DNA of 64,000 nt from a virus (taxonomy: Duplodnaviria; Caudoviricetes). This document shows positions 1 through 64,000 of this stretch, piece after piece; positions within the stretch are counted from its first letter, which is position 1, and each line of letters opens with the position of its first letter. The notes under the pieces are model-generated. The model was not told the DNA's origin. It saw nothing but the letters and a program-made list of their open reading frames with translations, and searched no databases. A program made the translations under genes and the position numbers. Location of the stretch: the IMG/VR virus record IMGVR_UViG_3300042342_001286. The stretch is one strand, 5' to 3'.

Positions 1-15
1 TGTAACTAACCTATA

Positions 16-582
16 ATGAAAATTAGACTTAAACGTTGTATATATAAAAACGGATTAGATATAATCGCACCTTTAAAATGTGGTACCCGTTGGTTAGAGG
101 GGTTAGATGTGAAAAATCGTATAGATACTTTTGGATTTGACATAACTGATTTAGAGAAACATATACATAGTGGTACTACTTTTATATATAGACCTATAAT
201 GGAACATTTTCTATCTGGTACAGTAACTGATTTATCATTCAAACCTCAATTGGACGTAATTGATATTGTAACCAATATGATAGAAGGTGGTTCCGTACAT
301 TGGTATCCGTATCTATATAAAAAACTTTATCCATTACATAAAAAGTTAGGATTTTCATTTTATAAACTTCGAGATCTGTCTCAACTTACTCCAACTGATT
401 CCAAATTACAATGGTCACCGACCCAATATGAATTTAAACTACCAACTAAATACAATTCCATAGAAACGGCATTAAGTACCTTACCACACGAACACTCTAT
501 TCAATTAGAAAAATTGATTAGTGAAGAGGAGAAGTGGCTTAAACTAATGATAGAACCACATTATAATGGAAAGAATTGGTAA
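16..582 (+). CDS. sulfotransferase-like protein
   Basis: APLKCGTRW resembles the 5'-PSB loop and YRPIMEHFLSG the 3'-PB motif; two similar genes lie nearby. Confidence 0.45.
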   Translation: MKIRLKRCIYKNGLDIIAPLKCGTRWLEGLDVKNRIDTFGFDITDLEKHIHSGTTFIYRPIMEHFLSGTVTDLSFKPQLDVIDIVTNMIEGGSVHWYPYLYKKLYPLHKKLGFSFYKLRDLSQLTPTDSKLQWSPTQYEFKLPTKYNSIETALSTLPHEHSIQLEKLISEEEKWLKLMIEPHYNGKNW

Positions 583-622
583 TTACAAAAAATTATTGTA
601 TATTTAAATTAAAGTAGTATGT

Positions 623-1183
623 ATGATTTACCAAGAAAAAATATTTACAAAAGAGGAATGTCAAACTATAATACAATACCACAAAAAATATACAGAATTA
701 GAAGGTTGGTTTCCGTCAAAACTTATCGATGGACAGAGAATAAAAAGTAATCAAAATTTAATGTCATATGAAGTGTACACCATATTAAATAATAATGAAA
801 CCAATTGGTTTTATGATAAATTAATTAATTGGTTTAGTGAAGTTAGTGAAGTTAAAATTGACAAAACTTTTAAAACACTTATATGTACTTTGCATAGATA
901 TACAATTGGCGACCATTTTACAAAGCATATAGATTTAATTAAAGGATACGAAGAAAGAAGATATAATTTAGGGATACAATTGAATGATGACTATGATGGT
1001 GGTGAATACATTACGTGGGATGATTCCGGTAACGAGATTATAATAAATAAAGAACCTGGTACGGCGTTGGGATATCATTGTAGAATATGGCACGAAATAA
1101 AAGAAATTACAAATGGGGAAAGATGGTCTATTGTGATGCCAATTGAAAAAAGTCAAATAATTCAAAAATTAAATTTAATTTAA
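623..1183 (+). CDS. 2OG-Fe(II) oxygenase (prolyl 4-hydroxylase-like)
   Basis: HID, YDGGE and WHEIKEITNGERWS give the HxD...H...R signature. Confidence 0.85.
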   Translation: MIYQEKIFTKEECQTIIQYHKKYTELEGWFPSKLIDGQRIKSNQNLMSYEVYTILNNNETNWFYDKLINWFSEVSEVKIDKTFKTLICTLHRYTIGDHFTKHIDLIKGYEERRYNLGIQLNDDYDGGEYITWDDSGNEIIINKEPGTALGYHCRIWHEIKEITNGERWSIVMPIEKSQIIQKLNLI

Positions 1184-1186
1184 TAA

Positions 1187-1666
1187 ATGAATATTTTTAA
1201 AAATTATATAAGTCAAGACGATATTGATATAATATTAAAATATTATAATTTTGGTAATCAAAATAATGATGTAATATCATATCATGGTAAGTCTTTTGAG
1301 AAAATAGTTCATTTAAAAGAAATATTTTATTGTGATTTAAGTAATCAAATATTAGTTAGTACTATAATAAAATATATAAAATTGGAGGAAGATGAGGTTA
1401 TATATTCATTACATTATATTAAATATGAGACAGGTTATTATGCTAGAAATCATATAGATGTAAAGTCAAGTAAAACGTATTTGATTATGTTAAACGATAG
1501 TTTTGAAGGAGGTGAATTATATGTTAATAATGAATTGGTAAATTTTAAAAAGGGAGATTTAGTTAACTTTAATGGTCAAACCGAACAACATGAGGTTAAA
1601 GAAATAACATCGGGTTGTAGAGAAATTATGGCCATTTGGATCACAAAGAATAAAAGATTATTATGA
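1187..1666 (+). CDS. 2OG-Fe(II) oxygenase
   Basis: NHID, FEGGEL, QHEVKEITSGCR. Confidence 0.85.
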   Translation: MNIFKNYISQDDIDIILKYYNFGNQNNDVISYHGKSFEKIVHLKEIFYCDLSNQILVSTIIKYIKLEEDEVIYSLHYIKYETGYYARNHIDVKSSKTYLIMLNDSFEGGELYVNNELVNFKKGDLVNFNGQTEQHEVKEITSGCREIMAIWITKNKRLL

Positions 1667-1853
1667 CGGTATAAAAAATAGACATATATTCAAAACTATT
1701 TTATATCGTCTTATAAGTATTTTAACCTAATTCTTAACAATATGGTGGATAAAGTGGATCTATTAAGATTGAGACCCCCCCAAAAAAAGGTTGTGAAATT
1801 AGTATGTAAACCCCACTTAATACTATATATATGAGATAATTTGGTATAAATGA
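1663..1853 (+). pseudogene. decayed DUF2061-like small membrane protein
   Basis: Pieces in different frames read KNRHIFKTILYRLISILT*FLTIWWI / SGSIKI / YYIYEIIWYK, matching the RxxxKTxxYR...YYxHERxW pattern; in-frame stop and several frameshifts. Confidence 0.5.
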
Positions 1854-1988
1854 ATAAAATATGAACTAAAAGAGAAAAATTAACTATTTATAGATAAAGT
1901 AAAATAGATTTGATAAATTGAATAATTATTTGTATATTTAAATAAAAATAATCGATATATCATTTATAAAAAAGTATAAACAAAACAT

Positions 1989-3524
1989 ATGAGAACATTG
2001 CTATTAGGGACAGATTTTGCATACAATTCAAATGGTGATTTAAGACCAATTGAGATAAACACCAATATTGGTTGGGATGTGAGATTAGCGGCTGAGACTG
2101 AGGGGGCCATAAATTTGACACAATTTATAAGCTTTGTATCAAACAACAATTTTGTAAAGGTCACATTTATCGGTGGAATTCCACAAGTAAGTGAAAAATT
2201 TAATGAGGCTTGTGTTAATTTGGGGGTAGAATATGAATTTATTGAAACTTTAGGGGGTATTACAATTCCATATATTGAAGATAGTGATAATCACTTAATT
2301 GTAAGAAGTGCCTACGATGTTTCAGCAATCGTTGACGAAACTTACTGCAAAGATAAAGTAAATTTTTTAAAACTGTTTCAGAATGAAAATTTTGGGTTTA
2401 AGTTTGCATATATGGATGAAACTTCACAAGTTATATCAAATATAACGACCATACCTAATAATGGTATACACCCAAACTTTATTTTAAAAGCAAGATTTCC
2501 AATATATGATAGGGAAGTATACCCAAAATTTTTTAAAGTTTCAAATATTGAAGAATTAAATGAAGTTATTACAAATAATGTAAATGAAGATTATTTCTTA
2601 ATGGAATATTTGTTTAATGAGGAAAAATTAAACGAAGGACGTATTACAATTATTCGTTCCTTAAATATCTTATACCCACCAACATTAGAATCGATTCCTA
2701 TCTGTGCATACAAAAAATATGGTAATTTAAAGGTTATGCAAGAATTAAATGACAACTCATATGATAGTCTAACACATCAAATTTCTAATGTAGATAGAAA
2801 CGGATACTTAACAGGGACACAAAGGTTGGTGAAACCTAAATTACTTGATACGGATTTAGTTGTAATGGCAGATGGTAGTTTTAAAACAGGGCAAGATTTA
2901 CAGGTTGGTGATACTGTTAAAACAATTAGACTATATGAAAATCAACCTAACATAACTGAGGCCAACGAATTGAGGACATATAACGTTGATTATAATGAAC
3001 TTCTTTCAAATTCATCATTTAGTACCAATGTAATAACATTTAAAAAAAGAATTGATGTTTCAGTTAAATTAACAACACTAAACTTTAGTGACGAAACAAA
3101 TTGGAAAGATACATCAAATTCTGTTTATTTAATAAAAAGAAATAACAATGTTATGTGGGCAACAATTGGGGAAGATATAAACACACAAACTACATCAAAT
3201 TTACAAATAGGGGATATATTATTATTAATAAATGTTGGTAATTATGATACTATTTCATTTAATGAAAAAACTGTGATATCTATACAAGACGAAACCGAAG
3301 TATTAAGTGGATATATAATAGGTGTACAAGACGAACATATTTTCCTAACCATAACAGATGGTGATTCTGCAACCGTATCATCATATATCGCAGTAGAACA
3401 CAATTCATATTGTGCACCATGTAATTCAATTGGAGTAGGGTCTGGTGGATGTGATAAGATGTATGAAGTTTGTTCGGCAACAGGTGCTTGTGGATATTAT
3501 TCAAATAGATGTCTACAACTCTAA
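1989..3524 (+). CDS. circularly permuted ATP-grasp-like ligase fused to a Hint domain and a C-terminal Cys-rich peptide
   Basis: N-terminal GTDF...IEINTN, then FILKAR and FLMEYL (permuted ATP-grasp order); LVVMADGSFK...LQVGD Hint start; VEHN/S Hint end; 39-aa tail with 6 Cys. Confidence 0.7.
   Translation: MRTLLLGTDFAYNSNGDLRPIEINTNIGWDVRLAAETEGAINLTQFISFVSNNNFVKVTFIGGIPQVSEKFNEACVNLGVEYEFIETLGGITIPYIEDSDNHLIVRSAYDVSAIVDETYCKDKVNFLKLFQNENFGFKFAYMDETSQVISNITTIPNNGIHPNFILKARFPIYDREVYPKFFKVSNIEELNEVITNNVNEDYFLMEYLFNEEKLNEGRITIIRSLNILYPPTLESIPICAYKKYGNLKVMQELNDNSYDSLTHQISNVDRNGYLTGTQRLVKPKLLDTDLVVMADGSFKTGQDLQVGDTVKTIRLYENQPNITEANELRTYNVDYNELLSNSSFSTNVITFKKRIDVSVKLTTLNFSDETNWKDTSNSVYLIKRNNNVMWATIGEDINTQTTSNLQIGDILLLINVGNYDTISFNEKTVISIQDETEVLSGYIIGVQDEHIFLTITDGDSATVSSYIAVEHNSYCAPCNSIGVGSGGCDKMYEVCSATGACGYYSNRCLQL
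2838..3404 (+). other. Hint (intein-like/BIL) domain with Lys at position 1 and terminal His-Asn
   Basis: KLLDTDLVVMADGSFKTGQDLQVGDTV aligns to the CLxxGTxVxMADGxxKxIxxLxVGD pattern; ends HIFLT...VEHN followed by Ser; no homing endonuclease insert visible. Confidence 0.75.
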
Positions 3525-3545
3525 AAAACTATTAAAATTTATATT

Positions 3546-3632
3546 ATGAATACAATAACAGAACAAGAAATATTAGAAATGAATAATTTAATGACCCAAA
3601 TCGGTGCATTAATTATTAACGAAAATTCTTAA
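3546..3632 (+). CDS. 28-aa micro-ORF
   Basis: ATG...TAA reading MNTITEQEILEMNNLMTQIGALIINENS fills the gap after the ATP-grasp-Hint gene. Confidence 0.45.
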   Translation: MNTITEQEILEMNNLMTQIGALIINENS

Positions 3633-3670
3633 AAAATTACACCTATCGTTTAATTAGTTATATTTAATCA

Positions 3671-3955
3671 ATGAGTTTAGATTTATTAGAAATAGTATCC
3701 GCATGGATAACAGCAGCAAACCCATCTGACGCAGAAGCGTCCCTTGCACAAAAACGTTCAGAAATTTGTAATTCTTGTGAACACAAAAAAGAACGTATAA
3801 AAAAATTTAAATTAGGTATAGTTTGTGATTTATGTGGATGTCCATTAATGAAAAAAATTTATTCTAAAAATAACAATCCATGCCCGATTGGAAAATGGGA
3901 AGAAGTTGACAAGTTGTTTTTTGCAAAAAAATTAAATAATGAAAAAATTATTTAA
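3671..3955 (+). CDS. small Cys-rich metal-binding phage protein
   Basis: CNSC...CDLCGCP...CPIGKW pattern. Confidence 0.7.
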   Translation: MSLDLLEIVSAWITAANPSDAEASLAQKRSEICNSCEHKKERIKKFKLGIVCDLCGCPLMKKIYSKNNNPCPIGKWEEVDKLFFAKKLNNEKII

Positions 3956-4638
3956 TGTCAATTCTTATTAACAATCAACTTATTTGGGTTTCAATTCCAA
4001 GATGTGCGTCTGTCTCAATAGAAGATTCATTAAAAAATAATAATCAATTACAAATAAATCTAACATCTAAAGAACCCTACCCCAATATAAATACAAACCA
4101 CCATTTTCATTTTAGAAAAAACTTCTTATTAGAAGAATTTGGTTTTCAAAAAACTTGTTGTATCACAAGAAATTGGTTTGACAGATGGTATAGTGCATTG
4201 GAATATTTTTTTGAAATATCAAATCATCTTCATAGAAACGAATTAAAATATAATTGGTCGGATATTGATAATAACTTTATTTATGAATATTTTAATAAAA
4301 ATTTAGCAGATGCAATATATTGTGATAATGAATATAAAATACAAAAAGAATATAGTAAATTTTTTAATGTAATAAATAAAAACTTACCCGATACGTTATC
4401 GATATTTGCATGTAAGAATTATTGGACAGATAACACAAAATGTGATTATGAATTTGATATTTCCGAAATAGATAAATTCAAAAATTTAATATATGAAAAA
4501 TTTGGTGTAGTATTAAAAATTAAAAAAATGAATGGAACATCAAAAATAAAAAATAAAATTGAAGTTAATGATGAATTAAAAAAATGGGTTTGGGATGTTT
4601 TTGAAAAGCCCTTCACCAAAAATATGAGATTAGTGTAA
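3955..4638 (+). CDS. sulfotransferase family protein
   Basis: WVSIPRCASVSI (IPKxAxTS-like) and ITRNWFDRWYSA (RxPxxRxxS-like). Confidence 0.6.
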   Translation: MSILINNQLIWVSIPRCASVSIEDSLKNNNQLQINLTSKEPYPNINTNHHFHFRKNFLLEEFGFQKTCCITRNWFDRWYSALEYFFEISNHLHRNELKYNWSDIDNNFIYEYFNKNLADAIYCDNEYKIQKEYSKFFNVINKNLPDTLSIFACKNYWTDNTKCDYEFDISEIDKFKNLIYEKFGVVLKIKKMNGTSKIKNKIEVNDELKKWVWDVFEKPFTKNMRLV

Positions 4639-5264
4639 TGAAACAAAAATCTAATTTATATATTTGTGGTGATAGTTTTGTTGATTGGGAAGTACCTAAA
4701 ATGCATTGGACGGACTATCTATCCAATCATTATAACGTAATTAAATTTGGAAAATTTGGAGCTGATAATCACTCTATATTATACCAAACAGGAAATATAC
4801 CAAATTATACAAATGGTGATAGAATCATAATAGTTTTTACATCCCCATCAAGATTCCCAAGAAGATATTTTGGGGAAAGAGAAATAAATCATAATTCAAA
4901 ATATTTAAATTGGGAATGGTATAAGGATAAATTATTTGCAAAAAAACTGTTTGAATTACGAATTAAAGAAACAAATAGTTGGTTAAATGGTGAACGAGAC
5001 GATGAAATTTTATTTCTTAAGAAAATAAAAATGTTTTATAACCACCACCAACCAATATTTGTAACATGGAACGATGAGTTTTATGAAAAAACAAAAGAGT
5101 TTATAGAATTAATAAAAGTAACTTCTATTGCAGATGAAGGAGGTGACCCAATAGATTGGCATCCAGGTTGGAAAGGGTGCCATGATTTTTATGTTAAACT
5201 ACATAAACTTTTAAATATAGATGAACCAATTGTAGATTTTAAAAATAATAAAAGTATAATATGA
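4638..5264 (+). CDS. SGNH/GDSL-like hydrolase or acyltransferase
   Basis: N-terminal CGDSF and C-terminal DWHP. Confidence 0.55.
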   Translation: MKQKSNLYICGDSFVDWEVPKMHWTDYLSNHYNVIKFGKFGADNHSILYQTGNIPNYTNGDRIIIVFTSPSRFPRRYFGEREINHNSKYLNWEWYKDKLFAKKLFELRIKETNSWLNGERDDEILFLKKIKMFYNHHQPIFVTWNDEFYEKTKEFIELIKVTSIADEGGDPIDWHPGWKGCHDFYVKLHKLLNIDEPIVDFKNNKSII

Positions 5265-5842
5265 AAATAGAAAAATATAAAATAGATTATCCATACGATA
5301 AACAAATATTAATTAGTCAACTTAAAAAAAATATTAATTTATATTCATCCCAAACAGGTGATTATGATTCTCCTGGTATACAAACTCCATTAGGATTGGT
5401 CACAAAGGAAATCACTTTCATAAAAGAAATAGCAACTAAAAAGGCAATTGATTATCTCAAAAAGAATGGTATAATTGATACGGTTATAGATTATTGTTTA
5501 GAGACTTGGGTTTTTATATCAAGAAATGAAACAAAACAATCTTTATGGCATGACCATTTAAAAATGGGAGGAAAATATAAAAATTCCATTATAACTGATT
5601 TAACCTTCACTTATTATGTACAAATGCCAAATAATTTAAATGGTAATGAAGGTATGTTCTCATATAGTTTTGATAAAAATGAATTTTCAGTTTTACCTGA
5701 AGAAGACGAATTATTTTTATTTTCGTCAAAAATACTTCACAAACCTGAAATTTCCCCAAATTCAACTAAAGATAGAATTGTAATTGCTGGTAATTTTAAA
5801 TTTAATGTTTCTAATGTAAAAGAAAAAAATACATTATTATAA
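5261..5842 (+). CDS. putative 2OG-Fe(II) oxygenase
   Basis: WHDH, YYVQMP, LHKP...DRIVIAGN. Confidence 0.7.
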   Translation: MKIEKYKIDYPYDKQILISQLKKNINLYSSQTGDYDSPGIQTPLGLVTKEITFIKEIATKKAIDYLKKNGIIDTVIDYCLETWVFISRNETKQSLWHDHLKMGGKYKNSIITDLTFTYYVQMPNNLNGNEGMFSYSFDKNEFSVLPEEDELFLFSSKILHKPEISPNSTKDRIVIAGNFKFNVSNVKEKNTLL

Positions 5843-5928
5843 TTTTATTATGTAATAAATTTTTAACATATAATTAAAATTATAAAATAAATTAATATGA
5901 GAGCTTTAACAACATCAATTTTTTAATA

Positions 5929-6489
5929 ATGGTTATAACAATACTAGCAGAACCACGAAGTGGATCAACCAACTTAACTAATTGGTTTTTTAGTAATAAA
6001 AATTTTACCACATTATTTGAACCCATAACAAGTCCAAATTGGAAGTGGTATAAACATGGTGTATCACCAAAATTGTGGGAATATAAAACACCACACATTT
6101 TAATTAAAGAAACATATGATATTAAAACAGATTTTTCAGAATTAATAGAAATATCAGATAAGGTAATTATTTTATATAGAGAAAATATAAGTGAACAAAG
6201 TGAATCTTGGTTAAATGCTAATAAAACAAATAATTGGGATAAAGCATGGGTATTTAAAGAAAATTTAATAAAAGACGGAGATGTATCATATTTTAATCAA
6301 ATCAAAAACGGATTAAAAGAAAATTATTTAAATAAAGATTATTTTAATATATCATATGAAGAACTATATTACAATAATGGTTTTCAAAAAATATTAGATT
6401 ATTTAAATATGGTTGAATTAGAAAATAAAAATTTTCCTTACGGAGAAAAATATAGAATAAATGTTAATAAAGGAACAAGTCTTATTTAA
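5929..6489 (+). CDS. sulfotransferase-like protein (Stf0-like)
   Basis: EPRSGST PAPS-binding loop, LYREN, ISYEEL. Confidence 0.6.
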   Translation: MVITILAEPRSGSTNLTNWFFSNKNFTTLFEPITSPNWKWYKHGVSPKLWEYKTPHILIKETYDIKTDFSELIEISDKVIILYRENISEQSESWLNANKTNNWDKAWVFKENLIKDGDVSYFNQIKNGLKENYLNKDYFNISYEELYYNNGFQKILDYLNMVELENKNFPYGEKYRINVNKGTSLI

Positions 6490-6961
6490 TAAAGAGGAGT
6501 GTGAATCTATAATATCGTATAACGACACCCATATTAAAAATTGGATAATGAGTGATAGAAAATATAATTCACAATCAATTACATATTCGTTGGAAACGAA
6601 ATGGTTGTTTGATAAACTTAAAACATTTTTTGAAGAACAATCAAACATACGGATAAAAAAAAATAAAGAAGTTATACATTTTCATAAATTTGTAAAAGGT
6701 GATTGGTTTGGAAAACATAATGATATTAGAAATAATAGATTATATGCAGTGGGAGTTTTATTAAATGGTGATTTTGAAGGAGGTGACTTTAAATTGTATA
6801 ACCCAAATGAAATTACATTAGATAAAGTTATTGGGAATACATATTTATTTGATGTAAGAATAGACCATGAAATAACACCAATTTTAGAAGGTGTACGATA
6901 TTCTTTATTATGGTTTTTAGAAAACGAACATATAAAAATAGAAACAAATAAATTAATATGA
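6461..6961 (+). CDS. 2OG-Fe(II) oxygenase
   Basis: KHND, FEGGDF, HEITPILEGVRYSL. Confidence 0.85.
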   Translation: MLIKEQVLFNKEECESIISYNDTHIKNWIMSDRKYNSQSITYSLETKWLFDKLKTFFEEQSNIRIKKNKEVIHFHKFVKGDWFGKHNDIRNNRLYAVGVLLNGDFEGGDFKLYNPNEITLDKVIGNTYLFDVRIDHEITPILEGVRYSLLWFLENEHIKIETNKLI

Positions 6962-7770
6962 ATCCACTAAAATATTGGGACCCTAATGAATTTGAAATCT
7001 CATCGTACAAGTTTAAATTAGGTGAACGAAAAAACAAAATATTTAAAACATCAGGTACAGACAACACAGGTTTATGTACATACACATATAATGAATTAGG
7101 ATTTAGAGGTGATAGTATTAAAAGAGAAGGGTTTAAAATTATGTCATTTGGATGTTCAAATACCGAAGGTGTTGCGGTTAATGATCATGAAACTTGGCCA
7201 GCTCAATTCACATCATTGATACCAAATGGTGTTAATTTTAATTTTGGTGCTGGCGGTAGAAGTAATGATTTCATTGTTAGATGTTTATTAACGTATTATG
7301 ATGTAATAAAACCTGATTTAATATTTATAATGTATCCTTCACCTTTAAGAAGAGAAATATATACTAAAGATTGTGGTATTGAACCGTTCATGCCAACGGC
7401 TTCTTGGGGTTATTTAAAAGAAACTGATGATGGTATTAAAACACAAGAATATTTAACTTATTTACAAAATTATAATGAGGATACCGTAAATTGGTATAAA
7501 AATCATTTATTAATAAAATATTTTTTAGAATCTAAAAATTGTAATTGGGTATGGAATGGTTGGAATGTTAGAGAAATAACATCGATAGATCATAATGAAC
7601 TCAACAGATTTGATGGTGATTATGGGAAATATTTAGATTTAGGTGTGGATAATGGACATCCAGGGCCTAACCATAATAAGACCTATGCAAATAAACTACA
7701 TGATTTTATATCAAAAAATTTCCCAAGTTATATAAATTATTTACCAAAAAATAAACAAAATTTGATTTGA
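6958..7770 (+). CDS. SGNH-like protein
   Basis: YNELGFRG, FGCSNTEG, FNFGAGG, DNGHPG. Confidence 0.55.
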   Translation: MNPLKYWDPNEFEISSYKFKLGERKNKIFKTSGTDNTGLCTYTYNELGFRGDSIKREGFKIMSFGCSNTEGVAVNDHETWPAQFTSLIPNGVNFNFGAGGRSNDFIVRCLLTYYDVIKPDLIFIMYPSPLRREIYTKDCGIEPFMPTASWGYLKETDDGIKTQEYLTYLQNYNEDTVNWYKNHLLIKYFLESKNCNWVWNGWNVREITSIDHNELNRFDGDYGKYLDLGVDNGHPGPNHNKTYANKLHDFISKNFPSYINYLPKNKQNLI

Positions 7771-7801
7771 TTTTTCACATATTTTCATTATATTATCATT
7801 A

Positions 7802-10537
7802 ATGAAAATACTTGTACATACATGTTTTATTGGAGTAACAGGATATGCTAACCACGCAAAGTCCTTTTTTTGTGCTCTGAACAAATACCACACAGTAAAG
7901 GTTAGAAACTCCACTATAGGTGGGGGTTGGAAGGGTATGAATGATACCCCACACGATAATGAACCTTATATTACAGATGAGATGAAGGATATGTTAATTC
8001 TTCAAACTCTTAATAATTCGGATGGTAGTAGGTCGGATTACCCAATCTATGGATATGATGGTGGTTATAAACCTGACGTTCATATTGTTTTGGTTGATAC
8101 TAACAATCGTTATTTTTATGATGACTATGATGGTTATAAAATAGCTTATAATGTTTGGGAATCAACACGTTATCCCGATAATTTCTTTAAAAGATTACAT
8201 TACTTTGACGAGGTATGGGTTCCAACACAATGGCAATTTGATTGTTTGGTTGAACAGGGTTATCCATCACATAAAATATCAATAGTTCCTGAGGGAGTTG
8301 ATGTAGATACATTTAAACCGTTAACTAAGACATCAAAGAAGGACAAATTTAGGTTCTTACATTTTGGTAGATGGGATTATAGAAAGGGAACTACAGAGGT
8401 TTTAAGTGCGTTTAGTAAGACATTTAAAGATAGGGATGATGTGGAGTTAATTGCATCAGTTGAAAACCCTTATCCATTTGACGGACTTAAAACAACTGAA
8501 GATAGGGTTAAACATCACAATATAGACACAACGAACATTAAATTTATAAAATTCACACCACAGGAAGAATATGTAAAATATTTGCAAGAGGGTGATGTGT
8601 TTGTTACATGTGCACGTAGTGAAGGATGGAACTTACCGTTGATTGAAGCTATGGCTTGTGGAACACCGTCAATTTACTCAGATTGGGGAGGTCAATTACA
8701 GTTTGCGGAAGGTAAAGGTATTCCTGTAAAGATAGATGGATTAAGACCTGCTAATGTGGAACATAAAGATTTCCCTGGTGAATATTGTGAACCTGATTGG
8801 AATAATTTGGGAGAACAAATGTTAAGTGCATTTAACGAATATAAACGACATAAATCATTTGCTGTGGCTGAATCAAAAGAAATACATGAAGAGTTTAATT
8901 GGAGTACTGTTGCAAAGGGTGCTTCAGATATACTTGAAAATAAATTTGATGACTTTGCTTTCATCACAACTGGTAATATCGGATACATGCCGGTTATTGA
9001 AAAGTTAGTTCAATCATTATTAGAATTTTCTAAACGTAAGATTATAGTATATGGTATTGATTGTGAGGTTCCATTTGACTATCCAAATATTATCAAAAGA
9101 ACGATAACAACACCAAAGATATCTGAACACGATAAATGGTATTGGAAACAAATGGCATGTATTGAATCTATTAATGAAGGATTTGATAATTACGTTTGGA
9201 TGGATGGTGATGTTGTCGTAAACTACAACGTAGATAATATTAAATCTTATTTCAAAGAGATTGAGAACTATCCAATATCTGATGTACATGTTCAGGAAGA
9301 ATTCTTTGGTTGGTATGATGATGGAAAAAATTCACAACTATTCAACGAACAAGTTGCAAAAGAATGGGGAGTTCAAAAACAACAACCTTATATGCATGTT
9401 TGTATGTATGTCTATAATAAAGAATGTAAATGGTGGTTTGAAGAGATCCTTAATCATTATGTGGAAGTAATGAAAGATGGAGGTAAAGATTACAAACGAC
9501 TATACCTATGGAACGATGAGGGTATTGATAATGCAATGAGATGGAAATATAATTTTAAAAAACATTTACCACTATCTAATTTTGACACATCATCTTACGA
9601 CGGAGATGATGGAATGACAAATGAAACACAACATCATTTCTTAAAGTTTTGGAATGAAGAAGGACCACAAAACTTCAATAGAATATTTGGGTACCAAGCA
9701 ATACCAAAAGATAAGAATCAAATTCTTTATTTCCACGGTAATAAGAATGCACAGATGTCCGATTTTATGATGGACTTCATTAAGATGAAACGTGATAATA
9801 GTTTTTATAAATCAGAACAATTTTATACATCATTAGATGTTAATACATATAAGTTAGAGAACTTAGGTGACATCAAAGATGTTGAGGGTGGAACAATAGA
9901 AATTGCGGACAAATATGGATGGGCAAGAGCAATCTATCATGAGATATTCAATTTACATGATTATTATAAGGGTGGTAATGAAAGAAGAATAAATGAAGGT
10001 GATATTGTTGTTGACTTGGGAGGTAATATGGGTATCTTTAATAGATGGGCGTATAGTCAAGGTGCAAGTAAAGTAATTTCATTTGAACCAGATAGACGAT
10101 ATTTTAAATTACTGTCACTTAATGCTGACCCACGTTCAATATTATTTAATGCGGCTGCTGCACATGAAATTGGAGAATTGAATTTATATGAGAGTACTCA
10201 CTTAGGAGGATCAAATGTTTTTGGTATTGAAGGTCAGGAAGGATATAGTGTTAAAACATATACATTAAACTATCTTTTTGAAAGTGGTTTGGTGGATCAT
10301 ATTGATTTCCTTAAGGTCGATATTGAAGGAGCAGAACATGCAGCATTTGCGGGTATCAGTGATGAGAACTTACAAAAAGTTAAAACCATAGCAATGGAAT
10401 ATCATCATAGTCATTTTGATTTTGATGATGAATTAAGAACAAATTTTATAAATAAAATGAATGGATTAGGATTCAATTCATATCTATTATTTATGGGTAA
10501 TAATAACAGTTTACAAATGATATATTTTTGGAAATGA
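7802..10537 (+). CDS. GT4 glycosyltransferase / DxD-type transferase / FkbM methyltransferase fusion
   Basis: TGYANHA, GRWDYRKG, EGWNLPLIEAMACG (GT4); WMDGD; VDLGGNMG and LKVDIEGAE (FkbM). Confidence 0.85.
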   Translation: MKILVHTCFIGVTGYANHAKSFFCALNKYHTVKVRNSTIGGGWKGMNDTPHDNEPYITDEMKDMLILQTLNNSDGSRSDYPIYGYDGGYKPDVHIVLVDTNNRYFYDDYDGYKIAYNVWESTRYPDNFFKRLHYFDEVWVPTQWQFDCLVEQGYPSHKISIVPEGVDVDTFKPLTKTSKKDKFRFLHFGRWDYRKGTTEVLSAFSKTFKDRDDVELIASVENPYPFDGLKTTEDRVKHHNIDTTNIKFIKFTPQEEYVKYLQEGDVFVTCARSEGWNLPLIEAMACGTPSIYSDWGGQLQFAEGKGIPVKIDGLRPANVEHKDFPGEYCEPDWNNLGEQMLSAFNEYKRHKSFAVAESKEIHEEFNWSTVAKGASDILENKFDDFAFITTGNIGYMPVIEKLVQSLLEFSKRKIIVYGIDCEVPFDYPNIIKRTITTPKISEHDKWYWKQMACIESINEGFDNYVWMDGDVVVNYNVDNIKSYFKEIENYPISDVHVQEEFFGWYDDGKNSQLFNEQVAKEWGVQKQQPYMHVCMYVYNKECKWWFEEILNHYVEVMKDGGKDYKRLYLWNDEGIDNAMRWKYNFKKHLPLSNFDTSSYDGDDGMTNETQHHFLKFWNEEGPQNFNRIFGYQAIPKDKNQILYFHGNKNAQMSDFMMDFIKMKRDNSFYKSEQFYTSLDVNTYKLENLGDIKDVEGGTIEIADKYGWARAIYHEIFNLHDYYKGGNERRINEGDIVVDLGGNMGIFNRWAYSQGASKVISFEPDRRYFKLLSLNADPRSILFNAAAAHEIGELNLYESTHLGGSNVFGIEGQEGYSVKTYTLNYLFESGLVDHIDFLKVDIEGAEHAAFAGISDENLQKVKTIAMEYHHSHFDFDDELRTNFINKMNGLGFNSYLLFMGNNNSLQMIYFWK

Positions 10538-11196
10538 GTACATTAGATAATTTGGCTAAAGTATACGGAACTGATAAGTCTTCCGACAATCACAATTATT
10601 GTGTTAAATATGAAAAGTATTTACCATTTAACAGATATGATAAATTAAACATATTGGAGATTGGTGTCTTAGATGGTAAATCACTATTAACTTGGAAGGA
10701 TTATTATTATCGTTCTAATATTTTAGGTATTGACATCAATCCTGATTGTAAAAAATATGAGGAAGATAGAATTTTTGTTGAAATAGGTTCACAAGATGAT
10801 GATAAGTTTTTAAATCAAATTTCAAATGAATATGGTCCATTTGATTTTATATTAGATGACGGATCACATTTGAATGAACATGTTATTTATTCATTTAAAA
10901 CACTATTTCAATACGTTAAATCGGGTGGCATGTACATTGTTGAAGATGTTGCAACATCCTATTTCCCTTGGTACGGTGGAGGTTTAAATGACCCTAAGAG
11001 TATGATGGAATACTTCAAGAAATTAACGGATGATATTAACTTTAGAGGTGTTGAGAACTTAGATGATCAAGCCGCAGTATGGGATCGACGAGAAGATAAA
11101 CTAATACCATATTCAAATAAAGTACAACCTGATTGTAGAACTGATATAGAATCAATAACCTTCCTTAATGGAATAATTTTAATAAGAAAAAGATAA
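10534..11196 (+). CDS. class I SAM-dependent (sugar O-)methyltransferase
   Basis: YGTDK, LEIGVLDG, GIDI, LDDGSH, YIVED. Confidence 0.8.
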   Translation: MSTLDNLAKVYGTDKSSDNHNYCVKYEKYLPFNRYDKLNILEIGVLDGKSLLTWKDYYYRSNILGIDINPDCKKYEEDRIFVEIGSQDDDKFLNQISNEYGPFDFILDDGSHLNEHVIYSFKTLFQYVKSGGMYIVEDVATSYFPWYGGGLNDPKSMMEYFKKLTDDINFRGVENLDDQAAVWDRREDKLIPYSNKVQPDCRTDIESITFLNGIILIRKR

Positions 11197-13325
11197 TGGG
11201 ATATACACAATTTAATGATGATGTTTTTGTAGTTGACTGCTGGCCTGATAATAAAGATAAAGAAAATGTTTTAAAGAAATTACTTATAAGTTTAAAGGTT
11301 TATAACTGTCCCATTATATTATGTGGACATTATGCAGTTTCACCTGAGATACAAGTGTTAGCAGATTACTATCTATATGATGGTAATAACGACATATTAT
11401 TAGAAAAGGATTTTGCTGAGTATGGTATTAATAGTGATAGATGGACCGATATGGGTTCATATAAGATAACTAATAAAATAGATTTTCATCACGACTATGC
11501 AATTTGGTTGACAATGAAAAATGCTTTCAATCTTGTTAAACAATTAGGTAAACAATATATTCATTTCTTAGAGTATGATAACTTACCAGATGAAATTCAG
11601 TATCGTCAAGCATTTATGGAATATATTAGAAGTAATGATGCCGTGGTTTACGAGTATTCAGAAGGATCAACAAAAGAAAGTAATCCATATAGTTCAGCTT
11701 ATATCTTTTCAATTAAGACCGATGTTGCGTTAAAGATGATTAGTCTTATTAATAGTAAAGAAGAATACTTCAAGGGTAAACCCGATAGATGGCAATTAGA
11801 AAAACAATTATACCAATCAATTAAGAAGGTTACCAATAGTATATTTGTTAGTAAGTATATCCCTAATGATAATGAACTTAATATGTTTGCGGTATGGAAC
11901 AGAAATGGTATATTAAAAAATGGTGCACGTTTACAAACTTATTTAGGTGTTGATGATGCGGGACAATTGTTTATTCATTTTATATCCGGATTTTCAGAAC
12001 AACCAGCCGATAAGGATTATTTAATTGAAGTTAACTATGGAACATATAAAAAATTCCATACAGTTAAAAAGGGTGAATACAAATTAGAAAGACTCGGTGA
12101 ATATAAACAAAATGAAGTAGTTGAAGTACGTCATCAAGGATTGGAAATATTCACACAGGAACTTAAAGATGAAATGAATGAGTTTAGAAGAAAGAATAAA
12201 CTATCAAGAAATAATGTTAACACAAATAGAAGAACTAACATACATTTTGTTGATGGTCCATTTGTTGAGGTATTAGAAGAAGGTGATTATCTTTATAATG
12301 TTAAATTTATAGATAAGAAAAATGGTAAATTAGAATTTGAGTTTAATTTAAAGAGTAATCATTGGGTTAGGTCGTCTAAAAAATACTATGTAGATTGGTT
12401 AATTAAAATTAAAGGCGTTGATAATAATTTCTACCAAGAGTATAATTTTGATTTAACGGATAAAAGAGTAATGATATGTTTTGAATCTAAATCATTAGGA
12501 GATAGTTTGGCTTGGATACCATATGTTGAGAAATTTAGAACAGATAATAAATGTAAAGTAATTTGTTCATCATTCAATAACGATCTATTCAAAGATCAGT
12601 ATCCCGATATTGAGTTCGTTTTACCTGGATCAAATGTAAATAATATACATGCGTTGTATCGTTTAGGTTTATTTTATACCAATGATCGTAAAATTGATAA
12701 CACAAAACATTACAACGATCCTAAAAGGGAACCATTAATGAAAGTGGCGTCCGACATTCTTGGATTAGATTATTTGGAACTTAAACCTAAATTAAAGAAA
12801 TTAGGTAAGAAGAAGAAAAAATTGGTTTCAATTGCTATTCATTCAACAGCTCAATGTAAATATTGGAATAACCCGACTGGTTGGCAGGAGGTGGTAGATT
12901 ATCTTAAAGCTAAGAATTATGAAGTTAGACTCTTATCTCGTGAGGAAGATGGTTACATGGGTAACAAACATCCTAAAGGAATTACGGTACAACCTAAGAG
13001 TAAACTGACCGATATCATAAAAGTTTTACAAGAGTCTGAATTATTTATAGGTATAAGCAGTGGATTAAGTTGGTTATCTTGGGCGTCAGGAACCCCTACA
13101 GTAATTATTTCAGGTTTTACTGACGTAGATTTAGAACCATTAGACGGTGTAACAAGGGTAATCAATAAAAATGTATGTAATAGTTGTTGGTCTAACCATG
13201 AATTTGATCCAGGTAATTGGAATTGGTGTCCCATTCATGAGAAGACAGAAAATCAGTTTGAATGTTCAAAAACTATCACAGGAGGAGAAGTTATAGAAAA
13301 ACTCGAAAAACTTCTACCAATTTAA
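11196..13325 (+). CDS. Aah/TibC-like autotransporter O-heptosyltransferase (GT9-like) with extra N-terminal domain
   Basis: SLGDSLAWIPY, KYWNNPTGW, FIGISSGLSWLSW and four C-terminal Cys (CNSC, WCP, FEC) like the TibC iron site. Confidence 0.8.
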   Translation: MGYTQFNDDVFVVDCWPDNKDKENVLKKLLISLKVYNCPIILCGHYAVSPEIQVLADYYLYDGNNDILLEKDFAEYGINSDRWTDMGSYKITNKIDFHHDYAIWLTMKNAFNLVKQLGKQYIHFLEYDNLPDEIQYRQAFMEYIRSNDAVVYEYSEGSTKESNPYSSAYIFSIKTDVALKMISLINSKEEYFKGKPDRWQLEKQLYQSIKKVTNSIFVSKYIPNDNELNMFAVWNRNGILKNGARLQTYLGVDDAGQLFIHFISGFSEQPADKDYLIEVNYGTYKKFHTVKKGEYKLERLGEYKQNEVVEVRHQGLEIFTQELKDEMNEFRRKNKLSRNNVNTNRRTNIHFVDGPFVEVLEEGDYLYNVKFIDKKNGKLEFEFNLKSNHWVRSSKKYYVDWLIKIKGVDNNFYQEYNFDLTDKRVMICFESKSLGDSLAWIPYVEKFRTDNKCKVICSSFNNDLFKDQYPDIEFVLPGSNVNNIHALYRLGLFYTNDRKIDNTKHYNDPKREPLMKVASDILGLDYLELKPKLKKLGKKKKKLVSIAIHSTAQCKYWNNPTGWQEVVDYLKAKNYEVRLLSREEDGYMGNKHPKGITVQPKSKLTDIIKVLQESELFIGISSGLSWLSWASGTPTVIISGFTDVDLEPLDGVTRVINKNVCNSCWSNHEFDPGNWNWCPIHEKTENQFECSKTITGGEVIEKLEKLLPI

Positions 13326-13385
13326 ACATATTTTTTATACAATTTGAAAGTTCAAAGTATTTATAAGGGTATAACAATATAACCT

Positions 13386-14843
13386 ATGAAAATATTTGAC
13401 GCAAATGTCTCTGGATCACTAAATGTATCGGGCTCGGCTCGTTTTTTTGGAGATCTTACCGTAGACGGAACAATAAATGCAACCATTAGTGGTACAACAT
13501 CAAACGCTTCGGCCCTAAACACAACAGGTTCCGCTCGTTTTGCAACCACAGGTAGTAACACATTTAACGCTAACCAAACAATTAGTGGATCAATAATCCC
13601 TGCCGTTACTAATACTTACGATTTGGGTGACCCAACACATTGGTGGAAGGACATCTACGTATCAACAGGATCTATCTTTATTGGTGGAATTAAAGCTATC
13701 AGTACAAACTCTGATGGTACAATACAAGTAGGTGCTCAAGTTGTACAAACTTCAGCAAGTTTGGCCGCAGTAGGTCTTGCACTTCCTCCAACAGGTTCTA
13801 TAGGAACAAGTCAAAGTACGATAGTAGGTAGTCAAAATATTACAGGTAGTCAATCTATCACAGGTAGTTTGGCTGTTAGTGGTAGTATGGTTGTGACTGG
13901 TTCATTATTCATTAATGGAACATCATATACTGCCGCTTCATCAGGAACTTCAGGTTCTTCTGGTTCTAGTGGATCTAACGGTTCATCAGGAACTTCAGGT
14001 TCTTCAGGATCTAACGGTTCTTCAGGTTCTTCAGGAACATCAGGATCTAGTGGATCTAACGGTTCTTCAGGAACTTCAGGTTCTTCAGGATCTAACGGTT
14101 CTTCAGGTTCTTCAGGAACATCAGGATCTAGTGGATCTAACGGTTCTTCAGGAACTTCAGGTTCTTCAGGATCTAGTGGATCTTCAGGAACTTCAGGTTC
14201 TAGTGGATCTAACGGTTCTTCAGGTTCTAGTGGATCTAACGGTTCTTCAGGAACATCAGGATCTAGTGGTTCTTCAGGAACATCAGGTTCTTCAGGAGCT
14301 AACGGTTCTTCAGGAACTTCAGGTTCTTCAGGATCTAACGGTTCTTCAGGTTCTTCTGGTACAACAACAATTACAAACGCAAGTGATGACCGTGTAATGA
14401 CAAGTGCGGGTGGAGTTACCCTAAATAGTGAAGCAAATTTAACATTTAACGGAACAACACTATATGTGGCAGGAGCGTTAGGTGTGGGTACATCAACACC
14501 AACAACCACAGGTTTAATTAGAGCAACAAATGACGTTATTGCATTCTACGGTTCTGATGAAAGACTAAAAGAAAACATCACACCAATTGAAAATTCTTTA
14601 GATATCTTAAAACAAATAAATGGTTATTACTTCGATTGGAAGGAAATGCCAGGTGTTCATGAGAACGAAGGTCACGATATAGGGGTTATTGCACAAGAAA
14701 TTGACGCAGTTTTACCTGAAATTGTAACAACAAGAGACAACGGTTATATGGCTGTTAAATACGAAAAATTAGTTGCATTGTTAATTCAAACAAACAAAGA
14801 ATTATTAAATCGTGTTGAAGCTTTAGAAGCGAAAATAAAATAA
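13386..14843 (+). CDS. tail fibre/spike protein with Ser/Gly repeat and C-terminal peptidase S74 (intramolecular chaperone) domain
   Basis: YDLGDPTHWWKDIY fibre motif; GSDERLKENI, GVIAQEI, VKYEKLVALLI and coiled-coil end. Confidence 0.85.
   Translation: MKIFDANVSGSLNVSGSARFFGDLTVDGTINATISGTTSNASALNTTGSARFATTGSNTFNANQTISGSIIPAVTNTYDLGDPTHWWKDIYVSTGSIFIGGIKAISTNSDGTIQVGAQVVQTSASLAAVGLALPPTGSIGTSQSTIVGSQNITGSQSITGSLAVSGSMVVTGSLFINGTSYTAASSGTSGSSGSSGSNGSSGTSGSSGSNGSSGSSGTSGSSGSNGSSGTSGSSGSNGSSGSSGTSGSSGSNGSSGTSGSSGSSGSSGTSGSSGSNGSSGSSGSNGSSGTSGSSGSSGTSGSSGANGSSGTSGSSGSNGSSGSSGTTTITNASDDRVMTSAGGVTLNSEANLTFNGTTLYVAGALGVGTSTPTTTGLIRATNDVIAFYGSDERLKENITPIENSLDILKQINGYYFDWKEMPGVHENEGHDIGVIAQEIDAVLPEIVTTRDNGYMAVKYEKLVALLIQTNKELLNRVEALEAKIK
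13938..14360 (+). repeat. 47 tandem 9-nt units encoding SSG/TSG/SNG/ANG
   Basis: Counted from the translation; Gly every third residue; contains a near-identical 81-nt direct duplication. Confidence 0.95.
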
Positions 14844-14855
14844 TTACATTAAACA

Positions 14856-14890
14856 ATACTCACTATATTCTAAAAAAGTATAGTGAGTAT
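14856..14890. terminator. perfect 12-bp inverted repeat (ATACTCACTATA/TATAGTGAGTAT), terminator or regulatory hairpin
   Basis: Directly after the tail fibre stop; 11-nt loop; right arm overlaps a TATTTATA motif. Confidence 0.6.
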
Positions 14891-14924
14891 TTATAACAAA
14901 GAACTTAGTTAAAAGAAATATATC

Positions 14925-15143
14925 ATGGGTACAGTACCAGCAACGGGAACCGAAGTAAGTATGGGAAGAATTAGTGTAGTTTTAGGATTAGCAGCAACAT
15001 CCGGTGAAGTACAAGTAGGTCTAAATTCAACTTTAGGTGTTGGTCGTAATAGGTCATATTCAGGAATTGCTAGTATCCCAAGTGGATCTGAAAGTGCTGA
15101 AGGAGCATCTTTCGGTGGTTTATCAGGTTCAGGTACATATTAA
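14925..15143 (+). CDS. small Gly/Ser/Thr-rich putative virion protein
   Basis: Follows the S74 fibre; preceded by TATTTATA. Confidence 0.55.
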   Translation: MGTVPATGTEVSMGRISVVLGLAATSGEVQVGLNSTLGVGRNRSYSGIASIPSGSESAEGASFGGLSGSGTY

Positions 15144-15180
15144 TTTTACATTTTCACCTTTTTTTATTATATTATAATGT

Positions 15181-15624
15181 ATGGATTTACGTTATAAGTG
15201 TCACCCCTCAAAATACGAATTACAGTACGTTAAATGGAACGGAATTAACTTTGATAGAGAAAGACTCATCAAGTTTGTTAAACGTCTCAAATTAACGTAT
15301 TTTTTATCTTTTATACCCTATTACAGAAGGGAACATCAAATACTTACGGAGATATTAAACACGTACGATAAAGTTCGTATTGAAGGTTTATTATGTGGGG
15401 ATGAGAACATATTAAGAATGTGTTTTATTGAGAAATGGGCAAGGATTGGTGCTGTGGATATCTTACTAACAAATACATATTCAAGATTAACATATACAAC
15501 GATTAGTAATCTCCCAATTAAAGACTTTCAACTTATATCTAAAAGGGTTGAAGAAATGGTTGAAGCGGGTAGAAACATAACATATCAAAATAACACCATA
15601 ACAGACAACATACCGGGATTATGA
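15181..15624 (+). CDS. hypothetical protein
   Basis: 147-aa ORF overlapping the next GT gene (ATGA). Confidence 0.6.
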   Translation: MDLRYKCHPSKYELQYVKWNGINFDRERLIKFVKRLKLTYFLSFIPYYRREHQILTEILNTYDKVRIEGLLCGDENILRMCFIEKWARIGAVDILLTNTYSRLTYTTISNLPIKDFQLISKRVEEMVEAGRNITYQNNTITDNIPGL

Positions 15625-16256
15625 GTAAATCAATCAATAATAGCTCAATGTGGGAGGTAAAACCACTTAAGTTATCAATATTAGTCCCAACGAGGGATAC
15701 TGTTCATAGTCAGTTCTCTTATTGTATAACTCAATTATTTAATACAACAAGAGAGGCAGGTATAGATGCTTATTTATTCTACGATTCAAGTACAATATTA
15801 TTAAATCAAAGAAACAATCTTATTAAGAAAGCAAAGGAAGTAAATTCAGATTATGTCCTTTGGTTAGATAGTGATATGATGTTCCCACCAACCACAGCAT
15901 TACGTCTTTTAGAACACAATAAGGACATTGTGGCATGTAATTATATGAGACGTTCAAAACCTCTTAAAACGGTTGCATACACCGATTTAAATGATTGGAA
16001 TAGTTGGTTACCAATGGAAATACAGGAAGACCTCGTTAAAGTGGAGGGAGTAGGTATGGGATGTATGTTAATGAAATTAGATATGTTCGATAAATTAGAA
16101 AAACCATACTTTGAATTTAGATATAAAGAAGACACCGAAGATTACTTCGGTGAAGACTTTATTTTATTAGGTAAGTTAAGAGAGTTGGGTTATGAAGTGT
16201 TTATTGATACATACTTAAGTATGATGGTTAAACACGTCGGCAATTACGCCTTTTGA
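15621..16256 (+). CDS. GT-A fold (GT2-like) glycosyltransferase
   Basis: ILVPTR, WLDSDM, GVGMGCML, GEDF. Confidence 0.75.
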   Translation: MSKSINNSSMWEVKPLKLSILVPTRDTVHSQFSYCITQLFNTTREAGIDAYLFYDSSTILLNQRNNLIKKAKEVNSDYVLWLDSDMMFPPTTALRLLEHNKDIVACNYMRRSKPLKTVAYTDLNDWNSWLPMEIQEDLVKVEGVGMGCMLMKLDMFDKLEKPYFEFRYKEDTEDYFGEDFILLGKLRELGYEVFIDTYLSMMVKHVGNYAF

Positions 16257-17356
16257 TCCTTATCTATTATCAACACTGTTATATTACCATTTTCATAAAC
16301 ACCAGGTCCGTAATCATCAAGAGATACTCTCAATGCGTTGACCATGTTAAAATCATCCTGATTAAAGTTATCGGTAACAAATACTTTTATATCAACATCA
16401 TTAACATCTTCAAATTTCTTAGTTAAATTGTAACGAGTAGATCCTTGTTCCTTTTCAACATATTCCGTTGGGAACTCATCAATCTCAATCTTATCAAAGA
16501 ATGGTTCCAATAATTCAATATGTTTGGTACTACTTAATTTAACACCAACAATTTTCTTAACGTATGTAAAGTTATCTGTTGTTTGATAATCCATTGCATT
16601 GAACATTGGAATACTAATACCCCATTTTCTAATAAAGTTTCTAATGGAATGAGCTTCAATTGCTCCACGTACATCTTTCATTTCATCACTGAATCTTGAT
16701 GTCTGCGAAACAAAATGATAGGTAATTGCAGAATCACAAGTTTTTAATTCGTACCCTTTTAGTTTCGCACGGATTAAAAAGTCATCATCTTCACAAAAAC
16801 ATGGAACAAAACTAAATCCGTCAAAACCACCTAAGTCAATAAATGTTTTCTTATATGCCGACATAAAGAAGACCGCACCATCGTGTAGTGTATCAGTATC
16901 TTTCCATTTTTGAATGTAATTATTAAAATTAGTTTGATCAAAGTTATCAAACCCACTACCCAAATCTAACAATACTTTACCAGGTCTTGAATGACCTTTA
17001 AAAATAGGAGGTTCAATTGTTGTGTAGGATAAGATCATATTTTCAGTTAATAGTCTTTCTATTGCCTCTAAGAAACCTTCACCAATAACCATATCGTTAT
17101 GGATAAGAACAATTTTTTCAGTATCAACAAGGTCAATACCTGCGTTATATGTTTCTGAGAATGTCAAACGATCATCATCATGAAAGAAAGATAGGTTTTC
17201 ATCTTCTAACGATTCTAACCATTCTTTGGTTCCATCACTTGATCCACCACTACTAATAACTAATGGTGCGTTGGGATATAACTGACGTAATCTTTTATAA
17301 CATTCTGTTGTTAAATCTAATTTATTGTAAACCGCTAGCACTAAACTTATTTTCAT
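16244..17356 (-). CDS. GT2 glycosyltransferase
   Basis: LVLAVYN, GGSSDGT, HNDM, FCEDDDF. Confidence 0.85.
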   Translation of the reverse strand: MKISLVLAVYNKLDLTTECYKRLRQLYPNAPLVISSGGSSDGTKEWLESLEDENLSFFHDDDRLTFSETYNAGIDLVDTEKIVLIHNDMVIGEGFLEAIERLLTENMILSYTTIEPPIFKGHSRPGKVLLDLGSGFDNFDQTNFNNYIQKWKDTDTLHDGAVFFMSAYKKTFIDLGGFDGFSFVPCFCEDDDFLIRAKLKGYELKTCDSAITYHFVSQTSRFSDEMKDVRGAIEAHSIRNFIRKWGISIPMFNAMDYQTTDNFTYVKKIVGVKLSSTKHIELLEPFFDKIEIDEFPTEYVEKEQGSTRYNLTKKFEDVNDVDIKVFVTDNFNQDDFNMVNALRVSLDDYGPGVYENGNITVLIIDKDQKA

Positions 17357-17357
17357 A

Positions 17358-17972
17358 TTATGTTTTTATAAAATTTTCTCTATGTCTTCTGTAATATAAA
17401 AGACCTTCTTTAACCCATTCCATTTTTGCACCGCGATTTTTCATTTCTCTAAAAAGATATAAATCTTCTTCTGAATGTTTACCACCGGTTCCCTTGTAAC
17501 CAATTGATTGTGCTAATTTTGTTTTATATAACATTGAGCCATGATGATGTTTATGTCTAGTCCAATATAAATCCCCTTGATATGATGTCATTTCATTCCC
17601 GTGTCTATCATGTAAACCTTTTTTTGAATCGCCGGTAACTACTATATCATAAACAACAACATCAGCATCAATTTTGTCTAATATTTCTAAAGTATCTGCC
17701 CTTAACCAATTATCTGCACCTAAAAACATACATTTATCGGTTGTCACTCTCATCAACATATCCTGAAAATTTGCAACAGTACCCATGTTTTTTTCCCTCA
17801 ACACATATTCAACTTCAGGATATATTTTTGGTAGGTGACCACAATCACCAACACCGTCATCTACAAATAAAATCTTATCAGGTTTTCTCGATTGACATAA
17901 AACACTTTCAATACAATGTGCGGCTAAATGTCCATATTGATATGAAGCAATCACAACTGTTATAGTACTCAT
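17358..17972 (-). CDS. GT2 glycosyltransferase
   Basis: VVIASY, FVDDG, LGADN, EEDL, YYRRH. Confidence 0.85.
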   Translation of the reverse strand: MSTITVVIASYQYGHLAAHCIESVLCQSRKPDKILFVDDGVGDCGHLPKIYPEVEYVLREKNMGTVANFQDMLMRVTTDKCMFLGADNWLRADTLEILDKIDADVVVYDIVVTGDSKKGLHDRHGNEMTSYQGDLYWTRHKHHHGSMLYKTKLAQSIGYKGTGGKHSEEDLYLFREMKNRGAKMEWVKEGLLYYRRHRENFIKT

Positions 17973-18703
17973 GGTATATGGTTTACATTAATATTACGAA
18001 TTATTTCACCATTTTTCAAGTAATCAGGATATGTTTTTGTTGATTTTGACCTACAGAATCCATTCATATATGTCATTCTATCTTTCTTTGATTGATTTGG
18101 CTCACTACCATGAACAGATAAAACTGACCATATCAAAACATCACCTTTATTTGCGGTATATTTCTTACCACTTAAGTCACCTCTTTTAAATTCTCGTAAA
18201 TTATTTGGAAGCGGAATCCTCATTGTCTTATGTGAACCATCAATAAACTCAATTGCACCATTGTCCTCTGTTATTTCATCAACGGCAATTATTGTTTGGA
18301 AATAATCATCCTCTACATCGTTATTGAAATTTATATCCTCTCTAAACATAACGTCTTGATGCCACGCAAATTGATCTTGGTCACCACTTTCTCTAAAATA
18401 AATTTGATTATTTATTTGTTTAACATCATCACCAATAAAATTTTTAACCAAATTAATCATCCTTTCATCCGTTCTAATTTTATTCAGATATTCGTTAACA
18501 AGTGACGGAAAAAAAACTAACAATCTTTTACCATTTTTCTTTTCACTTGGTACGTGTGGATAACCACTTTTTTTAATATCCTCATCTCTCACAGAATAAG
18601 CATTCTTTTTAATTTCGTCACACTCTTCTGACGTAAAAACATTTGACATAACTATAATACCTTTTTCGTTATATTCTTTCTTAAGTTGTTCAAAATTAAT
18701 CAT
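17969..18703 (-). CDS. phytanoyl-CoA dioxygenase family (PhyH-like) 2OG oxygenase
   Basis: WHQD, EDNGAIEFIDGSH, HGSEPNQSKKDR. Confidence 0.85.
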   Translation of the reverse strand: MINFEQLKKEYNEKGIIVMSNVFTSEECDEIKKNAYSVRDEDIKKSGYPHVPSEKKNGKRLLVFFPSLVNEYLNKIRTDERMINLVKNFIGDDVKQINNQIYFRESGDQDQFAWHQDVMFREDINFNNDVEDDYFQTIIAVDEITEDNGAIEFIDGSHKTMRIPLPNNLREFKRGDLSGKKYTANKGDVLIWSVLSVHGSEPNQSKKDRMTYMNGFCRSKSTKTYPDYLKNGEIIRNINVNHIP

Positions 18704-19212
18704 AAGTATGGTCTGTATATTTTAAAATTATAATCCTTTTCATTTGGATTTCTTGAACCTTGGTGAACACTCCATGCTTTTTCAAAACCAACTTCCTTAA
18801 CACATTCGATAACTAAATCATTAAAGTGTCCGTATGGATATGCAAAATATCTCATAGGAAATGGGGGAGTAATTTCCTTTATTATTTCTTCTTTTGATAA
18901 TGTCCTTAAATCTGGATGACTCCAAGTATGCCAACCTATTTCAAAATCAAACTCTTCACACATTTCATGTATTTGTTCCCACGTACAATATTTTTCTAAC
19001 TTCGGTACATATTTTAAATCAAATGAATTGTCTCCACCGATGTAATTACCCATTACAAAAAAAATTCCGATCTTCTCTTTTAACACATCCTTGTTTTCAT
19101 AAACATTAAGATATATTCCATCAAAACCTAATGGTTCGTTTGATTTTAAAATTTGATCACGAGTGTGATAATTTGAATGTCTTATATCTCCTATATTATG
19201 TAGTAACCTCAT
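18700..19212 (-). CDS. polysaccharide deacetylase (NodB-like, short)
   Basis: GFDG, IGWHTWSHPDL, FAYPYG. Confidence 0.8.
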   Translation of the reverse strand: MRLLHNIGDIRHSNYHTRDQILKSNEPLGFDGIYLNVYENKDVLKEKIGIFFVMGNYIGGDNSFDLKYVPKLEKYCTWEQIHEMCEEFDFEIGWHTWSHPDLRTLSKEEIIKEITPPFPMRYFAYPYGHFNDLVIECVKEVGFEKAWSVHQGSRNPNEKDYNFKIYRPYL

Positions 19213-19675
19213 ATAATCTAATTATTTGTGTATATTCTCTATACTTAAATTCTATTTCTTTTATTATTTTACCATAGTCGGACCACAACATCCAATCTTT
19301 AATTCCACCAACCAGTATGTGTTTTTTTGATGACTCAAAAATCCAATTTCTTATTTGTTCATTATTATATTGACTATATAATGTACCGGTTGTCATTACC
19401 AAATCATACTTTTCCTCTGGTTTCATTAATCTAATAATGTTATTTGGTAATCTTAAGGACGCATTATCAGATAATTCTATTCCGTAAATTTTGTTTGCGG
19501 GTAAATCTGTCGTAATAAATCCTTCACCGCAACCAATATCTAATGCCGTATTATAGTTTTCTAATAATGATAATATTTTTTCTTTTCTAATAATATCATC
19601 ATTAGTTGTTTTATATGACCAAGGATCATTTTTTTTATACCAATCCTCTAATTCTTGTTTTGTTTGTTGTTTCAT
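19196..19675 (-). CDS. class I SAM-dependent methyltransferase
   Basis: DPW, LDIGCGEG. Confidence 0.8.
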   Translation of the reverse strand: MKQQTKQELEDWYKKNDPWSYKTTNDDIIRKEKILSLLENYNTALDIGCGEGFITTDLPANKIYGIELSDNASLRLPNNIIRLMKPEEKYDLVMTTGTLYSQYNNEQIRNWIFESSKKHILVGGIKDWMLWSDYGKIIKEIEFKYREYTQIIRLYEVTT

Positions 19676-19678
19676 AAT

Positions 19679-20254
19679 TTAATTATGTACGTATAGTGGT
19701 TTATTTATTTTTTTAATAGTTCCGTGAGGATATTTTCTTAGATACTCCTCAACAAATAAACCATCAGATTGTTCATATGTAATATCTAATTTTATATTTT
19801 TAGCCAAATCTGTTTTAGACATAAAATTACCGATGTCTATGGCACCTAATTTAGGAATTGAATTTAAAACAATGTATTGATTATTAACCCAATTGTGAAC
19901 CATATTACAATAAACAAAATGTGTGTTTTTTTCCACAGAATTTAAAAAATCTTCGACAAAGATTGGCATATAGTAATTATCGTCACCTGTCATAACAACC
20001 CATTCTTCCGTTGCATGTTGTAATCCATAATTTCTTGGGGTATGTCCCCAATCTTTATGTGGACCATTTAATTCTGTAAATCTTATTCTATCGTCACCGT
20101 TAAAATAATCTTTTACTTTTTGATAACCATCATAAACAGCATCTGCAACAACGTGTATTTTCCAATTAGGTGATGTTTGTGAATATATAGAACTTATCAC
20201 ACCCATTAATTGATGAGGTCTATTGTATGTCGGTATAATAAATTCTATTTTCAT
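19679..20254 (-). CDS. GT2 glycosyltransferase
   Basis: IIPTYNR, WGHTPRNYGL, TGDDN. Confidence 0.85.
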   Translation of the reverse strand: MKIEFIIPTYNRPHQLMGVISSIYSQTSPNWKIHVVADAVYDGYQKVKDYFNGDDRIRFTELNGPHKDWGHTPRNYGLQHATEEWVVMTGDDNYYMPIFVEDFLNSVEKNTHFVYCNMVHNWVNNQYIVLNSIPKLGAIDIGNFMSKTDLAKNIKLDITYEQSDGLFVEEYLRKYPHGTIKKINKPLYVHN

Positions 20255-21273
20255 TTAATAATTTCTTTGTTTATCCAATTAAATGTTTTTATTAGTCCAT
20301 CATATAAAGGTTGTTTTGGTGACCAATTTAATTTTTCTTTAATTAAAGTATTGTCACTATTTCTACCTCTAACACCTGTGGGACCATCAATATGTTTAAT
20401 ATTAACCATTTTACCACTAATATCAATAACATAATTAACTAAATCATTTATTGATATCATTTCATCACTACCAATATTAATTGGTCCCATGAAATCGGAT
20501 TCCATTAATCTCAAAACACCCTCAACACATTCATCGATATATAAAAAAGAACGTGTTTGATTTCCATCACCCCACACTTCAATTTCACCACCATCTAAAA
20601 CTTCAGAAACTTTTCTACATATGGCTGCGGGTGCCTTTTCTTTTCCTCCTTTATAAGTTCCGTAAGGACCAAAAATGTTATGAAATCTGGCGATTCTAAC
20701 ATCTAATTTATAATTTCTATTAAATGCTAAAAACATTCTTTCACTAAATAATTTTTCCCAACCGTATTCTGAATCAGGATTCGCCGGATAGGCAGAAGAT
20801 TCTTCACAATTAGGGTTATTGGGATCTAATTGATTATGTTCAGGATACATACATGCTGATGAGGAATAAAAAACTTTTTTAACATTTTGTTTTGAACATT
20901 CATGTGCAACATTTAAATTAATCATTGCAGAATTGTGCATGACATCAGCATCATTATCACCACTAAAAATATAACCAGCACCACCCATATCTGCAGCTAA
21001 TTGATACACCTCATCGAAATGTAATCTTTCTGAAAATGGGTATAGATCAAATTTATATGTTAAAGGAGAATTTTTATATGCCTCTAATCTTACCACAGAC
21101 TCAACATTTTTAGGATCTCTTAAATCACGGATAACAAAATCATCTGCAGCACTTGTTTCATATTCGGGATATTTTAAATCAACTCCTCTAACCCAACATC
21201 CTTGTTCTTTTAATTTTTTTACTAAATGTGAACCGATGAATCCACCTGCACCTAATACTAATACTTTTTTCAT
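20251..21273 (-). CDS. GDP-mannose 3',5'-epimerase-like NAD-dependent epimerase
   Basis: GAGGFIG, LAADMGG, SSACMYP, YGWEK, GKEKAPAA, GVRGRNSDN. Confidence 0.85.
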   Translation of the reverse strand: MKKVLVLGAGGFIGSHLVKKLKEQGCWVRGVDLKYPEYETSAADDFVIRDLRDPKNVESVVRLEAYKNSPLTYKFDLYPFSERLHFDEVYQLAADMGGAGYIFSGDNDADVMHNSAMINLNVAHECSKQNVKKVFYSSSACMYPEHNQLDPNNPNCEESSAYPANPDSEYGWEKLFSERMFLAFNRNYKLDVRIARFHNIFGPYGTYKGGKEKAPAAICRKVSEVLDGGEIEVWGDGNQTRSFLYIDECVEGVLRLMESDFMGPINIGSDEMISINDLVNYVIDISGKMVNIKHIDGPTGVRGRNSDNTLIKEKLNWSPKQPLYDGLIKTFNWINKEIIK

Positions 21274-21274
21274 A

Positions 21275-22270
21275 TTATTTTGTTTTCCAAAATGAGTAAA
21301 TTCCTTTATCTAATTCGTAGAATGGCCATACGAATCTCTCTCTAACTGGTTGTGTTTTAACCCACTCCCACATTTTAGTTAGACCTTCTTTTAAATCTGT
21401 CTTATGTTCAAAATCTAACAAGTCAATTGACTTTTGCCAAGTTGGTATAGAGTGTTTCACTTCATGTCTACCTTCAAAATATTTTACCTCACCTCCACCA
21501 ACAACTTCACGTAAAATTTCATTAGCTTCGTTTATTGAATATTCTTTAACACCACCTAAGTTAATAATTTCTTTTGATGCTCTTTTATCCTGTGATGCTT
21601 TCCATAATGGTTCAAGACTGTCATCAATATAACTGAAAGCTCTTGTTTGTGTACCGTCACCAAATATTGTCATAGGTTCGTTGATTGTATGTTGATACAT
21701 CCATATACCTAATACGTTTCTATATTTGTCCCATACGTTCTGTTTAACACCGTAAACGTTGTGTGGTCTAATAATACACCAATCAAGTCCATGTTGCTCA
21801 CCAGCAATCTGTATATCCATTTCACAACCATATTTAGCAACACCGTACGGGTCAATAGGCTTAGGTACTTGAATTTCGTCAAATATATTACCATCCTGGT
21901 GACCATATACCGCCAATGTAGACGTGAATACTAATCTTTTAATATTGTGTTTAATACATTGTGTAATAATGCGCGACGTTGCAACTAAATTGTTTTGATA
22001 GTTATATGTTCTAATGAATGGGGATAATCCCTCAGCGGCATATGCTGCGAAATGGTAAACATAATCAAATTGATGTCTTTCAAAACATTCACTAATATTA
22101 CCATTAACTAAATTCATTTCCCATAACTCAACCTTTGGATTAACATTCTCCCTATATCCACCACTCATATCATCAATACCAACGATATAAACATCTGAAT
22201 GATTTTCAATAATGTAATCCGATAATCTTGAACCTAACAATCCCGCAACTCCTGTAATTAATATTTTCAT
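21275..22270 (-). CDS. NAD-dependent nucleotide-sugar epimerase/dehydratase
   Basis: TGVAGLLG, YGVAK, RPHNVYG. Confidence 0.85.
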   Translation of the reverse strand: MKILITGVAGLLGSRLSDYIIENHSDVYIVGIDDMSGGYRENVNPKVELWEMNLVNGNISECFERHQFDYVYHFAAYAAEGLSPFIRTYNYQNNLVATSRIITQCIKHNIKRLVFTSTLAVYGHQDGNIFDEIQVPKPIDPYGVAKYGCEMDIQIAGEQHGLDWCIIRPHNVYGVKQNVWDKYRNVLGIWMYQHTINEPMTIFGDGTQTRAFSYIDDSLEPLWKASQDKRASKEIINLGGVKEYSINEANEILREVVGGGEVKYFEGRHEVKHSIPTWQKSIDLLDFEHKTDLKEGLTKMWEWVKTQPVRERFVWPFYELDKGIYSFWKTK

Positions 22271-22881
22271 ACTTTATAATAATTTTCTTTTAAATCATTT
22301 TCATTTATATAATTTATTTTTTTCATAATGACTTGATAACCGTTATACACTATTTCTAAATATTTGTGATATCCATGATAAAACGCGTCAGCACCAGTTT
22401 TAACTTGTAAATATTGATCTTGTTCAAGTCCTCCACCGTAATCATCAAAGATAATATAACCATAATCTTTCAAACAGTAAAATGCATTTACAGCATCTTC
22501 TAAAACATATTTACACATATGATTACCATCTATGTAAACAAAGTCTAAAAACTCTTTAGTTTCACCATTATGGTTAAATGTTTTAAAACTATCGGCCGAT
22601 TCACCTAAAATATATGTTACCTTATCTTTATATGGTTTAATATTATTTTCAATAAATTCATTTGTATTGATATCCATTATATAATGATGTGAACCTTCTT
22701 TTTTACAAAATTCATCTAAAATGTAAACTGATGATCCACCATACAATGCACCTATTTCTAAACATACTCTTGGTTCATTACCATAGTTAGGTAAAAAATG
22801 CTCCCACGAATCTACATGATTTAAAAAGAAATAACGTTCTCCTTCTGGATACTTAAAATGTTTTGGATATTGATAACTCAT
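22267..22881 (-). CDS. class I SAM-dependent methyltransferase
   Basis: LEIGALYG, VYIDGNH, IIFDDY. Confidence 0.8.
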   Translation of the reverse strand: MSYQYPKHFKYPEGERYFFLNHVDSWEHFLPNYGNEPRVCLEIGALYGGSSVYILDEFCKKEGSHHYIMDINTNEFIENNIKPYKDKVTYILGESADSFKTFNHNGETKEFLDFVYIDGNHMCKYVLEDAVNAFYCLKDYGYIIFDDYGGGLEQDQYLQVKTGADAFYHGYHKYLEIVYNGYQVIMKKINYINENDLKENYYKV

Positions 22882-23498
22882 AATGAACTATAGTAATTGT
22901 TTTGTTTTTCTTGACGATCAATCGTCTTATGGTGTTGTATACAATATTCTTCATCTAAAGGTAATGATGAAAATTTCTGACCACCTATTATTCGTTCGTG
23001 AACCTTACCATACCAACTCATACCTTTACGGTATATTCGTCCTTGAGCATCGGGAAAGTTTACCCATCCTTTTTCATTAACATTCCAACCCCATTTATTA
23101 ATGTGTTCTTGTGTTATACCATTAACTGTATTAATACGAGGAACAAATATTAAATCAACCTTTGGATTTAATTCTAATATTTGATTAAGATTTTTAACTA
23201 TATATTCACTAACCATTTCATCGGCATCTATTTGATAGATGTAATCTCCCTGACAGTAGTCATTTAATTTATTTTTCCAATCTGCAAAGTTACCTTCAAA
23301 ATCAAAACCTCTCCACGTTTGAACGTGAGGGAATTTATTATATGGTAATAAGAAATCTAATATTTCGGAATTGCCGTTCTTCTCATCATAGAGAATAACA
23401 ATCTCGTCTTCCTTTCTTTTATGTTTAAATAAAAATGAAACCAATTTTTTTATTTCCTCTAATTCATTACAAACTGTAATTGCAAAACTTATTTTCAT
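22878..23498 (-). CDS. GT2 glycosyltransferase
   Basis: FAITVCNE, QIDADE, HERI. Confidence 0.8.
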   Translation of the reverse strand: MKISFAITVCNELEEIKKLVSFLFKHKRKEDEIVILYDEKNGNSEILDFLLPYNKFPHVQTWRGFDFEGNFADWKNKLNDYCQGDYIYQIDADEMVSEYIVKNLNQILELNPKVDLIFVPRINTVNGITQEHINKWGWNVNEKGWVNFPDAQGRIYRKGMSWYGKVHERIIGGQKFSSLPLDEEYCIQHHKTIDRQEKQNNYYSSL

Positions 23499-23499
23499 A

Positions 23500-23742
23500 T
23501 TATGCTCTTTGTCCTCCGTTTATTCTTCCCGTTAATATATTTATTACTTCGTTGTCAATTTCTTCCACAATTTGTTCCGACATTAATCTTGTTAATTCGG
23601 CCTCAGCATCAATTGAGTAAACGGTATTTAAATCATCAACCAACTCAGGTCTCCATTGAGCACGTAGTGTTCTAACGATATTCTGAATACCTTCTGATTG
23701 AATTGTTATCCCATGAAAAAATCTAAACTCTCTAACACCCAT
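23500..23742 (-). CDS. 80-aa protein containing a T4 gp23-type major capsid spine-helix segment
   Basis: RTLRAQWRPELVDDL...IDAEAELTRLMSEQIVEEIDNEVI matches the recalled gp23 pattern RKLKAQWTxELAQDL...DAEAELxxILSxEIxxEIxREI. Confidence 0.7.
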   Translation of the reverse strand: MGVREFRFFHGITIQSEGIQNIVRTLRAQWRPELVDDLNTVYSIDAEAELTRLMSEQIVEEIDNEVINILTGRINGGQRA

Positions 23743-25004
23743 TATTTAACTTTATTTAACTTAGGTAAAATTAATTTGGTTTGTTGTGGAGGAGGTTGAA
23801 ACGCAATTGAATATGGTTTTAATATCTCCTCAAAACGTTCTTTCATTTTTTCTAAAGAAAAGTTTTGTTTATTCTCTTCTTTAAGTTTTAAAGATTTTAG
23901 TAAGAAATTACTATAATCGTTTCTAGCTATTTTCATAATTTCAGCAACTTCACCATAATTTGCGGTAAACCATTTAGATCCTTTAATAATAAACTGATCA
24001 ATTGCACTATCGTCAACATCTGTTAATTTACCACCAATCATAATTGATTTATCAACAGATAAAAAATCTTTATGACCCGACCAATTGGAAGCCATTACAG
24101 GTTTACCAGTCATTGTAAATTCTAATAAAGGTCTACCAAATCCCTCACCTTTAGTTAGTGAAACCATTAGTTTAATTTTTGGATGGTTATATAGATCATT
24201 CATTTCTTTATTACTTAAATCACCAAATAATAAATAAATAGACGGAGGATTTTTAATATCAGAAACAATATCTTTTATTTTTTTAGTAAAAACTTCCCTT
24301 TCTTTAATTGAAAAACTTGATGATGATGTTTTTAACACTAACGCTGGCATATCATTACCATCCTTAAATGCCTCAACAAAACATTTAATCAACATACCGA
24401 TGTCTTTCCTGTCTTGACCTATGTTTCCTTTTAACCAATGACCAACAAATAAAAATGCGAAGTTTTCTTTAATATCTAATTTAAAATCTTTATTGATTAC
24501 ATCATTAAAGATTGATGTATCAACACCTTCAAATAACACTTCAATTGGTTTTGTTATCTTATGTTGATTAGTTAATTCATTTGTTGTTTTATTTCTTTCA
24601 TCATAAACTGTAGATAATAAAACATCTTTAGAAAAATTAGATGTTGTAATTATTAAATCCATTTGATTACAACCATCAATCCAATCTTTAGGTGCAACAG
24701 TTGTTTCAATTCCTGCGGTGATACCTATATTAAATTTACCAAATCTTTTAAATTCATTAGGTACCGTTACTTGTATATAGATATCAGGTAGACCGTCAAA
24801 TTTATAAACGATATTACTTTCAATCCATTTATGAAATGTATTATCCGGTTCCAAAGCAGTCATGGGAGTATTCCCCCACATACAACTATCAATTTTAATA
24901 TCAAATAAATTCATTTGATACAATGCCTCTAATAAATCTCTTGAGTGTGAACCATATCCACTTCTTGTTTTAACTGGTCCTCTAAATAATATTGTTGGTT
25001 TCAT
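23742..25004 (-). CDS. GT4 glycosyltransferase
   Basis: RSGYG, FVGHW, RKDI, KGEGFGRPLLEF. Confidence 0.85.
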   Translation of the reverse strand: MKPTILFRGPVKTRSGYGSHSRDLLEALYQMNLFDIKIDSCMWGNTPMTALEPDNTFHKWIESNIVYKFDGLPDIYIQVTVPNEFKRFGKFNIGITAGIETTVAPKDWIDGCNQMDLIITTSNFSKDVLLSTVYDERNKTTNELTNQHKITKPIEVLFEGVDTSIFNDVINKDFKLDIKENFAFLFVGHWLKGNIGQDRKDIGMLIKCFVEAFKDGNDMPALVLKTSSSSFSIKEREVFTKKIKDIVSDIKNPPSIYLLFGDLSNKEMNDLYNHPKIKLMVSLTKGEGFGRPLLEFTMTGKPVMASNWSGHKDFLSVDKSIMIGGKLTDVDDSAIDQFIIKGSKWFTANYGEVAEIMKIARNDYSNFLLKSLKLKEENKQNFSLEKMKERFEEILKPYSIAFQPPPQQTKLILPKLNKVK

Positions 25005-26365
25005 TAAATTACTTTATATAAATTAAATCTTTCACGTGGTGTAAAATTCTTTATTGTTTTTTGTATTCCTTCACTCATAGCATCACACATAACTTTTGAC
25101 GATAAGTTATTGATTGCCCACTCTCTTCCCACTTGACCATTCTCTTTTCTTTTTTCTTTACCTAACAAATACATTTCAGTAATAGCATCAGCAACTTCTT
25201 CATCATTAACTCTATCATCATAAATGTAAGGTGTTAATGGGGATCCATTAATGTTAATTGCGGAAGGCCATATTGGTTTAACCCACACACCATAAGGTGT
25301 ATCTTTATGAATTTGTTTATTGTGTAAAGTTTTAATATTGACGTAATCATCCGCAGTATAATTAAACCCACATTGATCTTGTAAACCACCCGTTACACTA
25401 ACAATAATCGGTGTACCAGCCATAATACTCTCAGCGGTACCTAAACCAAATCCCTCATTGTTTGCAATGTTAATCGTACAGTCAGCAATATTATAGAGTT
25501 TATTTAACACATCACTTTCAATTTTATTAGTTGAGAAAACCACATCATAATTAGGACATATTTTATCCCTAACCGCATATAGATCTGTACCATTGTTATC
25601 AATCGGAGTTGTATGCATAACTAAAACACATTTATCTGATTGTTCTTTGGTTAACTTATCACAAAATAATTTAAATGACTCAATAACATCTGAAGGTTGT
25701 TTTCTACGAATATTTCTACTGTTAAAAAATAAAACAAAGTCATATTCTTTATCACCAAACAAACCTTTTTTAACGTCAATCAATTCTTTATCCTCCAACG
25801 GTTTAAATGTATCTTGATTGATACCATGAGGAACATAACTAATTTGCCAATCTTGTAATGGTTTACGAAACTCATCTTCCATTTTACCAACACGATTAAC
25901 AATACCATAAGTTAATTTGGATATACATCCTAACCAATCACAACTTTCGTAGTAATCTTTATTGTACATTGGGTCAGGTAAATTGTCCCATATATGATAA
26001 TATAAAATTGGGACTTGTTGTCTTATTTCATGTTCGGAGTCATATAACCATTGCCAATAATGGGGGTCAGTAAAATGTAAGATAGCATCTATTTTCATTT
26101 CTGATAATATCTTTCTTAACATTACAATATCACCATATGAATTATATGGTATAATTTTTAATTCAGCATCTTTAACTCCTGTCTTTTGTCTAGCATCTTC
26201 GTTAACGTCAACAAATTTACCAGCTTCATGATGATTAATTCCAGCACCCAATTGAACCCAATTAAATCTATCCAAAGTACCCATTACAAATTCTCTAGAC
26301 ATTGTGGAAATACCTGAAGTCATTCGTAAATCATCTGACAGTAATAGTATTCTTGGTTTACCCAT
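25004..26365 (-). CDS. GT4 glycosyltransferase
   Basis: VPHG, RNIRRK, NEGFGLGTAES; ATG start chosen at MGKPR. Confidence 0.85.
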   Translation of the reverse strand: MGKPRILLLSDDLRMTSGISTMSREFVMGTLDRFNWVQLGAGINHHEAGKFVDVNEDARQKTGVKDAELKIIPYNSYGDIVMLRKILSEMKIDAILHFTDPHYWQWLYDSEHEIRQQVPILYYHIWDNLPDPMYNKDYYESCDWLGCISKLTYGIVNRVGKMEDEFRKPLQDWQISYVPHGINQDTFKPLEDKELIDVKKGLFGDKEYDFVLFFNSRNIRRKQPSDVIESFKLFCDKLTKEQSDKCVLVMHTTPIDNNGTDLYAVRDKICPNYDVVFSTNKIESDVLNKLYNIADCTINIANNEGFGLGTAESIMAGTPIIVSVTGGLQDQCGFNYTADDYVNIKTLHNKQIHKDTPYGVWVKPIWPSAININGSPLTPYIYDDRVNDEEVADAITEMYLLGKEKRKENGQVGREWAINNLSSKVMCDAMSEGIQKTIKNFTPRERFNLYKVI

Positions 26366-26366
26366 A

Positions 26367-26564
26367 TTAATATTTTGATCCACTCACAGATAAATCTGTG
26401 TAGTTATTTATTTTATTTCTAAACACATCATCTTTAACATAAAGATCTAAAGTACGATTAACTAACTTTTGTAAATTAATATTACCATCAATTGCATTTA
26501 TTTTAAATTTTCTGTAAACGTCTTCCAATACATGGACACTCGTTAATTTTTTTTCTACTTTCAT
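26367..26564 (-). CDS. small putative ribbon-helix-helix DNA-binding protein
   Basis: LTSVHV strand followed by two predicted helices. Confidence 0.5.
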   Translation of the reverse strand: MKVEKKLTSVHVLEDVYRKFKINAIDGNINLQKLVNRTLDLYVKDDVFRNKINNYTDLSVSGSKY

Positions 26565-26654
26565 ATTCAAATATATATTTATTGATATATTAGATAACCA
26601 AAAAAATATCATCGATTAAGACGATATTTTTGATTATCATTAATGTTGAGGATA

Positions 26655-26825
26655 TTACGAATTAAGTTGATTTAATTTCGCAACAATCGCGTCAACTGTT
26701 TTTTGTTGTTCTTCAGTCAACGTTGGAGTTTGGTTAGTAATCTGAGCTTCGTCTAAACTAACCTTAATTTCCGTTGGTTGATTTACAACCTCCGTGTTTT
26801 TACTTTTTTTGCATCCACATCCCAT
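26655..26825 (-). CDS. 56-aa protein with MGCGCK start
   Basis: Read directly; absent from the ORF track; TATTTATA upstream on this strand. Confidence 0.65.
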   Translation of the reverse strand: MGCGCKKSKNTEVVNQPTEIKVSLDEAQITNQTPTLTEEQQKTVDAIVAKLNQLNS

Positions 26826-26908
26826 AGTATTTCTTTTTTTATAAATATTTTGGTTTATTGTTTTTATTTCTTATATTTTAATAATACAAAAAATAAATTT
26901 AAATATCA

Positions 26909-27598
26909 ATGGATAAGGACTTTAAAATGGTGAAAAGTGTCTACACCTCAAACTACGACGCAATTACAAACATAATGCACCTCTATAACATAGAAAGGTT
27001 TGATTTAGACTGTACATATTCTAAGGGTAGTTTTTGGAAAGATCTACCTGGACCCGTTTATAAGACAGATTTGATACCAGCAAACGATACAGTAGTTGAG
27101 GCCAATTCTGAGAATCTACCGTTTGAGGATGGGTCAATGAGAACCATTATGTACGATCCTCCATTCGTTGTGGCGGGAGCATCTTATAAGAACAATAAAG
27201 AGGGTAGTTCAATCATTGCGAAAAGATTTGAGGGTTATACCAACTATAAAGAATTAACTGAAAATTATTACAATACATTAAAGGAATTATATAGAGTGTG
27301 TCAGAAAGGTGGGTATGTTGTAATGAAATGTCAGGATACCGTGTCAGGGGGTAAGAATCACTTTACACATTGTCTTATTATGAATATGGCAATGGAGATT
27401 GGGTTTTATCCAAGAGATATGTTTATTCTTCATAACAAGGTGAGGATCAACAGTTTCGGAACTAAATGGACTAAGCAAGAACATGCAAGGAAATATCACA
27501 GTTATTATTGGGTGTTTGAGAAAGTGAAACCAAGGGTTAAGTATAATTTTCTAACTCCACTTATTGAACTGGATTCTGAGGAGATCCCAAATACATAG
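26909..27598 (+). CDS. orphan amino (N6A/N4C) DNA methyltransferase-like protein
   Basis: DCTYSKG followed by YDPPF. Confidence 0.7.
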   Translation: MDKDFKMVKSVYTSNYDAITNIMHLYNIERFDLDCTYSKGSFWKDLPGPVYKTDLIPANDTVVEANSENLPFEDGSMRTIMYDPPFVVAGASYKNNKEGSSIIAKRFEGYTNYKELTENYYNTLKELYRVCQKGGYVVMKCQDTVSGGKNHFTHCLIMNMAMEIGFYPRDMFILHNKVRINSFGTKWTKQEHARKYHSYYWVFEKVKPRVKYNFLTPLIELDSEEIPNT

Positions 27599-27926
27599 CA
27601 ACTTTGTCACCAATTTTCCATCCATCGGTGGAACCGGCGGGAAATTCGATGACATGGTCACCAATACCTGTGTAACGGGGTAAGGTCATACGATGAGGAT
27701 CTTCAACGGGACAATTACGATGAATATGACTGATGTGTTTATTGAGGATAAAAACGATATCTAATGGGATTAAACAGTTCTTCATCCAAAACGAATGATG
27801 ACCTCTACCCATTTTGAATACCATACAACCGTTTAATTCTTCTCTACCCATCATACCTCTTTCAATATCCTCAGGTGTGGATAAGTATTCGGCGGCGAAT
27901 GTTTTGTTATTAATGTGAACTGACAT
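27561..27926 (-). CDS. DUF192 family protein
   Basis: GMMGR, GCMVF, FWMKNCLIPLDIVF, VIE. Confidence 0.85.
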   Translation of the reverse strand: MSVHINNKTFAAEYLSTPEDIERGMMGREELNGCMVFKMGRGHHSFWMKNCLIPLDIVFILNKHISHIHRNCPVEDPHRMTLPRYTGIGDHVIEFPAGSTDGWKIGDKVAMYLGSPQNPVQ

Positions 27927-27973
27927 ATCTATAATTATTTGGAATTATAAAAATATATCATTATATTTAAACT

Positions 27974-28225
27974 ATGGAAAGTATATTCGGAGGTTTAATA
28001 GAATTTAATACGGAAAATGACTTTGATGAATTTGTTAAAGACATCAATGAAAAAAACGCACTTTCAATTATTGAAAAGGCTTTTGAATATGGTCATCATA
28101 ATAATTTATATACGGTGCAAGAAACGTATTTTATTTATAAATGTTTAAAAAAATTAAAAGACGATGCAAATAAAAATCAAAGAGATCATCTACATAATGA
28201 TGATACTAACGGGGATATTGGTTGA
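27974..28225 (+). CDS. hypothetical protein
   Basis: ORF behind a host-type promoter-like AT motif. Confidence 0.55.
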   Translation: MESIFGGLIEFNTENDFDEFVKDINEKNALSIIEKAFEYGHHNNLYTVQETYFIYKCLKKLKDDANKNQRDHLHNDDTNGDIG

Positions 28226-28343
28226 GAAATACGGACTTAAAGGTGCGAATCCTGAATTGGTAAAATACTTTGGATGGGGGGTGATTAGCCTCGGTTCATT
28301 CAATTTAGTATTAGATTACATTAGAAAACCTAAAAAGAAATAA
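28164..28343 (+). CDS. 59-aa membrane protein
   Basis: Read directly (MQIKIKEIIY...); two hydrophobic stretches. Confidence 0.5.
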   Translation: MQIKIKEIIYIMMILTGILVEKYGLKGANPELVKYFGWGVISLGSFNLVLDYIRKPKKK

Positions 28344-28344
28344 T

Positions 28345-28911
28345 ATGTCAAAGTTTACAAAAAAATGGCAGAAGGAATTTGAGAAAAGATATTCCACTGC
28401 GGTTCTCGAATTAAAAAATTTGGAGGCTGAATATAAAGAAATGAAGGATACAAATCCTGATGAATGGTCAATAAATTATATGACCCCAAAGGAAAGTGAA
28501 ATTGATTTTGGGGTATTGGGTGATTATAGTATATACGATTACGGAGATAAAGTTGATATTAGATTTAATGGTAGTATCATTAGTGTTGATTTTTCAATAA
28601 CAGAATTGAAAAAATTAATTGAATTAAGAAATGAATTAATGAAAGCAATTGATACATTCCAAAGACCACTAGTGAAAGAAAAAGTTGTTGTTGATACTGA
28701 TAATTGCGATGATGACGAAGATGCTGAAGAACAAGAATGGGAAATTAAGGCCGAAAGATCATTAACCGAATCGTGGACATACACCGTAACGGCGATAAGT
28801 GCGTGTGAAGCTATCAAAATGTTAGAACAGGACGAAGACCAAGTAGGTATAAAACATAATGATGATAGTGAATATTATGATTATGGTGATATAGAATACG
28901 AATCAATTTAA
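28345..28911 (+). CDS. acidic hypothetical protein
   Basis: 188-aa ORF. Confidence 0.6.
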   Translation: MSKFTKKWQKEFEKRYSTAVLELKNLEAEYKEMKDTNPDEWSINYMTPKESEIDFGVLGDYSIYDYGDKVDIRFNGSIISVDFSITELKKLIELRNELMKAIDTFQRPLVKEKVVVDTDNCDDDEDAEEQEWEIKAERSLTESWTYTVTAISACEAIKMLEQDEDQVGIKHNDDSEYYDYGDIEYESI

Positions 28912-28915
28912 TTTT

Positions 28916-29116
28916 ATGTTAAAGAATTATTATAAAGATTTTTTTATTTACAATAAGAAACATCATTGGTATATTATCCCTGCCGTCATATTTTATTATG
29001 ATAAAGAATCTTATTATGATGATGGTAAAACTTCACCTTCGTGGGGTTTAACAATAAGATGGTTAACCTACATGATAGGATTTCAAATACAGAAAATTAA
29101 TGAAAATAGAGATTAA
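28916..29116 (+). CDS. hypothetical protein
   Basis: 66-aa ORF in an operon-like run. Confidence 0.55.
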   Translation: MLKNYYKDFFIYNKKHHWYIIPAVIFYYDKESYYDDGKTSPSWGLTIRWLTYMIGFQIQKINENRD

Positions 29117-29282
29117 AAAAGAACAGATAGAAAAAACATTAGGGTATGATATAGAACATTTTAGTTTACATCCCCTTTATAATGACGGCGAATGTGTTGG
29201 TTTAGAAATATATGTAACACCAGAAGTACCTGAAATTGATATCCCAATGGAGGTTTTTATAACCACAAAAAGACCATCATAA
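29100..29282 (+). CDS. hypothetical protein
   Basis: 60-aa ORF in an operon-like run. Confidence 0.5.
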   Translation: MKIEIKKEQIEKTLGYDIEHFSLHPLYNDGECVGLEIYVTPEVPEIDIPMEVFITTKRPS

Positions 29283-29306
29283 TAAATGAAAATTGAATTA
29301 TATTAA

Positions 29307-29342
29307 AAAACCCTGACGTTAGTTGTTGATTGTCAGGGTTTT
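29307..29342. terminator. bidirectional intrinsic terminator
   Basis: AAAACCCTGAC...GTCAGGGTTTT stem between convergent genes. Confidence 0.8.
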
Positions 29343-29353
29343 ATAAGGAATTA

Positions 29354-29479
29354 TTATCTTCCTTGTCCACGGTAGTTCTTTTCAGTTCTATCGTGTTTGT
29401 TGTGAGTTTTTGTTGCTGAACCTCTCTTTCTCTTACCAAAAGAGACTTTGTTGTTGCTAGCACTTTTTCCTTTCGCCAT
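29354..29479 (-). CDS. 41-aa basic protein ending NYRGQGR
   Basis: Read directly (MAKGKSASNNKVSFGKRKRG...); points into the terminator. Confidence 0.7.
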   Translation of the reverse strand: MAKGKSASNNKVSFGKRKRGSATKTHNKHDRTEKNYRGQGR

Positions 29480-29550
29480 AATTGTGTGTTTTTTAATAAA
29501 TAGGCGTATATTCTAACTTTTTTCGTATATTTGACACCTAAACTTACTTT

Positions 29551-31473
29551 ATGGAGGAAATATTACTTTACCAAACATATACTTACGCGAGAATTACCCC
29601 GTTTAAGAACTATTCTAAGTTCCCAAGAGTGGACACATCACATAGTGGTATACATAAACAAGTGTCATATGAAGACAAGTATGGTGGTAGTACGACCACT
29701 GAATATTATGATGGGGGTAGTGGAGTTCCAATATCACCACTAACAGATGAAATCAAAAAGAAAAAAACAAGATTTTTTTATTGGGACGATGAATATAAAA
29801 ATGCTCCGATTATTATGTATGCTTCCACCCATAAACTAAATGGAACACCGGGGGAGTTTTATACTACAAAGGATAGACACATTAAGAAATACTATAACGA
29901 ACCCCTTAGTGAAATATCAGTTCACATATTAGAAAGGTCAATAATAAAAAAAGGAGATAAGGTTACAATTAAAACAAACAAATTCACAAAATTCAGAGGA
30001 TTTAACTGTAAGTATTTTAAAACAAACAAATACACCACATCAGTTACTTTTGATATGGTTAAAGGGGATTTTTTATTTGTTGATAGTGGTAAACATGGAA
30101 AAACCAAAACCACACCTCGATTTAGAAAGAACGGGTTTCAACAACTTGACAATTTTTTAGATAGTAGTGATGGACCATTTAAGTTTTTAAGAAATCATAT
30201 GGGTAAAAATAATCCATTGTATAAAGAATTAAAAAATAATTTTAAAGATAAAGAATTTAACGACGTATTGAGTAAGGTGTTTAACATTAATTTCACAACA
30301 GATGGGTCATTTTTTAAAACTTTTTTTTATGAAGAGGTTATGAGATGGTTTATTAATACCAAGAAAATAAAGATACCAAACGACTATAAAAAACTATTAG
30401 TTCATTATTACCCAACAGAAAAATACTTAAAGAAAAACGATAGAAAATTAATCGCGTCAGTGTTAGATGTTTATCAAATAAAATCTAAAGTAACAATAAA
30501 ACTATTACACGAGAAACCTAATATTGATTTAGGTTCTTTATATATGTTATGTTATTTGTTCGGTGACAACTACCAAAAATATATTGGTTCCATAAATAAA
30601 GATTTATTTGGAACAACATCAGATAAGGGACATTTAATAGGTGCATCATCATTGAAAAATATGGAAAATATACGTGACAGAATTAAAAATCACGGATATA
30701 ATATAACTGATATTGAAAAAGAAAATTTATTATCGGTGTTAACAAGTGAAACAGAAAAAGGAATATCTGTGGATGAAAATTTTATGGGGTTAGTGATGGA
30801 TCATTTTAGGATGTTGAGTAAAATAAGAGAGTATGATCCTAATATTAGAATGAGAGCAAATACTAGAGTTAAGTTTCATAGTGAACATAATGAATTATCT
30901 AGAATGATATCAGCAATTAAAAAGGGTTGGGTCATTCAATATTTTTATCCCGAAGAAACGGTGAGACAAATTCAACAACCGATTAGTTGTGAGAAAAAAA
31001 GTGAGTTGTGGAAACACAGTAGTAATGGTATTAAAGAACTTATCACCACAGTAAGTGATGGTGAGATAATGATACATCCATATGTTCTAACAAGAGAAGA
31101 GGAATACGTTGAAGAAGGTAGGTTTATGCATCACTGTGTTGCATCATATGCGGAGACAGACACATCAATCATTGTATCATTTAGGACCGAAGATAAACAA
31201 GATAGAGTTACGTGTGAGTTTAAAATATCAGACGGAAGAATGGTACAATCAAAATATTTTTCAAACGCACAACCACCAAAACATTATCAAAATGCAATAG
31301 ATGATGTAAGTGATTTGATTAGAATGCATGCGAGATTTGGAACACTCAACTGGTTAAAGAAGGATAGAGTACCTGTTATGATAAATGGAGTTGAAATTGC
31401 GCCAGAAATGAGAGAACCAAGAAGATTAATAGATATTTTAAATTTAGACGACGCGGAACCGTTACCATTTTAA
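29551..31473 (+). CDS. PcfJ-like domain protein
   Basis: C-terminal EGRFMHHCVASY...RVTCE...VQSK. Confidence 0.7.
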   Translation: MEEILLYQTYTYARITPFKNYSKFPRVDTSHSGIHKQVSYEDKYGGSTTTEYYDGGSGVPISPLTDEIKKKKTRFFYWDDEYKNAPIIMYASTHKLNGTPGEFYTTKDRHIKKYYNEPLSEISVHILERSIIKKGDKVTIKTNKFTKFRGFNCKYFKTNKYTTSVTFDMVKGDFLFVDSGKHGKTKTTPRFRKNGFQQLDNFLDSSDGPFKFLRNHMGKNNPLYKELKNNFKDKEFNDVLSKVFNINFTTDGSFFKTFFYEEVMRWFINTKKIKIPNDYKKLLVHYYPTEKYLKKNDRKLIASVLDVYQIKSKVTIKLLHEKPNIDLGSLYMLCYLFGDNYQKYIGSINKDLFGTTSDKGHLIGASSLKNMENIRDRIKNHGYNITDIEKENLLSVLTSETEKGISVDENFMGLVMDHFRMLSKIREYDPNIRMRANTRVKFHSEHNELSRMISAIKKGWVIQYFYPEETVRQIQQPISCEKKSELWKHSSNGIKELITTVSDGEIMIHPYVLTREEEYVEEGRFMHHCVASYAETDTSIIVSFRTEDKQDRVTCEFKISDGRMVQSKYFSNAQPPKHYQNAIDDVSDLIRMHARFGTLNWLKKDRVPVMINGVEIAPEMREPRRLIDILNLDDAEPLPF

Positions 31474-31508
31474 CTACACATTTTCATTTAATCCATATAT
31501 ATTACTAT

Positions 31509-32924
31509 ATGGATTTATTATTTTCGTACTCCCAACAAAAAAAGGATAAGAATAGAAAGAGAGATGAATCAATTAGTGAATGTTTAATTAGATTACACAA
31601 ACACAATGATGAACTGACGTATGAAGGTATTTTTGATTTTGATTATGATAGATATGGCACACCAAGACATGTAACCTTTGAACACAATTTAATTGTTAAT
31701 CTAATAACAGGTGATATTTCTGTAAAGTATGAGATTAAAAATAATGTAAATATCGATGAAAAAATATTTAGAAGTACAGATCAAAACAAAAAGAATGATT
31801 TTAAACTGTTGTTTGATTTAGTTGAAAATGGTATTGCTCGTGGAGAAAAACGTAGAGGTTATTGGGGGGTCAAATATGAGAGATCAGTTGATAAAATATG
31901 TGACATCTTTATCCAACAAATACAACCAAAATTTAAATCACAATTTCTTAAAGATAAGAACTATAAATTAAAACCTTTTTACAATACTATCTATGATATG
32001 TTAGTTGATTATCATTTAGATATAAAAGGTATTAAAGGACACAATGCGGTATATTATGATATTCAAAATGATTATCCTAAAAAGAAATGGTTAGAAAAAA
32101 ATGATTATAAATTTTTACCGGCAGTTTTAGATCATTACGGTATTAAATCAAAATATCTAATAAAAGAATTAAGTCAGAACGTTAGACAGATTCAAATCAG
32201 TACTTTAAATTACTTTTGTAAATTATTTGGTGACAATCATATTGAATATTTAAAGAAATTTATTTGGGAGGTACATTGCTATGATACACCACCTAACAAG
32301 AAATTACATTACTTAAAGAATGAATCTGAAAAAGACTTTTTAGTTAAAGTCATCAATGATTGGGAGATAGACACAATCAAGACCGACTCATTAATTTACA
32401 CATTAAATAAACTATTCTCAATTAGGGATCTGTTAGAACAAAGAGGGGTGAACCTCAAGTTCAAGGCAAAGAACGATGTTGAGTTTGATAATGTAATGGA
32501 GATGTGGTCAGGGTTAAAATTACATTTTGCACGTGGATATAAAGTAAAATACCTTTTACCCGAAGACTTCATAAAAGAAATAGAAGAAGACATTGTAATT
32601 GAAGACGAGACATTCAAACCAAAGATATTACTTACTGAAGATGATTTTAGGATAGAGGGATTTAATATGAAGAACTGTATGTCCAAACAATTTGCACATG
32701 GTGCTGTTTATATATTTGTTTCATTACAACATAAGAGAAAGAGAATTAATTTACAATATAGAAAGGGTAGTTTAATACAATCATATGGTAAAGCTAATAC
32801 TCCTGTTATTAAAATATTTGAAGACCCAACAAATATCTTGACAGAAAGATTTAAGAAACATCCAACGGTAGAATGGAAAAAAGAGAAATATGATTTTCTA
32901 ACTAACTCACAATCAATAAGTTAG
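31509..32924 (+). CDS. PcfJ-like domain protein (paralog)
   Basis: EGFNMKNCMSK; shares YPTEKYLKKND / YPKKKWLEKND blocks with the upstream gene. Confidence 0.65.
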   Translation: MDLLFSYSQQKKDKNRKRDESISECLIRLHKHNDELTYEGIFDFDYDRYGTPRHVTFEHNLIVNLITGDISVKYEIKNNVNIDEKIFRSTDQNKKNDFKLLFDLVENGIARGEKRRGYWGVKYERSVDKICDIFIQQIQPKFKSQFLKDKNYKLKPFYNTIYDMLVDYHLDIKGIKGHNAVYYDIQNDYPKKKWLEKNDYKFLPAVLDHYGIKSKYLIKELSQNVRQIQISTLNYFCKLFGDNHIEYLKKFIWEVHCYDTPPNKKLHYLKNESEKDFLVKVINDWEIDTIKTDSLIYTLNKLFSIRDLLEQRGVNLKFKAKNDVEFDNVMEMWSGLKLHFARGYKVKYLLPEDFIKEIEEDIVIEDETFKPKILLTEDDFRIEGFNMKNCMSKQFAHGAVYIFVSLQHKRKRINLQYRKGSLIQSYGKANTPVIKIFEDPTNILTERFKKHPTVEWKKEKYDFLTNSQSIS

Positions 32925-32990
32925 TACTTTTATCCACATCCATTTTTTATTTCAAAAATATTTTGATATATTTGTATAAACAGTAATGAT

Positions 32991-33155
32991 ATGCAAGAAA
33001 AAGAATCAAAAACCAGTACACACTTTTGGATAAGTTTAGTTAAATCTTTTTTTAGAATTTGTGCGGGTGTTGCTTTAGTTGACGGATCTTTGGTGGATGC
33101 GGGAGGATTACTAATCATAGCCGAAGCACTTGGAATTGCTGAAGAAATATTTTAA
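32991..33155 (+). CDS. 54-aa membrane protein
   Basis: Read directly (MQEKESKT...GIAEEIF); TATATTTG upstream. Confidence 0.6.
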   Translation: MQEKESKTSTHFWISLVKSFFRICAGVALVDGSLVDAGGLLIIAEALGIAEEIF

Positions 33156-33157
33156 TT

Positions 33158-33394
33158 ATGAAAACATTTAAAGATTTAGAATTTATACCACACCCTGCGG
33201 GTTATGGTAGAATCGCAAGATTACAATTTAATAATGGGAGAGGAATAAGTGTTGTCCAAGGTCATATACATATAGGCGATAATAACTTGTATGAAGCGGC
33301 TGAATTGTTTAACGACGAAGTGGTTGGTACAACTGTTATTATGGAATTGACAGAAGAACAAATAACGGGTAAAATGATAGAAATACAAAAATAA
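33158..33394 (+). CDS. hypothetical protein
   Basis: 78-aa ORF; FNNGRGISVV...LYEAA phage-type motif. Confidence 0.6.
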   Translation: MKTFKDLEFIPHPAGYGRIARLQFNNGRGISVVQGHIHIGDNNLYEAAELFNDEVVGTTVIMELTEEQITGKMIEIQK

Positions 33395-33397
33395 AAT

Positions 33398-33694
33398 ATG
33401 GGAATAGTAAATAAATCAGAAAATTGGTGGTTAAGATTATCACTAGTTTTATTTGCGTTAATTACATTAGCATCAGCTTCGGTTATTAATAGAACCGTGA
33501 CGGCCGAAAGACAAATATTAATTGACAGTGTGAAATACTCCAATCAAGTAATTGATTCTTTGAAACAAGAATGTGAATTTAAAGATGATCAAATTGGTAA
33601 ATATGAAATGGCGGTTTATGAAATGCAACAAGAAACCCCCAAAGTAGTGAATAAAGTTTTAAAAAATACGGAAGGATTATCATATGAAAAATAA
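33398..33694 (+). CDS. membrane-anchored coiled-coil protein
   Basis: N-terminal TM segment. Confidence 0.55.
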   Translation: MGIVNKSENWWLRLSLVLFALITLASASVINRTVTAERQILIDSVKYSNQVIDSLKQECEFKDDQIGKYEMAVYEMQQETPKVVNKVLKNTEGLSYEK

Positions 33695-33992
33695 AGAAAC
33701 TGAAATATTTTTAGGTGGTGGAAATAACATGGAGATGAAATCATCTCAATATGTTAATACATACCAAACATTACATTTAACCACACCCGAAAACGGAGCA
33801 ATAAGTTTGAATGTTGAAATATCAGCGGATTTTAACACAATACCCCAAGAATATCATGAAGTATTTTTAAACATGATGTCAGCGAAATATTTAGGTAGAG
33901 TTTCATTTGGAGATAATCCATTCTCCCAATGTTTACCAACACCCCAAAGAAAATGGTACCAATTTTGGAAAAGTAAAACTTTAAGTATATGA
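33684..33992 (+). CDS. hypothetical protein
   Basis: 102-aa ORF ending KWYQFWK. Confidence 0.55.
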   Translation: MKNKETEIFLGGGNNMEMKSSQYVNTYQTLHLTTPENGAISLNVEISADFNTIPQEYHEVFLNMMSAKYLGRVSFGDNPFSQCLPTPQRKWYQFWKSKTLSI

Positions 33993-34129
33993 TCTATTTT
34001 ATAATTGGTATTGTTGGAACCACCCTTTGGATGGTATATGAAATGTACACCGCACCTATGATGGATGACGACGGTAGAATAACTAAACCAGGTAATAAAC
34101 TATCAGATCTATTTAAAAAGAAAAGATGA
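33989..34129 (+). CDS. 46-aa membrane micro-protein
   Basis: Read directly (MIYFIIGIVG...). Confidence 0.45.
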   Translation: MIYFIIGIVGTTLWMVYEMYTAPMMDDDGRITKPGNKLSDLFKKKR

Positions 34130-34152
34130 TATTTATCATATAAACAACTAAT

Positions 34153-34554
34153 ATGGCATATTCAGATAAAGTATTAAATCATTACTCTAATCCACAAAAT
34201 GTAGGAACATTAGATAAATCTAAATCTAATGTAGGTACTGGATTGGTTGGTGCACCTGAGTGCGGTGATGTGATGAGATTACAAATTGAAGTAGTGGATA
34301 ATATCATCGTTGATGCTAAATTCAAAACTTTTGGATGCGGTTCGGCAATTGCATCGTCATCAGTTGCAACTGAATGGTTAAAAGGAAAGAGCGTGGACGA
34401 AGCATTAACAATTGACAATATGGATTTGGTGGAAGAATTAAACTTACCACCAGTTAAGATTCACTGTTCAGTTTTGGCGGAGGATGCTATTAAATCGGCA
34501 ATAAACGATTACCGTGTTAAGAATGGTATGGATGTATTAGTATTTGAACATTAA
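34153..34554 (+). CDS. iscU: Fe-S cluster scaffold IscU
   Basis: GAPECGDVMRLQ, FKTFGCGSAIASSS, LPPVKIHCSVLAEDA. Confidence 0.95.
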   Translation: MAYSDKVLNHYSNPQNVGTLDKSKSNVGTGLVGAPECGDVMRLQIEVVDNIIVDAKFKTFGCGSAIASSSVATEWLKGKSVDEALTIDNMDLVEELNLPPVKIHCSVLAEDAIKSAINDYRVKNGMDVLVFEH

Positions 34555-34555
34555 G

Positions 34556-34885
34556 ATGGTTACAATATCGGATAAAGCACTTAATCATGTTGTTGAATTA
34601 ATGGTGGAAAAAGGAATAACACCTGAGACCCATTTTCTTCGCGTTGGGGTTAAGGGAGGTGGATGTAGTGGATTATCTTACGCTATGGACTTTGATGATA
34701 TAGTAACAGATATGGATGAAGTTGTTGATTTAAAGGTCTTAAAAGTTATTATAGATAAAAAATCAGTTCTATACCTATATGGAACCGAATTAGATTATTC
34801 CGATGGATTAAATGGAAAAGGATTCAATTGGGTTAACCCCCAAGCAAGTCGGACTTGTGGATGTGGAGAAAGTTTTGCTCTCTAA
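34556..34885 (+). CDS. iscA: A-type Fe-S carrier IscA/HesB
   Basis: GGGCSGLSY, NPQASRTCGCGESF. Confidence 0.92.
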   Translation: MVTISDKALNHVVELMVEKGITPETHFLRVGVKGGGCSGLSYAMDFDDIVTDMDEVVDLKVLKVIIDKKSVLYLYGTELDYSDGLNGKGFNWVNPQASRTCGCGESFAL

Positions 34886-34921
34886 TTTTTATTTCTCATT
34901 TATTTTTATTATATTATACCT

Positions 34922-35119
34922 ATGGAACAAATAATAGGTGATTATAAACAATTTGTAGTATTGGAAAGAACAGCATTAGATGAATTACTTAAACGTGCAG
35001 ATGATTTAAGTGAAATGGATGATGCTTATAGTGGTGTTAGAGCCACAGAAATTAGAAACGTTGTCAAGTTCATTAAAGACAATAACATTTATAACAAAGA
35101 TTTTAAAATTAAAAGTTAA
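34922..35119 (+). CDS. hypothetical protein
   Basis: 65-aa ORF. Confidence 0.55.
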   Translation: MEQIIGDYKQFVVLERTALDELLKRADDLSEMDDAYSGVRATEIRNVVKFIKDNNIYNKDFKIKS

Positions 35120-35218
35120 ATAATATGCAAATGTTAATTATATTAGGATATGTTGGATTTGCAACACTATCAGTATTTTCTTTTATTAATGTCATTAGAC
35201 AAATTAATAAATTGCCAG

Positions 35219-35902
35219 ATGAAAAAAATTAAACATCCTTTAGTTAAAGGTGTAGTTAAAGAAATTGTCCCACAAATTTATTGTGCCGAAGTTGACGATG
35301 ACTACGATCGTGCAATGTTGTTCTGTCGTTATCAAGAGTACTATGAATCACCATATAAAAAGTTTAGAGGTAAACGTTTTACTTGGATGGAATATATGAG
35401 ACATTACAAAGATATGTGGAAGAAAAGAACATTTACATATCCTGATGATTGGGCTGGATATAATATCCCATCAAATATATTGGACGGAGGGGTGGATGCG
35501 TTTTATAAAGAAACAGAGTATGATGTAATAATGAATGACATTTATTATTATTGTGCAATTGATTCACAAAATAAAAATAATGGAACAAGATGTGATTGGT
35601 ATTTGATTGGTGCAAGTTCTAAAGATAAGGGAACATTGAACCACGAAATTGCTCATGGACTATATTTTACAAACAAAGATTATAAGAAAAAGGTAAATGA
35701 ACTGATTGGTAATATTAAACCAACTCATTATGATAAGTTGAAGAAGAAACTTATTAAGATGGGTTATGTTAACGATAAGAAAATTATCGATGATGAGATT
35801 CAAGCGTTCATGTCAACAGGATTATATAATGGATTGAACACAAAGGAACTAAAAGTGTATGAAAAGGAATTTAAAAGTAATTTTAAAAAATTAATTAAAT
35901 AA
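35219..35902 (+). CDS. HExxH putative zinc metalloprotein
   Basis: NHEIAHG and distal DEIQA. Confidence 0.55.
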   Translation: MKKIKHPLVKGVVKEIVPQIYCAEVDDDYDRAMLFCRYQEYYESPYKKFRGKRFTWMEYMRHYKDMWKKRTFTYPDDWAGYNIPSNILDGGVDAFYKETEYDVIMNDIYYYCAIDSQNKNNGTRCDWYLIGASSKDKGTLNHEIAHGLYFTNKDYKKKVNELIGNIKPTHYDKLKKKLIKMGYVNDKKIIDDEIQAFMSTGLYNGLNTKELKVYEKEFKSNFKKLIK

Positions 35903-35905
35903 GTT

Positions 35906-36067
35906 ATGGGATACGTAATTGGTATTGGATGTAGTTTTGTCTTGGCAGTGATAGTTGCTTTCTTTTGGGTTAGGGGTATAGACCATATGAAAGAGAATCA
36001 CCCGGATTATAAGGGGGGAGACTTGTTCGGTGATTTTGACCACGACGACAAGGATTATTTAGGATAA
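35906..36067 (+). CDS. 53-aa membrane micro-protein
   Basis: Read directly (MGYVIGIG...). Confidence 0.5.
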   Translation: MGYVIGIGCSFVLAVIVAFFWVRGIDHMKENHPDYKGGDLFGDFDHDDKDYLG

Positions 36068-36095
36068 AACCACAATTTGGGATATTTATATTCGT

Positions 36096-37493
36096 ATGAA
36101 GAAAAGAACCTTAAAAGAAGAACTGGAAAGAATACACAGTATCACTTATGGTAAGAAAGTATTGTTGGAGGACGACTTACTAACTAAGTTAATTCAAGGA
36201 GGAGACACGAATGCCATTAAACCAATAGACGTTCCGTCAAAGGCGGATTTTGTAGATGATGATGTTAGAAAATTCCTTACCGATCTTAAATCAATCAAAG
36301 AACCGGTTACCCAACAGAAGTTAGGTTCAATGCAACATCAAAAAGAAGTGGAAACAATTCAAATTGGATTAGTCCTATTAGGGTATGAATTACCAAGACA
36401 TGGTGTTGATGGGTTGTTTGGTCCCGAGACTGCGGATGCGGTTAAAAAATATAAGACAGATAATAATATTATAAGTGAAGGTTTTATATCAGGTATTGAT
36501 GAAATGGTGTGGAATAAGATGCCATGGGGTATTGATGCTGGTAATAAAGTAAACGGTATTAAATGGTCAAATCACGATACACATATCCATTTTGGGTTTA
36601 CGGATGCTCAGGTTGCTGTTAAAGTAATGGAAAAGGCATTAGAATTAGGTTTACATGCTGGTGAGAATCCTTATACATCTAAAGTTAACCCCGTACATGT
36701 GGGTAATAGTCATCATTATAATACATTTAGTCAAACTGTTAATGGTAAAAAGGTAGGTGAAGGTTTAGATGTTAGTGGTGATTCGGGTAAAATGGAAGAA
36801 TTATTTAATTGGGTATCAACCGAAATAGGTGGTGGAGAGTCAGTTACTATGAGTAACTCAGAAACTGATGAAACAACAGAATCAGTTACACCTGAAATGG
36901 CTCAATCAATGGCGTCTAAATTAGAATTAAAGGGGATTACTAAAGAACAATTAAGTCAATTAATAGATAAGGTTACAACAGGAGGAAGCGATGTCTTTAC
37001 TGATTTAGATTTAACAACGGAAGAAGGTTATAAGATGTATAGTGAAATATGTGATGTATTCATAAAATCAAGAACCCCTAACTTATTGAATATCACGGGA
37101 GATATGATGGCATCAAGTGCTAAAAGAACATTTGAGAAACGTAACAAATATATCCCACCTGAATTGGCTTTAGGACAATTGGCAGCTGAAGGAGGTATTG
37201 GAAACCCCGATGCAAATAGTCTACCAATAAAAACTAAAAACCCGTTTAACGTTGGAAACACAGATGATGGAGGTACGATAAACCATAGTTCAACACAATC
37301 GGGTATTGATGCATATTATAATCTTATAGCAAAAGATTATATAGGTAAAGGTAGAACCGCACAAGACCTAATTAACAATTTTGTTAACCAAAAAAATTTA
37401 AGATACGCGGGGGCTCCTAACTACGAAAAGGTGGTTGGATCAATCGCAAGACAAGTAAATAAAATTGCTAAAAATTTAGGAACAAATTCTTAA
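36096..37493 (+). CDS. putative virion-associated peptidoglycan hydrolase (PG-binding domain plus glucosaminidase/lysozyme-like domain)
   Basis: IQIGLVLLGY...VDGLFGPETADAV (PG_binding_1); QLAAEGGIG...KNPFNVG...YAGAPNYEK (GH73-like). Confidence 0.7.
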   Translation: MKKRTLKEELERIHSITYGKKVLLEDDLLTKLIQGGDTNAIKPIDVPSKADFVDDDVRKFLTDLKSIKEPVTQQKLGSMQHQKEVETIQIGLVLLGYELPRHGVDGLFGPETADAVKKYKTDNNIISEGFISGIDEMVWNKMPWGIDAGNKVNGIKWSNHDTHIHFGFTDAQVAVKVMEKALELGLHAGENPYTSKVNPVHVGNSHHYNTFSQTVNGKKVGEGLDVSGDSGKMEELFNWVSTEIGGGESVTMSNSETDETTESVTPEMAQSMASKLELKGITKEQLSQLIDKVTTGGSDVFTDLDLTTEEGYKMYSEICDVFIKSRTPNLLNITGDMMASSAKRTFEKRNKYIPPELALGQLAAEGGIGNPDANSLPIKTKNPFNVGNTDDGGTINHSSTQSGIDAYYNLIAKDYIGKGRTAQDLINNFVNQKNLRYAGAPNYEKVVGSIARQVNKIAKNLGTNS

Positions 37494-37547
37494 AATATTT
37501 CGTTATATCAAAAAAGAAGTTTAAATTTATAATCTAAACTTTTTTTT

Positions 37548-37934
37548 ATGCCAAATGAAATTTGTATTATCTGCGGAAAGCAAACTACGATTGATGTAAA
37601 CACACATATCGATTTAAGATATGGTTATGTTGAAGGTGCTGGTCAATGTTGTAAACAATGTTATGATAGAACTTATGGACCATCTAACGATTACATCACC
37701 ACTGTAATGAGAAAAAGAACAACTTTAATCACAATCTCAGCGGAAGACATTCTAAACACACCTAACGATCAAGAACTCGGAGCAAAGGTTAGACAAAAAT
37801 GTTGGGAGATCACAGGAGAAACACCTGAACCACAAATGACTTGTAGTTATTGTGGTAGAGATACGTCTGAGATTGAATATGACTACTTAGTCAATACAGA
37901 TCATTTAGAATGTGTATTAAAAATGAATCCATAA
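37548..37934 (+). CDS. Zn-ribbon-like hypothetical protein
   Basis: CIIC, CKQC, CSYC motifs. Confidence 0.6.
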   Translation: MPNEICIICGKQTTIDVNTHIDLRYGYVEGAGQCCKQCYDRTYGPSNDYITTVMRKRTTLITISAEDILNTPNDQELGAKVRQKCWEITGETPEPQMTCSYCGRDTSEIEYDYLVNTDHLECVLKMNP

Positions 37935-37976
37935 GTCATAAACGGAGTATTTATATAGACATAGAAGTATACTCAA

Positions 37977-39212
37977 ATGAAAGAAATATCAAAGAAAGAC
38001 TTATTAGTTCAATTAAGAGAACAAGGTGAAGTGGATGAGTTTGCCTACAACAAGAAGGGAACACAGGACACATCTAATAAACTTGCAGCGTTTAGACCTA
38101 TTTTTAGAGATGGGAATACCACAAATATACCTGATGGATGGGAACTTAAAAAGTTAAATACAATTGAAGATCCTAATACAGGTATGAAGAAAAAGGAACT
38201 TGTTCCTGGTAGTGAACGTATATGGATCCCATTAGACGGAATGGAATTGGAAGCTTTTAAAGAGGCAAACCAAGAATGGTTAGATAGTTTAGCGGATGAA
38301 CATGGAATAGAACCTGAATTGGTGGCGGCTAAGAAAGTTAAAGATCAACCAAGAAGTGGTAAGGCGGGAACAACATATCAACATTCAGGTAATATTAAAC
38401 CGGCAACTACTAAAATTAAAATAGAACTTAATCGTACAGTTGAAGAATACTTAGGTAATCCTGAAGTATCGGCTCGTTTAGAAAGATTGAGTATCCCTGA
38501 GGTCAAATCAAGAGACAGAAAACACTTAAATAGATATGGTAGAGTTGATAACGATCAAATCAACTATCAAACACACACATTCAATTCATACTTATCAGCA
38601 ACTCAATTCTTAAAGTTTGTAACGGCGAGAATCGGTGGTAAGAAATTAGAAGATGAATACAAATCATATCACTTAGCTCGTCAGTTTAACCAACAATACA
38701 TGAATTGGGAAGAGACGAAGAAGAATAGTAAACAATATATGGGTAAAACTGACTCATATATGTTGGATAAATATGGTTTTGATGAGGCGAATTTGGATGT
38801 GACGGTTAGAATGGACTTATCAATTAAAGGACAACTACTTGATAATCAATACTTATGGACTGTTAGATTTAAAACTAAATTTGGTAGAAAACTTAAGGAA
38901 GACAGATGGGTTAATAATGGTTTAGAATTAGATAGAGACGAGACCATTAGAAAGACGGCTGAATTGGAACCAGGAACTAAATTTGATGATAAAATGACGG
39001 TTATGGATAGTTTACCTATCAAGACAGCACTTATCGAAGCAATGGACGAATTAAAGGGTATGATCATGACCCAATTCAAACCAGTTGAGATGTTGAAGAA
39101 GGCTAACGTTAAACAATACGACATCACTAACAAACCTAATGTTAATGAAGGTGTTGAAATTGCAAAACAAGTTATTAAAAGAATAAATAACATAAAGAAA
39201 CTTAAAAAATAA
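37977..39212 (+). CDS. hypothetical protein, putative head-internal
   Basis: TATTTATA upstream; leader ending QLRE. Confidence 0.6.
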   Translation: MKEISKKDLLVQLREQGEVDEFAYNKKGTQDTSNKLAAFRPIFRDGNTTNIPDGWELKKLNTIEDPNTGMKKKELVPGSERIWIPLDGMELEAFKEANQEWLDSLADEHGIEPELVAAKKVKDQPRSGKAGTTYQHSGNIKPATTKIKIELNRTVEEYLGNPEVSARLERLSIPEVKSRDRKHLNRYGRVDNDQINYQTHTFNSYLSATQFLKFVTARIGGKKLEDEYKSYHLARQFNQQYMNWEETKKNSKQYMGKTDSYMLDKYGFDEANLDVTVRMDLSIKGQLLDNQYLWTVRFKTKFGRKLKEDRWVNNGLELDRDETIRKTAELEPGTKFDDKMTVMDSLPIKTALIEAMDELKGMIMTQFKPVEMLKKANVKQYDITNKPNVNEGVEIAKQVIKRINNIKKLKK

Positions 39213-39268
39213 AAGAGCCCATCCTTGGATAGTATCCTTGGATTGACACACGTACGTGTTTCGCCCTG

Positions 39269-39297
39269 ATCCCCACAGAAATGTGGGGATTTTTTTT
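39269..39297 (+). terminator. intrinsic terminator with GAAA tetraloop
   Basis: ATCCCCACA-GAAA-TGTGGGGAT followed by a T run. Confidence 0.9.
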
Positions 39298-39304
39298 GTA
39301 TTAT

Positions 39305-39335
39305 TTTGTATATTCAAAAACATTTCATATCTTTG
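39305..39335 (+). promoter_or_regulatory. Bacteroidota-type sigma70 promoter
   Basis: TTTG(39305)-19 nt-TATCTTTG(39328). Confidence 0.75.
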
Positions 39336-39340
39336 TTGGT

Positions 39341-39754
39341 ATGAATATATTACTAATAATTTTCATAATATTGGTTTGGGTAACCTCATCTGTATATGTG
39401 ATGTATTATCATAATAAACATTACACATTAGGTTTGGATATGGTAATAGGTGCAATATTGTTAGGACCAATATTAGCTTTAATAGTGGGAAAGGATGTTG
39501 AAGAGAAGAAGAAATATTATGGGGTAATGGAACAGGAGAGTAATGATAGACATAGAGGATGGTTTAGAACAATGTCAGAAATTAATAGACAACGAATGAC
39601 AAGTTTTGGTAGGTCCATTCCACCTCCACCACCAATATCACGAATTGCCCAAGCACAATCAGAGAGAGATGAAGCAGTTAGGTCGGCAATAGAAAGAATA
39701 GATAAAAATAAATTAAAAGACTTCAAATTTTTGAGGAGTAATGTTAAAGATTGA
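39341..39754 (+). CDS. two-TM membrane protein with C-terminal FKFL tag
   Basis: ATG just after the promoter; ends KLKDFKFLRSNVKD. Confidence 0.65.
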   Translation: MNILLIIFIILVWVTSSVYVMYYHNKHYTLGLDMVIGAILLGPILALIVGKDVEEKKKYYGVMEQESNDRHRGWFRTMSEINRQRMTSFGRSIPPPPPISRIAQAQSERDEAVRSAIERIDKNKLKDFKFLRSNVKD

Positions 39755-40394
39755 TAACGATAGAAAAGTATGGGTGACTTCGGACACACACTATTCACAC
39801 ACAAACATATGTCGTGGAATAACTAATTGGAGATTGCCTAATGGTGATGTACCAGAGAAACAAACACGCCCATTTGAAACATTGGATAAGATGAATGCAT
39901 CAATTGTGAATAACATCAACGAGGTCGTTGGTCAGGACGATGTGTTGATACATTTTGGTGATTGGTCATTCGGTGGGTTTGAAACTATTGAAGAACTTCG
40001 TAATAGAATATGGTGTAAAGAAATACATTTAATTTATGGGAATCATGACCACCATCTGGTTAACAATAGAGATAACTGTCAAAAACTATTTACTTCAACA
40101 CAATGGTTTCTACAATTGAATTATATGGGTGAGACAATGGAATGTATGCACTTTCCCATCCTGTCATGGAATGGACTGGGTAAGGGTCGTATACACCTTC
40201 ACGGACATTCTCACCTCCCTAATGAAAAGAAAATATCATTTAGAAGAATGGATGTTGGTATGGACGGACATCCTGAATTTAGACCTTACGATTTACATAG
40301 GGAGATAATGAACCCAATGAAGAAACAACCGATAGGTTCTGAACTTGGAGATGACGAACATCATATTGATAAATTGAAAAATGTTGTAGGATAA
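39741..40394 (+). CDS. calcineurin-like metallophosphoesterase
   Basis: SDTHY, HFGD, YGNHD, HLHGHSH, DVG. Confidence 0.85.
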   Translation: MLKIDNDRKVWVTSDTHYSHTNICRGITNWRLPNGDVPEKQTRPFETLDKMNASIVNNINEVVGQDDVLIHFGDWSFGGFETIEELRNRIWCKEIHLIYGNHDHHLVNNRDNCQKLFTSTQWFLQLNYMGETMECMHFPILSWNGLGKGRIHLHGHSHLPNEKKISFRRMDVGMDGHPEFRPYDLHREIMNPMKKQPIGSELGDDEHHIDKLKNVVG

Positions 40395-40439
40395 TTTTTT
40401 TATTCCACAATTTTTAGTTATATTATTAAAAACAAAATA

Positions 40440-41012
40440 ATGACAACTAAAGAAAGAATAGAAAAATGTTTAGAGAAACATGAGAATAAAAATATAGTAG
40501 ATAATAATTTACCGTTTTTTGATTACGTTTTAGAATGTTACAATAAATGTATACCACAATCTTATGGACCTAAGATTGAAAAGAGAATTATTAAAGAATA
40601 TAATTTAGGTAGTATAAAAAAAAGTCAAAGTAGGGGAGATTTTTATGTTAAGGAAAATTCAATTATTTCATCAACATTTAAAAATATTTTTAAACCAAAC
40701 GATTCTTCGGAAATAAAAGTTAGTTTTTTAAGTGGCCTTGGTAATAGTGCTTCGTTTAACTTCATTCAACTTAGACCATATGAAACGTTTGATTTTTATA
40801 CATTTGTTACGATAGATTTTGATTTGATTAACAGAGATGCAATATTGGAATGGTATTTATTAAAAAAAGATGTTGTCCATAATGAATTTAATCTTCATCT
40901 TATTCATGGAGGAAAAGAAAGTAATAAAGAAAATAAAAATAAAGAATATAAATTACATGTTGTTAAAAATTCCGAACAACATAAAAAATTGAAGGAATTA
41001 AATTTAATATGA
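40440..41012 (+). CDS. putative PD-(D/E)xK restriction endonuclease
   Basis: RGDFY...EIKVS; overlaps a methyltransferase gene. Confidence 0.5.
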   Translation: MTTKERIEKCLEKHENKNIVDNNLPFFDYVLECYNKCIPQSYGPKIEKRIIKEYNLGSIKKSQSRGDFYVKENSIISSTFKNIFKPNDSSEIKVSFLSGLGNSASFNFIQLRPYETFDFYTFVTIDFDLINRDAILEWYLLKKDVVHNEFNLHLIHGGKESNKENKNKEYKLHVVKNSEQHKKLKELNLI

Positions 41013-41794
41013 GTATAGAACTAAAGAATGGAAATGTGTTTGATTTAATAAAAGATATTCCTAATGATAGTGTAGATTTAATATTAACCGACCCTCCATA
41101 TGGAATTAATCACTCTGACGGATTTATTAAATCTTCAAAAAAAGAAAAAAAGACGGCTCATAAAATTTTAGGGGATAATGTTAAAGACATTGATTGGGAC
41201 ATTTTATTAGAAGAATTTCATAGAGTTCTAAAACCAAAAAAAATGTGTTATATTTTTGGTAGAACAGACATGTTCATGAGAATAGGTCAAAATGTAATTA
41301 ATTCTAAATTAAAATATTGTCATGATTTTTTATGGAGAAAGGGAGATATGAATTATGGTAATTTAAACATAATGGGAAACGTTCACGAATTATGTATTGG
41401 GTTATCTAAGGGTTCTGCGGAAAAATCAAGACCCTTAGTTTTTGACGGAGAGGAGAAAAAAAGATACAAGGCCGAGTATAATGGTAAGGTTTCATCCGTT
41501 GAATATTATGACCATCCCACACAAAAACCAATCGGATTATTGAGTTATTTTATTTTAAATAGAACGGACGAAAATGATTTAATATTAGACCCATTTGCTG
41601 GTGTATCATCAACTCTAATGGCTGCAAAAAATTTAAACAGAAATTCAATTGGGTTTGAAATTGATGAAATATTTTATGATCTTTCATTGAAAAGATTATC
41701 TGATGAAGAGCATATTAAAATTTGTAAAAAACAAATAATTTTAGGAATGTCATATTCTAAATGTGGTTTAACTGAATTTAAATCAAAATTATAA
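41009..41794 (+). CDS. beta-class N4/N6 DNA methyltransferase
   Basis: TDPPYG, HPTQKP, LDPFAG in beta order. Confidence 0.9.
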   Translation: MSIELKNGNVFDLIKDIPNDSVDLILTDPPYGINHSDGFIKSSKKEKKTAHKILGDNVKDIDWDILLEEFHRVLKPKKMCYIFGRTDMFMRIGQNVINSKLKYCHDFLWRKGDMNYGNLNIMGNVHELCIGLSKGSAEKSRPLVFDGEEKKRYKAEYNGKVSSVEYYDHPTQKPIGLLSYFILNRTDENDLILDPFAGVSSTLMAAKNLNRNSIGFEIDEIFYDLSLKRLSDEEHIKICKKQIILGMSYSKCGLTEFKSKL

Positions 41795-41801
41795 TTATAC
41801 C

Positions 41802-42044
41802 ATGACTTTAGAAGAAATAATTGAAATGTTTCCTGAGGAGGATTTCTTAACCGCAGATGGTTTTGACGGTGCAATAGTTGGTGTTGAACCAAATAGTATG
41901 AGATTAGTATATGATCGTGATAAGATGATTGGTATATTGATGACAGATGAGGAGATGGAAGAGATTGATGCTATAGAGTATTTGGAATACAACACATGGA
42001 ATGCTTATGTCGGTGAGAAGACACCAATTTTTATTGAAATTTAA
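41802..42044 (+). CDS. acidic phage hypothetical protein
   Basis: ADGFDGAIVG...EYNTWNAYVGEKTP. Confidence 0.65.
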   Translation: MTLEEIIEMFPEEDFLTADGFDGAIVGVEPNSMRLVYDRDKMIGILMTDEEMEEIDAIEYLEYNTWNAYVGEKTPIFIEI

Positions 42045-42055
42045 AATTATATTAT

Positions 42056-42340
42056 ATGATGTTATTTGTGGTTATTTTATTAGTGATTTTTGTTGTAGTA
42101 CCCGGTGTCATTTTTTTTAAGATGGAGATAGGGATAACAAACGATAGACTACGATGGTTAGAAGAAAGATTAACTAAGTTAGAAAAGGATGCGGTTAAGA
42201 TTACATTTACCCCAAAACCAAATCCAAAACAATTTGATGGGGTTAAAAGTGAGGAACCATTTGTGAAAACTAGAACCAAACGCAAACCCAAATCAGTAAA
42301 AGATTGGGAAGATAACTATGATTTAGGAGGACACGAATAA
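42056..42340 (+). CDS. membrane-anchored hypothetical protein
   Basis: N-terminal TM. Confidence 0.55.
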   Translation: MMLFVVILLVIFVVVPGVIFFKMEIGITNDRLRWLEERLTKLEKDAVKITFTPKPNPKQFDGVKSEEPFVKTRTKRKPKSVKDWEDNYDLGGHE

Positions 42341-42879
42341 TGAAGTTTAACAAGACAGACATAGAAGGTTGTTATATAATAACTTACGATACATTCGTGG
42401 ATCACCGTGGGTACTTCGGGGTACCATACAATAAAGAAATATTCAACCATAACGTGGGTTATGATGTGGAGTTCGTTCAGGATAATATGTCGTATTCTCA
42501 TATAGGAACGATTAGAGGACTTCATTTTCAAACAGGTGAGTACGAACAGGCTAAACTTGTTGCGTGTATCACTGGACGAGTATTGGACGTTATCGTTGAT
42601 ATTAGAAAGGGTTCCCCAAGTTATGGTAAGGTTGTTGAGGTTGAACTTGGTTGGGGGAAAAACAAAGAAGTGTTTGTACCAAGAGGATGTGCTCACGGAT
42701 TCTCAGCGTTAAGTGATAATACAATAGTCCAATATAAAGTTGATAACCCATATAACAAAGAAAGTGAAGGTGGGATCATATACAACGACCCAACTTTGAA
42801 TATCAAATGGAGAGTGAGTGGTTACTTAGAAAGAATATCTGAAAAGGATTTAGTACTACCCACCTTTTTATCGTTATAA
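42340..42879 (+). CDS. rmlC: dTDP-4-dehydrorhamnose 3,5-epimerase
   Basis: DHRGYF, FVQDN, IRGLHFQ, QAKLV, AHGF, VQYKVD. Confidence 0.93.
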   Translation: MKFNKTDIEGCYIITYDTFVDHRGYFGVPYNKEIFNHNVGYDVEFVQDNMSYSHIGTIRGLHFQTGEYEQAKLVACITGRVLDVIVDIRKGSPSYGKVVEVELGWGKNKEVFVPRGCAHGFSALSDNTIVQYKVDNPYNKESEGGIIYNDPTLNIKWRVSGYLERISEKDLVLPTFLSL

Positions 42880-42902
42880 AGTATTTATATAAAAAGAATA
42901 TT

Positions 42903-43112
42903 ATGTCAAAAGTAGTAAAAATTAAACAATCAGATATAGAACGTATCGTTGAAAATATTGTCTCAAATGAGATGGATCAAGAGAATTCAATCGCAAAGGA
43001 AGAAGATATGACTGAAAATACGGGTGGTGAACAGTTTATGGTTGCCAAGAGTGATGATGGTAAGTTTGCCGTTATTAACATCAAAACAGGTGAAGTTTTA
43101 GGAATGAAATAA
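42903..43112 (+). CDS. small protein with KIKQSDIERIV leader, putative head-internal
   Basis: TATTTATA at 42882; leader motif. Confidence 0.6.
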   Translation: MSKVVKIKQSDIERIVENIVSNEMDQENSIAKEEDMTENTGGEQFMVAKSDDGKFAVINIKTGEVLGMK

Positions 43113-43138
43113 GTTATACACATTTTACACACATTTAG

Positions 43139-43167
43139 AACCCCAAAAAATACTTTGGGGTTTTTTT
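43139..43167 (+). terminator. intrinsic terminator
   Basis: AACCCCAAA...TTTGGGGTT followed by a T run. Confidence 0.85.
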
Positions 43168-43176
43168 ATTATTTTC

Positions 43177-43208
43177 TTTGATATTCCAAAATATATTTTA
43201 TATCTTTG
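43177..43208 (+). promoter_or_regulatory. Bacteroidota-type sigma70 promoter
   Basis: TTTG-20 nt-TATCTTTG. Confidence 0.75.
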
Positions 43209-43212
43209 TCCC

Positions 43213-43527
43213 ATGAGTTATATAATAGGTAGTAAGTGCGTTAGTTGTATTGACGGATCATGTTTAAAAGTGTGTCCTGTTGATTGTATTAACGGTCCAA
43301 TTTACCCCGATAAAATGGGTAGTGAGTCTCTTACATTGACTGATGAGGAGAAGGTGGGGAAACAACTATATATCAACCCAGACGTATGTATTGATTGTGG
43401 TGCGTGTCTCCCTGAATGTCCTGTGGATGCTATCCACCCAACCGAAGAATGGGCAATCAAGGACGGTGAGTTGGAATATGTCAACAAGAACTATGAATTT
43501 TACGGACAAACTTACAAACATAGATAA
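43213..43527 (+). CDS. 4Fe-4S dicluster ferredoxin
   Basis: CVSCIDGSCLKVCPVDCI and CIDCGACLPECPVDAI. Confidence 0.9.
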   Translation: MSYIIGSKCVSCIDGSCLKVCPVDCINGPIYPDKMGSESLTLTDEEKVGKQLYINPDVCIDCGACLPECPVDAIHPTEEWAIKDGELEYVNKNYEFYGQTYKHR

Positions 43528-43529
43528 AA

Positions 43530-43727
43530 ATGAAACCACTAACTTACTACAAAGGACCAGAGATATTTTGGTTCCGGATCTTTGGATATGGATTATCCTT
43601 TAGATCCTTCAAACACGGATTTGTGCCATTTTCCATAAGATATGGATATCGTAAAACCTTTAACCTATTTGGTTATCGAGTTGAATTTTTAAAACGAGAA
43701 AAAAGAAACAAATGGCAAAGAGACTAA
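43530..43727 (+). CDS. hypothetical protein
   Basis: 65-aa ORF. Confidence 0.5.
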   Translation: MKPLTYYKGPEIFWFRIFGYGLSFRSFKHGFVPFSIRYGYRKTFNLFGYRVEFLKREKRNKWQRD

Positions 43728-43845
43728 TCCAAAAGAAAATATTATACTACGAAACGTTATTAACCGAAACCAAAGGTTTTTTTAAAAGATTACAAATAAA
43801 GTTTTGGATGCACAATGAATATTGTAAACTAAAAAAATATAAATA

Positions 43846-44034
43846 ATGGATAAGTTATTATATTTTATCAGAAAAGAATTGGTTCTTCATTTAGAATTTT
43901 ATGGAACATATCCACATGCAAGGGTTGGTTGGATATGGATTATCATTGCATTTTTTTTCTTCGGTTATTTTAGTTATATTTTATGTGGGACCATTACGGT
44001 CATCGCAATTTATAATTTAATAAATCGTAGATAA
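43846..44034 (+). CDS. small membrane protein
   Basis: Hydrophobic C-terminal half. Confidence 0.5.
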   Translation: MDKLLYFIRKELVLHLEFYGTYPHARVGWIWIIIAFFFFGYFSYILCGTITVIAIYNLINRR

Positions 44035-44035
44035 T

Positions 44036-44287
44036 ATGATATTCTTTTTAATTTATGTTGTTGGATTTATTCTAACACTAACATTCTTAAAGTTATTCGG
44101 TAAGAAAATGGAGATTGATTATGATCCACCACACGAACCTGACTATGATGACTATAAAAATAATGCTGAGGCCTATCTATTCTTTTCATTGAGTTGGTTT
44201 GTAACGGCACCAATGTTTATTGTTGTTGCAACAATTCAGTTGTTATATAAATTCACCCAATGGTTTATGAAATACCCAAACATTTAA
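44036..44287 (+). CDS. two-TM small membrane protein
   Basis: Hydrophobic termini. Confidence 0.55.
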   Translation: MIFFLIYVVGFILTLTFLKLFGKKMEIDYDPPHEPDYDDYKNNAEAYLFFSLSWFVTAPMFIVVATIQLLYKFTQWFMKYPNI

Positions 44288-44288
44288 T

Positions 44289-44489
44289 ATGATACTACTA
44301 ATATACTGGATACTAACAACAATATATGGAACATATTGGTTAGTTAAACACCCATCAGATAGAAGATGCGAGGATGATGATGAATTTACATTATTGGAAG
44401 TTATTGCTAAGACCGTTCCAGCCGCATTATTATCGTGGCTATTTGTTCCAATGTTTTTATTACACCAAGTTAAATTTAAAAGAAGATAA
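44289..44489 (+). CDS. two-TM small membrane protein
   Basis: Same architecture as the upstream ORF. Confidence 0.55.
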   Translation: MILLIYWILTTIYGTYWLVKHPSDRRCEDDDEFTLLEVIAKTVPAALLSWLFVPMFLLHQVKFKRR

Positions 44490-44490
44490 C

Positions 44491-44640
44491 ATGAAAAAAT
44501 ACGAATACCTATCAAGACCATTACAAATTACCGAACATCTTAACACCTTAGGTCAAGAAGGTTGGGAACTAGTATGTATAAATCAAAACATCTTTATCTT
44601 TAAGAGAGAGATTGTTGAAGAAAAAACTAAAAAGAAATAA
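44491..44640 (+). CDS. DUF4177-like protein
   Basis: LNTLGQEGWELV...FKRE. Confidence 0.7.
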   Translation: MKKYEYLSRPLQITEHLNTLGQEGWELVCINQNIFIFKREIVEEKTKKK

Positions 44641-44641
44641 T

Positions 44642-44887
44642 ATGGCAAAGGCAACATTAGAATTTGATTTAAATGATCACGACGATAAAATGGCACATTT
44701 AAGAGCGGTTAAATCTCTTGATATGGCAATCGCATTGTGGGATATCACACACAACACAAAGAAAGGATTGGAATGGTCAATGGAGGGTAAAGAGTTAGAC
44801 AAATATGATGCGTTAGAGTTAGTATTTGATAAGATTTATGAAATATTAAAAGAACATAATATTTCTGTTGACGAATTGATGGATTAA
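44642..44887 (+). CDS. phage hypothetical protein
   Basis: MAKATLEFDL start; operon context. Confidence 0.6.
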   Translation: MAKATLEFDLNDHDDKMAHLRAVKSLDMAIALWDITHNTKKGLEWSMEGKELDKYDALELVFDKIYEILKEHNISVDELMD

Positions 44888-44938
44888 ATTTGGAATTACA
44901 AATAAAAATATTTATATTTTAGAATAAAACAATACACC

Positions 44939-45988
44939 ATGTCGAGAATTAAAGACTTAAGAACCAACGAAGACCACAACCTAAACATCGTTTCAATATT
45001 GGAAATGTTTAGTCCTGAGGGTAAATCAAAGTATACGGAGACATTACTTCGTATGATGAAGAACACACCAAATCTAAAAGATCACACCAAAGAAATTAAA
45101 TTAGTGTTGATTGATAAGTTTCCATTTATGGAAAAGAGTAAGTTAGATTTAATGAGTGACATTCAATTGATGTTATTGTATAAGTTTATTGATGGATTCT
45201 TCAATATGGAAGATTTACAGAAGTATAGAAAGTTTTGTGAATACAACGAAAGAAATTTAATTGAAGAAAATGATTTAACAAAATACAAATCATTTGAACA
45301 GATGATTGCGGCAATGGGTGTTGCTGAAATGAAATCAGAAGAAAAAGAATTAGAAACACAAGTTATTAAAATACATGAAGATGCTGAGTGGTTATTAATT
45401 AGACCTTTAACATTCAAATCATCTTGTAAGTATGGTGCAAATACTAAATGGTGCACAACAACAGAACACAATCAAGAATACTATAACAAATATGCAAAGA
45501 GAGGAGTGTTAGTTTATTGTATCAATAAGAAGACTGGTTATAAGGTTGCAGCATTTTATTCATTAGATAAAAACGAACCTGAGTTTTCATATTGGAATCA
45601 AAAAGATACTCGTATTGATTCAACTGATTCTAATTTACCATTAGAACTAATTGGCTTTATTCGTGATTATGTTAAAGATCCTAAAGTGAAATCTAACACA
45701 GCAATGTTAAGTGGAGACCAAAAAAAGAAAGAGTTGGTAAGTGGAAGAAAGGCGGCAATTAGTGATAGAGTTGCTTCAGCAGTAAGAAGAGCACAAGAAG
45801 AGATTGAAGTACATGGACCAATGGAAGAATCTGTAATGGAACAACCTGAATTACCATTTTACGATGAGAGAGGTGATGAAACGGAGGTAGAAGAAGAGGT
45901 AACAAGTTACCGAATTCCTGAACAACCTGAAAGCCCACTTGATAGAATGCAATGGAAATCAACAATTAATACTTCGGAAACTGAATAA
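44939..45988 (+). CDS. phage hypothetical protein with YGxxTKWC motif and acidic tail
   Basis: SCKYGANTKWCTT. Confidence 0.65.
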   Translation: MSRIKDLRTNEDHNLNIVSILEMFSPEGKSKYTETLLRMMKNTPNLKDHTKEIKLVLIDKFPFMEKSKLDLMSDIQLMLLYKFIDGFFNMEDLQKYRKFCEYNERNLIEENDLTKYKSFEQMIAAMGVAEMKSEEKELETQVIKIHEDAEWLLIRPLTFKSSCKYGANTKWCTTTEHNQEYYNKYAKRGVLVYCINKKTGYKVAAFYSLDKNEPEFSYWNQKDTRIDSTDSNLPLELIGFIRDYVKDPKVKSNTAMLSGDQKKKELVSGRKAAISDRVASAVRRAQEEIEVHGPMEESVMEQPELPFYDERGDETEVEEEVTSYRIPEQPESPLDRMQWKSTINTSETE

Positions 45989-45989
45989 T

Positions 45990-46187
45990 ATGGATGCGGT
46001 TAAGATAGATAAACTACAACAGAAGTTAAAGAAACTCAAGGAGGACCTCCACTATTGGGAGGTGGAGTTCCAACCTTCGGGTAATATGGGTAAATGGGGT
46101 AGAAGTGTTAGAATTACCACTTTAACAGGTAAAATAAAGGATACTGAGGATAAAATAAGGGAGGAGTTAAAAAAGGGATATAAGTAG
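45990..46187 (+). CDS. small coiled-coil protein
   Basis: ATG start chosen at MDAVK. Confidence 0.5.
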   Translation: MDAVKIDKLQQKLKKLKEDLHYWEVEFQPSGNMGKWGRSVRITTLTGKIKDTEDKIREELKKGYK

Positions 46188-46199
46188 ATATTTATAGGT

Positions 46200-46457
46200 A
46201 TGAAGGTCATTTTAACTGAAAATCAATTAAATACACTTATTTTGGAGTACTATGATAGGAATAAACCTTATATTAGAACTCATATTTTCAGGGCTTTAGA
46301 GGGGGCACCAGGGTATCTTAAATCTTATTTGAAGGGGTTACCAAGATTTTACGTTAGAGACGAACAAGGTAATCCACATACTGATGGTGAGGGTAAAAAA
46401 ATCATTTATACCAAAATCCCTGAGATTATTTACGATTTTATTCACGGAAAATTTTAA
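46200..46457 (+). CDS. small protein with KVILTENQL leader, putative head-internal
   Basis: TATTTATA at 46189; leader ending LILE. Confidence 0.6.
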   Translation: MKVILTENQLNTLILEYYDRNKPYIRTHIFRALEGAPGYLKSYLKGLPRFYVRDEQGNPHTDGEGKKIIYTKIPEIIYDFIHGKF

Positions 46458-46463
46458 AATATT

Positions 46464-46494
46464 TTTGGAATATCCCAAAAATACACTATCTTTG
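46464..46494 (+). promoter_or_regulatory. Bacteroidota-type sigma70 promoter
   Basis: TTTG-19 nt-TATCTTTG. Confidence 0.75.
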
Positions 46495-46511
46495 TACTCT
46501 AAATTAAAAAT

Positions 46512-46910
46512 ATGGGTAAAAAAACTGCATGTGTTAATCCTTATGTTTTTCCTGGATTAAAACTAACACAACGAGAAAGAGAGAATTTTAAAAACAATCA
46601 AAGATCTTTAAGGTATCGTATATCTAAAGATGAGATTTTAGAAATTATTGCCGAAGAATGTTGTATTAAGGTAAGTGATATTGCCGATAGAACACGAAAA
46701 AGAGAAGTAATTAATGGTCGGTTTATTTTCTGTGGCATAATGAAAGAACATTTTGGATATTCATTAAAAAAAATTGGAGAATTTGTTGGAGGTAGAGATC
46801 ACACAACCGTTATCCATTCAATTGAAAAATATCACGATAGATATCAGAACGAAGAACATTATCGCATGTTAGTTAATAACGTTTATAACAAAATAGGAAT
46901 AACAAAATAA
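46512..46910 (+). CDS. stand-alone DnaA domain IV (Bac_DnaA_C) HTH protein
   Basis: SLKKIGEFVGGRDHTTVIHSIEK signature; no AAA+ domain. Confidence 0.85.
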   Translation: MGKKTACVNPYVFPGLKLTQRERENFKNNQRSLRYRISKDEILEIIAEECCIKVSDIADRTRKREVINGRFIFCGIMKEHFGYSLKKIGEFVGGRDHTTVIHSIEKYHDRYQNEEHYRMLVNNVYNKIGITK

Positions 46911-46911
46911 T

Positions 46912-47457
46912 ATGAAAACATTAATTATACATCCGGCAGACCCGAGCACATCATTCTTAGATATTGTGTATGAATCAGTCCAAGATAAAACAGTCATCAC
47001 AGGTGGAGTTTCTAAAGGTGATTTGATTAAATTAATTGATGAACATGATCGAGTGATGATGATGGGTCACGGCAGCCCTGCTGGATTATTTTCGGTGGGA
47101 CAATTTAAAAATACAGGTGCATACATTATTGATCAATCAATGATACCATATATAAAACAGAAAAAAGATAATGTTTATATTTGGTGCAATGCCGATAAAT
47201 TTGTTGAGATATTTGGATTGAAGGGATTTTATTCTGGAATGTTTATCAGCGAAGTAGGTGAAGCAAATTATTGTAATTTACCAGGTATGAGTCAAGAAAT
47301 TGTTGATGAATCTAATTATGGATTTGTTAACATTATTGCAAAATACATCAATGAAAATACCGATAATATTCATGAAAATGTTAAGAATGAATATGGATTA
47401 ATTGCCGAAAATAATCCCGTAGCACTTTATAATAATAATCGTTTATATAAATCTTAA
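46912..47457 (+). CDS. hypothetical protein
   Basis: 181-aa ORF; MMMGHGS, YIWCNAD. Confidence 0.6.
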   Translation: MKTLIIHPADPSTSFLDIVYESVQDKTVITGGVSKGDLIKLIDEHDRVMMMGHGSPAGLFSVGQFKNTGAYIIDQSMIPYIKQKKDNVYIWCNADKFVEIFGLKGFYSGMFISEVGEANYCNLPGMSQEIVDESNYGFVNIIAKYINENTDNIHENVKNEYGLIAENNPVALYNNNRLYKS

Positions 47458-47468
47458 AATAAAATAAA

Positions 47469-47900
47469 ATGAGTCAAGTAAAAATTTCAACAGGTAAAGG
47501 TGATATGATTGTAGAGTTATATGATAATGAAACACCAATTACAACAAATAACTTTAAAAAATTAATTGGTGAAGGATTTTACAACGGATTAAATTTTCAT
47601 AGAGTACTACCAAATTTTGTAATTCAAGGCGGATGTCCAAACGGAACAGGATCTGGTGGACCTGGTTATAATATTCCTTGTGAAGTTACCGCCGAAAAAC
47701 AATACCACGATAAAGGAGTATTATCAATGGCACATGCAGGAAGAAACACAGGTGGATCACAATTCTTCATTTGCCACAGTAGACAAGGAACGCAACATTT
47801 AGATAGAAACCATACTTGTTTTGGTAAAGTTATTGATGGTTTAGATGTTATAGATATGATCCAACAAGGAGATAAAATAAACGAAATTTCAATTTTATAA
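47469..47900 (+). CDS. cyclophilin-type peptidyl-prolyl isomerase
   Basis: FHRVLPNFVIQGG, LSMAHAGRNTGGSQFFI, HTCFGKV. Confidence 0.95.
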   Translation: MSQVKISTGKGDMIVELYDNETPITTNNFKKLIGEGFYNGLNFHRVLPNFVIQGGCPNGTGSGGPGYNIPCEVTAEKQYHDKGVLSMAHAGRNTGGSQFFICHSRQGTQHLDRNHTCFGKVIDGLDVIDMIQQGDKINEISIL

Positions 47901-47901
47901 T

Positions 47902-48132
47902 ATGAATAGATATCATTGTTTTTTAGTTGTTGGTAGTGAACTAAAATCAATCACAATTGAGGCAGATACTGTACATCCCGATTCAACATGTGCCACAAGA
48001 TTTCAGAAAAAAGTTGAGGTGTTAGGTCTTTATGGAACACCTGAAATAGGTTTTCAAATTGTCGGACAATACCCAACCGATAAATTTATTATTGAATCGG
48101 TAGATTATAATATAGAAAATAATGGATTATAG
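47902..48132 (+). CDS. hypothetical protein
   Basis: 76-aa ORF. Confidence 0.5.
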   Translation: MNRYHCFLVVGSELKSITIEADTVHPDSTCATRFQKKVEVLGLYGTPEIGFQIVGQYPTDKFIIESVDYNIENNGL

Positions 48133-48469
48133 TAAAATATTTTTAGGTATTATATTTGGTCTAATGGGTCAAGTTGGAACATTTATGCAATTGCAAGGAT
48201 CATACAAATATGGTTGGTATGAAAAATACACATGGTTAGTTATATTAGCAAGTGTTCCACTTGGTTGGTTATATATAAAATCCGTAAATTATTTCATTTC
48301 GGGATTTGGCGGTCAGATATGGCCAAGTCGTTTACTCGGATTTTCGGTGGGAATTATAGTTTTTACACTAATGAGTCATTATTTATTTAGAGAACCGTTA
48401 GACATTAAAAATGGTATATGTTTATTACTTGGATTCAGTATATTAATGATACAATTATTTGTTAAATAA
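48122..48469 (+). CDS. small multi-TM (SMR/DMT-like) membrane protein
   Basis: About four hydrophobic helices in 115 aa. Confidence 0.5.
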   Translation: MDYSKIFLGIIFGLMGQVGTFMQLQGSYKYGWYEKYTWLVILASVPLGWLYIKSVNYFISGFGGQIWPSRLLGFSVGIIVFTLMSHYLFREPLDIKNGICLLLGFSILMIQLFVK

Positions 48470-48470
48470 T

Positions 48471-48501
48471 TTTGTGATATCCTAAATTATACATACCTTT
48501 G
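48471..48501 (+). promoter_or_regulatory. Bacteroidota-type sigma70 promoter
   Basis: TTTG-19 nt-TACCTTTG. Confidence 0.7.
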
Positions 48502-48516
48502 TCTCAAATATACAAT

Positions 48517-49920
48517 ATGAAATATCTTTACTTTTTATTAATTTTGATTTTGACATCGTGTTCAAAACAAATAACATTAACGGTTCAAAATAATGTTGTC
48601 CCTACACCACCTACAAATGTTATTAATGTTCCTGAAAATATATTTAAAGGTTATAAAGTAGATATAAACGCAAGACAATTAGGTTCGGAATATTGGTATC
48701 ATAATACTCCTGTAATTTCTGATGTTATGGTTGGTAAATTTCAATCTAATATCGATGGGGGGAAATATAATTGGTGGTTTCAAGCGGTCGTTTGTGGTGA
48801 TTTTAACAATGATGGTTGGATAGATGTATTTAATTCAGGTTCTAATTATAATGGACCTAAGGCTAATTTTTCCTTTTTAATATGGGATACAATTTCAAAA
48901 ACATACATTAGTAAAAATTTATTTAATGATAAATCATTTACATCGTTTGGCGGTAATAAACATACAGTTAGACCTTGTTATTTAAACGAAGATAACTATG
49001 TTGATTTGGTTATATTTGATGGTGGAGATGAGGGTATACCTAATTCACCAGATGAACTTGTGAGAATTGTGTTAAGTGATGGAAAAGGTGGATACGATCT
49101 TAAAGAAATCCAAACATGTGAAAATGAATTTCCATTAAATAAAAAGGAAAAAGGAGACGTTGGTGATTTAAATGGTGACGGTATTCTTGATTTATTATTA
49201 CCCGCAAACAATTGTGTTTACATTTATTGGGGGATTAAACAATTTCCTTATTTTACACAGACTAACCGATCTAAATTTGTTGGTGATTTTGTAAATTTTG
49301 GAAACTTAAGTAATAATAGTTTTGATGAAAAAGTACAAAGTGTTGGGGGGAACGCATATACTGCATTTATTTCAGATATAAATAACGATGGTAAAAATGA
49401 TATTGTAATTGGTAAAGGGGAAGAACATAATCATAATTTATTTCCCATGCAACCTGTTTTGTTATTAAATCAAGGATCAGGTAAATTTAATTCAAATGGT
49501 TTAATTAAATTACCATTTTATAGACCTGACGATCAAATAAATGTTACAGTTCAAGACATTGTCGTTGATGATGTAAATGGAGATGGGTTAAAAGATATCA
49601 TCGCAATAAATGATCAAATGTCTAAAAATCCAAACAGATGGGCACCTTGGGACATTTATTGTTATATACAACAAAAAGATGGAACATATTTAATAGATAA
49701 AACAATCTTTCAATTTTCAATTAATTCCGTTAGAAAGGGGAATTGGAAAAGAAGATTATTATATTATGATTTCAACGGAGACGGTAAAAAAGATATTAGT
49801 TATATTGATGATGCGATAGGAAACTTACAATATAAATCAGTTTTTATAAGAACGGGAAATCAATTTATAGAAAGTGATTTTTATCAATACGATAAGTTTG
49901 CCAAATCATTTAATTTTTAA
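48517..49920 (+). CDS. lipoprotein with FG-GAP/VCBS repeats
   Basis: Lipobox LTSC; repeated GD(F/L/I/V)N(N/G)DGxxD motifs. Confidence 0.8.
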   Translation: MKYLYFLLILILTSCSKQITLTVQNNVVPTPPTNVINVPENIFKGYKVDINARQLGSEYWYHNTPVISDVMVGKFQSNIDGGKYNWWFQAVVCGDFNNDGWIDVFNSGSNYNGPKANFSFLIWDTISKTYISKNLFNDKSFTSFGGNKHTVRPCYLNEDNYVDLVIFDGGDEGIPNSPDELVRIVLSDGKGGYDLKEIQTCENEFPLNKKEKGDVGDLNGDGILDLLLPANNCVYIYWGIKQFPYFTQTNRSKFVGDFVNFGNLSNNSFDEKVQSVGGNAYTAFISDINNDGKNDIVIGKGEEHNHNLFPMQPVLLLNQGSGKFNSNGLIKLPFYRPDDQINVTVQDIVVDDVNGDGLKDIIAINDQMSKNPNRWAPWDIYCYIQQKDGTYLIDKTIFQFSINSVRKGNWKRRLLYYDFNGDGKKDISYIDDAIGNLQYKSVFIRTGNQFIESDFYQYDKFAKSFNF

Positions 49921-49924
49921 AAAT

Positions 49925-50677
49925 ATGAGATCTTTATATGGTTTTGGTGACAGTTATACTCAAGGTCATTTCTTAAATGATACATTTAAACCGTTTATAC
50001 AATGGAAGGAATATATTGGTAAAGAATTACCTCCGGTGTGGATTGATATTTTAGGTAATAAATTAGATATGAACGTTAAAAATTATGGTTCCGCCGGATC
50101 ATCTAATCAAGAAATATTTCATACGTTTATTCAAAATTGTAATGAGATAAAAAAAGACGATATTGTTATTATTAATTGGACGTACATAGATAGATTTAGA
50201 TGGGCAGCAATGCCTCCTTTTACACCACCTAATACTGCATTTCCATTTTGGAAAAAGATATCTACATCAACACCTAATGATAACGACATAAAAGAACAAA
50301 CAAGAATTGATATAATAGAAAATAGAGTGTCGTACGATTTATACATTGAAGAAGTCTACGACTATCAAAAAATCATAGACCTATTGTCAAAATCAATTGG
50401 GTTTTATGTTTATTATTGGTCGGCAGACACTTCAATTATTTATAGTTTATCTAAAGAAATATTAAATCAAAAAAAATATATTATTAATGATTTAATTATT
50501 TTTAATGATGAAAAATATATTGGAGCCGGTGGTTACTTTTTTGAAACAATCAGTTATCATGGAGGTAAAACCGTCCAAGAAGAAACAAATTATGAATGTA
50601 CAGACAATCATTTAGGGGAAAGCGGACATAGGGTTCAAAGTGAACTTTTTTATAATTATATTAGAAAACATGAGTAA
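49925..50677 (+). CDS. SGNH-like protein
   Basis: FGDSYT, GSSN, DNHL. Confidence 0.6.
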   Translation: MRSLYGFGDSYTQGHFLNDTFKPFIQWKEYIGKELPPVWIDILGNKLDMNVKNYGSAGSSNQEIFHTFIQNCNEIKKDDIVIINWTYIDRFRWAAMPPFTPPNTAFPFWKKISTSTPNDNDIKEQTRIDIIENRVSYDLYIEEVYDYQKIIDLLSKSIGFYVYYWSADTSIIYSLSKEILNQKKYIINDLIIFNDEKYIGAGGYFFETISYHGGKTVQEETNYECTDNHLGESGHRVQSELFYNYIRKHE

Positions 50678-51329
50678 AAATACGTTGTATCATTTTGGTG
50701 ATTCCTTCACAATTGCATTAGGGTCAGATGGATCATTTGGAAAAATAATCGCCGATTATTATGAGTTGGAATATTTTCATTTAGGTAATGGAGGCGATTC
50801 CAATGATCAAATATTAGAAAAGATAATGAAAGAACAATATCCCATTAAAAAAGGGGATGTTGTATTAATTAATTTTAGTTTTTTAAGTAGATTTTTAACC
50901 GTTGATGAAAATGGAAATTTAGTTTCTTCAGCTCGTTATTTTGATGATTCAAATAAAGGATTTACAGGAGATCAACGTGAATATTTTAATAATGATGATA
51001 CAGTTTTAGATTATTTTTTAAATAACAATTATGAATATAATATTAGATTATTCTCATTAATTAATACGTTTTTAAGTATATTAGTTGAACGAGGTATAAC
51101 GGTTTATTCTGTTATGATACGAAAAGAAGATTTATATAAGGGTAAGAAAATATATAAAATTGAAGATTATGATTTAAAATTATTTAATGAGTTAATTTTT
51201 GAACCGACTTATTTTGATTGGTTAGTAAATAAAGGTTGGAAAAATGAAGAAGAAGGACATTACACTAAAGGTATTCAGGAAGAATTGGCTCAAGAATATA
51301 TAAAAAGAATTAATGATTTAAAAAAATAA
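50670..51329 (+). CDS. SGNH-like protein
   Basis: FGDSFT, GDSN, EGHY. Confidence 0.6.
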   Translation: MSKNTLYHFGDSFTIALGSDGSFGKIIADYYELEYFHLGNGGDSNDQILEKIMKEQYPIKKGDVVLINFSFLSRFLTVDENGNLVSSARYFDDSNKGFTGDQREYFNNDDTVLDYFLNNNYEYNIRLFSLINTFLSILVERGITVYSVMIRKEDLYKGKKIYKIEDYDLKLFNELIFEPTYFDWLVNKGWKNEEEGHYTKGIQEELAQEYIKRINDLKK

Positions 51330-51330
51330 T

Positions 51331-52128
51331 ATGAACACATTACACACATTTGGTGATAGCTACACGGAAGGACAACCTGAAGATAGTACTTACCCTCCAT
51401 TTATTGAATGGAAAAAACTACGAGGGGGTAATTTACCTAAATCGTGGTCTGAAATTTTAGGTGAAAAATTAAATATGGAAGTCAAAAATTATGGTATAGG
51501 GGGAAATTCAAACCCACAAATTTTTGATGATGTTTGTAATAAATCACATGAATTTAACAAAGGAGACATTGTAATTATTAATTGGACATATAAAGATAGG
51601 TTTAGATGGGTGTCTACTGAGTTTCATAAAGACGGAGCACCAGTTTATTCAGATGAGAATAACAATCCTTTAGATTGTTGGAGAAAGATGTCCACCAACA
51701 ATGGACAACCTGACGATTTCAAACATATCCTAAGAACAACCAAAGAAGAGATAGTTAAGAATAGAATGTCTCGTTTATATTCTGAGGAGATTTACAATTA
51801 TGAAAATTTATTGGAACAATACTCAATATCTAAGGAATTTGATTTATATTTTTGGTCAACAGATAACGATATTATATTAAACCTACCCGAACACAAGTTT
51901 AAACAAAAAAAATATATTTTAAATGATCTGTTTGTTATAGGTAAATATAAAACATACCATCATGCGGGAGAATTTATGTCTATGTTTATTGAAATGGGTG
52001 GACAAACTATATTTACCGAGACTAATGGAGTTGTAAATGATAATACCCATTTTGGGGAATTAGGTCACAAAGTACAGGCGGAACTATTTTACGAATATAT
52101 AATGTCATATAGGGATAATTCTATATAA
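51331..52128 (+). CDS. SGNH-like protein
   Basis: FGDSYT, GNSN, NTHFGELGH. Confidence 0.6.
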   Translation: MNTLHTFGDSYTEGQPEDSTYPPFIEWKKLRGGNLPKSWSEILGEKLNMEVKNYGIGGNSNPQIFDDVCNKSHEFNKGDIVIINWTYKDRFRWVSTEFHKDGAPVYSDENNNPLDCWRKMSTNNGQPDDFKHILRTTKEEIVKNRMSRLYSEEIYNYENLLEQYSISKEFDLYFWSTDNDIILNLPEHKFKQKKYILNDLFVIGKYKTYHHAGEFMSMFIEMGGQTIFTETNGVVNDNTHFGELGHKVQAELFYEYIMSYRDNSI

Positions 52129-52202
52129 ATTAAACAACATGGGTAATAGAAATATTACCCATTTTTGTTTGGAATATCACAACAATTTCTTATATTAGAT
52201 TT

Positions 52203-52316
52203 ATGAGAGAAGCATTTGATGTAATGGCTGAACATCCATTTCTTACCGTTTTCTTGGGATTTGTCCTAATGGTGGTCGTAAGTGAAATAACCGAGATATT
52301 TAAGAGAAAGGAGTAA
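52203..52316 (+). CDS. 37-aa membrane micro-protein
   Basis: Read directly (MREAFDVM...). Confidence 0.5.
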   Translation: MREAFDVMAEHPFLTVFLGFVLMVVVSEITEIFKRKE

Positions 52317-52317
52317 C

Positions 52318-52686
52318 ATGAAAAGATTTGTATTTTTCCACGGGTATCAAGAAGAACATCCATTATTGGATATTGATTGGGATGCAATCAACAGATTGAA
52401 TAATATCAATACTATTATTACTCCAAATTGGGGTGGAATAACATACACCCCAAGCTGGGTAGTAAATCCAGGACTAATAACCTATACCCCACCAAACTAT
52501 ACTATAACCACAACACCCGGTACAGGAACATTTACAATACCTTACAACGGTACAATTAATACGGCAACAGGGTATAGTTTAACAACATCAAATCCAAACG
52601 GAACAACATATACAACAGGAGGAATTGGTGGAACTTTAACAACAGGAACGGCAACATATTTAAGTAGTAGTTTTAAATTACAATAA
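52318..52686 (+). CDS. FVFFHG-tagged protein with Thr/Gly-rich low-complexity tail
   Basis: MKRFVFFHG start; TYTP and TTG repeats. Confidence 0.55.
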   Translation: MKRFVFFHGYQEEHPLLDIDWDAINRLNNINTIITPNWGGITYTPSWVVNPGLITYTPPNYTITTTPGTGTFTIPYNGTINTATGYSLTTSNPNGTTYTTGGIGGTLTTGTATYLSSSFKLQ

Positions 52687-53514
52687 ATGAAAAAAATAAT
52701 TAATTTCACACCAACAGGTACTCAAACTACTCGTGAAAATTCTTATGCTCCATTATTACCAAATGAGATAATTGAAGAGGTTCATGAAGCAAATGAATTA
52801 GGTATATCTATAGTTCATTTACATGCAAGAGATGAAGAAACATTAAAGAATACATATAAGAAAGAGGTTTACTCTCAAATTATTGAAGGAATAAAAAAAC
52901 ATTGTTCTGAATTATTAATTTGTGTTTCATTAACCGGTAGAAACTTTCCTGAGTTAGAGAAGAGAACTGAAGTTCTACAATTACGTCCCGATATGGGATC
53001 ATTAACGATGTCATCGTTAAACTTCCCAACAGGTGCGTCAGTTAATGAACCAAATATGATTTTATCATTAATTAATGAAATGGAAAAGTATGGAGTTAAT
53101 CCTGAAATTGAATGTTTTGATTCTGGAATGATTAACTACACAAATTATTTAATATCAAAAAATATATTGAAAGAACCACACTACATTAATGTGATATTGG
53201 GGAACATATACAATTCACAATCTGATATTCACACAATTGCATCCATTAAATCTTCATTACCTAATAACGCAAAAGTATGTTTCGGCGGTATTGGTTCACA
53301 ACAATTGAGGAGTAATGTTTATGGGTTACTTGAAGCGGATGGTGTTAGGGTTGGGTTGGAAGATAATTTATATTATAAAGATAAGGAGAAAGCGACCAAT
53401 ATACAATTATTAAAAATAATTCATAACATTATGAATGAAATGGAATTGGAAATTTTATCATCAAAAGAACTAAGAGATTTAGGATATGGAAACAAAAATA
53501 TTAGTATTAGGTAA
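52687..53514 (+). CDS. beta-keto acid cleavage enzyme (Kce/BKACE, DUF849)
   Basis: PTG, VHLHARD, GVNPEIECFD, VRVGLEDN. Confidence 0.88.
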   Translation: MKKIINFTPTGTQTTRENSYAPLLPNEIIEEVHEANELGISIVHLHARDEETLKNTYKKEVYSQIIEGIKKHCSELLICVSLTGRNFPELEKRTEVLQLRPDMGSLTMSSLNFPTGASVNEPNMILSLINEMEKYGVNPEIECFDSGMINYTNYLISKNILKEPHYINVILGNIYNSQSDIHTIASIKSSLPNNAKVCFGGIGSQQLRSNVYGLLEADGVRVGLEDNLYYKDKEKATNIQLLKIIHNIMNEMELEILSSKELRDLGYGNKNISIR

Positions 53515-54139
53515 GGGAGACAATATCATTACAATGATATTAGACAATCTTTATTCAACACTTAATTTAAAAGGTATTGTTGTGTATAATAATTTAAATT
53601 TACCAATATTAAATTCATTTGACCACAATAAATTTAATATTGAGGTTTTAAATGAGATCAACATTGATGATTACGATTCCTACGTTTTAGGGGTTTATCA
53701 ACCTAAACATAAAATTAAAATTTTAGAAACATTGAACCCTAATAAAAATAAATTCATTAATGTTATTAACAAAGGATTAGATATTTCACATACAAGTACA
53801 CTTGGATATGGAATATTAATTAACCCAAAAGTATCGATCGCCGCTCACACAACAATAGGCAATTTTGTTACAATAAATCGACACGTATCAATCGGTCATC
53901 ACACAACTATTGGAGACTTTACCTCGATAAATCCAGGTACTAATATTGCCGGTAATGTAACCATAGGTAGAGGATGTCAAATAGGTATTGGGGCAAATAT
54001 AATTGACGGAATTACAATAGGAGATAATACAGTAATAGGTGCTGGTTCATTAGTCACTAAAGACATTCCAAATAATGTGGTTGCCTATGGTAGCCCCTGT
54101 AAAATAATAAATCATCAATATGAAACACAATCCATATAA
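53486..54139 (+). CDS. NeuD/PglD-like sugar acetyltransferase (hexapeptide repeat)
   Basis: SIGHHTTIG, IGAGSLVTKDIP, YGSPCK. Confidence 0.88.
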   Translation: METKILVLGKGDNIITMILDNLYSTLNLKGIVVYNNLNLPILNSFDHNKFNIEVLNEINIDDYDSYVLGVYQPKHKIKILETLNPNKNKFINVINKGLDISHTSTLGYGILINPKVSIAAHTTIGNFVTINRHVSIGHHTTIGDFTSINPGTNIAGNVTIGRGCQIGIGANIIDGITIGDNTVIGAGSLVTKDIPNNVVAYGSPCKIINHQYETQSI

Positions 54140-54716
54140 AATAGTTGAAATGTTTGAGGAGGAGATTGCAGAATATGCTGGATCCCCTTACGCAATCGCA
54201 TTAGATAATTGTACTGACGCATTATTTCTTTGTTGTGTTTATTCAAAAGTAACCGAAGTAACTATTCCTAAAAAAACTTATCTTTCAGTTCCACAAGCAA
54301 TCATGTCTTCAGGAGGTAAAGTTAAATTTGACGATACTGAATGGAAAGGTGTTTATGAATTAAAACCATATAAGATATACGATTCAGCAAGAAGATTCAC
54401 AAGTGGAATGTATATACCAAATAGTTTTATGTGTCTTTCTTTTCACCCTAAAAAAATATTACAAATGAGAAAAGGTGGAATGATATTGACAGATAATGAA
54501 GACGCGTATAAATGGTTTAAAAGGGCAAGACACGAGGGGAGAGATGAAATACCATATACACAAGATAACATTAAGTTTTTAGGTTGGAATATGTATATGA
54601 CTCCTCCTGATGCTGCCGATGGATTATGGTTAATGTCATCAATGCCAAAACATAATGAGGATACAATTGAGAATTATCCTGATTTAACAAAAAACGATTT
54701 ATTTAAAGAATTTTAA
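54120..54716 (+). CDS. short DegT/DnrJ/EryC1/StrS-type PLP aminotransferase
   Basis: NCTDAL, YDSA, LSFHPKK, GGMILTD; only 198 aa. Confidence 0.75.
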   Translation: MKHNPYKIVEMFEEEIAEYAGSPYAIALDNCTDALFLCCVYSKVTEVTIPKKTYLSVPQAIMSSGGKVKFDDTEWKGVYELKPYKIYDSARRFTSGMYIPNSFMCLSFHPKKILQMRKGGMILTDNEDAYKWFKRARHEGRDEIPYTQDNIKFLGWNMYMTPPDAADGLWLMSSMPKHNEDTIENYPDLTKNDLFKEF

Positions 54717-55675
54717 TGAAAGATTTAATTTTTATTACGGCATATTGTGAAACACAAAAACAAGAAGAACTCTTGGAACGTTGTATAAATTCAGTTATGA
54801 AATGTGGATTTCATATTGCATTATTATCACATTCACATATACCAATCCATATTCAAAAAAAATGTCAATATTATATGTATGATTATAATAATGATATTTC
54901 AAAAGATTATAATTTATTTGGACACAAAACATTTTATTTTGAAAACAAAAGAATACAATCAAGATTTTTTGCTAAAACATTTTATGGGTTTGCAATTTAT
55001 AGAATGTTTTCAATGGTTAGTCAAATTGCTATAAATTTTGGATATAAAAACATACATCATATTGAATATGATTGTGAATTATTAAACTCAAATTTAATAA
55101 TTGAAAATAATAAGTCGTTAGAGGAATATGATTCGGTGATTTATACCGATACTGGTGATAAAGACGGATTTTTATTTGGATCTTTAAAATCATTTAAAGT
55201 TAGTTCATTACCTGAGAAATATAAAAATTATGATAGGGATTTTATCGATAGTGAGATGAGAAAACTAAATAAAACGTATTTGGAATATCTAACTAAAAAA
55301 TTATTTATTGAATCAGGTAATGTTTTATTTAAAAATGAACCAACGAACAAAGAATTTAAGAGAGGTGATTATTTCAATCACAGGAATTTACATTTTACGT
55401 TATATTATAATCCCGAAGATAGAACATTAAATATTTTTTACAACGCTTCGGAATTTGAAAAATCGGAGGAAATTACTATAATAATTAATAAACAAAAAAT
55501 AGTAAAACTAATAACAAAACCTGGATTTTGGACCACAAGAATTTTAGATTTATTTAATGAAATAACACATGTTAGAGTGGACAATAATAATAAAGTCATT
55601 TATGAAATATCATTTGATAACGAGTTTAGAGAAATTTTTAAAAACAAATCTTATATTTTAAATAATGAAAAGTAA
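54716..55675 (+). CDS. hypothetical protein paralogous to the N-terminal domain of the heptosyltransferase-like gene
   Basis: SHSHIP...YYMYDYNN...HHIEYD versus GHYAVS...YYLYDGNN...HFLEYD. Confidence 0.6.
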   Translation: MKDLIFITAYCETQKQEELLERCINSVMKCGFHIALLSHSHIPIHIQKKCQYYMYDYNNDISKDYNLFGHKTFYFENKRIQSRFFAKTFYGFAIYRMFSMVSQIAINFGYKNIHHIEYDCELLNSNLIIENNKSLEEYDSVIYTDTGDKDGFLFGSLKSFKVSSLPEKYKNYDRDFIDSEMRKLNKTYLEYLTKKLFIESGNVLFKNEPTNKEFKRGDYFNHRNLHFTLYYNPEDRTLNIFYNASEFEKSEEITIIINKQKIVKLITKPGFWTTRILDLFNEITHVRVDNNNKVIYEISFDNEFREIFKNKSYILNNEK

Positions 55676-56105
55676 ATTCAATTTTTTCAGGGGTTATATC
55701 GGCACATTAGATATAATGGACGGAGAAACATATGCGACAGCATCGTTATATTACCCAAGATTAGATTCTAATAATGAAATGGAAAGATATTATGCTGAAC
55801 ATTTCCAAACTATATCTCACGAACAATATATGAGAAATAGAGACATGTTAATTGAACAAGAAAGAATAAGAAGATTAGGAATGATAAATCATTCAAGGGA
55901 AACCGATAACCAAATTAGATTGTTTCAAGCAACAACTACGGTAACCGTAAATCCAACACCATGGACTAAGGTTAAGATATTTGGAACAAGAGTTAAATTG
56001 GTTTTAATTGAAACTTGGAAGTTGGAACCTATCGGTGTTGTGGTGGTGACTCTCTTATCAACAATAATAACATTTATTGGAATTGCAAAATTATTTGGAG
56101 TATGA
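55665..56105 (+). CDS. FNFFRG-tagged protein with C-terminal TM
   Basis: MKSKFNFFRG start. Confidence 0.6.
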   Translation: MKSKFNFFRGYIGTLDIMDGETYATASLYYPRLDSNNEMERYYAEHFQTISHEQYMRNRDMLIEQERIRRLGMINHSRETDNQIRLFQATTTVTVNPTPWTKVKIFGTRVKLVLIETWKLEPIGVVVVTLLSTIITFIGIAKLFGV

Positions 56106-56776
56106 AATTAAATTTACAAAATATTACGGCAATATGTTTACAAGGTAGAGATAATGGTTTTGACGGATCACTTACAACGAGATCTAAAAAATTATTAGAA
56201 TATATGGTTAGTATAATTAATTTCCATAAAATAATATTCATTTCACCTGTAGATCCTGAAGTGGAAGGAGTGGAATATATTTATACCGATCCAGTTGATT
56301 ATCATTATTATAATAGATGGTGTGTTAGGGAATTAACAAATTATATTGATACCGATTATTGTTTATTATTTCAAGATGATGGGTTTCCGTTAAATCCCGA
56401 ACATTGGGATAATGAATTTCTTAACTACGATTATGTTGGATCCCCATTACCTTTGGATAGTGTTATTTTACATCATCCTGAAGAAAGAATCGGTGGCGGG
56501 GGTTTTACATTAAGATCAAAAAAACTATTGAATCTAATGACATCATGGGTAGAGTATGAAGGGAAAGAAAATGAAGATACATACATATGTCATGTGAAAA
56601 GAAATGATTTAATTAGAAAGGGTTTAAAAATATGTCCACATACGATAGCAAGAAAATTTGTAATTCAAAATGCAATAGATGATAATCATACAATATATAA
56701 TACATTTGGATTTCATGGAAGAGATGAAAAATTAGATAAAGTAATGGAAATATTAGATAATGATAGGAACATTTAA
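56102..56776 (+). CDS. DUF5672-like putative glycosyltransferase
   Basis: LLFQDDG, WDNEFLNYDYVG, GGGFTLRSKKLL, ED, FGFH. Confidence 0.75.
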   Translation: MKLNLQNITAICLQGRDNGFDGSLTTRSKKLLEYMVSIINFHKIIFISPVDPEVEGVEYIYTDPVDYHYYNRWCVRELTNYIDTDYCLLFQDDGFPLNPEHWDNEFLNYDYVGSPLPLDSVILHHPEERIGGGGFTLRSKKLLNLMTSWVEYEGKENEDTYICHVKRNDLIRKGLKICPHTIARKFVIQNAIDDNHTIYNTFGFHGRDEKLDKVMEILDNDRNI

Positions 56777-57032
56777 ATTTTTAACAAAATACGAACACCA
56801 TAGGTTTACACCTCATTCTTGTTATGATAACGCAAAGTACATTATTGAAACTTTAATTAGTACAGATGAATGGGAAACAACAATATTCCCAAAAGAATAT
56901 CCACACGAAAATGGTGCATGGAGAGTTCTTTACATACAACGTGGAAGGAATAATTACCATTCCGTTGTTTGTCATGTACCAAGTAATCCAGGATACATAA
57001 TAGATAGATTTAGTGTTAATATAGATTTATGA
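56760..57032 (+). CDS. FKFL-tagged small protein
   Basis: MIGTFKFLT start. Confidence 0.6.
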   Translation: MIGTFKFLTKYEHHRFTPHSCYDNAKYIIETLISTDEWETTIFPKEYPHENGAWRVLYIQRGRNNYHSVVCHVPSNPGYIIDRFSVNIDL

Positions 57033-57361
57033 TTAGAAACTTCAAATTTTTAACTGATAATAATGATGAATTAGAATTCGGAGGGTTTGTTCATGATCTC
57101 CATGATGGGTTTGCAAGTTGGATGTGGACAGGAAGAGACTATTTAGATAGAGACCCAAATTGGGTGGAAGAAGTAATGACCACCACAAGTATAAGAACTT
57201 TTTTAATGAATTTTCCCGAACGAATGATAGTACCAATATTATCCATAACAGGTGATAATATAACGATGACAATAGATAATGATCATGATCCGTGGCCTTT
57301 TAATATATTAGGAGGAACACCACTTCGTATAACTTTTTTAAGATGGATACCAGAAGTTTAA
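57029..57361 (+). CDS. FKFL-tagged small protein
   Basis: MIRNFKFLT start. Confidence 0.6.
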   Translation: MIRNFKFLTDNNDELEFGGFVHDLHDGFASWMWTGRDYLDRDPNWVEEVMTTTSIRTFLMNFPERMIVPILSITGDNITMTIDNDHDPWPFNILGGTPLRITFLRWIPEV

Positions 57362-57373
57362 ATATTTATTAAT

Positions 57374-57496
57374 ATGAGTTCAAAATTTTTTAACAACCCA
57401 CAACAATCTAAGATAGATAAAGGGGTAAAGAAACCGACAACAACTAAACCTGTTAAGAACACTACCCAAATTAAGAAGACGGGAAGAGGTAAATAG
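57374..57496 (+). CDS. 40-aa basic micro-protein ending KKTGRGK
   Basis: Read directly; TATTTAT at 57363. Confidence 0.55.
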   Translation: MSSKFFNNPQQSKIDKGVKKPTTTKPVKNTTQIKKTGRGK

Positions 57497-57510
57497 GATA
57501 TTTATATCTA

Positions 57511-58356
57511 ATGAGTGGATTAACAACAATTAAATTAAGTAGTGAAGACCTTAAGAAAGAACAAGAACGCCAACGAAAAAGAGGTAGACTAATCTTTAAG
57601 ACCTTTAAAAAAGGTAAGGTTAAGGTTGTGGTTGGTCGATACGATGAAGACGGAACAGTTCCCGACATGATATTTCAATATCAAATACACGACGCACATT
57701 TTAGATCAATTGTAGACTATACTAATGGAGAAGTTATCTGTGTAATGGATTGTTATTATGATGATATTGATATTCTTAATGAAGACGGTAGTGAAATAAC
57801 CGAAAAATTACCATTGTGGTTAGTTTCGGAAATTGAGAACAAAATTGAAGATAAGTTTGGTAGTTTTAACGTTGAACTCCGTTATATGCAACAATCAGAC
57901 GGAAAAGGAAAGAAAAGTTTGGTTAATGAAAGTGAAGAAGAGGATCAAAAATTAATCAATAAGACTAAACTTATTTATAAGGGATTAAAAAAAGGAGGAA
58001 AAATAGGGTTCAGTCCTGTTGATAGTCCATATCATGAAGTACATTGGACACTACCCAATAAATTTTATGTCAAAATTAAACATCGTAATAAAGAAGAAAC
58101 TGAACTTACCGGTGCCGACACTTATCCTATATTATTATTAAATACTGAAACCATAAATTATACCAAAACCAATGATAAACCATTGAGAAACGGTGATAAA
58201 CATATAGTTTCAGGTAGAATTACAGATCAGTTTAAAAAACATGGTATAACCGTATATTGGGGAGGACAAGTACCAAAATATTCCATTTTTAGTCCTAATT
58301 CAGTGTCTCCCGATGAAACATACACTGAAATAGACATCACCCCAAAGTCAAAATAA
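57511..58356 (+). CDS. two-repeat protein (KxxYKxxKKG units), putative head-internal
   Basis: RLIFKTFKKG and KLIYKGLKKG, separated by LVNE. Confidence 0.6.
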   Translation: MSGLTTIKLSSEDLKKEQERQRKRGRLIFKTFKKGKVKVVVGRYDEDGTVPDMIFQYQIHDAHFRSIVDYTNGEVICVMDCYYDDIDILNEDGSEITEKLPLWLVSEIENKIEDKFGSFNVELRYMQQSDGKGKKSLVNESEEEDQKLINKTKLIYKGLKKGGKIGFSPVDSPYHEVHWTLPNKFYVKIKHRNKEETELTGADTYPILLLNTETINYTKTNDKPLRNGDKHIVSGRITDQFKKHGITVYWGGQVPKYSIFSPNSVSPDETYTEIDITPKSK

Positions 58357-58357
58357 A

Positions 58358-58389
58358 TTTGGATATTCCAAATAGGGGTCGTATATTTG
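58358..58389 (+). promoter_or_regulatory. Bacteroidota-type sigma70 promoter
   Basis: TTTG-20 nt-TATATTTG. Confidence 0.75.
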
Positions 58390-58393
58390 TCCC

Positions 58394-58570
58394 ATGAAAG
58401 TAAAAATAACAGTAAAATACCACATTGAAATTGGTAATGAAGTCATTGAGTGTGAATCATTTGAACAAGCCGAACGTAAATTAAAACACATATCGGACAT
58501 TGAGAGATACCTAATCAAAACCGAATTAAAGGGTGATGAGATCGTAAATCAATATTTAATCGGTCAATAA
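58394..58570 (+). CDS. 58-aa hypothetical protein
   Basis: Read directly; ATG just after the promoter. Confidence 0.55.
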   Translation: MKVKITVKYHIEIGNEVIECESFEQAERKLKHISDIERYLIKTELKGDEIVNQYLIGQ

Positions 58571-58584
58571 GGTATTTATTATGA

Positions 58585-58908
58585 ATGAACAGAAAAGAGT
58601 ATAGGAGACTATTACAGGACCCCAAATGGAAGATCAAGGCTTCCTTCATAAGAAAGAGAGATAACCACTCCTGCGTCAGATGTGGAAAGAAATCACATAG
58701 ATTACAGGTTCATCACACCAAATACGAAGATGGTCTAATGCCGTGGGAGTACGATAATGATACTTTGGAGTCGTTATGTTCGGGATGTCATAAGAAAGAA
58801 CACAATATTAAACCTAAGAGAAGGTTCACCCCAAGGAAGAAGAAAGAACCCAAATTACAGACAAGAGTTATTAAGATTAAACCCTTTGTTGATTCTCTTG
58901 TTCCCTAA
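58585..58908 (+). CDS. HNH endonuclease
   Basis: CVRCG...LQVHH...LESLCSGCHKKEH. Confidence 0.88.
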   Translation: MNRKEYRRLLQDPKWKIKASFIRKRDNHSCVRCGKKSHRLQVHHTKYEDGLMPWEYDNDTLESLCSGCHKKEHNIKPKRRFTPRKKKEPKLQTRVIKIKPFVDSLVP

Positions 58909-59137
58909 CTCTCAATTCAGTTTTAAAAATTTCAATCCATTCTTGTTTGGTTTTACCCAAATAAACATCAGGTATTTCAGTTAAACCTATCTCTCTTAAA
59001 CAACCTAACGTATTGATTATATGACTATTAGTCATCCAAATAATAGGTGTATCTCTACCTGTGGCAGTTTTCCATGTGGTATTATGTCTATCGTAATTAG
59101 GAACTATTACTTGACCAATAAAGAATTTAAAATTCAT
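58877..59137 (-). CDS. FKFF-tagged small protein
   Basis: MNFKFFIG start; WKTATG...MTNSHIIN phage-type motif. Confidence 0.6.
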   Translation of the reverse strand: MNFKFFIGQVIVPNYDRHNTTWKTATGRDTPIIWMTNSHIINTLGCLREIGLTEIPDVYLGKTKQEWIEIFKTELRVREQENQQRV

Positions 59138-59149
59138 ACCACAAATATA

Positions 59150-60379
59150 TTACAATTTAACCCAAGTTCCATTATGTTTTAAACGAAATTTTGTCGCTCT
59201 AAGAATAATGTTCAATCCAAAGTTGTTAAATTTTTTCTTAACAATATTAAGAATGTCCATTTTAATTGTTTGAATATTATTTAAATTTGGGTTTTCGTCA
59301 CAGTTAATTTTAATTGCCGGTATTAAAACTTTAACATTGTAGTTATTTTCAAATGGATCTGTTTCAACAATGTATACATCACCTAAATCATAATCAAATG
59401 TGTATTTTTGTGGGTCCGTTGCACCTCGATAAAATAATCTTATCGCGTCAACCTCCATTGTTATTTTACCTTTCTTAAGGGCTTTAAAAACAGTCGGCGC
59501 TTTTTTAACAAGTGTTTCGTGTTCGTTTTCCTTCTCTTCTTTTAAAGCAATGATTTGACCACCTTTTACATCGTTTGGTTTTTGATTATCAAAATGAAGT
59601 ACTATGTTGTATTCAAATCTTTCAATTCTTTGTTTAATCATTTGAAGAACGTAATCAATTATTGGTTTTCTTGTATTTTTAGGACCCTCTATGATTTCAC
59701 ATTTAATATCTTTCCAATTAACTATAATACCGATATTACGCATATATTCCTCCAAGAAACTGGTCTTCAATTTATATACTTTAGGTAACTCATATTTTGC
59801 AATTATTTCATGTTCACCGTCTAAGTTATCATTAATTTTAAATTTTATAGTTCCTTTTCTAAATGCCTTATAAACTATTTTAGCTTTTTCTATTTGTTTT
59901 TCCTGTTCTATCGGATCATCAACAATCGATTCGTTCAACATGTTTTCAAAACCATAACTCGGAAGATTATCTTTTTTTCTTATAGAAAGTTCAATATATT
60001 CACCTTCATTAAATGTAACCTTTAATGCGTTATTTAATTTACGTGCAAGTCTCCTCAATAAATCCTCTCTAACATCTATATCATCAGCTAATCCAGGATA
60101 TTTCTCACAATTAATAGTTATACCTGTTATTATTATTTTATATGATGATGATGCGTTTCCTGAAGTTAAATGATATGTTGTGGGTAATTCGTATGTGATT
60201 AAAGCATCACCATCGTCAATCATTTCAAATCCGGTCCAAAACGGAACCATATTAGGGATTAGTTTATCAATCTTAAAACCACCTGTTCTTAGTGTCTTAT
60301 ACATAAGTTTAACCTTACGAGACACCTTACGATAGTCGTCACTTAACATAGATTCCCCCAAGATATCCACAAATTTCAT
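59150..60379 (-). CDS. three-repeat protein (KxxYKxxRKG units), putative head-internal
   Basis: KLMYKTLRTG, KIVYKAFRKG, PTVFKALKKG, each after an LGE/LNE/LKE site. Confidence 0.65.
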   Translation of the reverse strand: MKFVDILGESMLSDDYRKVSRKVKLMYKTLRTGGFKIDKLIPNMVPFWTGFEMIDDGDALITYELPTTYHLTSGNASSSYKIIITGITINCEKYPGLADDIDVREDLLRRLARKLNNALKVTFNEGEYIELSIRKKDNLPSYGFENMLNESIVDDPIEQEKQIEKAKIVYKAFRKGTIKFKINDNLDGEHEIIAKYELPKVYKLKTSFLEEYMRNIGIIVNWKDIKCEIIEGPKNTRKPIIDYVLQMIKQRIERFEYNIVLHFDNQKPNDVKGGQIIALKEEKENEHETLVKKAPTVFKALKKGKITMEVDAIRLFYRGATDPQKYTFDYDLGDVYIVETDPFENNYNVKVLIPAIKINCDENPNLNNIQTIKMDILNIVKKKFNNFGLNIILRATKFRLKHNGTWVKL

Positions 60380-60455
60380 ATGTTAATAAATATATCCCTA
60401 ATTGTTTGGATATTCCGTCAAAAATTCTTAAATTTAGATATAAAACAATAATATC

Positions 60456-60764
60456 ATGGCAATAACTAAAAAGGCGGCAAAGAAGGCCGTACCAAAGGTG
60501 GTTGAAGAACCAAAACAAATCGTTTTAACTCAAGATCAGTATGATGAACTGACTGGACTTAAATGGGATATTAATAACGTATCCAACGAATTAAAAAATA
60601 TCACCACCGATGAAAATAAGAATGTAAGAGAAATTGCATTTGAGTTTGGTGTTCTCCAAGTTAAATTAGAAAAAGTATATGATGATTTAACTAAGATCAC
60701 CGATGCGGTAGACCCCGATCCTTATGTTTGGGAAGATGAAGATGATGACGATAACGACAACTAA
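60456..60764 (+). CDS. hypothetical protein with basic N-terminus and acidic C-terminus
   Basis: 102-aa ORF. Confidence 0.55.
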   Translation: MAITKKAAKKAVPKVVEEPKQIVLTQDQYDELTGLKWDINNVSNELKNITTDENKNVREIAFEFGVLQVKLEKVYDDLTKITDAVDPDPYVWEDEDDDDNDN

Positions 60765-61207
60765 TGTTTAAGTTCAAATTTTTAAGGGGGTTTATTAGTG
60801 CAAGAATAGTAAACATAGAAGAAAGATTAACATTTGTACAACCAAGGTATCCAAGGATACCCATGGGTCAAATTCCATATCCTGAAAATTGTGAAACACC
60901 AAGAGAAAAAAGAATATTTGGAAGAGGATGGAGAGCTTGTGAAAGAGGTATGGAGGTATATGATAATCCATATAGTAATAGGGAAGAACTAATTTATTCA
61001 TTACATAGAATATGGGAAAGTGGATATCTTGAATGTTTTCTTCATCACCCATCAAGACAAATACAACCAACCGATGAGGAGTCTTATCAGGAGGGATGGG
61101 CAACCGCACAATTAGGTCTTCCATTAAATGAAAACCCACATACATACGGATCACATCAATTTAATATGTGGTATGTAGGGTGGAATGACTTTGTTGATAA
61201 TCATTAA
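60764..61207 (+). CDS. FKFL-tagged protein with two RMF-like repeats
   Basis: RGWRACERG...NPY...WESGY and EGWATAQLG...NPH...WYVGW. Confidence 0.55.
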   Translation: MFKFKFLRGFISARIVNIEERLTFVQPRYPRIPMGQIPYPENCETPREKRIFGRGWRACERGMEVYDNPYSNREELIYSLHRIWESGYLECFLHHPSRQIQPTDEESYQEGWATAQLGLPLNENPHTYGSHQFNMWYVGWNDFVDNH

Positions 61208-61210
61208 AAT

Positions 61211-61537
61211 ATGCGTGACTTTAAATTTTTATCTAAGAACGATACAATAAACTTTAACGGACAAATGTCGATTGAAGCACTCAGATATTTCAATGATTAT
61301 GTTAATAATGTAATTAGATATGAAATCACAACACCAACCGCAACATATAGGATGGTGGATTACACTTATGGTGACGGTAACATTGTGGCGGGAACTATCA
61401 ACGCACATCCATCAGGTGTATCCAATGTAATGGTCACCTATAGTATAAGGGGTGGAGAGATTACATCACATACAATACATATAGATTATTGGAATACCAT
61501 GGGACAATTGGCAAATGCAATAAGACGAGAGGATTAG
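61211..61537 (+). CDS. FKFL-tagged small protein
   Basis: MRDFKFLS start. Confidence 0.6.
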   Translation: MRDFKFLSKNDTINFNGQMSIEALRYFNDYVNNVIRYEITTPTATYRMVDYTYGDGNIVAGTINAHPSGVSNVMVTYSIRGGEITSHTIHIDYWNTMGQLANAIRRED

Positions 61538-61590
61538 TTGAATAACAATTCCTTAACATTGCCGAGCATATTTATATTCTATTTATGTAG

Positions 61591-62274
61591 ATGAAAATAG
61601 AAGCTTTATTCATCAGTGATGTACACTTAGGATCTAAAGGTTCAAATGCAGATCAGGTATTGGATGTTCTGAAAAAATACCAACCCGAATATCTATTCTT
61701 AGTTGGTGATATAATAGACGGATGGTTATTGAAACGTAAATTCCGTTGGCCACAATCACACACAAACGTAATTAGAAAGATAATGTCTTATTCCAAGAAT
61801 GGAACTAAGGTCATATACTTGCCAGGAAACCATGATGAATTTGCCAGAGAATATTTAGATCTGAATTTCGGCAACATAGAAATACATAACGAATACATAT
61901 GGAACAACACATATATAACTCACGGAGATTTATATGATGGTGTTGTTAAACTTAAATGGTTGGGAGTATTAGGTAGTATCGGTTATGACTTCGCCATTTC
62001 TATAGACAGAAGACTTAAATCGTGGGGTTATAAAAGATCATTATCCAAGTACCTAAAAGATAAAGTAAAAGAGGCAGTTAAGTTCATCACATCATTTGAA
62101 GAAGAGATAGTTAGACAAGGTATTAAACACAGTTGTAAAACTGTAATGTGCGGTCACATCCACCATCCTGAGGATAAATTAATTAACAATATTAGATATT
62201 TAAATTGTGGAGATTGGATTGAGAATAATTCTTATATCATCTACAACAACAATGAATACACAGTCATTAAGTAA
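61591..62274 (+). CDS. LpxH/YbbF-like metallophosphoesterase (UDP-2,3-diacylglucosamine diphosphatase family)
   Basis: ISDVHLG, LVGDIID, PGNHD, HGD, CGHIH, NCGDW. Confidence 0.88.
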   Translation: MKIEALFISDVHLGSKGSNADQVLDVLKKYQPEYLFLVGDIIDGWLLKRKFRWPQSHTNVIRKIMSYSKNGTKVIYLPGNHDEFAREYLDLNFGNIEIHNEYIWNNTYITHGDLYDGVVKLKWLGVLGSIGYDFAISIDRRLKSWGYKRSLSKYLKDKVKEAVKFITSFEEEIVRQGIKHSCKTVMCGHIHHPEDKLINNIRYLNCGDWIENNSYIIYNNNEYTVIK

Positions 62275-62968
62275 TCAATTAACAATAGTTATTCCATCAA
62301 AGAATGAGGGAAGGATGTTATATGATTGTGTATATAACATATCCAAACAAAACAACATAGCAGGGATAAAGATAATAATAGCGGACGTATCAAATGAAGA
62401 AGAATCTCTATGGTGTTTATGGAAATTACAATCAGACTTTAAATACTCATTAAACATAGAGGTTATTAAAGGAGGATATCCATCACAAGGAAGGTTAAAC
62501 GGATCAAAACTTGTAACGACCCCATATATGTTATTTTTGGACTCAGATGTATTATTAACCAATAAGGATATAATCGTGGAGTGTATGAAATATAAGAAGG
62601 ACTTGATTACAGTTCCATTTACTACGGATTATCCTTATAGATGGGTATTCAGATTATTTGATATGTTCCAATGGAAATCCACAGTCTTAGGAACTCCGTT
62701 CGCCGTGGGAGGATTTCAGTTATGGAACACAGAAACCTATTGGAAATTAGGAGGTTATAACCCTGAAGAACTATTTGCCGAAGACTATAGTATATCACAG
62801 AAGGTAAAGTCAAAGAACTTTAAGGTGGTCAAGGTAAAGGGAACATACACATCCTCTCGTAGATTTAAGTCCAAGGGGATATTATGGATGTTTTATATAA
62901 TGTTAAAGTCCTATTTTAATAGAAACAATCCCGAATTTTTTAAGAAATCACACGGATATTGGGATTAG
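62252..62968 (+). CDS. GT2 glycosyltransferase
   Basis: IVIPSKNE, FLDSDV, LFAED, SSRRF. Confidence 0.85.
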   Translation: MNTQSLSNQLTIVIPSKNEGRMLYDCVYNISKQNNIAGIKIIIADVSNEEESLWCLWKLQSDFKYSLNIEVIKGGYPSQGRLNGSKLVTTPYMLFLDSDVLLTNKDIIVECMKYKKDLITVPFTTDYPYRWVFRLFDMFQWKSTVLGTPFAVGGFQLWNTETYWKLGGYNPEELFAEDYSISQKVKSKNFKVVKVKGTYTSSRRFKSKGILWMFYIMLKSYFNRNNPEFFKKSHGYWD

Positions 62969-62973
62969 AATAT

Positions 62974-63004
62974 TTTGTATATTCAAACTAATATCTTATA
63001 TTTG
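62974..63004 (+). promoter_or_regulatory. Bacteroidota-type sigma70 promoter
   Basis: TTTG-19 nt-TATATTTG. Confidence 0.75.
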
Positions 63005-63008
63005 TATC

Positions 63009-63464
63009 ATGACCGACGCTCAAATAGTAATATCAGTAATTTTTGCTGTAATATTTTTCGTAATTCTTATCTTTAATGTGGTTTCATACCCAAACGTGAA
63101 ATTATATAAAAAGAAATATGATGAGTTAGAACGCGGTGTGTATAAGTATCAACCAGATCATGGTCAATCACGTTATTTTTATCTATACAGTTATGATATT
63201 AATACTTTAACATTTACACGTACCGATGTTAATATCATATTCTTTCTTGACGGTGATATAAAACTAACAAATAATTTATACATACACAAAAGTAATTTGT
63301 TTATGTCATTAGTTAGTTGGTATTATTGGAGAAAGTTTCAAAAGTTAAACGATGAGTTGGTTGTAAATTATGAAAGAGGACTTGATGTTAGACAGATTTA
63401 TAATAGGGCTGTTGAATTAGAAAGGAAACGAAATAAGTTAGAATTTAAATTTTTGCGGGGATGA
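63009..63464 (+). CDS. membrane-anchored protein with C-terminal FKFLRG tag
   Basis: N-terminal TM; ends KLEFKFLRG. Confidence 0.6.
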   Translation: MTDAQIVISVIFAVIFFVILIFNVVSYPNVKLYKKKYDELERGVYKYQPDHGQSRYFYLYSYDINTLTFTRTDVNIIFFLDGDIKLTNNLYIHKSNLFMSLVSWYYWRKFQKLNDELVVNYERGLDVRQIYNRAVELERKRNKLEFKFLRG

Positions 63465-63847
63465 TAATACCATTTAAATTTTTTGTGGGGAAGGTTTATA
63501 CCGATGAATTTGAATTTCCAAGAGTAAGGAGATCTCCAGAACATATAGGTAGAGGATATATTCAAACAATCTTACCGACCGAACCATATCTTGCAACACT
63601 ACCAGAACCCAACTATGATACTATGGTTATTCGTTATGTCAGAAGTTTTATGAGAGGAAATACAAATTGGAGAGGATATGAAGAAGCTTGGATGGATGAA
63701 AGAAATGAATATGTAAGATTAAAGATATTGGGCGGTATTAATATCGGTGGGATGATGCATATTACTTATGAAATAACAACACACCACACAACGTCACAAA
63801 GATATCGTGTAAGTGTCCCATTAGTTAATTTACAAAGAAGAGGATAA
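63461..63847 (+). CDS. FKFF-tagged small protein
   Basis: MIIPFKFFVG start. Confidence 0.6.
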   Translation: MIIPFKFFVGKVYTDEFEFPRVRRSPEHIGRGYIQTILPTEPYLATLPEPNYDTMVIRYVRSFMRGNTNWRGYEEAWMDERNEYVRLKILGGINIGGMMHITYEITTHHTTSQRYRVSVPLVNLQRRG

Positions 63848-63848
63848 T

Positions 63849-64000
63849 ATGATAAACCAATTTAAATTTTTTGAGGGGAGACCAAAAAGATTATATCACT
63901 ACGACCTATTGGTTGGAGGTGTACCTGTTGAGGTAATAACTTCAAACGAACCACCAACACATTTTTTTTCTGGTCCCACACAACATCTTGGTTTTTATGT
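63849..64000 (+). CDS. FKFF-tagged protein, truncated by window end
   Basis: MINQFKFFEG start; open to the end of the window. Confidence 0.55.
   Translation, partial: MINQFKFFEGRPKRLYHYDLLVGGVPVEVITSNEPPTHFFSGPTQHLGFY

Follow-up and report, generated by a model that had tools for sequence, protein, structure and literature searches.

Gene organization and distribution

The window, that is, the whole stretch of 64,000 nucleotides that was analyzed, belongs to an uncultured large phage of lake water (IMG/VR record IMGVR_UViG_3300042342_001286). It carries a gene for a protein in which a predicted ligase domain, a Hint domain and a short cysteine-rich tail follow one another in a single chain, surrounded by co-oriented genes that share a C-terminal tag. 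The features considered in this work are:

623-1183 and 1187-1666, + strand: two 2OG-Fe(II) oxygenase genes, both tagged (PF13640, E 5e-10 and 1e-8)
1989-3524, + strand: ligase-Hint-peptide fusion, whole ORF (511 aa, P0001; 615 homologs; AF2 pLDDT 84, pTM 0.81)
1989-2834, + strand: predicted circularly permuted GspS/YgiC-like ATP-grasp amide-ligase domain, residues 1-282 (AF2, VIA, Foldseek, conservation)
2835-3404, + strand: Hint (BIL/intein-like) domain, residues 283-472 (VIA, Foldseek, conservation)
3402-3407, + strand: predicted scissile bond Asn472/Ser473, by Asn cyclization (conservation of H471 and N472)
3405-3521, + strand: tail of 39 aa, P0001:473-511, with six Cys and one Lys (translation; statistics of 180 unique tails)
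3546-3632, + strand: conserved micro-ORF of 28 aa, ending I-G-x-L-I-[VI]-x-[AE]-N-S (homologs at 50/51 loci)
3671-3955, + strand: zinc-ribbon-like partner of 94 aa, CxxC ... CxxCxC ... CPxxKW, with the C-terminal tag (80/81 loci)
3955-7770, + strand: seven co-oriented tagged ORFs, including the zinc-ribbon partner at 3671-3955 (shared C-terminal tag)
3955-4638, 4638-5264, 5261-5842, 5929-6489, 6461-6961 and 6958-7770, + strand: the tagged ORFs after the partner (tag)

Because the frame at 1989-3524 is open and has hundreds of homologs, it is a genuine gene, not a frame left open by chance. A word-index search with this ORF found 615 proteins (among the 120 listed, lengths were 483-521 aa and query coverage was at least 93%), a full HMMER search gave 265 cluster representatives, and 81 fusion loci were recovered from IMG/VR. 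The full-length relatives, more than 600, all come from metagenomic or viral DNA; no fusion relative was found by tblastn and megablast in 50,697 GenBank phage records, nor in a scan of 185,579 prokaryote species genomes. Comparison with Pfam, PHROGs, NCBIfam and PDB sequences returned nothing beyond two weak partial matches, one to phrog_9050, a family without assigned function (residues 152-210, E ~1e-3), and the other to an AXH-like stretch where the Hint domain begins. The layout was not described in any of the literature found by our searches. A scan of positions 1500-4100 for promoters and terminators gave a number of sites not above that of shuffled sequence, and none of the RNA runs contains the fusion region.

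The motifs that an initial annotation had read from the letters of this ORF are in place: D9-F10 and E22-I23-N24 are found at the very start of the chain and K167 and M205-E206-Y207 further on, Lys284 is encoded at nt 2838, the pair H471-N472 ends at nt 3404, and positions 3405-3521 encode the 39-aa tail with its six Cys. Residue conservation was counted over 234 homologs, reaching down to approximately 25% identity.

Fold and conservation of the two domains

The AF2 model of the ligase domain alone has a pLDDT of 94.4. In an unbiased VIA fold search of 48,161 chains with residues 1-282, the ten best matches were YgiC, Gss, glutathione, trypanothione or Cp1B ligases (Z 8.2-6.5), and Foldseek agrees with this result. 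The alignment with these permuted enzymes starts at model residue 1 to 4 (YgiC 94-380, Gss 311-609), whereas with the unpermuted ATP-grasps RimK, LysX, TTLL, Ddl and PurK it begins only at residues 51-57. The phage domain, which begins at the equivalent of YgiC 94 and Gss 311, lacks the pre-ATP-grasp substrate domain, which the first ~93 residues of YgiC are taken to be. The key ligase residues are D9, E22-x-N24 (metal), R106, D116, K167 and R223; D9 is conserved in 230 of the 234 homologs, E22, N24, R106, D116 and K167 in 233 each, and R223 in all. From the motif order and by analogy, K167 is assigned as the putative ATP-binding Lys and R223 as the putative catalytic Arg.

At the sequence level, the likeness to YgiC, YjfC and Gss is limited to the D...E-x-N motif, which aligns with YgiC 101-124 and with the R-M-D-F ... 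Y-E-Y-N-A-D stretch of Gss in the same register as in the structural alignment. An hhalign comparison with these three proteins aligned the metal motif alone and was not significant (E 0.029, probability 1.7%), and the curated GSP_synth and CP_ATPgrasp models of Pfam and NCBIfam did not match the ligase domain. The fold and the conservation of its residues strongly support the view that residues 1-282 form a catalytically intact, minimal GspS/YgiC-type permuted ATP-grasp carboxylate-amine ligase.

For the Hint domain, the comparison with Tetrahymena BIL2 (6y75) using VIA gave Z 13.8 and an rmsd of 2.7 Å over 149 aligned residues. Ninety chains reached a Z of at least 8, the 50 matches listed being all inteins, BIL or hedgehog, and more than 40 inteins and hedgehog gave Z 10-12.6; in many of the intein alignments, model residues 284-470 match the intein all the way from residue 1 up to the final few. 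Foldseek gave E 4e-9. The Pfam Hint models PF01079, PF07591, PF13403 and PF14890 did not match the whole protein or residues 280-511 at E up to 1. Structure prediction and the unbiased search thus recover both folds that the initial annotation had proposed, a permuted ligase with GspS-like motif order and a Hint domain with Lys at position 1 and an intact His-Asn end.

Position 1 of the Hint domain is Lys284, so that this protein has no Cys, Ser or Thr nucleophile there; among the 234 homologs this position is K in 139, T in 14 and S in 13, followed by N, Q and L, and it is never Cys. No invariant or near-invariant His that could correspond to that of the block-B T-x-x-H motif was found within residues 283-470. 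A block F/G-like sequence, VxxxH-x-F-L-T ... E-H-N, is present, and its block F-like H450 is kept in 125/234 homologs. At the end of the domain, H471 is conserved in 225 and N472 in 231 of the 234, with EHN in all 121 close homologs, and the residue that follows N472 is free to vary (Y, A, V, S, L, F, P and others). The evidence strongly supports the loss of the N-terminal acyl-shift machinery and the retention of the penultimate His and the terminal Asn. Since Cys, Ser or Thr at position +1, needed for splicing, is not kept among the homologs, cleavage and not splicing is predicted and, given Lys at position 1 and no block-B His, a C-terminal cut would be the only one possible.

The variable C-terminal region

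The expectation that enzyme and His-Asn pair would be constant and the cysteine tail hypervariable was borne out across the 234 homologs. Pairwise identity is 31% in the tail (15% outside the Cys), versus 55% and 50% for the two domains. Because of this pattern, the predicted self-cleavage at Asn472 by Asn cyclization, proceeding without a residue-1 nucleophile, has good support from conservation and is the best reading of the sequences. In inteins, an Asn cyclization that is not coupled to the N-terminal steps tends to be slow, which counts against the predicted cut.

The tail has 4-5 times the pN of the domains, but its pS is likewise raised; these values do not prove positive selection and fit an exchange of cassettes, or noise in the alignment. 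In four other lake runs (2018-2020), the matching contig pieces showed 0 differences, also across the tail (X18, 3265-3745), and hypervariation within the population was thus not seen. Given that these pieces are identical, the variation of the tail lies between lineages.

Some properties are nevertheless shared by the 180 unique tails. The number of Cys is even in 177, and Lys is never missing (exactly one in 112), whereas Arg is absent from 73. In 161 tails a Lys lies at most three residues after a Cys, often as C-P-K, C-S-K or C-G-K; in the phage studied here, the sole Lys of the tail, K490 (nt 3456-3458), is two residues past the third Cys. Asp and Glu are scarce (3.3% and 2.1%). AF2 gives the tail a pLDDT below 50, too low for the model to show it reaching the active site.

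These properties could also be understood if the two halves of the protein were independent, the Hint domain freeing a disulfide-knotted effector and the ligase producing some small amide that has nothing to do with it, for example a peptide-polyamine. The tail could then be a canonical serine-protease inhibitor with a Cys-x-Lys reactive loop, presumably like those of squash knottins or Bowman-Birk loops, although this is a lead only. The position of Lys after Cys and the even Cys counts fit such an effector, the hypervariability of the remaining tail is expected of a contested binding surface, and small molecules are known substrates of the ligase family. However, the fusion is retained family-wide down to 25% identity, which argues for functional coupling, no knottin, inhibitor or toxin family of Pfam matched any tail, and the peptide, which has no export signal, would be oxidized only after lysis. 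We regard independent halves as distinctly improbable.

Conserved genes around the fusion gene

A micro-ORF homolog of 24-29 aa begins 9-58 nt past the fusion stop in 50 of 51 loci. Its C-terminus has invariant G(-9), L(-7) and S(-1), its pooled pN/pS is 0.47, and divergent versions go with distant fusion variants. At one locus the micro-ORF overlaps the stop of the fusion gene. The zinc-ribbon gene is present in 80 of 81 loci at a median of 128 nt downstream of the fusion gene; its product has weak matches to DUF6171 and zinc-ribbon models, and the residues W12, R29, C36, C52, C55, C57, C71 and W76 are invariant. A complex prediction of the fusion protein with this 94-aa partner scored 0.00, which speaks neither for nor against binding.

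The C-terminal tag, [K/N]-x-[polar]-[L/I]-[L/I/V], is present in 9/10 of the ORFs at 623-7770 that flank the fusion gene, which is itself left out of the count, versus 0/80 of the other ORFs of the window (Fisher p 1.4e-11), and the same pattern was seen in 50 loci and in a complete 335.6-kb relative. Since the codons differ between the tagged genes, the tag is a feature of the proteins; an origin at the DNA level, as a regulatory motif or a shared junction, was rejected on the basis of the codons and of the downstream contexts, which also differ. The enzymes of the block include the tagged oxygenases and sulfotransferase-like and SGNH-like proteins, with radical-SAM in relatives. Both in the window and in a second locus (L085), an S74-type tail fibre gene lies within ~10 kb of the block, and the neighbor enzymes could equally act on glycans or on this fibre.

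The conserved C-termini suggest another way in which the ligase might be used. It could activate the C-terminal carboxylate of the micro-peptide or of the tagged neighbors and join it to the Lys of the tail or to the alpha-amine exposed by the Hint domain, giving a branched peptide or a protein-peptide conjugate, with each ligase used once. The locus would then encode a new phage conjugation machine, in which a single-use permuted ligase and its amine substrate are made as one translation product, the Hint domain releases the conjugate and the tag is the recognition signal. What the structural relatives Gss, YgiC/YjfC, glutathione synthetase and Cp1B have in common is that they activate a terminal carboxylate, to which an amine is added, and YgiC and YjfC are annotated as peptide--spermidine ligases (PMC12568646). 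The Lys side chain, found in all of the tails, is akin to the end of a polyamine, the C-terminus of the micro-peptide is invariant, and the tag is a conserved C-terminus confined to genes beside the ligase. In contrast, the two candidate acyl donors differ in their C-termini (N-S versus hydrophobic pairs), and the tag may instead serve docking, sorting or degradation. Both the joining reaction and the machine built on it appear unlikely to us.

Exchange of payloads in distant relatives

In distant relatives the ligase-Hint-HN core is retained and the part after HN is exchanged. In some of them the Cys-rich peptide is followed by a Peptidase_S74 self-cleaving chaperone, and in others by a canonical Cys1 Hint domain without a +1 nucleophile, which does match curated Pfam Hint models; in the latter the peptide is therefore bracketed by two self-cutting modules, the HN-ending Hint and the Cys1 Hint. 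Some relatives are nearly tailless (5-7 residues), some have only 2-7 residues between two Hint domains, and in one the sequence after HN is a BACON-containing payload of 1,240 aa, with a tail sheath gene directly downstream. From the near-absent tails and the BACON payload it follows that what comes after HN is not necessarily a substrate peptide, and that the ligase may have a purpose other than modification of the tail.

These variants raise the question of a role in the virion, where the payload after HN would be part of the surface and the ligase-Hint part would serve assembly or attachment; it might, for instance, link the payload covalently to a protein of the phage tail or capsid, with the Cys-rich tail as a receptor-binding or decoration tip rather than a free peptide. 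Such a role would agree with the S74 chaperone, typical of phage fibres, with the location of the BACON payload next to the sheath gene, and with the tail fibre gene close to the block. It is at odds with the size of the tail, since 39 aa is small for a structural part, and with the invariant HN, which implies separation from the N-terminal domains; in addition, no PHROG structural family matches the fusion protein. Neither the assembly role nor the covalent attachment seems probable, and we favor a self-processing precursor.

Discussion

The reading that we prefer, with a probability of roughly 0.5, is that the fusion is a self-processing precursor heading a multi-gene phage block for peptide or protein modification, in which the ligase acts on the tail and the Hint domain releases it. 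According to this model, Asn472 would cyclize to a succinimide and break the Asn472-Ser473 bond, and the cut would free a peptide of 39 residues that has a fresh alpha-amine, a single Lys (K490) and six Cys, the latter able to form three disulfides after leaving the reducing cytoplasm. The fusion would provide one peptide per ligase and keep it at the enzyme until release, so that the ligase would most likely act on that peptide, making a single amide bond at the obligatory Lys or at either terminus, before or just after cleavage; we infer that it may cyclize, modify or join the released peptide. The micro-peptide, the zinc-ribbon protein and the tag-bearing enzymes would be parts of one system, and its variable product would probably be an effector that acts outside the cell or is associated with the virion, with a sequence that changes from one phage lineage to the next.

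The variable C-terminal peptide, the built-in release, the nearby oxygenases and the radical-SAM in relatives are compatible with a RiPP layout. Regarding the RiPP-like system suggested in the initial annotation, the domain identities and their layout stand; as the sole reading it does not, because distant relatives carry non-peptide payloads after HN. Four features that it does not mention also have a bearing on the mechanism, namely the Lys found in all tails, the micro-ORF, the zinc-ribbon protein and the tag of the neighbor enzymes.

If the precursor model is true, a variable disulfide-rich peptide would be made and released by one polypeptide that unites enzyme, release device and substrate, with no leader protease. 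The Hint domain would then be a natural version limited to C-terminal cleavage, the ligase a minimal phage form of the GspS type with its substrate borne on the protein, and the phages would have a peptide or decoration particular to each lineage, the variability of which hints at a contest with hosts or competitors. The family is abundant among T4-like large phages of oceans and lakes, and was not found among GenBank phages or in the curated family libraries searched. The tag, for its part, is common to a row of otherwise unrelated enzymes. The module could be used as a protease-free tool for peptide release.

Relationship to known systems

The permuted ATP-grasp topology is common to the phage domain and to Gss (2io7), YgiC/YjfC (7uka, 7uk6), eukaryotic glutathione synthetase, trypanothione synthetase and the fungal Cp1B. 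As in the Gss/YgiC group, D...E-x-N stands at the head of the chain, ahead of the ATP-binding Lys, the hinge and the Arg; nonetheless, there is no significant sequence similarity with this group (hhalign probability below 2%), and the phage ligase is minimal (282 aa) and fused to a Hint domain. Graspetide (microviridin-type) enzymes and the peptide ligase PGM1 (3wvq) are ATP-grasps that act on ribosomal peptides, as is presumed here, but they are unpermuted, and 3wvq gave only Z 4.2, aligned from residue 57. Moreover, graspetide cores require Asp or Glu partners, in which the phage tails are poor.

In BIL domains (Tetrahymena BUBL BIL2, 6y75; C. thermocellum, 2lwy) and in PT-HINT proteins, Hint autoproteolysis takes place instead of splicing, as is also predicted here, and the Hint domain separates an N-terminal part that is constant from a C-terminal payload that varies. 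The distant phage relatives in which the peptide lies between an HN-ending Hint and a Cys1 Hint resemble BIL-Ubl-BIL loci. The phage Hint domain differs in having Lys at position 1, in lacking the block-B His and in going undetected by Pfam; furthermore, the constant part is here an enzyme and not a trafficking domain, and the host of the system is a phage. With respect to PT-HINT, the payload after the Hint domain is also variable, although the tails have no toxin domain recognized by Pfam and no immunity gene is evident, the conserved downstream genes not being variable as immunity genes would be.

Borosins (OphMA-type) are autocatalytic RiPP precursors in which the enzyme and the C-terminal substrate peptide form one chain; the enzyme is a methyltransferase, and release of the peptide needs a separate protease. 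The phage fusion is similar in that a modifying enzyme and, C-terminal to it, its presumed substrate peptide are parts of a single chain. It differs in that the enzyme is an ATP-grasp ligase, whose modification of the tail is putative, and in that release would be built in through the Hint domain.

The fusion gene and its carriers

The frame 1989-3524 (+) is open and encodes a product of 511 aa, in which the features described by the initial annotation were all found in place: D9-F10 and E22-I23-N24 at the very N-terminus, K167 and M205-E206-Y207 later in the chain, Lys284 encoded at nucleotide 2838, H471-N472 closing at nucleotide 3404, and a 39-aa tail with six Cys at 3405-3521. A word-index search matched 615 proteins (the 120 listed are 483-521 aa long with at least 93% query coverage, and all are unnamed), a full HMMER scan gave 265 matches among 1.84 billion cluster representatives, and 81 loci were recovered from IMG/VR on contigs of up to 335 kb; these homologs mark 1989-3524 as a real gene. 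Pfam, NCBIfam and the PDB sequences gave no match to the fusion protein, PHROGs only a weak partial one to a family of unknown function, and relatives were found neither in GenBank phages nor in 185,579 prokaryote species genomes.

The gene is carried by large T4-like myoviruses, and gp23-type capsid genes are present in two related records of 335.6 kb (CheckV-complete) and 269 kb. These relatives also carry short free-standing gp23-family pieces besides the full capsid gene (G001:C1:302958-303137 and 13016-13273; G002:C1:8721-8945), which match a separate remark of the initial annotation on window 23500-23742. At least 20 metagenome runs on lake water or freshwater (2018-2024) contain the window's own DNA, whose source population is a stable, widespread freshwater phage. 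Contig pieces from lake-water metagenomes that differ in study and year (2018-2024) match the window with 0 differences over positions 1900-4000.

A permuted ATP-grasp ligase domain

Residues 1-282, modelled alone with 114 homologs, gave a pLDDT of 94.4. When this model was searched all-against-all among 48,161 PDB representatives, the first ten places were occupied only by YgiC, E. coli glutathionylspermidine synthetase, glutathione/homoglutathione synthetases, two Methylobacillus GspS-like proteins, trypanothione synthetase and Cp1B (Z 8.2-6.5), with alignments starting at model residue 1 to 4. Matches to conventional ATP-grasps (RimK, LysX/ArgX, TTLLs, Ddl, PurK) were seen too, but began only at residues 51-57, as would be expected if the permuted C-terminal metal-binding element were formed by the first two strands, which carry D9 and E22-x-N24. 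Foldseek against PDB and AlphaFold DB retrieved the same families, so that the model and both structural searches support the permuted, GspS-like ATP-grasp first proposed from motif order. In a profile comparison with YgiC, YjfC and Gss only residues 8-31 aligned, with YgiC 101-124 (the D...E-x-N motif; E 0.029, not significant alone), in a register identical to that of the structural alignment. D9, E22, N24, R106, D116, K167 and R223 are kept in 230-234 of 234 homologs, down to approximately 25% identity. We conclude that residues 1-282 belong to the GspS/YgiC structural class as an active carboxylate-amine ligase, and that by sequence they make up a new family. The N-terminal ~93 residues of YgiC, which we take to be a substrate-binding pre-domain, have no counterpart in the phage domain.

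A Hint domain predicted to cleave only at its C-terminus

In the full-length model (pLDDT 84) the Hint domain (residues 283-472) matched Tetrahymena BIL2, a bacterial intein-like (BIL) domain, with Z 13.8 and an rmsd of 2.7 Å over 149 residues, and more than 40 inteins, a Clostridium BIL and hedgehog with Z 10-12.6; in many of the intein alignments model residues 284-470 span the intein from residue 1 to within a few residues of its end. Fold search and conservation thus agree with the earlier description of a Hint domain with Lys at position 1 and an intact His-Asn end. Position 1 is K, T, S, N, Q or L across the family and never Cys, no conserved His was found at the expected block B place, and the residue after Asn472 is free; from these traits the domain is predicted to be unable to form an N-terminal thioester or to splice. 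H471 is kept in 225 and N472 in 231 of 234 homologs, and the preceding block F/G-like stretch is conserved. The domain retains the requirements for Asn cyclisation at its C-terminal junction, and from this conservation we infer that the reaction takes place there.

A variable tail with an obligatory Lys

Pairwise identity is 55% for the ligase and 50% for the Hint domain, against 31% for the tail (15% without its Cys residues), the pattern of conserved enzyme and HN with hypervariable tail that had been predicted. Among 180 distinct tails of 15-70 residues, 177 have 6, 8, 10 or 12 Cys. Lys is present in all 180, although tail composition would leave an estimated one-quarter without it by chance, and Arg is missing in 73. 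Exactly one Lys occurs in 112 tails, and in 161 a Lys lies no more than three residues after a Cys; the sole Lys of the window's tail, K490, is two residues past the third Cys. A rival account takes such a peptide to be an effector that is released and acts independently, such as a protease-inhibitor-like knot whose loop is Cys-x-Lys. At nonsynonymous sites the tail diverges 4-5 times as much as the domains, and since synonymous divergence is raised too, exchange of tail cassettes and point-wise diversifying selection are equally likely causes. The sequence is stable in the lake population.

A micro-ORF and a shared C-terminal tag

Features around the fusion gene
3546-3632 (+): micro-ORF of 28 aa, with a conserved counterpart after the fusion gene in relatives
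623-7770: nine ORFs, for otherwise unrelated enzymes and a zinc-ribbon protein, ending in the tag [K/N]-x-[polar]-[L/I]-[L/I/V]

A counterpart of the micro-ORF lies directly 3' of the fusion gene stop in 50 of 51 loci (gap 9-58 nt, one locus overlapping); the C-terminal pattern I-G-x-L-I-[VI]-x-[AE]-N-S is conserved, and the pooled pN/pS is 0.47. The micro-ORF is often missed by gene callers, and its terminal ...N-S is invariant.

The tag occurs in 9 of the 10 window ORFs flanking the fusion gene and in 0 of the 80 others (p 1.4e-11). Across 50 non-redundant loci, with the 50 fusion ORFs removed, it ends 264 of the 370 ORFs on the same strand up to 5 kb downstream versus 41 of 370 upstream (p 6e-67), and in the complete 335.6-kb relative the 6.8 kb that follow the fusion gene hold 8 of 25 tagged ORFs. 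Since the codons differ, the signal lies at the protein level; the tag could be a docking element, a ligase substrate, a sorting signal or a degron. The zinc-ribbon partner (94 aa, 3671-3955, +) is present in 80 of 81 loci and tagged in 41 of 42; other tagged families are 2OG-oxygenase-like proteins, radical-SAM enzymes, GDSL-like proteins and a 229-aa family without Pfam match that had been annotated as sulfotransferase-like. The upstream carbamoyltransferase and APS kinase lack the tag.

The tag was also seen in the fusion loci L001-L081, in the distant variant locus L085, where a tryptophan halogenase bears it, and at G001:C1:281921-288557. The carbamoyltransferase, the APS kinase and a DUF2061 protein recur upstream in about 20 of 50 loci (e.g. 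L004:3002-4663, L004:5524-5955, L085:2007-4299), and a radical-SAM enzyme downstream in 28 of 50. In the window, about 10 kb downstream of the block, positions 13386-14843 encode a tail fibre that has collagen-like repeats and whose C-terminal region matches distal tail-fibre PHROGs.

Payload variants in distant relatives

Distant relatives have the ligase-Hint-HN core in common and differ in payload. Some carry Cys-rich tails that reach 60-odd residues; in others the Cys-rich stretch precedes a Peptidase_S74 self-cleaving chaperone. A third form places one or two canonical Cys1 Hint domains after a Cys-rich stretch or after just 2-7 residues, and a fourth has extensions of 700-1,240 aa, one of them with BACON domains. 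In the extra Cys1 Hint domains the closing HN is followed by 1-13 residues that lack a +1 nucleophile, and these are probably tandem cleavage-only domains, recalling BIL-Ubl-BIL loci. They were seen in P0192, P0219, P0235, P0242, P0245, P0257, P0260 and P0261 and at locus L085:6001-7959, and the stubs after their HN are Lys-rich. A peptide bracketed by two self-cutting modules supports the view that the payload would be excised. The long payloads and S74 forms leave a virion-related role open, and a part in building the virion remains a rival reading. The 1,667-aa protein P0212 (L087:150-5153) has its 1,240-aa BACON-containing payload behind HN, a 30-aa micro-ORF upstream of its gene and a tail sheath gene directly downstream (L087:5583-7562).

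Proposed mechanism and comparison with known systems

The best-supported account, to which we give a probability of about 0.5, is that an active ligase and a C-terminal-only Hint domain are translated as one chain with a variable Cys/Lys peptide, that cyclisation of Asn472 would then release the peptide, that the ligase would most likely make one amide on it, and that the micro-peptide, the zinc-ribbon protein and the tagged enzymes may participate. Our confidence in cleavage alone is higher. Every structural relative of the ligase adds an amine to a terminal carboxylate that it has activated. For this reason a version in which the tail Lys would be the amine, and either the micro-peptide's conserved C-terminus or the tag the acyl donor, is attractive, if rather improbable by our estimate.

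Each domain is a member of a known superfamily, and BIL and PT-HINT proteins are familiar examples of variable C-terminal modules being released by a Hint domain. The initial annotation knew of no described system of this kind, and the searchable literature likewise gave no published description of the ligase-Hint-peptide layout. What is new is the fusion to a ligase, the nucleophile-less Hint domain, the Cys tail with its obligatory Lys, the micro-ORF and the row of tagged enzymes.

What the first reader, a model, noticed from the sequence alone, without database searches (positions are those of the whole stretch)
23500..23742. Free-standing fragment of a T4-like major capsid spine helix with an FRFFHG tag
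Seen: residues ~24-74 closely match the gp23 RKLKAQW...ELAQDL...DAEAEL...EIxREI segment (from memory), in an intact 80-aa ORF with a different N-terminus, inside a glycosylation operon. Established: several anti-phage systems sense major capsid proteins. Inference: a decoy or titrator of a capsid-sensing defence, a dominant-negative against competing phages, or an assembly modulator. It also supports a T4-like identity.
Basis: partly seen in the sequence, partly recalled or inferred. Interest (0 to 1): 0.72.

Follow-up and report, generated by a model that had tools for sequence, protein, structure and literature searches.

The report
Tagged mini-gene copied from capsid protein
A giant uncultured lake-water phage keeps a tiny, well-conserved gene, inside its sugar-transferase operon, that encodes only one inner piece of its T4-type capsid protein plus a short label; it is a real gene and not debris, but what it does is still unknown.

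Summary
Window 23500-23742 (-) is an intact 80-aa ORF. Residues 11-70 match the gp23 major-capsid family (Pfam PF07068, E 4.8e-12, above cut-off) and align to T4 gp23 residues 251-310. By the T4 structure paper these are I-domain linker 2, a P-domain strand and the spine helix.

It is not debris:
- More than 120 near-identical clusters and a broad 70-140-aa family exist in metagenomes.
- pN/pS is 0.09 over the first 33 codons and 0.46 over the rest.
- The start overlaps the stop of the upstream glycosyltransferase.

A complete 335-kb sister genome has a separate full-length 591-aa capsid gene. The mini-gene is only 51% identical to it, yet groups with that capsid clade, so it is an old, fast-evolving offshoot.

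FRFFHG is one instance of a clade-specific F[KR]F[FL]xG terminal label (17 ORFs against 0.33 expected).

In the nine module-bearing loci compared, with mini-proteins down to about 40% identity to the window's, the gene sits between the same GT4-like and GT2 genes. That slot holds unrelated genes, or none, in other T4-like phages, so a glycosylation role is suggested but not shown.

My best guess (about 0.3) is a capsid-protein mimic acting on unassembled capsid protein late in infection. A defence decoy and a label-directed cargo remain open.

This scan already found the same family on other DNA (e1-5378015, e1-5378003, e1-5374659, e1-5374661).

The parts
23500..23742 (-). Mini-capsid gene, 80 aa plus stop (P0001)
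   Evidence: Intact ORF. Pfam Gp23 E 4.8e-12. Orthologs in 12 IMG/VR loci and more than 120 protein clusters at 86-99% identity. pN/pS below 1.
23710..23727 (-). N-terminal label FRFFHG (residues 6-11), one instance of the clade-wide F[KR]F[FL]xG motif
   Evidence: F6, F8, F9 and G11 are invariant or nearly so across the whole family. The motif is enriched at N-termini, 17 against 0.33 expected in G001. The DNA pattern gives 20 matches against 1 control in G001 and is at control level in four other T4-like phages.
23533..23712 (-). Capsid-derived block (residues 11-70), aligned to T4 gp23 251-310: I-domain linker 2, P-domain strand, spine helix
   Evidence: Alignments. Structural names of the T4 segments come from PMC9546572. 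AlphaFold predicts a helix at residues 46-75 with pLDDT about 78; the rest is low-confidence.
23503..23520 (-). Conserved C-terminal end NGGQRA (residues 75-80)
   Evidence: N75, G77, R79 and A80 are invariant in the close set. An ..RA end is present in nearly all family members, sometimes after an inserted DYLNRWLDIG-like stretch. It is unique to this gene in G001.
23742..25004 (-). Upstream GT4-like glycosyltransferase (GT_B, 420 aa); its stop codon overlaps the mini-gene's ATG by one base
   Evidence: Weak Pfam Glycos_transf_1 hit. The sequence TAATG is seen. The gene is conserved upstream in all related loci.
25004..26383 (-). GT4 glycosyltransferase (GT_A, 459 aa)
   Evidence: Pfam Glycos_transf_1 E 2.4e-10; syntenic in relatives.
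22878..23498 (-). Downstream GT2 glycosyltransferase (206 aa), starting one base after the mini-gene's stop
   Evidence: Pfam Glycos_transf_2; syntenic in all relatives.
26840..26847 (-). TATTTATA (sense orientation), 14 nt upstream of the first gene of the minus-strand operon; a candidate promoter element
   Evidence: The sense-oriented motif lies within 60 nt upstream of 10 gene starts, including the fibre-like gene at 13386. The opposite orientation occurs once. Promoter function is inferred, not shown.

Best explanation
SHOWN: this is a real protein-coding gene, a 'mini-capsid protein'. It is an old, fast-evolving offshoot of the gp23-type capsid gene of this jumbo-phage clade. It keeps only the segment that in T4 gp23 forms I-domain linker 2, one P-domain strand and the spine helix. 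In front of that segment is the clade's F[KR]F[FL]xG label, and the protein ends in a conserved NGGxRA.

INFERRED (about 0.3): it acts as a soluble mimic of that part of the capsid subunit. In the assembled T4 shell this is the part on or near which the neighbouring subunit's I-domain and linkers dock. The mini-protein would therefore bind unassembled capsid protein, or a factor that recognises this segment. It would be made late, together with the glycosylation enzymes it is co-translated with, and would help time or direct the handling of capsid protein, possibly its glycosylation, before assembly. On its own it is largely unfolded apart from one long acidic helix and needs a partner. It cannot be a shell subunit.
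For: A gene and not debris:
- It is an intact ORF with a conserved Met, stop and length in 12 loci.
- More than 120 clusters at 86-99% identity and 503 small homologs were found.
- The family is diverse down to about 40% identity.
- Summed pN/pS is 0.09 over codons 1-33, with synonymous changes present, and 0.46 over the rest.

Origin:
- A clade capsid HMM hits it at E 8e-20.
- On a 54-column tree the minis group with the capsid proteins of G001 and its three nearest relatives, support 0.88.
- They share R-x-L-R-A where other clades have K.
- It is only 51% identical to the sister genome's own capsid protein.

Needs a partner: two AlphaFold runs gave pLDDT 56 and 60. Only the helix at 46-75 reached about 78.

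Structural role of the copied segment in T4 (PMC9546572):
- The I-domain of the neighbour lies on the junction of spine helix and A domain.
- Linker 2 makes inter-capsomer contacts.
- Spine-helix mutations bypass the gp31 chaperonin.

Context:
- The start overlaps the stop of GT_B, and GT2 starts one base after the stop.
- The order GT_B - (small ORF X) - mini - GT2 is kept in relatives whose mini-proteins are 40-52% identical to the window's.
- The operon is preceded by the same TATTTATA motif as a fibre-like gene.
- Some family members add the second most conserved capsid block after the helix, in permuted order. That fits a rebuilt 'base' of the subunit.
Against: - No binding was shown for any partner.
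- The slot between GT_B and GT2 holds unrelated proteins in phage immuto, G006 and G008, and nothing in G009. The synteny may therefore reflect vertical inheritance of a permissive insertion site and not a functional link.
- A 518-kb relative has capsid-block mini-genes outside any sugar operon and with another motif.
- Small ORF X, the usual neighbour, is absent in this window.
- Whether the phage's capsid is glycosylated at all is unknown.
- The label is shared with unrelated small proteins, so part of the function may lie in the label and not in the capsid block.
- The tree rests on only 54 columns.
Confidence: 0.3

Rival explanations
1. Immune decoy or titrator. The isolated, highly conserved capsid block binds a host sensor that recognises T4-type capsid protein and blunts abortive infection.
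For: - Capsid proteins are established triggers: Gol-Lit (PMC3014915) and CapRel (PMC9712102, listed).
- The copied block is among the most conserved parts of the capsid protein, 82% mean identity among 59 capsid proteins.
- Related jumbo phages carry several mini-genes made of conserved capsid blocks.
- Fast evolution of the minis would fit an arms race.
Against: - No sensor is known for this segment. The Lit trigger, as I recall it and read on T4 gp23, is gp23 93-122, which this gene lacks.
- An isolated Gol peptide activates Lit and does not block it (PMC3014915), so a fragment is not automatically a decoy.
- The gene sits in a late-looking glycosylation operon and not among early anti-defence genes.
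- The most constrained part includes the label and linker, not only the capsid block.
Confidence: 0.2
2. Label-directed cargo. The F[KR]F[FL]xG label takes a set of small proteins to one common place or hub: the prohead interior as with T4 capsid-targeting sequences, a membrane anchor, or a protease. In this reading the capsid block is only this member's payload or an extra prohead-binding module.
For: - The label is strongly enriched at termini and is clade-specific.
- It sits on about 10 unrelated small ORFs in the window, and at the C-terminus of two proteins with hydrophobic N-termini.
- Small ORF X next to the mini-gene also carries it.
- Some minis carry it at both ends.
- T4 internal proteins share a 10-19-residue N-terminal targeting peptide (PMC9026906).
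Against: - By eye I saw no consistent (L/I)-x-E protease site after the label (sequences), unlike T4 targeting sequences.
- A C-terminal label on membrane-type proteins does not fit packaging into heads.
- No receptor for the label is known.
Confidence: 0.2
3. Weapon against co-infecting relatives. A dominant-negative fragment poisons capsid assembly of competing T4-like phages, as satellite-encoded capsid-redirecting proteins do to their helpers.
For: - The block matches capsid proteins of many aquatic T4-like phages about as well as its own, 45-55%.
- From my own knowledge, not checked here: satellites use capsid-protein homologs to redirect helper assembly.
Against: - It would also meet its own capsid protein.
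- It is far more diverged than capsid proteins are from one another, so it is not a close mimic of any rival.
- It is co-expressed with late glycosylation genes.
Confidence: 0.1
4. Decaying remnant of a capsid-gene duplication with no function.
For: Only one 60-residue block of a roughly 590-residue protein survives.
Against: - Intact in every locus, with conserved start and stop.
- pN/pS is 0.09 in the first 33 codons, with synonymous changes.
- The family spans 40-100% identity.
- The gene is translationally coupled to its neighbours.
Confidence: 0.02

Closest known systems
gp23-type major capsid protein and its vertex paralog gp24 (Pfam PF07068, HK97 fold; PDB 5VF3, 6UZC, 8T9R)
   Same: Clear homology over one block, profile positions 135-194 (T4 gp23 251-310). 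It most likely derives from this clade's own capsid gene.
   Different: It covers only 60 of 376 profile positions. It lacks the N-arm, I-domain, A-domain and the rest of the P-domain, so it cannot form the fold or a shell. It lies outside the head module, carries a foreign N-terminal label and C-terminal motif, and evolves much faster.
T4 gp67 (PIP), the 80-aa prohead core protein
   Same: A small free-standing phage protein of the same length. Part of it resembles a piece of the capsid protein: gp67 against the gp23 propeptide gives 35% over 48 residues, pairwise E 0.002. It acts in head assembly (PMC9026906).
   Different: There is no sequence similarity to this protein (E 9). gp67 resembles the N-terminal propeptide, not the spine-helix block. 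gp67 sits in the head gene cluster, and this gene does not.
T4 internal proteins with capsid-targeting sequences (IPI-III, Alt)
   Same: Several unrelated, fast-changing small proteins share one short N-terminal peptide.
   Different: By eye I saw no consistent L/I-x-E cleavage site after the label. The label also occurs C-terminally on membrane-type proteins. Packaging is untested.
Gol region of T4 gp23 (Gol-Lit-EF-Tu exclusion)
   Same: A short, highly conserved capsid-protein segment with a biological activity of its own when made apart from the shell.
   Different: Gol is gp23 93-122 (my recollection; the sequence was read), a different block. This gene lacks it, although relatives such as P0135 carry the equivalent block.
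Conserved GT4-GT4-GT2 sugar operons of aquatic T4-like phages (e.g. Flavobacterium phage immuto, MW353176)
   Same: The same transferase triad in the same order.
   Different: In those phages the slot holds a zinc-ribbon-like protein, another unrelated protein, or nothing, not a capsid fragment.

Membership tests
gp23-type major capsid protein (PF07068) | Significant match to the family profile | tested here: met
   E 4.8e-12, 46.4 bits against a cut-off of 24.4; clade HMM E 8e-20.
gp23-type major capsid protein (PF07068) | Complete HK97-type fold (N-arm, E-loop/I-domain, P- and A-domains; about 450-600 aa) | tested here: not met
   80 aa covering profile positions 135-194 of 376 only. The model shows one confident helix and no domain.
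gp23-type major capsid protein (PF07068) | Sits in the head module beside the scaffold and prohead protease | tested here: not met
   It lies in a glycosyltransferase operon. In G001 the real capsid gene is at 124971-126746 and the mini-gene at about 303 kb.
T4 capsid-targeting-sequence proteins | Short N-terminal peptide shared by several otherwise unrelated small proteins | tested here: met
   F[KR]F[FL] occurs within the first 11 residues of 17 ORFs in G001 against 0.33 expected, and of 8-10 ORFs in the window.
T4 capsid-targeting-sequence proteins | Prohead-protease site (L/I)-x-E directly after the peptide | tested here: not met
   I read the N-termini listed by eye and saw no consistent site. 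In this protein the nearest Glu follows I-Q-S.
T4 capsid-targeting-sequence proteins | Presence of the processed protein inside virions | not testable with these tools
   The phage is uncultured and no proteome is available.
T4 gp67 prohead core protein | Sequence similarity to gp67 | tested here: not met
   BLASTP E 9.1.
Gol-type trigger of Lit | Carries the gp23 93-122 equivalent (..DLVSVQPM.. block) | tested here: not met
   Only HMM positions 290-349 are matched. The block is present in relative P0135, not in this protein.
Family of labelled mini-capsid proteins (unnamed; defined here and in earlier notes of this scan) | N-terminal F[KR]F[FL]xG, then R-x-L-R-A-x-W-x-P-E, then an I-D-A-E-A-E-L-T helix, then an ..RA end; 70-140 aa | tested here: met
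   Alignments A1, A2 and A6.
Family of labelled mini-capsid proteins (unnamed; defined here and in earlier notes of this scan) | Position between the GT4-like GT_B and the GT2 gene | tested here: met
   Window; eight related loci compared; distant members P0135, P0176, P0160 and P0134.

The most novel reading that the evidence does not exclude
Jumbo T4-like phages deploy a repertoire of labelled mini-proteins. Each is an isolated conserved block of a virion protein, and each acts as a molecular decoy or competitor for host immune sensors that recognise those blocks. This gene would be the capsid spine-helix member of that repertoire.
Probability: 0.15. Interest if true: 0.85.

Novelty: new variant of a known kind. 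Interest (0 to 1): 0.55.

Why it matters
Capsid proteins are the most conserved and most abundant phage proteins, and they are now known to be what several bacterial immune systems detect. A widespread, selected gene that encodes only one inner block of the capsid protein is a gene design I found described in no paper. Whichever reading is right, it would show a new way in which large phages reuse pieces of their own structural proteins:
- an assembly or glycosylation helper that imitates a subunit surface;
- a decoy for capsid sensing;
- a label-addressed cargo.

The family is abundant in lake metagenomes. It comes with a clear handle for experiments: an 80-residue protein, a defined label, and a fixed place in an operon.

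Tried and rejected
- Complex prediction of the mini-protein with its three conserved neighbours (GT_B, small ORF X, GT2): no verdict, score 0.00. It counts neither for nor against binding.
- AlphaFold monomer models: pLDDT 56 and 60, too low for a fold search, so none was run.
- The search for related loci with the family alignment failed for lack of conserved stretches. With a sub-family alignment it returned only full-length capsid genes. Those were reused to build a capsid HMM and tree.
- A second capsid fragment in G001 (labelled 157-aa ORF at 12980-13453): Pfam E 1e-3, below cut-off. It is not detected by BLASTP against the genome's own capsid protein or by the clade HMM. Not accepted.
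- Homology to T4 gp67, gp68 or gp22: none.
- Small ORF X against the capsid HMM: no hit. X against the immuto slot protein: no similarity.
- ESM Atlas feature search: nothing above noise.
- The C-terminal ..RA motif on other proteins of G001: none.
- A 1130-aa TPR/STAND-type protein (P0131) hit at E 1e-12 through seven repeats. I judged this a chance resemblance of a TPR repeat.
- Metatranscriptome contigs: a 151-nt contig of a 90%-identical relative covers most of the gene in one RNA library, and a 200-nt contig ends 27 nt into it in another.
- Derivation of the label from the capsid protein's linker strand: the capsid alignment upstream of the block gave no convincing match.

Full report
WHAT IS THERE. 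Window 23500-23742 on the minus strand is an intact 80-aa ORF. Residues 11-70 match the Gp23 major-capsid family above Pfam's own cut-off: PF07068, E 4.8e-12, 46.4 bits against 24.4, profile positions 135-194 of 376. They also match PHROG 138, 'major head protein'. Against solved structures they align to T4 gp23 precursor residues 251-310, E about 7e-5. The window holds no full-length capsid gene.

WHICH PART OF THE CAPSID PROTEIN. By alignment to T4 gp23 and the domain names of the T4 head structures (PMC9546572):
- residues about 11-23 correspond to the P-proximal part of I-domain linker 2;
- residues about 24-34 correspond to a P-domain strand (R-x-L-R-A-x-W-x-P-E);
- residues about 44-72 correspond to the spine helix.

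[quoted passage not shown] This mapping rests on sequence alignment only. Two AlphaFold models of the mini-protein are of low confidence (pLDDT 56 and 60). Only the helix at 46-75 reaches about 78, and the labelled N-terminus is disordered. The protein probably needs a partner to fold.

A KEPT GENE, NOT DEBRIS.
- A length-restricted search found 503 small homologs. The best 120 clusters are 86-99% identical over the full length and lie on contigs up to 335 kb.
- IMG/VR holds 12 loci at 65-100% identity. All have the same Met, the same stop and an open frame.
- Pairwise dN/dS is 0-0.3 for close pairs.
- Split by region, summed pN/pS is 0.09 for codons 1-33 (label, linker, strand) and 0.46 for the helix and tail. 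Synonymous changes occur inside the invariant N-terminal part, so the constraint is on the protein.
- An exhaustive search of 50%-identity representatives shows a wide family of 70-140-aa proteins with the same plan: the N-terminal label M-x(1-3)-F-[KR]-F-F-x-G, a variable linker, the strand motif, the I-D-A-E-A-E-L-T helix, and an end of the form ..INGG..RA, often with an inserted DYLNRWLDIG-like stretch.

ORIGIN. One related record, here G001, is 335,630 bp, 31% G+C, and rated complete by CheckV. It has a separate full-length 591-aa capsid gene at 124971-126746 and the mini-gene at about 303 kb. The two are only 51% identical over 57 residues. I built an HMM from 59 capsid proteins: G001's plus 58 taken from loci. 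It hits the mini-proteins at E 1e-12 to 1e-21. Mean identity in this block is 82% among capsid proteins, 47% among mini-proteins and 48% between the two groups. On a 54-column tree the mini-proteins group with the capsid proteins of G001 and its three nearest relatives, support 0.88. They share Arg where other clades have Lys in R-x-L-[RK]-A. I read this as an old duplication of the clade's own capsid gene followed by fast divergence. The tree is short, so this is the likeliest reading and not a proof.

PERMUTED RELATIVES. Some relatives (P0135 and others) add the second most conserved capsid block (..DLVSVQPM.., HMM positions 72-111) after the helix, that is, in permuted order.

THE LABEL. 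FRFFHG is not private to this gene.
- F[KR]F[FL] lies within the first 11 residues of 17 ORFs in G001, against 0.33 expected from its internal frequency.
- It lies at the N-terminus of 8-10 small ORFs in the window. It also lies at the C-terminus of two proteins with hydrophobic N-termini, at 39281-39754 and 63009-63464.
- A DNA pattern for it gives 20 matches against 1 control in G001. In four other complete or near-complete T4-like phages it stays at control level. The label is therefore specific to this clade.
- Reading the listed N-termini by eye, I saw no consistent L/I-x-E protease site after it, unlike T4 capsid-targeting sequences.
- Some mini-proteins carry a second copy of the label in place of the ..RA end.
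- What the label binds is unknown.

CONTEXT.
- The gene lies in a minus-strand operon of two GT4-like and four GT2 transferases, two methyltransferase-like genes (one below Pfam's cut-off), two epimerase/dehydratases, a deacetylase and a PhyH oxygenase.
- Its ATG overlaps the stop of the upstream GT4-like gene (TAATG), and the GT2 gene starts one base after its stop.
- The order GT_A - GT_B - small ORF X - mini - GT2 - methyltransferase is kept in all related loci compared. It is also kept in distant members whose mini-proteins are 40-52% identical to the window's.
- X is a 76-86-aa protein that usually carries the same label. It is missing in this window. Independent lake-water DNA contigs bridge the GT_B/mini junction exactly as in the window, so this is a real variant.
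- The first gene of the operon is preceded by TATTTATA in sense orientation. This motif lies upstream of 10 gene starts, including a fibre-like gene, against one occurrence in the other orientation. That hints at co-expression with virion genes.

WHY THE SYNTENY IS NOT PROOF. The GT_A-GT_B-GT2 triad also occurs in T4-like phages that have no mini-gene. In those phages the slot between GT_B and GT2 holds a zinc-ribbon-like protein (phage immuto and G008), another unrelated protein (G006), or nothing (G009). A 518-kb relative (G005) has capsid-block mini-genes elsewhere in the genome, with a different internal motif (TR[IV]VI.EKY) and no GT_B homolog. The fixed position may therefore reflect inheritance of a permissive insertion site.

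HOW IT MOST LIKELY WORKS.
Shown: it is a selected, capsid-derived, label-bearing small protein that cannot be a shell subunit.
Inferred, at about 0.3: it is a soluble copy of a subunit surface. It would bind unassembled capsid protein, or a factor that recognises that segment, and would be made with the late sugar enzymes.

Rivals:
- decoy for capsid-sensing immunity (0.2);
- label-addressed cargo in which the label carries the function (0.2);
- interference with rival phages (0.1);
- remnant without function (0.02).

About 0.2 is left for none of these. No reading was tested directly.

COMPARISON WITH KNOWN THINGS.
- It is homologous to gp23/gp24 but fails two of the three defining features tested (complete fold, head-module position). 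I file it as capsid-derived and not as a capsid protein.
- The nearest precedent in kind is T4 gp67. This is an 80-aa prohead core protein that resembles the gp23 propeptide (35% over 48 residues) and acts in head assembly (PMC9026906). There is no homology between gp67 and this protein.
- It is not the Gol block.
- Five literature searches found no description of free-standing capsid-block genes.

EARLIER NOTES OF THIS SCAN. After reaching the points above I found that the scan had already noted the same family on other DNA:
- the same 80-aa gene in two other genomes (e1-5378003, e1-5378015);
- permuted forms (e1-5374659, e1-5374661);
- other labelled capsid-block mini-genes (e1-5319067, e1-5355302, e1-5370882, e1-5404238).

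These are unchecked AI notes and I do not count them as independent support. My own tests agree with them on reality, selection and context. Like them, I leave the function open.

VERDICT. This is a new variant of capsid-derived accessory proteins. Interest is moderate to high for phage biologists, limited by the unknown function and by the fact that this window adds one more instance of a family the scan has already met.

Noticed in passing
window 52318, 55665, 56760, 57029, 59137(-), 60764, 61211, 63461, 63849 (N-terminal); 39281-39754 and 63009-63464 (C-terminal): A clade-specific terminal label F-x-F-[FL]-x-(G) sits on about a dozen unrelated small ORFs. The two C-terminal cases have hydrophobic N-termini. 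In the sister genome there are 17 cases against 0.33 expected.
   Followed up: partly
window 23742 (junction of GT_B and the mini-gene): A 76-86-aa labelled ORF ('X') lies between GT_B and the mini-gene in all relatives but is absent here. Independent lake-water DNA contigs carry the same X-less junction.
   Followed up: yes
window 623-7770 and 40440-41012: Proteins of the modifying-enzyme block end in a different shared C-terminal pattern, roughly N/K-x-x-L-[ILV] (e.g. NKRLL, NMRLV, NKSII, KNTLL, GTSLI, TNKLI, KQNLI, LNLI).
   Followed up: no
window 13358, 14888, 26840(-), 36083, 37948, 42882, 44909, 46189, 57499, 61569: TATTTATA in sense orientation lies 3-29 nt upstream of ten gene starts. 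The reverse orientation occurs upstream of only one. It is a candidate promoter element.
   Followed up: partly
window 60764-61207: A labelled 147-aa ORF has a C-terminal match to ribosome modulation factor (PF04957, E 3.3e-5, below the cut-off).
   Followed up: no
L132 1357-1749(-) and L133 1273-1677(+) (record G005, 518,809 bp): A 518-kb relative has two other capsid-block mini-genes, one with the spine-helix block and one with the N-terminal and VQP blocks. They and neighbouring small ORFs share an internal motif TR[IV]VI.EKY. They are not in a sugar operon.
   Followed up: partly
L041 6001-6369 (P0135): A 123-aa relative carries two capsid blocks in permuted order (HMM 283-346, then 72-111) and the label at both ends. 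It sits in the same GT_B - X - mini - GT2 position.
   Followed up: yes
L002 6455-6913(-); L137 2816-3298; L136 2796-3260; L138: The slot between GT_B and GT2 is variable in other T4-like phages. It holds a zinc-ribbon-like 152-160-aa protein (immuto, G008), an unrelated 154-aa protein (G006), or nothing (G009).
   Followed up: partly
L040 2282-2524 against 4446-6011 (phage T4): T4 gp67 (80 aa) aligns with the gp23 propeptide region, residues 20-67 (35% identity, pairwise E 0.002). This is a known-phage precedent for a small head protein that resembles a piece of the capsid protein.
   Followed up: partly
L021 1465-1938 (G001 12980-13453): A labelled 157-aa ORF has a weak Pfam Gp23 N-terminal match (E 1e-3). 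My clade HMM and BLASTP against the genome's own capsid protein do not confirm it.
   Followed up: yes
L021 (G001 11.5-14.8 kb): In a tandem row of labelled small ORFs, the stop of each gene lies inside the TTTAAA of the next gene's label (..AATGAAACCATTTAAATT..). The junction is therefore conserved at the DNA level as well.
   Followed up: no

Follow-up and report, generated by a model that had tools for sequence, protein, structure and literature searches.

A terminal aromatic tag on mostly unrelated accessory proteins of T4-like lake phages as a probable address label

Dozens of mostly unrelated small accessory proteins in a clade of T4-like, uncultured lake phages, with genomes of about 330 kb and probably Flavobacterium-like hosts, carry the same short tag on their free cytoplasmic end. 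This peptide, with the consensus [KR]-x-F-K-F-[FL]-x-(G), is found either 1-4 residues past Met or at the C-terminus. The tag is very probably a protein-level address label that is read by a common partner, and the best guess for this reader, offered tentatively, is the protein-quality-control machinery of the host.

Terminal tags in the window

A sequence-only reading of the window (the whole stretch of 64,000 nucleotides analysed here) had proposed that twelve unrelated proteins share the tag, and all 12 tags were located at the proposed ends of the ORF products. For the chance model, the N-terminal pattern M-x(1-4)-F-[KRNV]-F-[FL] was counted in the 104 ORF products of the window and in 1000 shuffles per product with Met fixed. 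Terminal enrichment over shuffles, set beforehand as a refutation test, was pronounced, with 10 N-terminal tags observed versus 0.24 expected and a shuffle maximum of 4, while interior copies in the same products and shuffles occur at chance level (6 observed versus 6.7 expected). The two C-terminal tags compare with an expectation of 0.40 in the 104 products, a count that is not significant alone. The Gly at position +6 of the proposed motif is present in seven of the ten N-terminal tags and absent from the remainder. In a complete relative (335,630 bp), the count is at least 19 for N-terminal tags, versus 1.0 expected, and 3 for C-terminal ones.

Two of the N-tagged ORFs are on the minus strand. 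The 80-aa product of 23500-23742(-) starts with MGVREFRFFHG (F-R-F-F at 23716-23727), and its cargo is a piece of a T4-type major capsid protein (Pfam Gp23, PF07068, positions 135-194, E 4.8e-12); the 86-aa product of 58877-59137(-) starts with MNFKFFIG (F-K-F-F at 59120-59131). The remaining carriers are encoded on the plus strand. The 122-aa product of 52318-52686(+), which has a Thr/Gly-rich tail, begins with MKRFVFFHG (F-V-F-F at 52327-52338), and the orthologues in G1 and G2 have kept this tag, differing by a synonymous TTT/TTC exchange. The adjoining ORFs 56760-57032(+) (90 aa, MIGTFKFLT, F-K-F-L at 56772-56783) and 57029-57361(+) (110 aa, MIRNFKFLT, F-K-F-L at 57041-57052) also have orthologues: the N-terminus of the G003 orthologue of the former is MIKPFKFLTKYEHH, and tagged orthologues of the latter are present in G1, G2 and G3. 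The 147-aa product of 60764-61207(+) begins with MFKFKFLRG (F-K-F-L at 60773-60784) and carries an RMF-like cargo (E 3.3e-5 against Pfam RMF, below the family cut-off); its orthologues start with MKLPKFNFLRG and MGLSTFRFLRG. It is followed by 61211-61537(+) (108 aa, MRDFKFLS, F-K-F-L at 61220-61231). The start of 63461-63847(+) (128 aa, MIIPFKFFVG, F-K-F-F at 63473-63484) overlaps the stop of the C-tagged gene 63009-63464, and 63849->64000(+) (MINQFKFFEG, F-K-F-F at 63861-63872) is truncated at the window edge. The tagged array extends past this point in relatives, G001 having about 15 more such genes in a tandem row at 76684-81089.

Three carriers are membrane proteins, and in each the tag lies opposite the TM end, as had been claimed. 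The N-tagged 55665-56105(+) (146 aa, MKSKFNFFRG, F-N-F-F at 55677-55688) is tail-anchored, with a C-terminal TM-like segment visible in its sequence and TM-like scores for the G1 and G3 orthologues; its orthologues have F-K-F-F in place of F-N-F-F. The two C-tagged proteins have N-terminal TM helices: the small product of 39341-39754(+) ends with ...KDFKFLRSNVKD (F-K-F-L at 39722-39733), a tag retained in the G002 and G003 orthologues, and the 151-aa product of 63009-63464(+) ends with ...LEFKFLRG (F-K-F-L at 63444-63455, then R-G-stop).

Conservation, cargo and level of selection

Retention by orthologues had likewise been set beforehand as a refutation test. The tag is kept in 49 of 50 full-length homologues of the 58877-59137 product, and 119 of 120 homologues of the 63009-63464 product finish with FKF[FL]RG. 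An alignment of 34 orthologues, with identity down to 59%, shows no substitution of F, K, F or G, beside a linker of 4-8 residues directly behind the tag that is hypervariable and rich in indels. The consensus is identical across all contigs examined, with no lineage switch. In the AlphaFold2 (AF2) model of the 58877-59137 product, residues 1-6 have a pLDDT below 50 and the domain reaches 80-91; the model of the 63009-63464 product contains a TM helix at 3-25 and a tagged end with pLDDT 58, down to 47. Both N- and C-terminal tags are thus predicted to be free and flexible. The tag does not resemble a signal peptide or membrane-targeting helix, in which a hydrophobic core or an amphipathic helix of at least 8 residues would come after the basic start: polar linkers come after the tag, and starts with at least 7 hydrophobic residues among the next 12 had been removed as signal-peptide-like ahead of the tag count.

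The cargo comprises capsid pieces, RMF-like repeats, a Thr-rich tail and membrane proteins. Fragments of the phage's own HK97-fold capsid protein are among the carriers: the tag is joined to internal pieces, and the parent capsid gene begins with MGALLESG and is untagged. One tagged cargo matches Pfam Gp23 positions 8-89, which presumably corresponds to the T4 Gol region that binds EF-Tu. Once the tag is masked, 114 distinct tagged proteins form 42 clusters. The claim that the carriers are unrelated holds for most of them, as only 2 of 190 pairs of cluster profiles reach an hhalign probability of 50 or more (82% and 73%) and none reaches 90. The products of 63461 and 63849 fall into one blastp cluster but separate after tag masking.

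The observation that Phe codons vary had been read as favouring selection on the protein, and codon usage bears this out: TTT accounts for 80% and 77% at the two Phe positions versus 80.4% in the genome, and since the Phe, Lys and Leu codons of the tag match genome usage, with Leu sometimes encoded by CTA or CTT, selection acts at the peptide level. Such unconstrained synonymous sites speak against a nucleic-acid signal, in which conserved A/T-rich codons, with or without a G-run, would serve initiation, pausing or cassette recombination and the peptide would be a by-product. This explanation is improbable, despite a DNA consensus of TTYAAATTTTT, often followed by NNG-GGG, and a strong over-use of GGG and AGG right after the tag (Gly GGG 43-55% versus 7.5%; Arg AGG commoner than AGA), which may reflect some nucleic-acid or translational effect riding along. 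It can also draw on the position of both C-terminal tags 17-19 nt upstream of the following gene's ATG, and on the way in which Bacteroidota, devoid of Shine-Dalgarno sequences, tune initiation through the mRNA structure around the start (PMC6847099). However, the distance between ATG and tag is variable (1 to 4 codons), all eight exact plus-strand DNA copies of the tag are in frame and at ORF ends, with none out of frame or intergenic on the coding strand, and Phe is never swapped for Ile, Asn or Tyr, which likewise have A/T-rich codons, in 50 orthologues. A single, fast-diverging paralogue family, of which the first strand is the sole recognisable remnant, can hardly account for the carriers. 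Tandem arrays of similar-sized genes (75-190 aa), the two cluster pairs with elevated hhalign scores and the merging of some clusters when more sequences are added would fit such a family, but 188 of the 190 profile pairs remain below 5% probability, the kinds of cargo differ, tags occur at C-termini too, and the tag of the 58877-59137 product is not packed onto its domain in the AF2 model.

Promoters, head loading and docking hubs

Several tagged operons are led by promoters of the host type (TTTG, ~19 nt, TAnnTTTG; PMC6847099 and PMC9723704), and both C-tagged genes begin 5 nt past one. The Bacteroidota-type promoter at 62974-63004(+) heads a tagged operon with 63009-63464 as its first gene, and 39341-39754 is the first gene after TTTG-N-TATCTTTG (39305-39335), which ends 5 nt upstream of the ATG at 39341. 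At 52318-52686, a hairpin terminator (52139-52162) separates the gene from the upstream host-type promoter. A second motif, TATTTAT[AT], shows a 17-fold enrichment in positions upstream of genes and marks late genes, since in G003 it stands before those for the portal, the protease, the scaffold and the tail; none of 23 tagged genes has it within 40 nt upstream, compared with 72 of all 431 genes (Fisher p 0.02). In the window, this late-promoter motif (TATTTATA, 57499-57506(+)) precedes an untagged repeat protein (57511-58356). Because host-type promoters head their operons and a late promoter never lies directly upstream, many carriers are probably early, a timing read solely from promoter motifs. 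Late-promoted genes do lie upstream of at least two tagged ones: 23500-23742(-) is within an operon downstream of the late motif at 26840-26847(-), and 58877-59137(-) lies 13 nt downstream of the late repeat-protein gene 59150-60379(-).

The T4-like nature of the phage, which encodes a Gp23 capsid protein and an S77 prohead protease, raises the idea that the tag docks its carriers on the scaffolding core for packaging and injection with the DNA, as the capsid-targeting sequence (CTS) does in T4, whose internal proteins are diverse and have only this N-terminal stretch of ~10 aa in common (PMC3012670; PMC8442874). The tagged genes occupy a variable region and have late genes for putative head-internal proteins scattered among them, and the RMF-like protein and capsid-piece cargo are plausible as injected effectors. 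Nevertheless, head loading is unlikely, not only because the late motif is missing from tagged genes. An [LIV]-x-E site within 16 residues past the tag is found in 12% of the 114 proteins versus 26% of control windows, and the linker of the 34 aligned orthologues has no conserved Glu or Phi-x-E protease site. The median pI of the carriers is ~6, as against the 'highly basic' T4 internal proteins (PMC8442874); three carriers are membrane proteins, arguing against packaging of those three, and two tags in the window are C-terminal. Moreover, separate T4-CTS-like leaders of the MKLLDIIxE type are found on late genes: ten proteins begin with MK[LF]xD[IL][IL]xE, seven with the late motif directly upstream and three just behind a gene of the same class, and a second CTS-like class has MK[VI][IL]I[TS]ExQL. 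The tag does not look like the head-loading signal of this phage, and yet a virion role is possible, given the interleaving with late genes. Docking on a non-proteolytic host or phage hub, such as the sliding clamp, RNA polymerase, the ribosome or a membrane complex, is also unlikely, though slightly less so. Flexible terminal aromatic motifs of 4-6 residues at either end are typical of clamp or hub binding, and the RMF-like domain and the Gp23 8-89 piece both suggest translation; alternatively, the neighbouring repeat proteins, whose genes alternate with tagged ones both in the window and in G003, would act as a multi-site scaffold, a variant covered by the same estimate. Against a hub, PolB (G003 146785-149682) ends with ...AFHAIEI, the tag is absent from all replication and structural proteins among all motif positions in G003, and no untagged neighbour gene is conserved across tag-bearing contigs. 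A gp45-type clamp (Pfam PF09116, PF02916) had no match in the complete relative, although a divergent clamp could escape these profiles.

From the earlier proposal of a portable docking or sorting motif, portability, protein-level selection and mostly unrelated cargo stand, and of the three partners it had named, the phage compartment, if taken to mean the head, has the least in its favour; a protease adaptor and a host hub are the remaining candidates.

Candidate readers and comparison with known systems

If the tag is a protein-level address label, one highly conserved reader would recognise it as a short exposed stretch. The identical consensus in all contigs points to a slowly evolving and hence probably host-encoded reader. 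Candidates from host quality control would be an AAA+ protease (Lon, ClpXP, FtsH) or a chaperone of the Hsp70 or trigger-factor type, which bind exposed aromatic-plus-basic stretches at either protein end. DnaK and trigger factor reportedly favour hydrophobic or aromatic cores with basic flanks, and the degradation of membrane proteins by FtsH or ClpXP begins at a free cytoplasmic end. As expected of a degron or a chaperone-binding stretch, the tag lies in an exposed terminal segment that is unstructured as judged by pLDDT, with a hypervariable flexible region behind it. Binding would give all carriers a common handling, be it their lifetime, help in folding or the delivery of whatever they hold. 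Against this reading, degeneracy is usual among known degrons and chaperone sites, whereas both Phe positions of the tag show next to no substitutions, not even to Tyr, Leu or Trp, which suggests a specific pocket.

The T4 CTS resembles the tag in being a leader of ~8-10 residues that is the sole common feature of small, diverse, fast-evolving proteins encoded in a variable region of T4-type phages. However, the CTS has a prohead-protease site (L/I-x-E) at its end, where it is cleaved off, whereas no Phi-x-E lies behind the tag. The internal proteins of T4 are also basic and soluble, and their synthesis coincides with that of the head, whereas the carriers have a pI of ~6, include membrane proteins, lack the late promoter and in two cases are C-tagged. 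Encapsulin cargo-loading peptides are also short, terminal and placed on unrelated cargo, which they direct into an HK97-fold shell; the tag is unrelated to them in sequence. The clients of the T4 gp45 clamp, the acidic tails of T7 gp2.5 and gp4, and the tips of SSB likewise present one end-peptide on unlike proteins, which in their case is read by one partner; these peptides are found on replication and transcription enzymes, whereas the tag carriers are small proteins with no known family and include no such enzymes. AAA+ protease and chaperone signals (aromatic-rich Lon signals, N- and C-motifs of ClpX, DnaK and trigger-factor sites) are, like the tag, short, exposed, aromatic or hydrophobic plus basic, present at either terminus, movable among unrelated proteins and backed by a flexible stretch. 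They differ, however, in being degenerate and in occurring mainly on proteins of the host, whereas the tag is a near-invariant F-x-F-[FL] on dozens of proteins of one phage.

Terminal tag in the window and its relatives

The sequence-only reading had named twelve window proteins with a terminal tag, F-x-F-[FL]-x-(G), and regarded it as a portable docking or sorting motif; all twelve tags are present. M-x(1-4)-F-[KRNV]-F-[FL] opens ten window ORFs, with x-Gly next in seven of the ten, and F-K-F-L-R-[SG] closes two small membrane proteins (39341-39754 and 63009-63464). The terminal enrichment holds against a chance model of 1000 shuffles for each of 104 window ORF products: ten N-terminal motifs are observed versus a mean of 0.24 in shuffles (largest 4), i.e., an approximately 40-fold enrichment, and interior motifs stay at chance level (6 observed versus 6.7). 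The two C-terminal motifs, versus 0.40 expected, are not significant alone. The complete relative G003 contains 19 or more tags at N-termini and 3 or more at C-termini, versus 1.0 and 1.7 expected, and most lie within one stretch spanning the record ends (335395 to 17493). In another relative, the 97-kb fragment G001, the array extends past the window's end, with approximately 15 tandem tagged genes. The tag is real and strongly selected. A literature search found no description of it; the letters FKFF were encountered solely in (KFF)3K, a synthetic peptide that penetrates cells.

Orthologues keep the tag: M-x-F-K-F-F-x-G is present in 49 of 50 full-length sequences homologous to 58877-59137(-), at identities as low as 55% and with FKVF as the single exception, and F-K-F-[FL]-R-G ends 119 of the 120 that are homologous to the C-tagged 63009-63464. 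In a 34-sequence alignment of 58877-59137, F, K, F and G are invariant, and the following 4-8 residues are variable with indels. Codon usage confirms selection at the protein level, which had been proposed at the outset. The tag Phe codons are TTT in 80% and 77% of cases (genome 80.4%), Lys is AAA in 86% (genome 79%), the Leu codons include CTA, CTT and CTC, and orthologues show synonymous differences within the tag. All eight exact plus-strand copies of TTYAAATTTTT are in frame at ORF ends. The AlphaFold2 model of 58877-59137, built with the orthologue alignment, shows a domain with pLDDT 80-91, preceded by residues 1-6 below 50; the model of 63009-63464 contains a long helix, along whose tagged end pLDDT drops to 58 and further to 47. 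By its conservation, free codons, variable linker and low pLDDT, the tag acts like a short linear motif that is flexibly tethered.

A further FKFL is located inside 29551-31473 (residue 209), where D-G-P-F-[KR]-F-L-[RQ]-N-H and its flanks are kept in orthologues down to 69% identity. Because its flanks are conserved with it, this copy was rejected as a tag and probably belongs to a folded domain.

The window (30% G+C) belongs to an uncultured phage clade in IMG/VR. G003 (335,630 bp, rated 100% complete) encodes a Gp23-type capsid protein, an S77 prohead protease and PolB. Among cultured phages, Flavobacterium phage vB_FspM_immuto has the closest capsid protein (40% identity), and in the cultured Flavobacterium phage the tag-coding pattern is not in excess (6 matches versus 10 in the control). 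A DNA pattern scan of IMG/VR gave mostly single chance matches, yet also several further tag-bearing contigs, and megablast of 14 kb against GenBank phages gave no match. The product of G003 174041-174880 (14041-14880 of its stretch L037) is guessed to be SSB-like, solely from adjoining replication genes and its end ...DGDLPF, which resembles the classical bacterial SSB tip.

Cargo and codons of the tagged genes

The claim that the tagged proteins are unrelated was upheld. After masking of the first 12 residues, blastp groups 114 distinct N-tagged proteins into 42 clusters. Among the 20 largest, 188 of 190 profile-profile pairs have a probability below 5%; the remaining two reach 82% and 73%, and none reaches 90%. 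Against these values, it is very improbable that the carriers represent one diverged paralogue family. Pfam detects Gp23 capsid pieces in 6 and ribosome modulation factor (RMF) in 4 of 93 scanned carriers, and neither Pfam nor PHROGs provides a meaningful family match for the others. Foldseek with the 58877-59137 model against PDB and ESM Atlas with two carriers gave no match. One tail-anchored and two N-terminally anchored membrane proteins are among the carriers.

The cargo of 23500-23742(-) in the window corresponds to Gp23 positions 135-194, and that of G003 12980-13453 (L029:12980-13453) to positions 8-89. Because capsid pieces are tagged while the parent capsid gene, which starts with MGALLESG, is untagged, the tag is grafted onto its cargo. 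The two carriers hold neighbouring pieces of the capsid protein, the N-arm and the following helix; piece 8-89 is presumably the N-arm that holds the Gol peptide in T4. As tagged fragments of the phage's own capsid protein, both carriers may act as decoys for defences that sense capsids, and they may be relevant to the way in which phages cope with such systems.

The Gly behind the tag is encoded by GGG in 18 of 33 gene starts (43% with each cluster counted once), versus 7.5% in the genome and 13.5% in the first 15 codons of untagged genes. For Arg preceding this Gly, AGG is twice as frequent as AGA (genome AGG 10%). The AGG and GGG excess directly behind the tag is seen in all contigs, e.g., at window 60785-60790 and 63485-63490, and orthologues drift between GGG, GGA and GGT at the Gly. 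It could be a founder effect, left by a tag cassette as it spread, or reflect a post-tag pause or an RNA feature. G003 encodes no tRNAs for GGG and AGG, but only four tRNAs (Glu, Ser, Met, Thr) and a tmRNA with the tag peptide ATSTVAVA (6275-6679 and 10452-11590 of its stretch L033). A frameshift site at the tag was rejected, as the heptamer is out of phase as judged from the sequence. Despite the codon excess behind the tag, a nucleic-acid or translational signal is an improbable explanation of the tag itself, whose codons vary freely.

Candidate partners of the tag

A common reader, i.e., a partner that recognises the tag, probably exists. The G003 motif positions include no replication or structural protein, and PolB ends with ...AFHAIEI. 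Docking to a sliding clamp was set aside, as the polymerase lacks the tag; Pfam also gave no gp45-type match in G003, where a divergent clamp might escape detection. No conserved untagged neighbour is common to most of 12 tag-bearing loci, and Pfam identified phosphoesterases, a GT2 glycosyltransferase, an HNH endonuclease and DUF5672 among ten untagged neighbours, with no peptide-binding domain; other neighbours belong to no family. Co-folding of the repeat protein 59150-60379(-) with the downstream tagged 58877-59137(-) gave a score of 0.00, which has no bearing either way.

The tag consensus is identical in all contigs, without a lineage-specific switch. This constancy fits a reader that changes slowly, for example one of the host's core machines. 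The putative reader could be a host machine that handles proteins as such, an AAA+ protease or a chaperone, as suggested by the free cytoplasmic end (also in membrane proteins), the use of either terminus, the aromatic-plus-basic make-up, the flexible linker and probable early expression. Lon recognises exposed aromatic-rich stretches. A host AAA+ protease, e.g., Lon, or a chaperone can thus be proposed tentatively, and docking on another hub is rather unlikely. A speculative and quite improbable extension is a modular arsenal, in which the cargo would grip distinct host or defence targets and the FKFF handle would pass the catch to one host machine, e.g., a protease, making the carriers phage 'targeted degraders' with swappable warheads. 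Capsid-piece decoys would then engage capsid sensors and the RMF-like domain ribosomes, among other targets.

A four-to-six-residue label kept on at least 40 unrelated families would constitute a compact viral sorting or handling code, and once its reader is found, the way in which a large phage manages many accessory proteins would become clear. Genetic tools for Bacteroidota are scarce, and the tag could possibly supply this phylum with a ready-made handle that can be moved between proteins.

A second end-peptide is found on modifying enzymes (oxygenase-, sulfotransferase- and SGNH-like), which end with [NK]-x(0-3)-L-[ILV]-stop, as in ...ETNKLI, ...KNKQNLI and ...TKNKRLL. Such tails occur at window 623-7770 (nine consecutive genes) and 40440-41012, at G003 126835-127140, and in L014 and the relative G002 (49013-50221). 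Two G002 enzymes end with DFTFFKNLI and DYNFFQSLI, i.e., FxFF plus a tail of this type, and N-K-L comes before the C-terminal FKFL tags. Since the tag, late leaders resembling the T4 capsid-targeting sequence and the ...NK-x-L-I tail are present in the same phages, a single genome may run several peptide address systems in parallel.

Predicted expression timing and comparison with T4 head-loading leaders

Bacteroidota-type promoters consist of TTTG, 17-21 nt and TAnnTTTG (PMC6847099, PMC9723704). In the window, such promoters (TTTGGATATTCCAAA...TAnnTTTG) are located at 39305-39335, 43177-43208, 46464-46494, 48471-48501, 58358-58389 and 62974-63004. They end just 5-30 nt before ATG, so that the mRNAs would be nearly leaderless, and they point to a Bacteroidota, Flavobacterium-like host. 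In both C-tagged genes, a perfect promoter ends 5 nt upstream of ATG. Perfect host-type promoters also head co-oriented, overlapping gene strings that include tagged genes: the promoter ending at window 63004 leads 63009, 63461 and 63849, and the one at G003 7618 leads the array up to 15511. An imperfect version precedes 60456-61537. Tagged genes would therefore be mostly early, judging from promoter motifs. Three genes depart from this pattern: a late motif heads the gene string that contains 23500-23742, a late gene lies 13 nt upstream of 58877-59137, and a strong hairpin terminator (52139-52162) separates 52318 from the upstream host-type promoter.

When 8-mers upstream of G003 genes were counted without bias, TATTTATA ranked first among the motif classes, with 63 genes and 17-fold enrichment. 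In structural genes, (G/A)TATTTATA starts 11-46 nt (in most cases 11-25 nt) ahead of the start codon, and TATTTATA precedes the G003 portal, protease, scaffold, sheath-region, tube-region and baseplate-region genes, which identifies it as the late promoter. It is found genome-wide in G003 and, among other window sites, at 57499-57506, 36083-36090, 37948-37955 and 46189-46196.

The possibility that the tag is a head-loading label analogous to the T4 capsid-targeting sequence was weighed against the defining features of the latter (PMC3012670, PMC8442874) and is unlikely. The late motif lies within 40 nt of 0 of 23 tagged genes versus 72 of 431 G003 genes (Fisher p 0.02), and [LIV]-x-E follows within 16 residues of the tag in 12% of carriers versus 26% of control windows. 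The median carrier pI near 6 and the three membrane-anchored carriers also argue against head loading, as do other leaders of these phages, which resemble the T4 signal MKTYQEFIAE. MK[LF]xD[IL][IL]xE opens ten G003 proteins, seven with the late motif directly upstream and three encoded just behind another gene of that class; for a second class, MK[VI][IL]I[TS]ExQL, the late motif is present in 4 of 4. Leaders of these two classes are found at window 59150-60379(-), 46200-46457 and 42903-43112, and at G003 15550, 18951, 21498, 42494, 44070, 46935 and others.

The window protein 59150-60379(-), of the first class, is built of repeats, each unit preceded by [LIV]-[NK]-E. Its units and those of 57511-58356 comprise approximately 125-135 aa and open, after the [LIV]-[NK]-E site, with K-x-K-[LI]-[IVM]-[YF]-K-x-[LF]-[KR]-[KT]-G, which is reminiscent of the tag. 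Among 1.8 billion proteins, this small family has just 16 representatives. Between the genes for these two late repeat proteins lies an HNH endonuclease gene (58585-58908), which overlaps the tagged 58877-59137(-) at the latter's 3' end.

Like the T4 capsid-targeting sequence, both late-gene leader classes contain Phi-x-E sites. These leaders, rather than the tag, are the better candidates for marking head-internal, protease-cut proteins, and the promoter and leader patterns set the tag apart from T4-like head-loading leaders.
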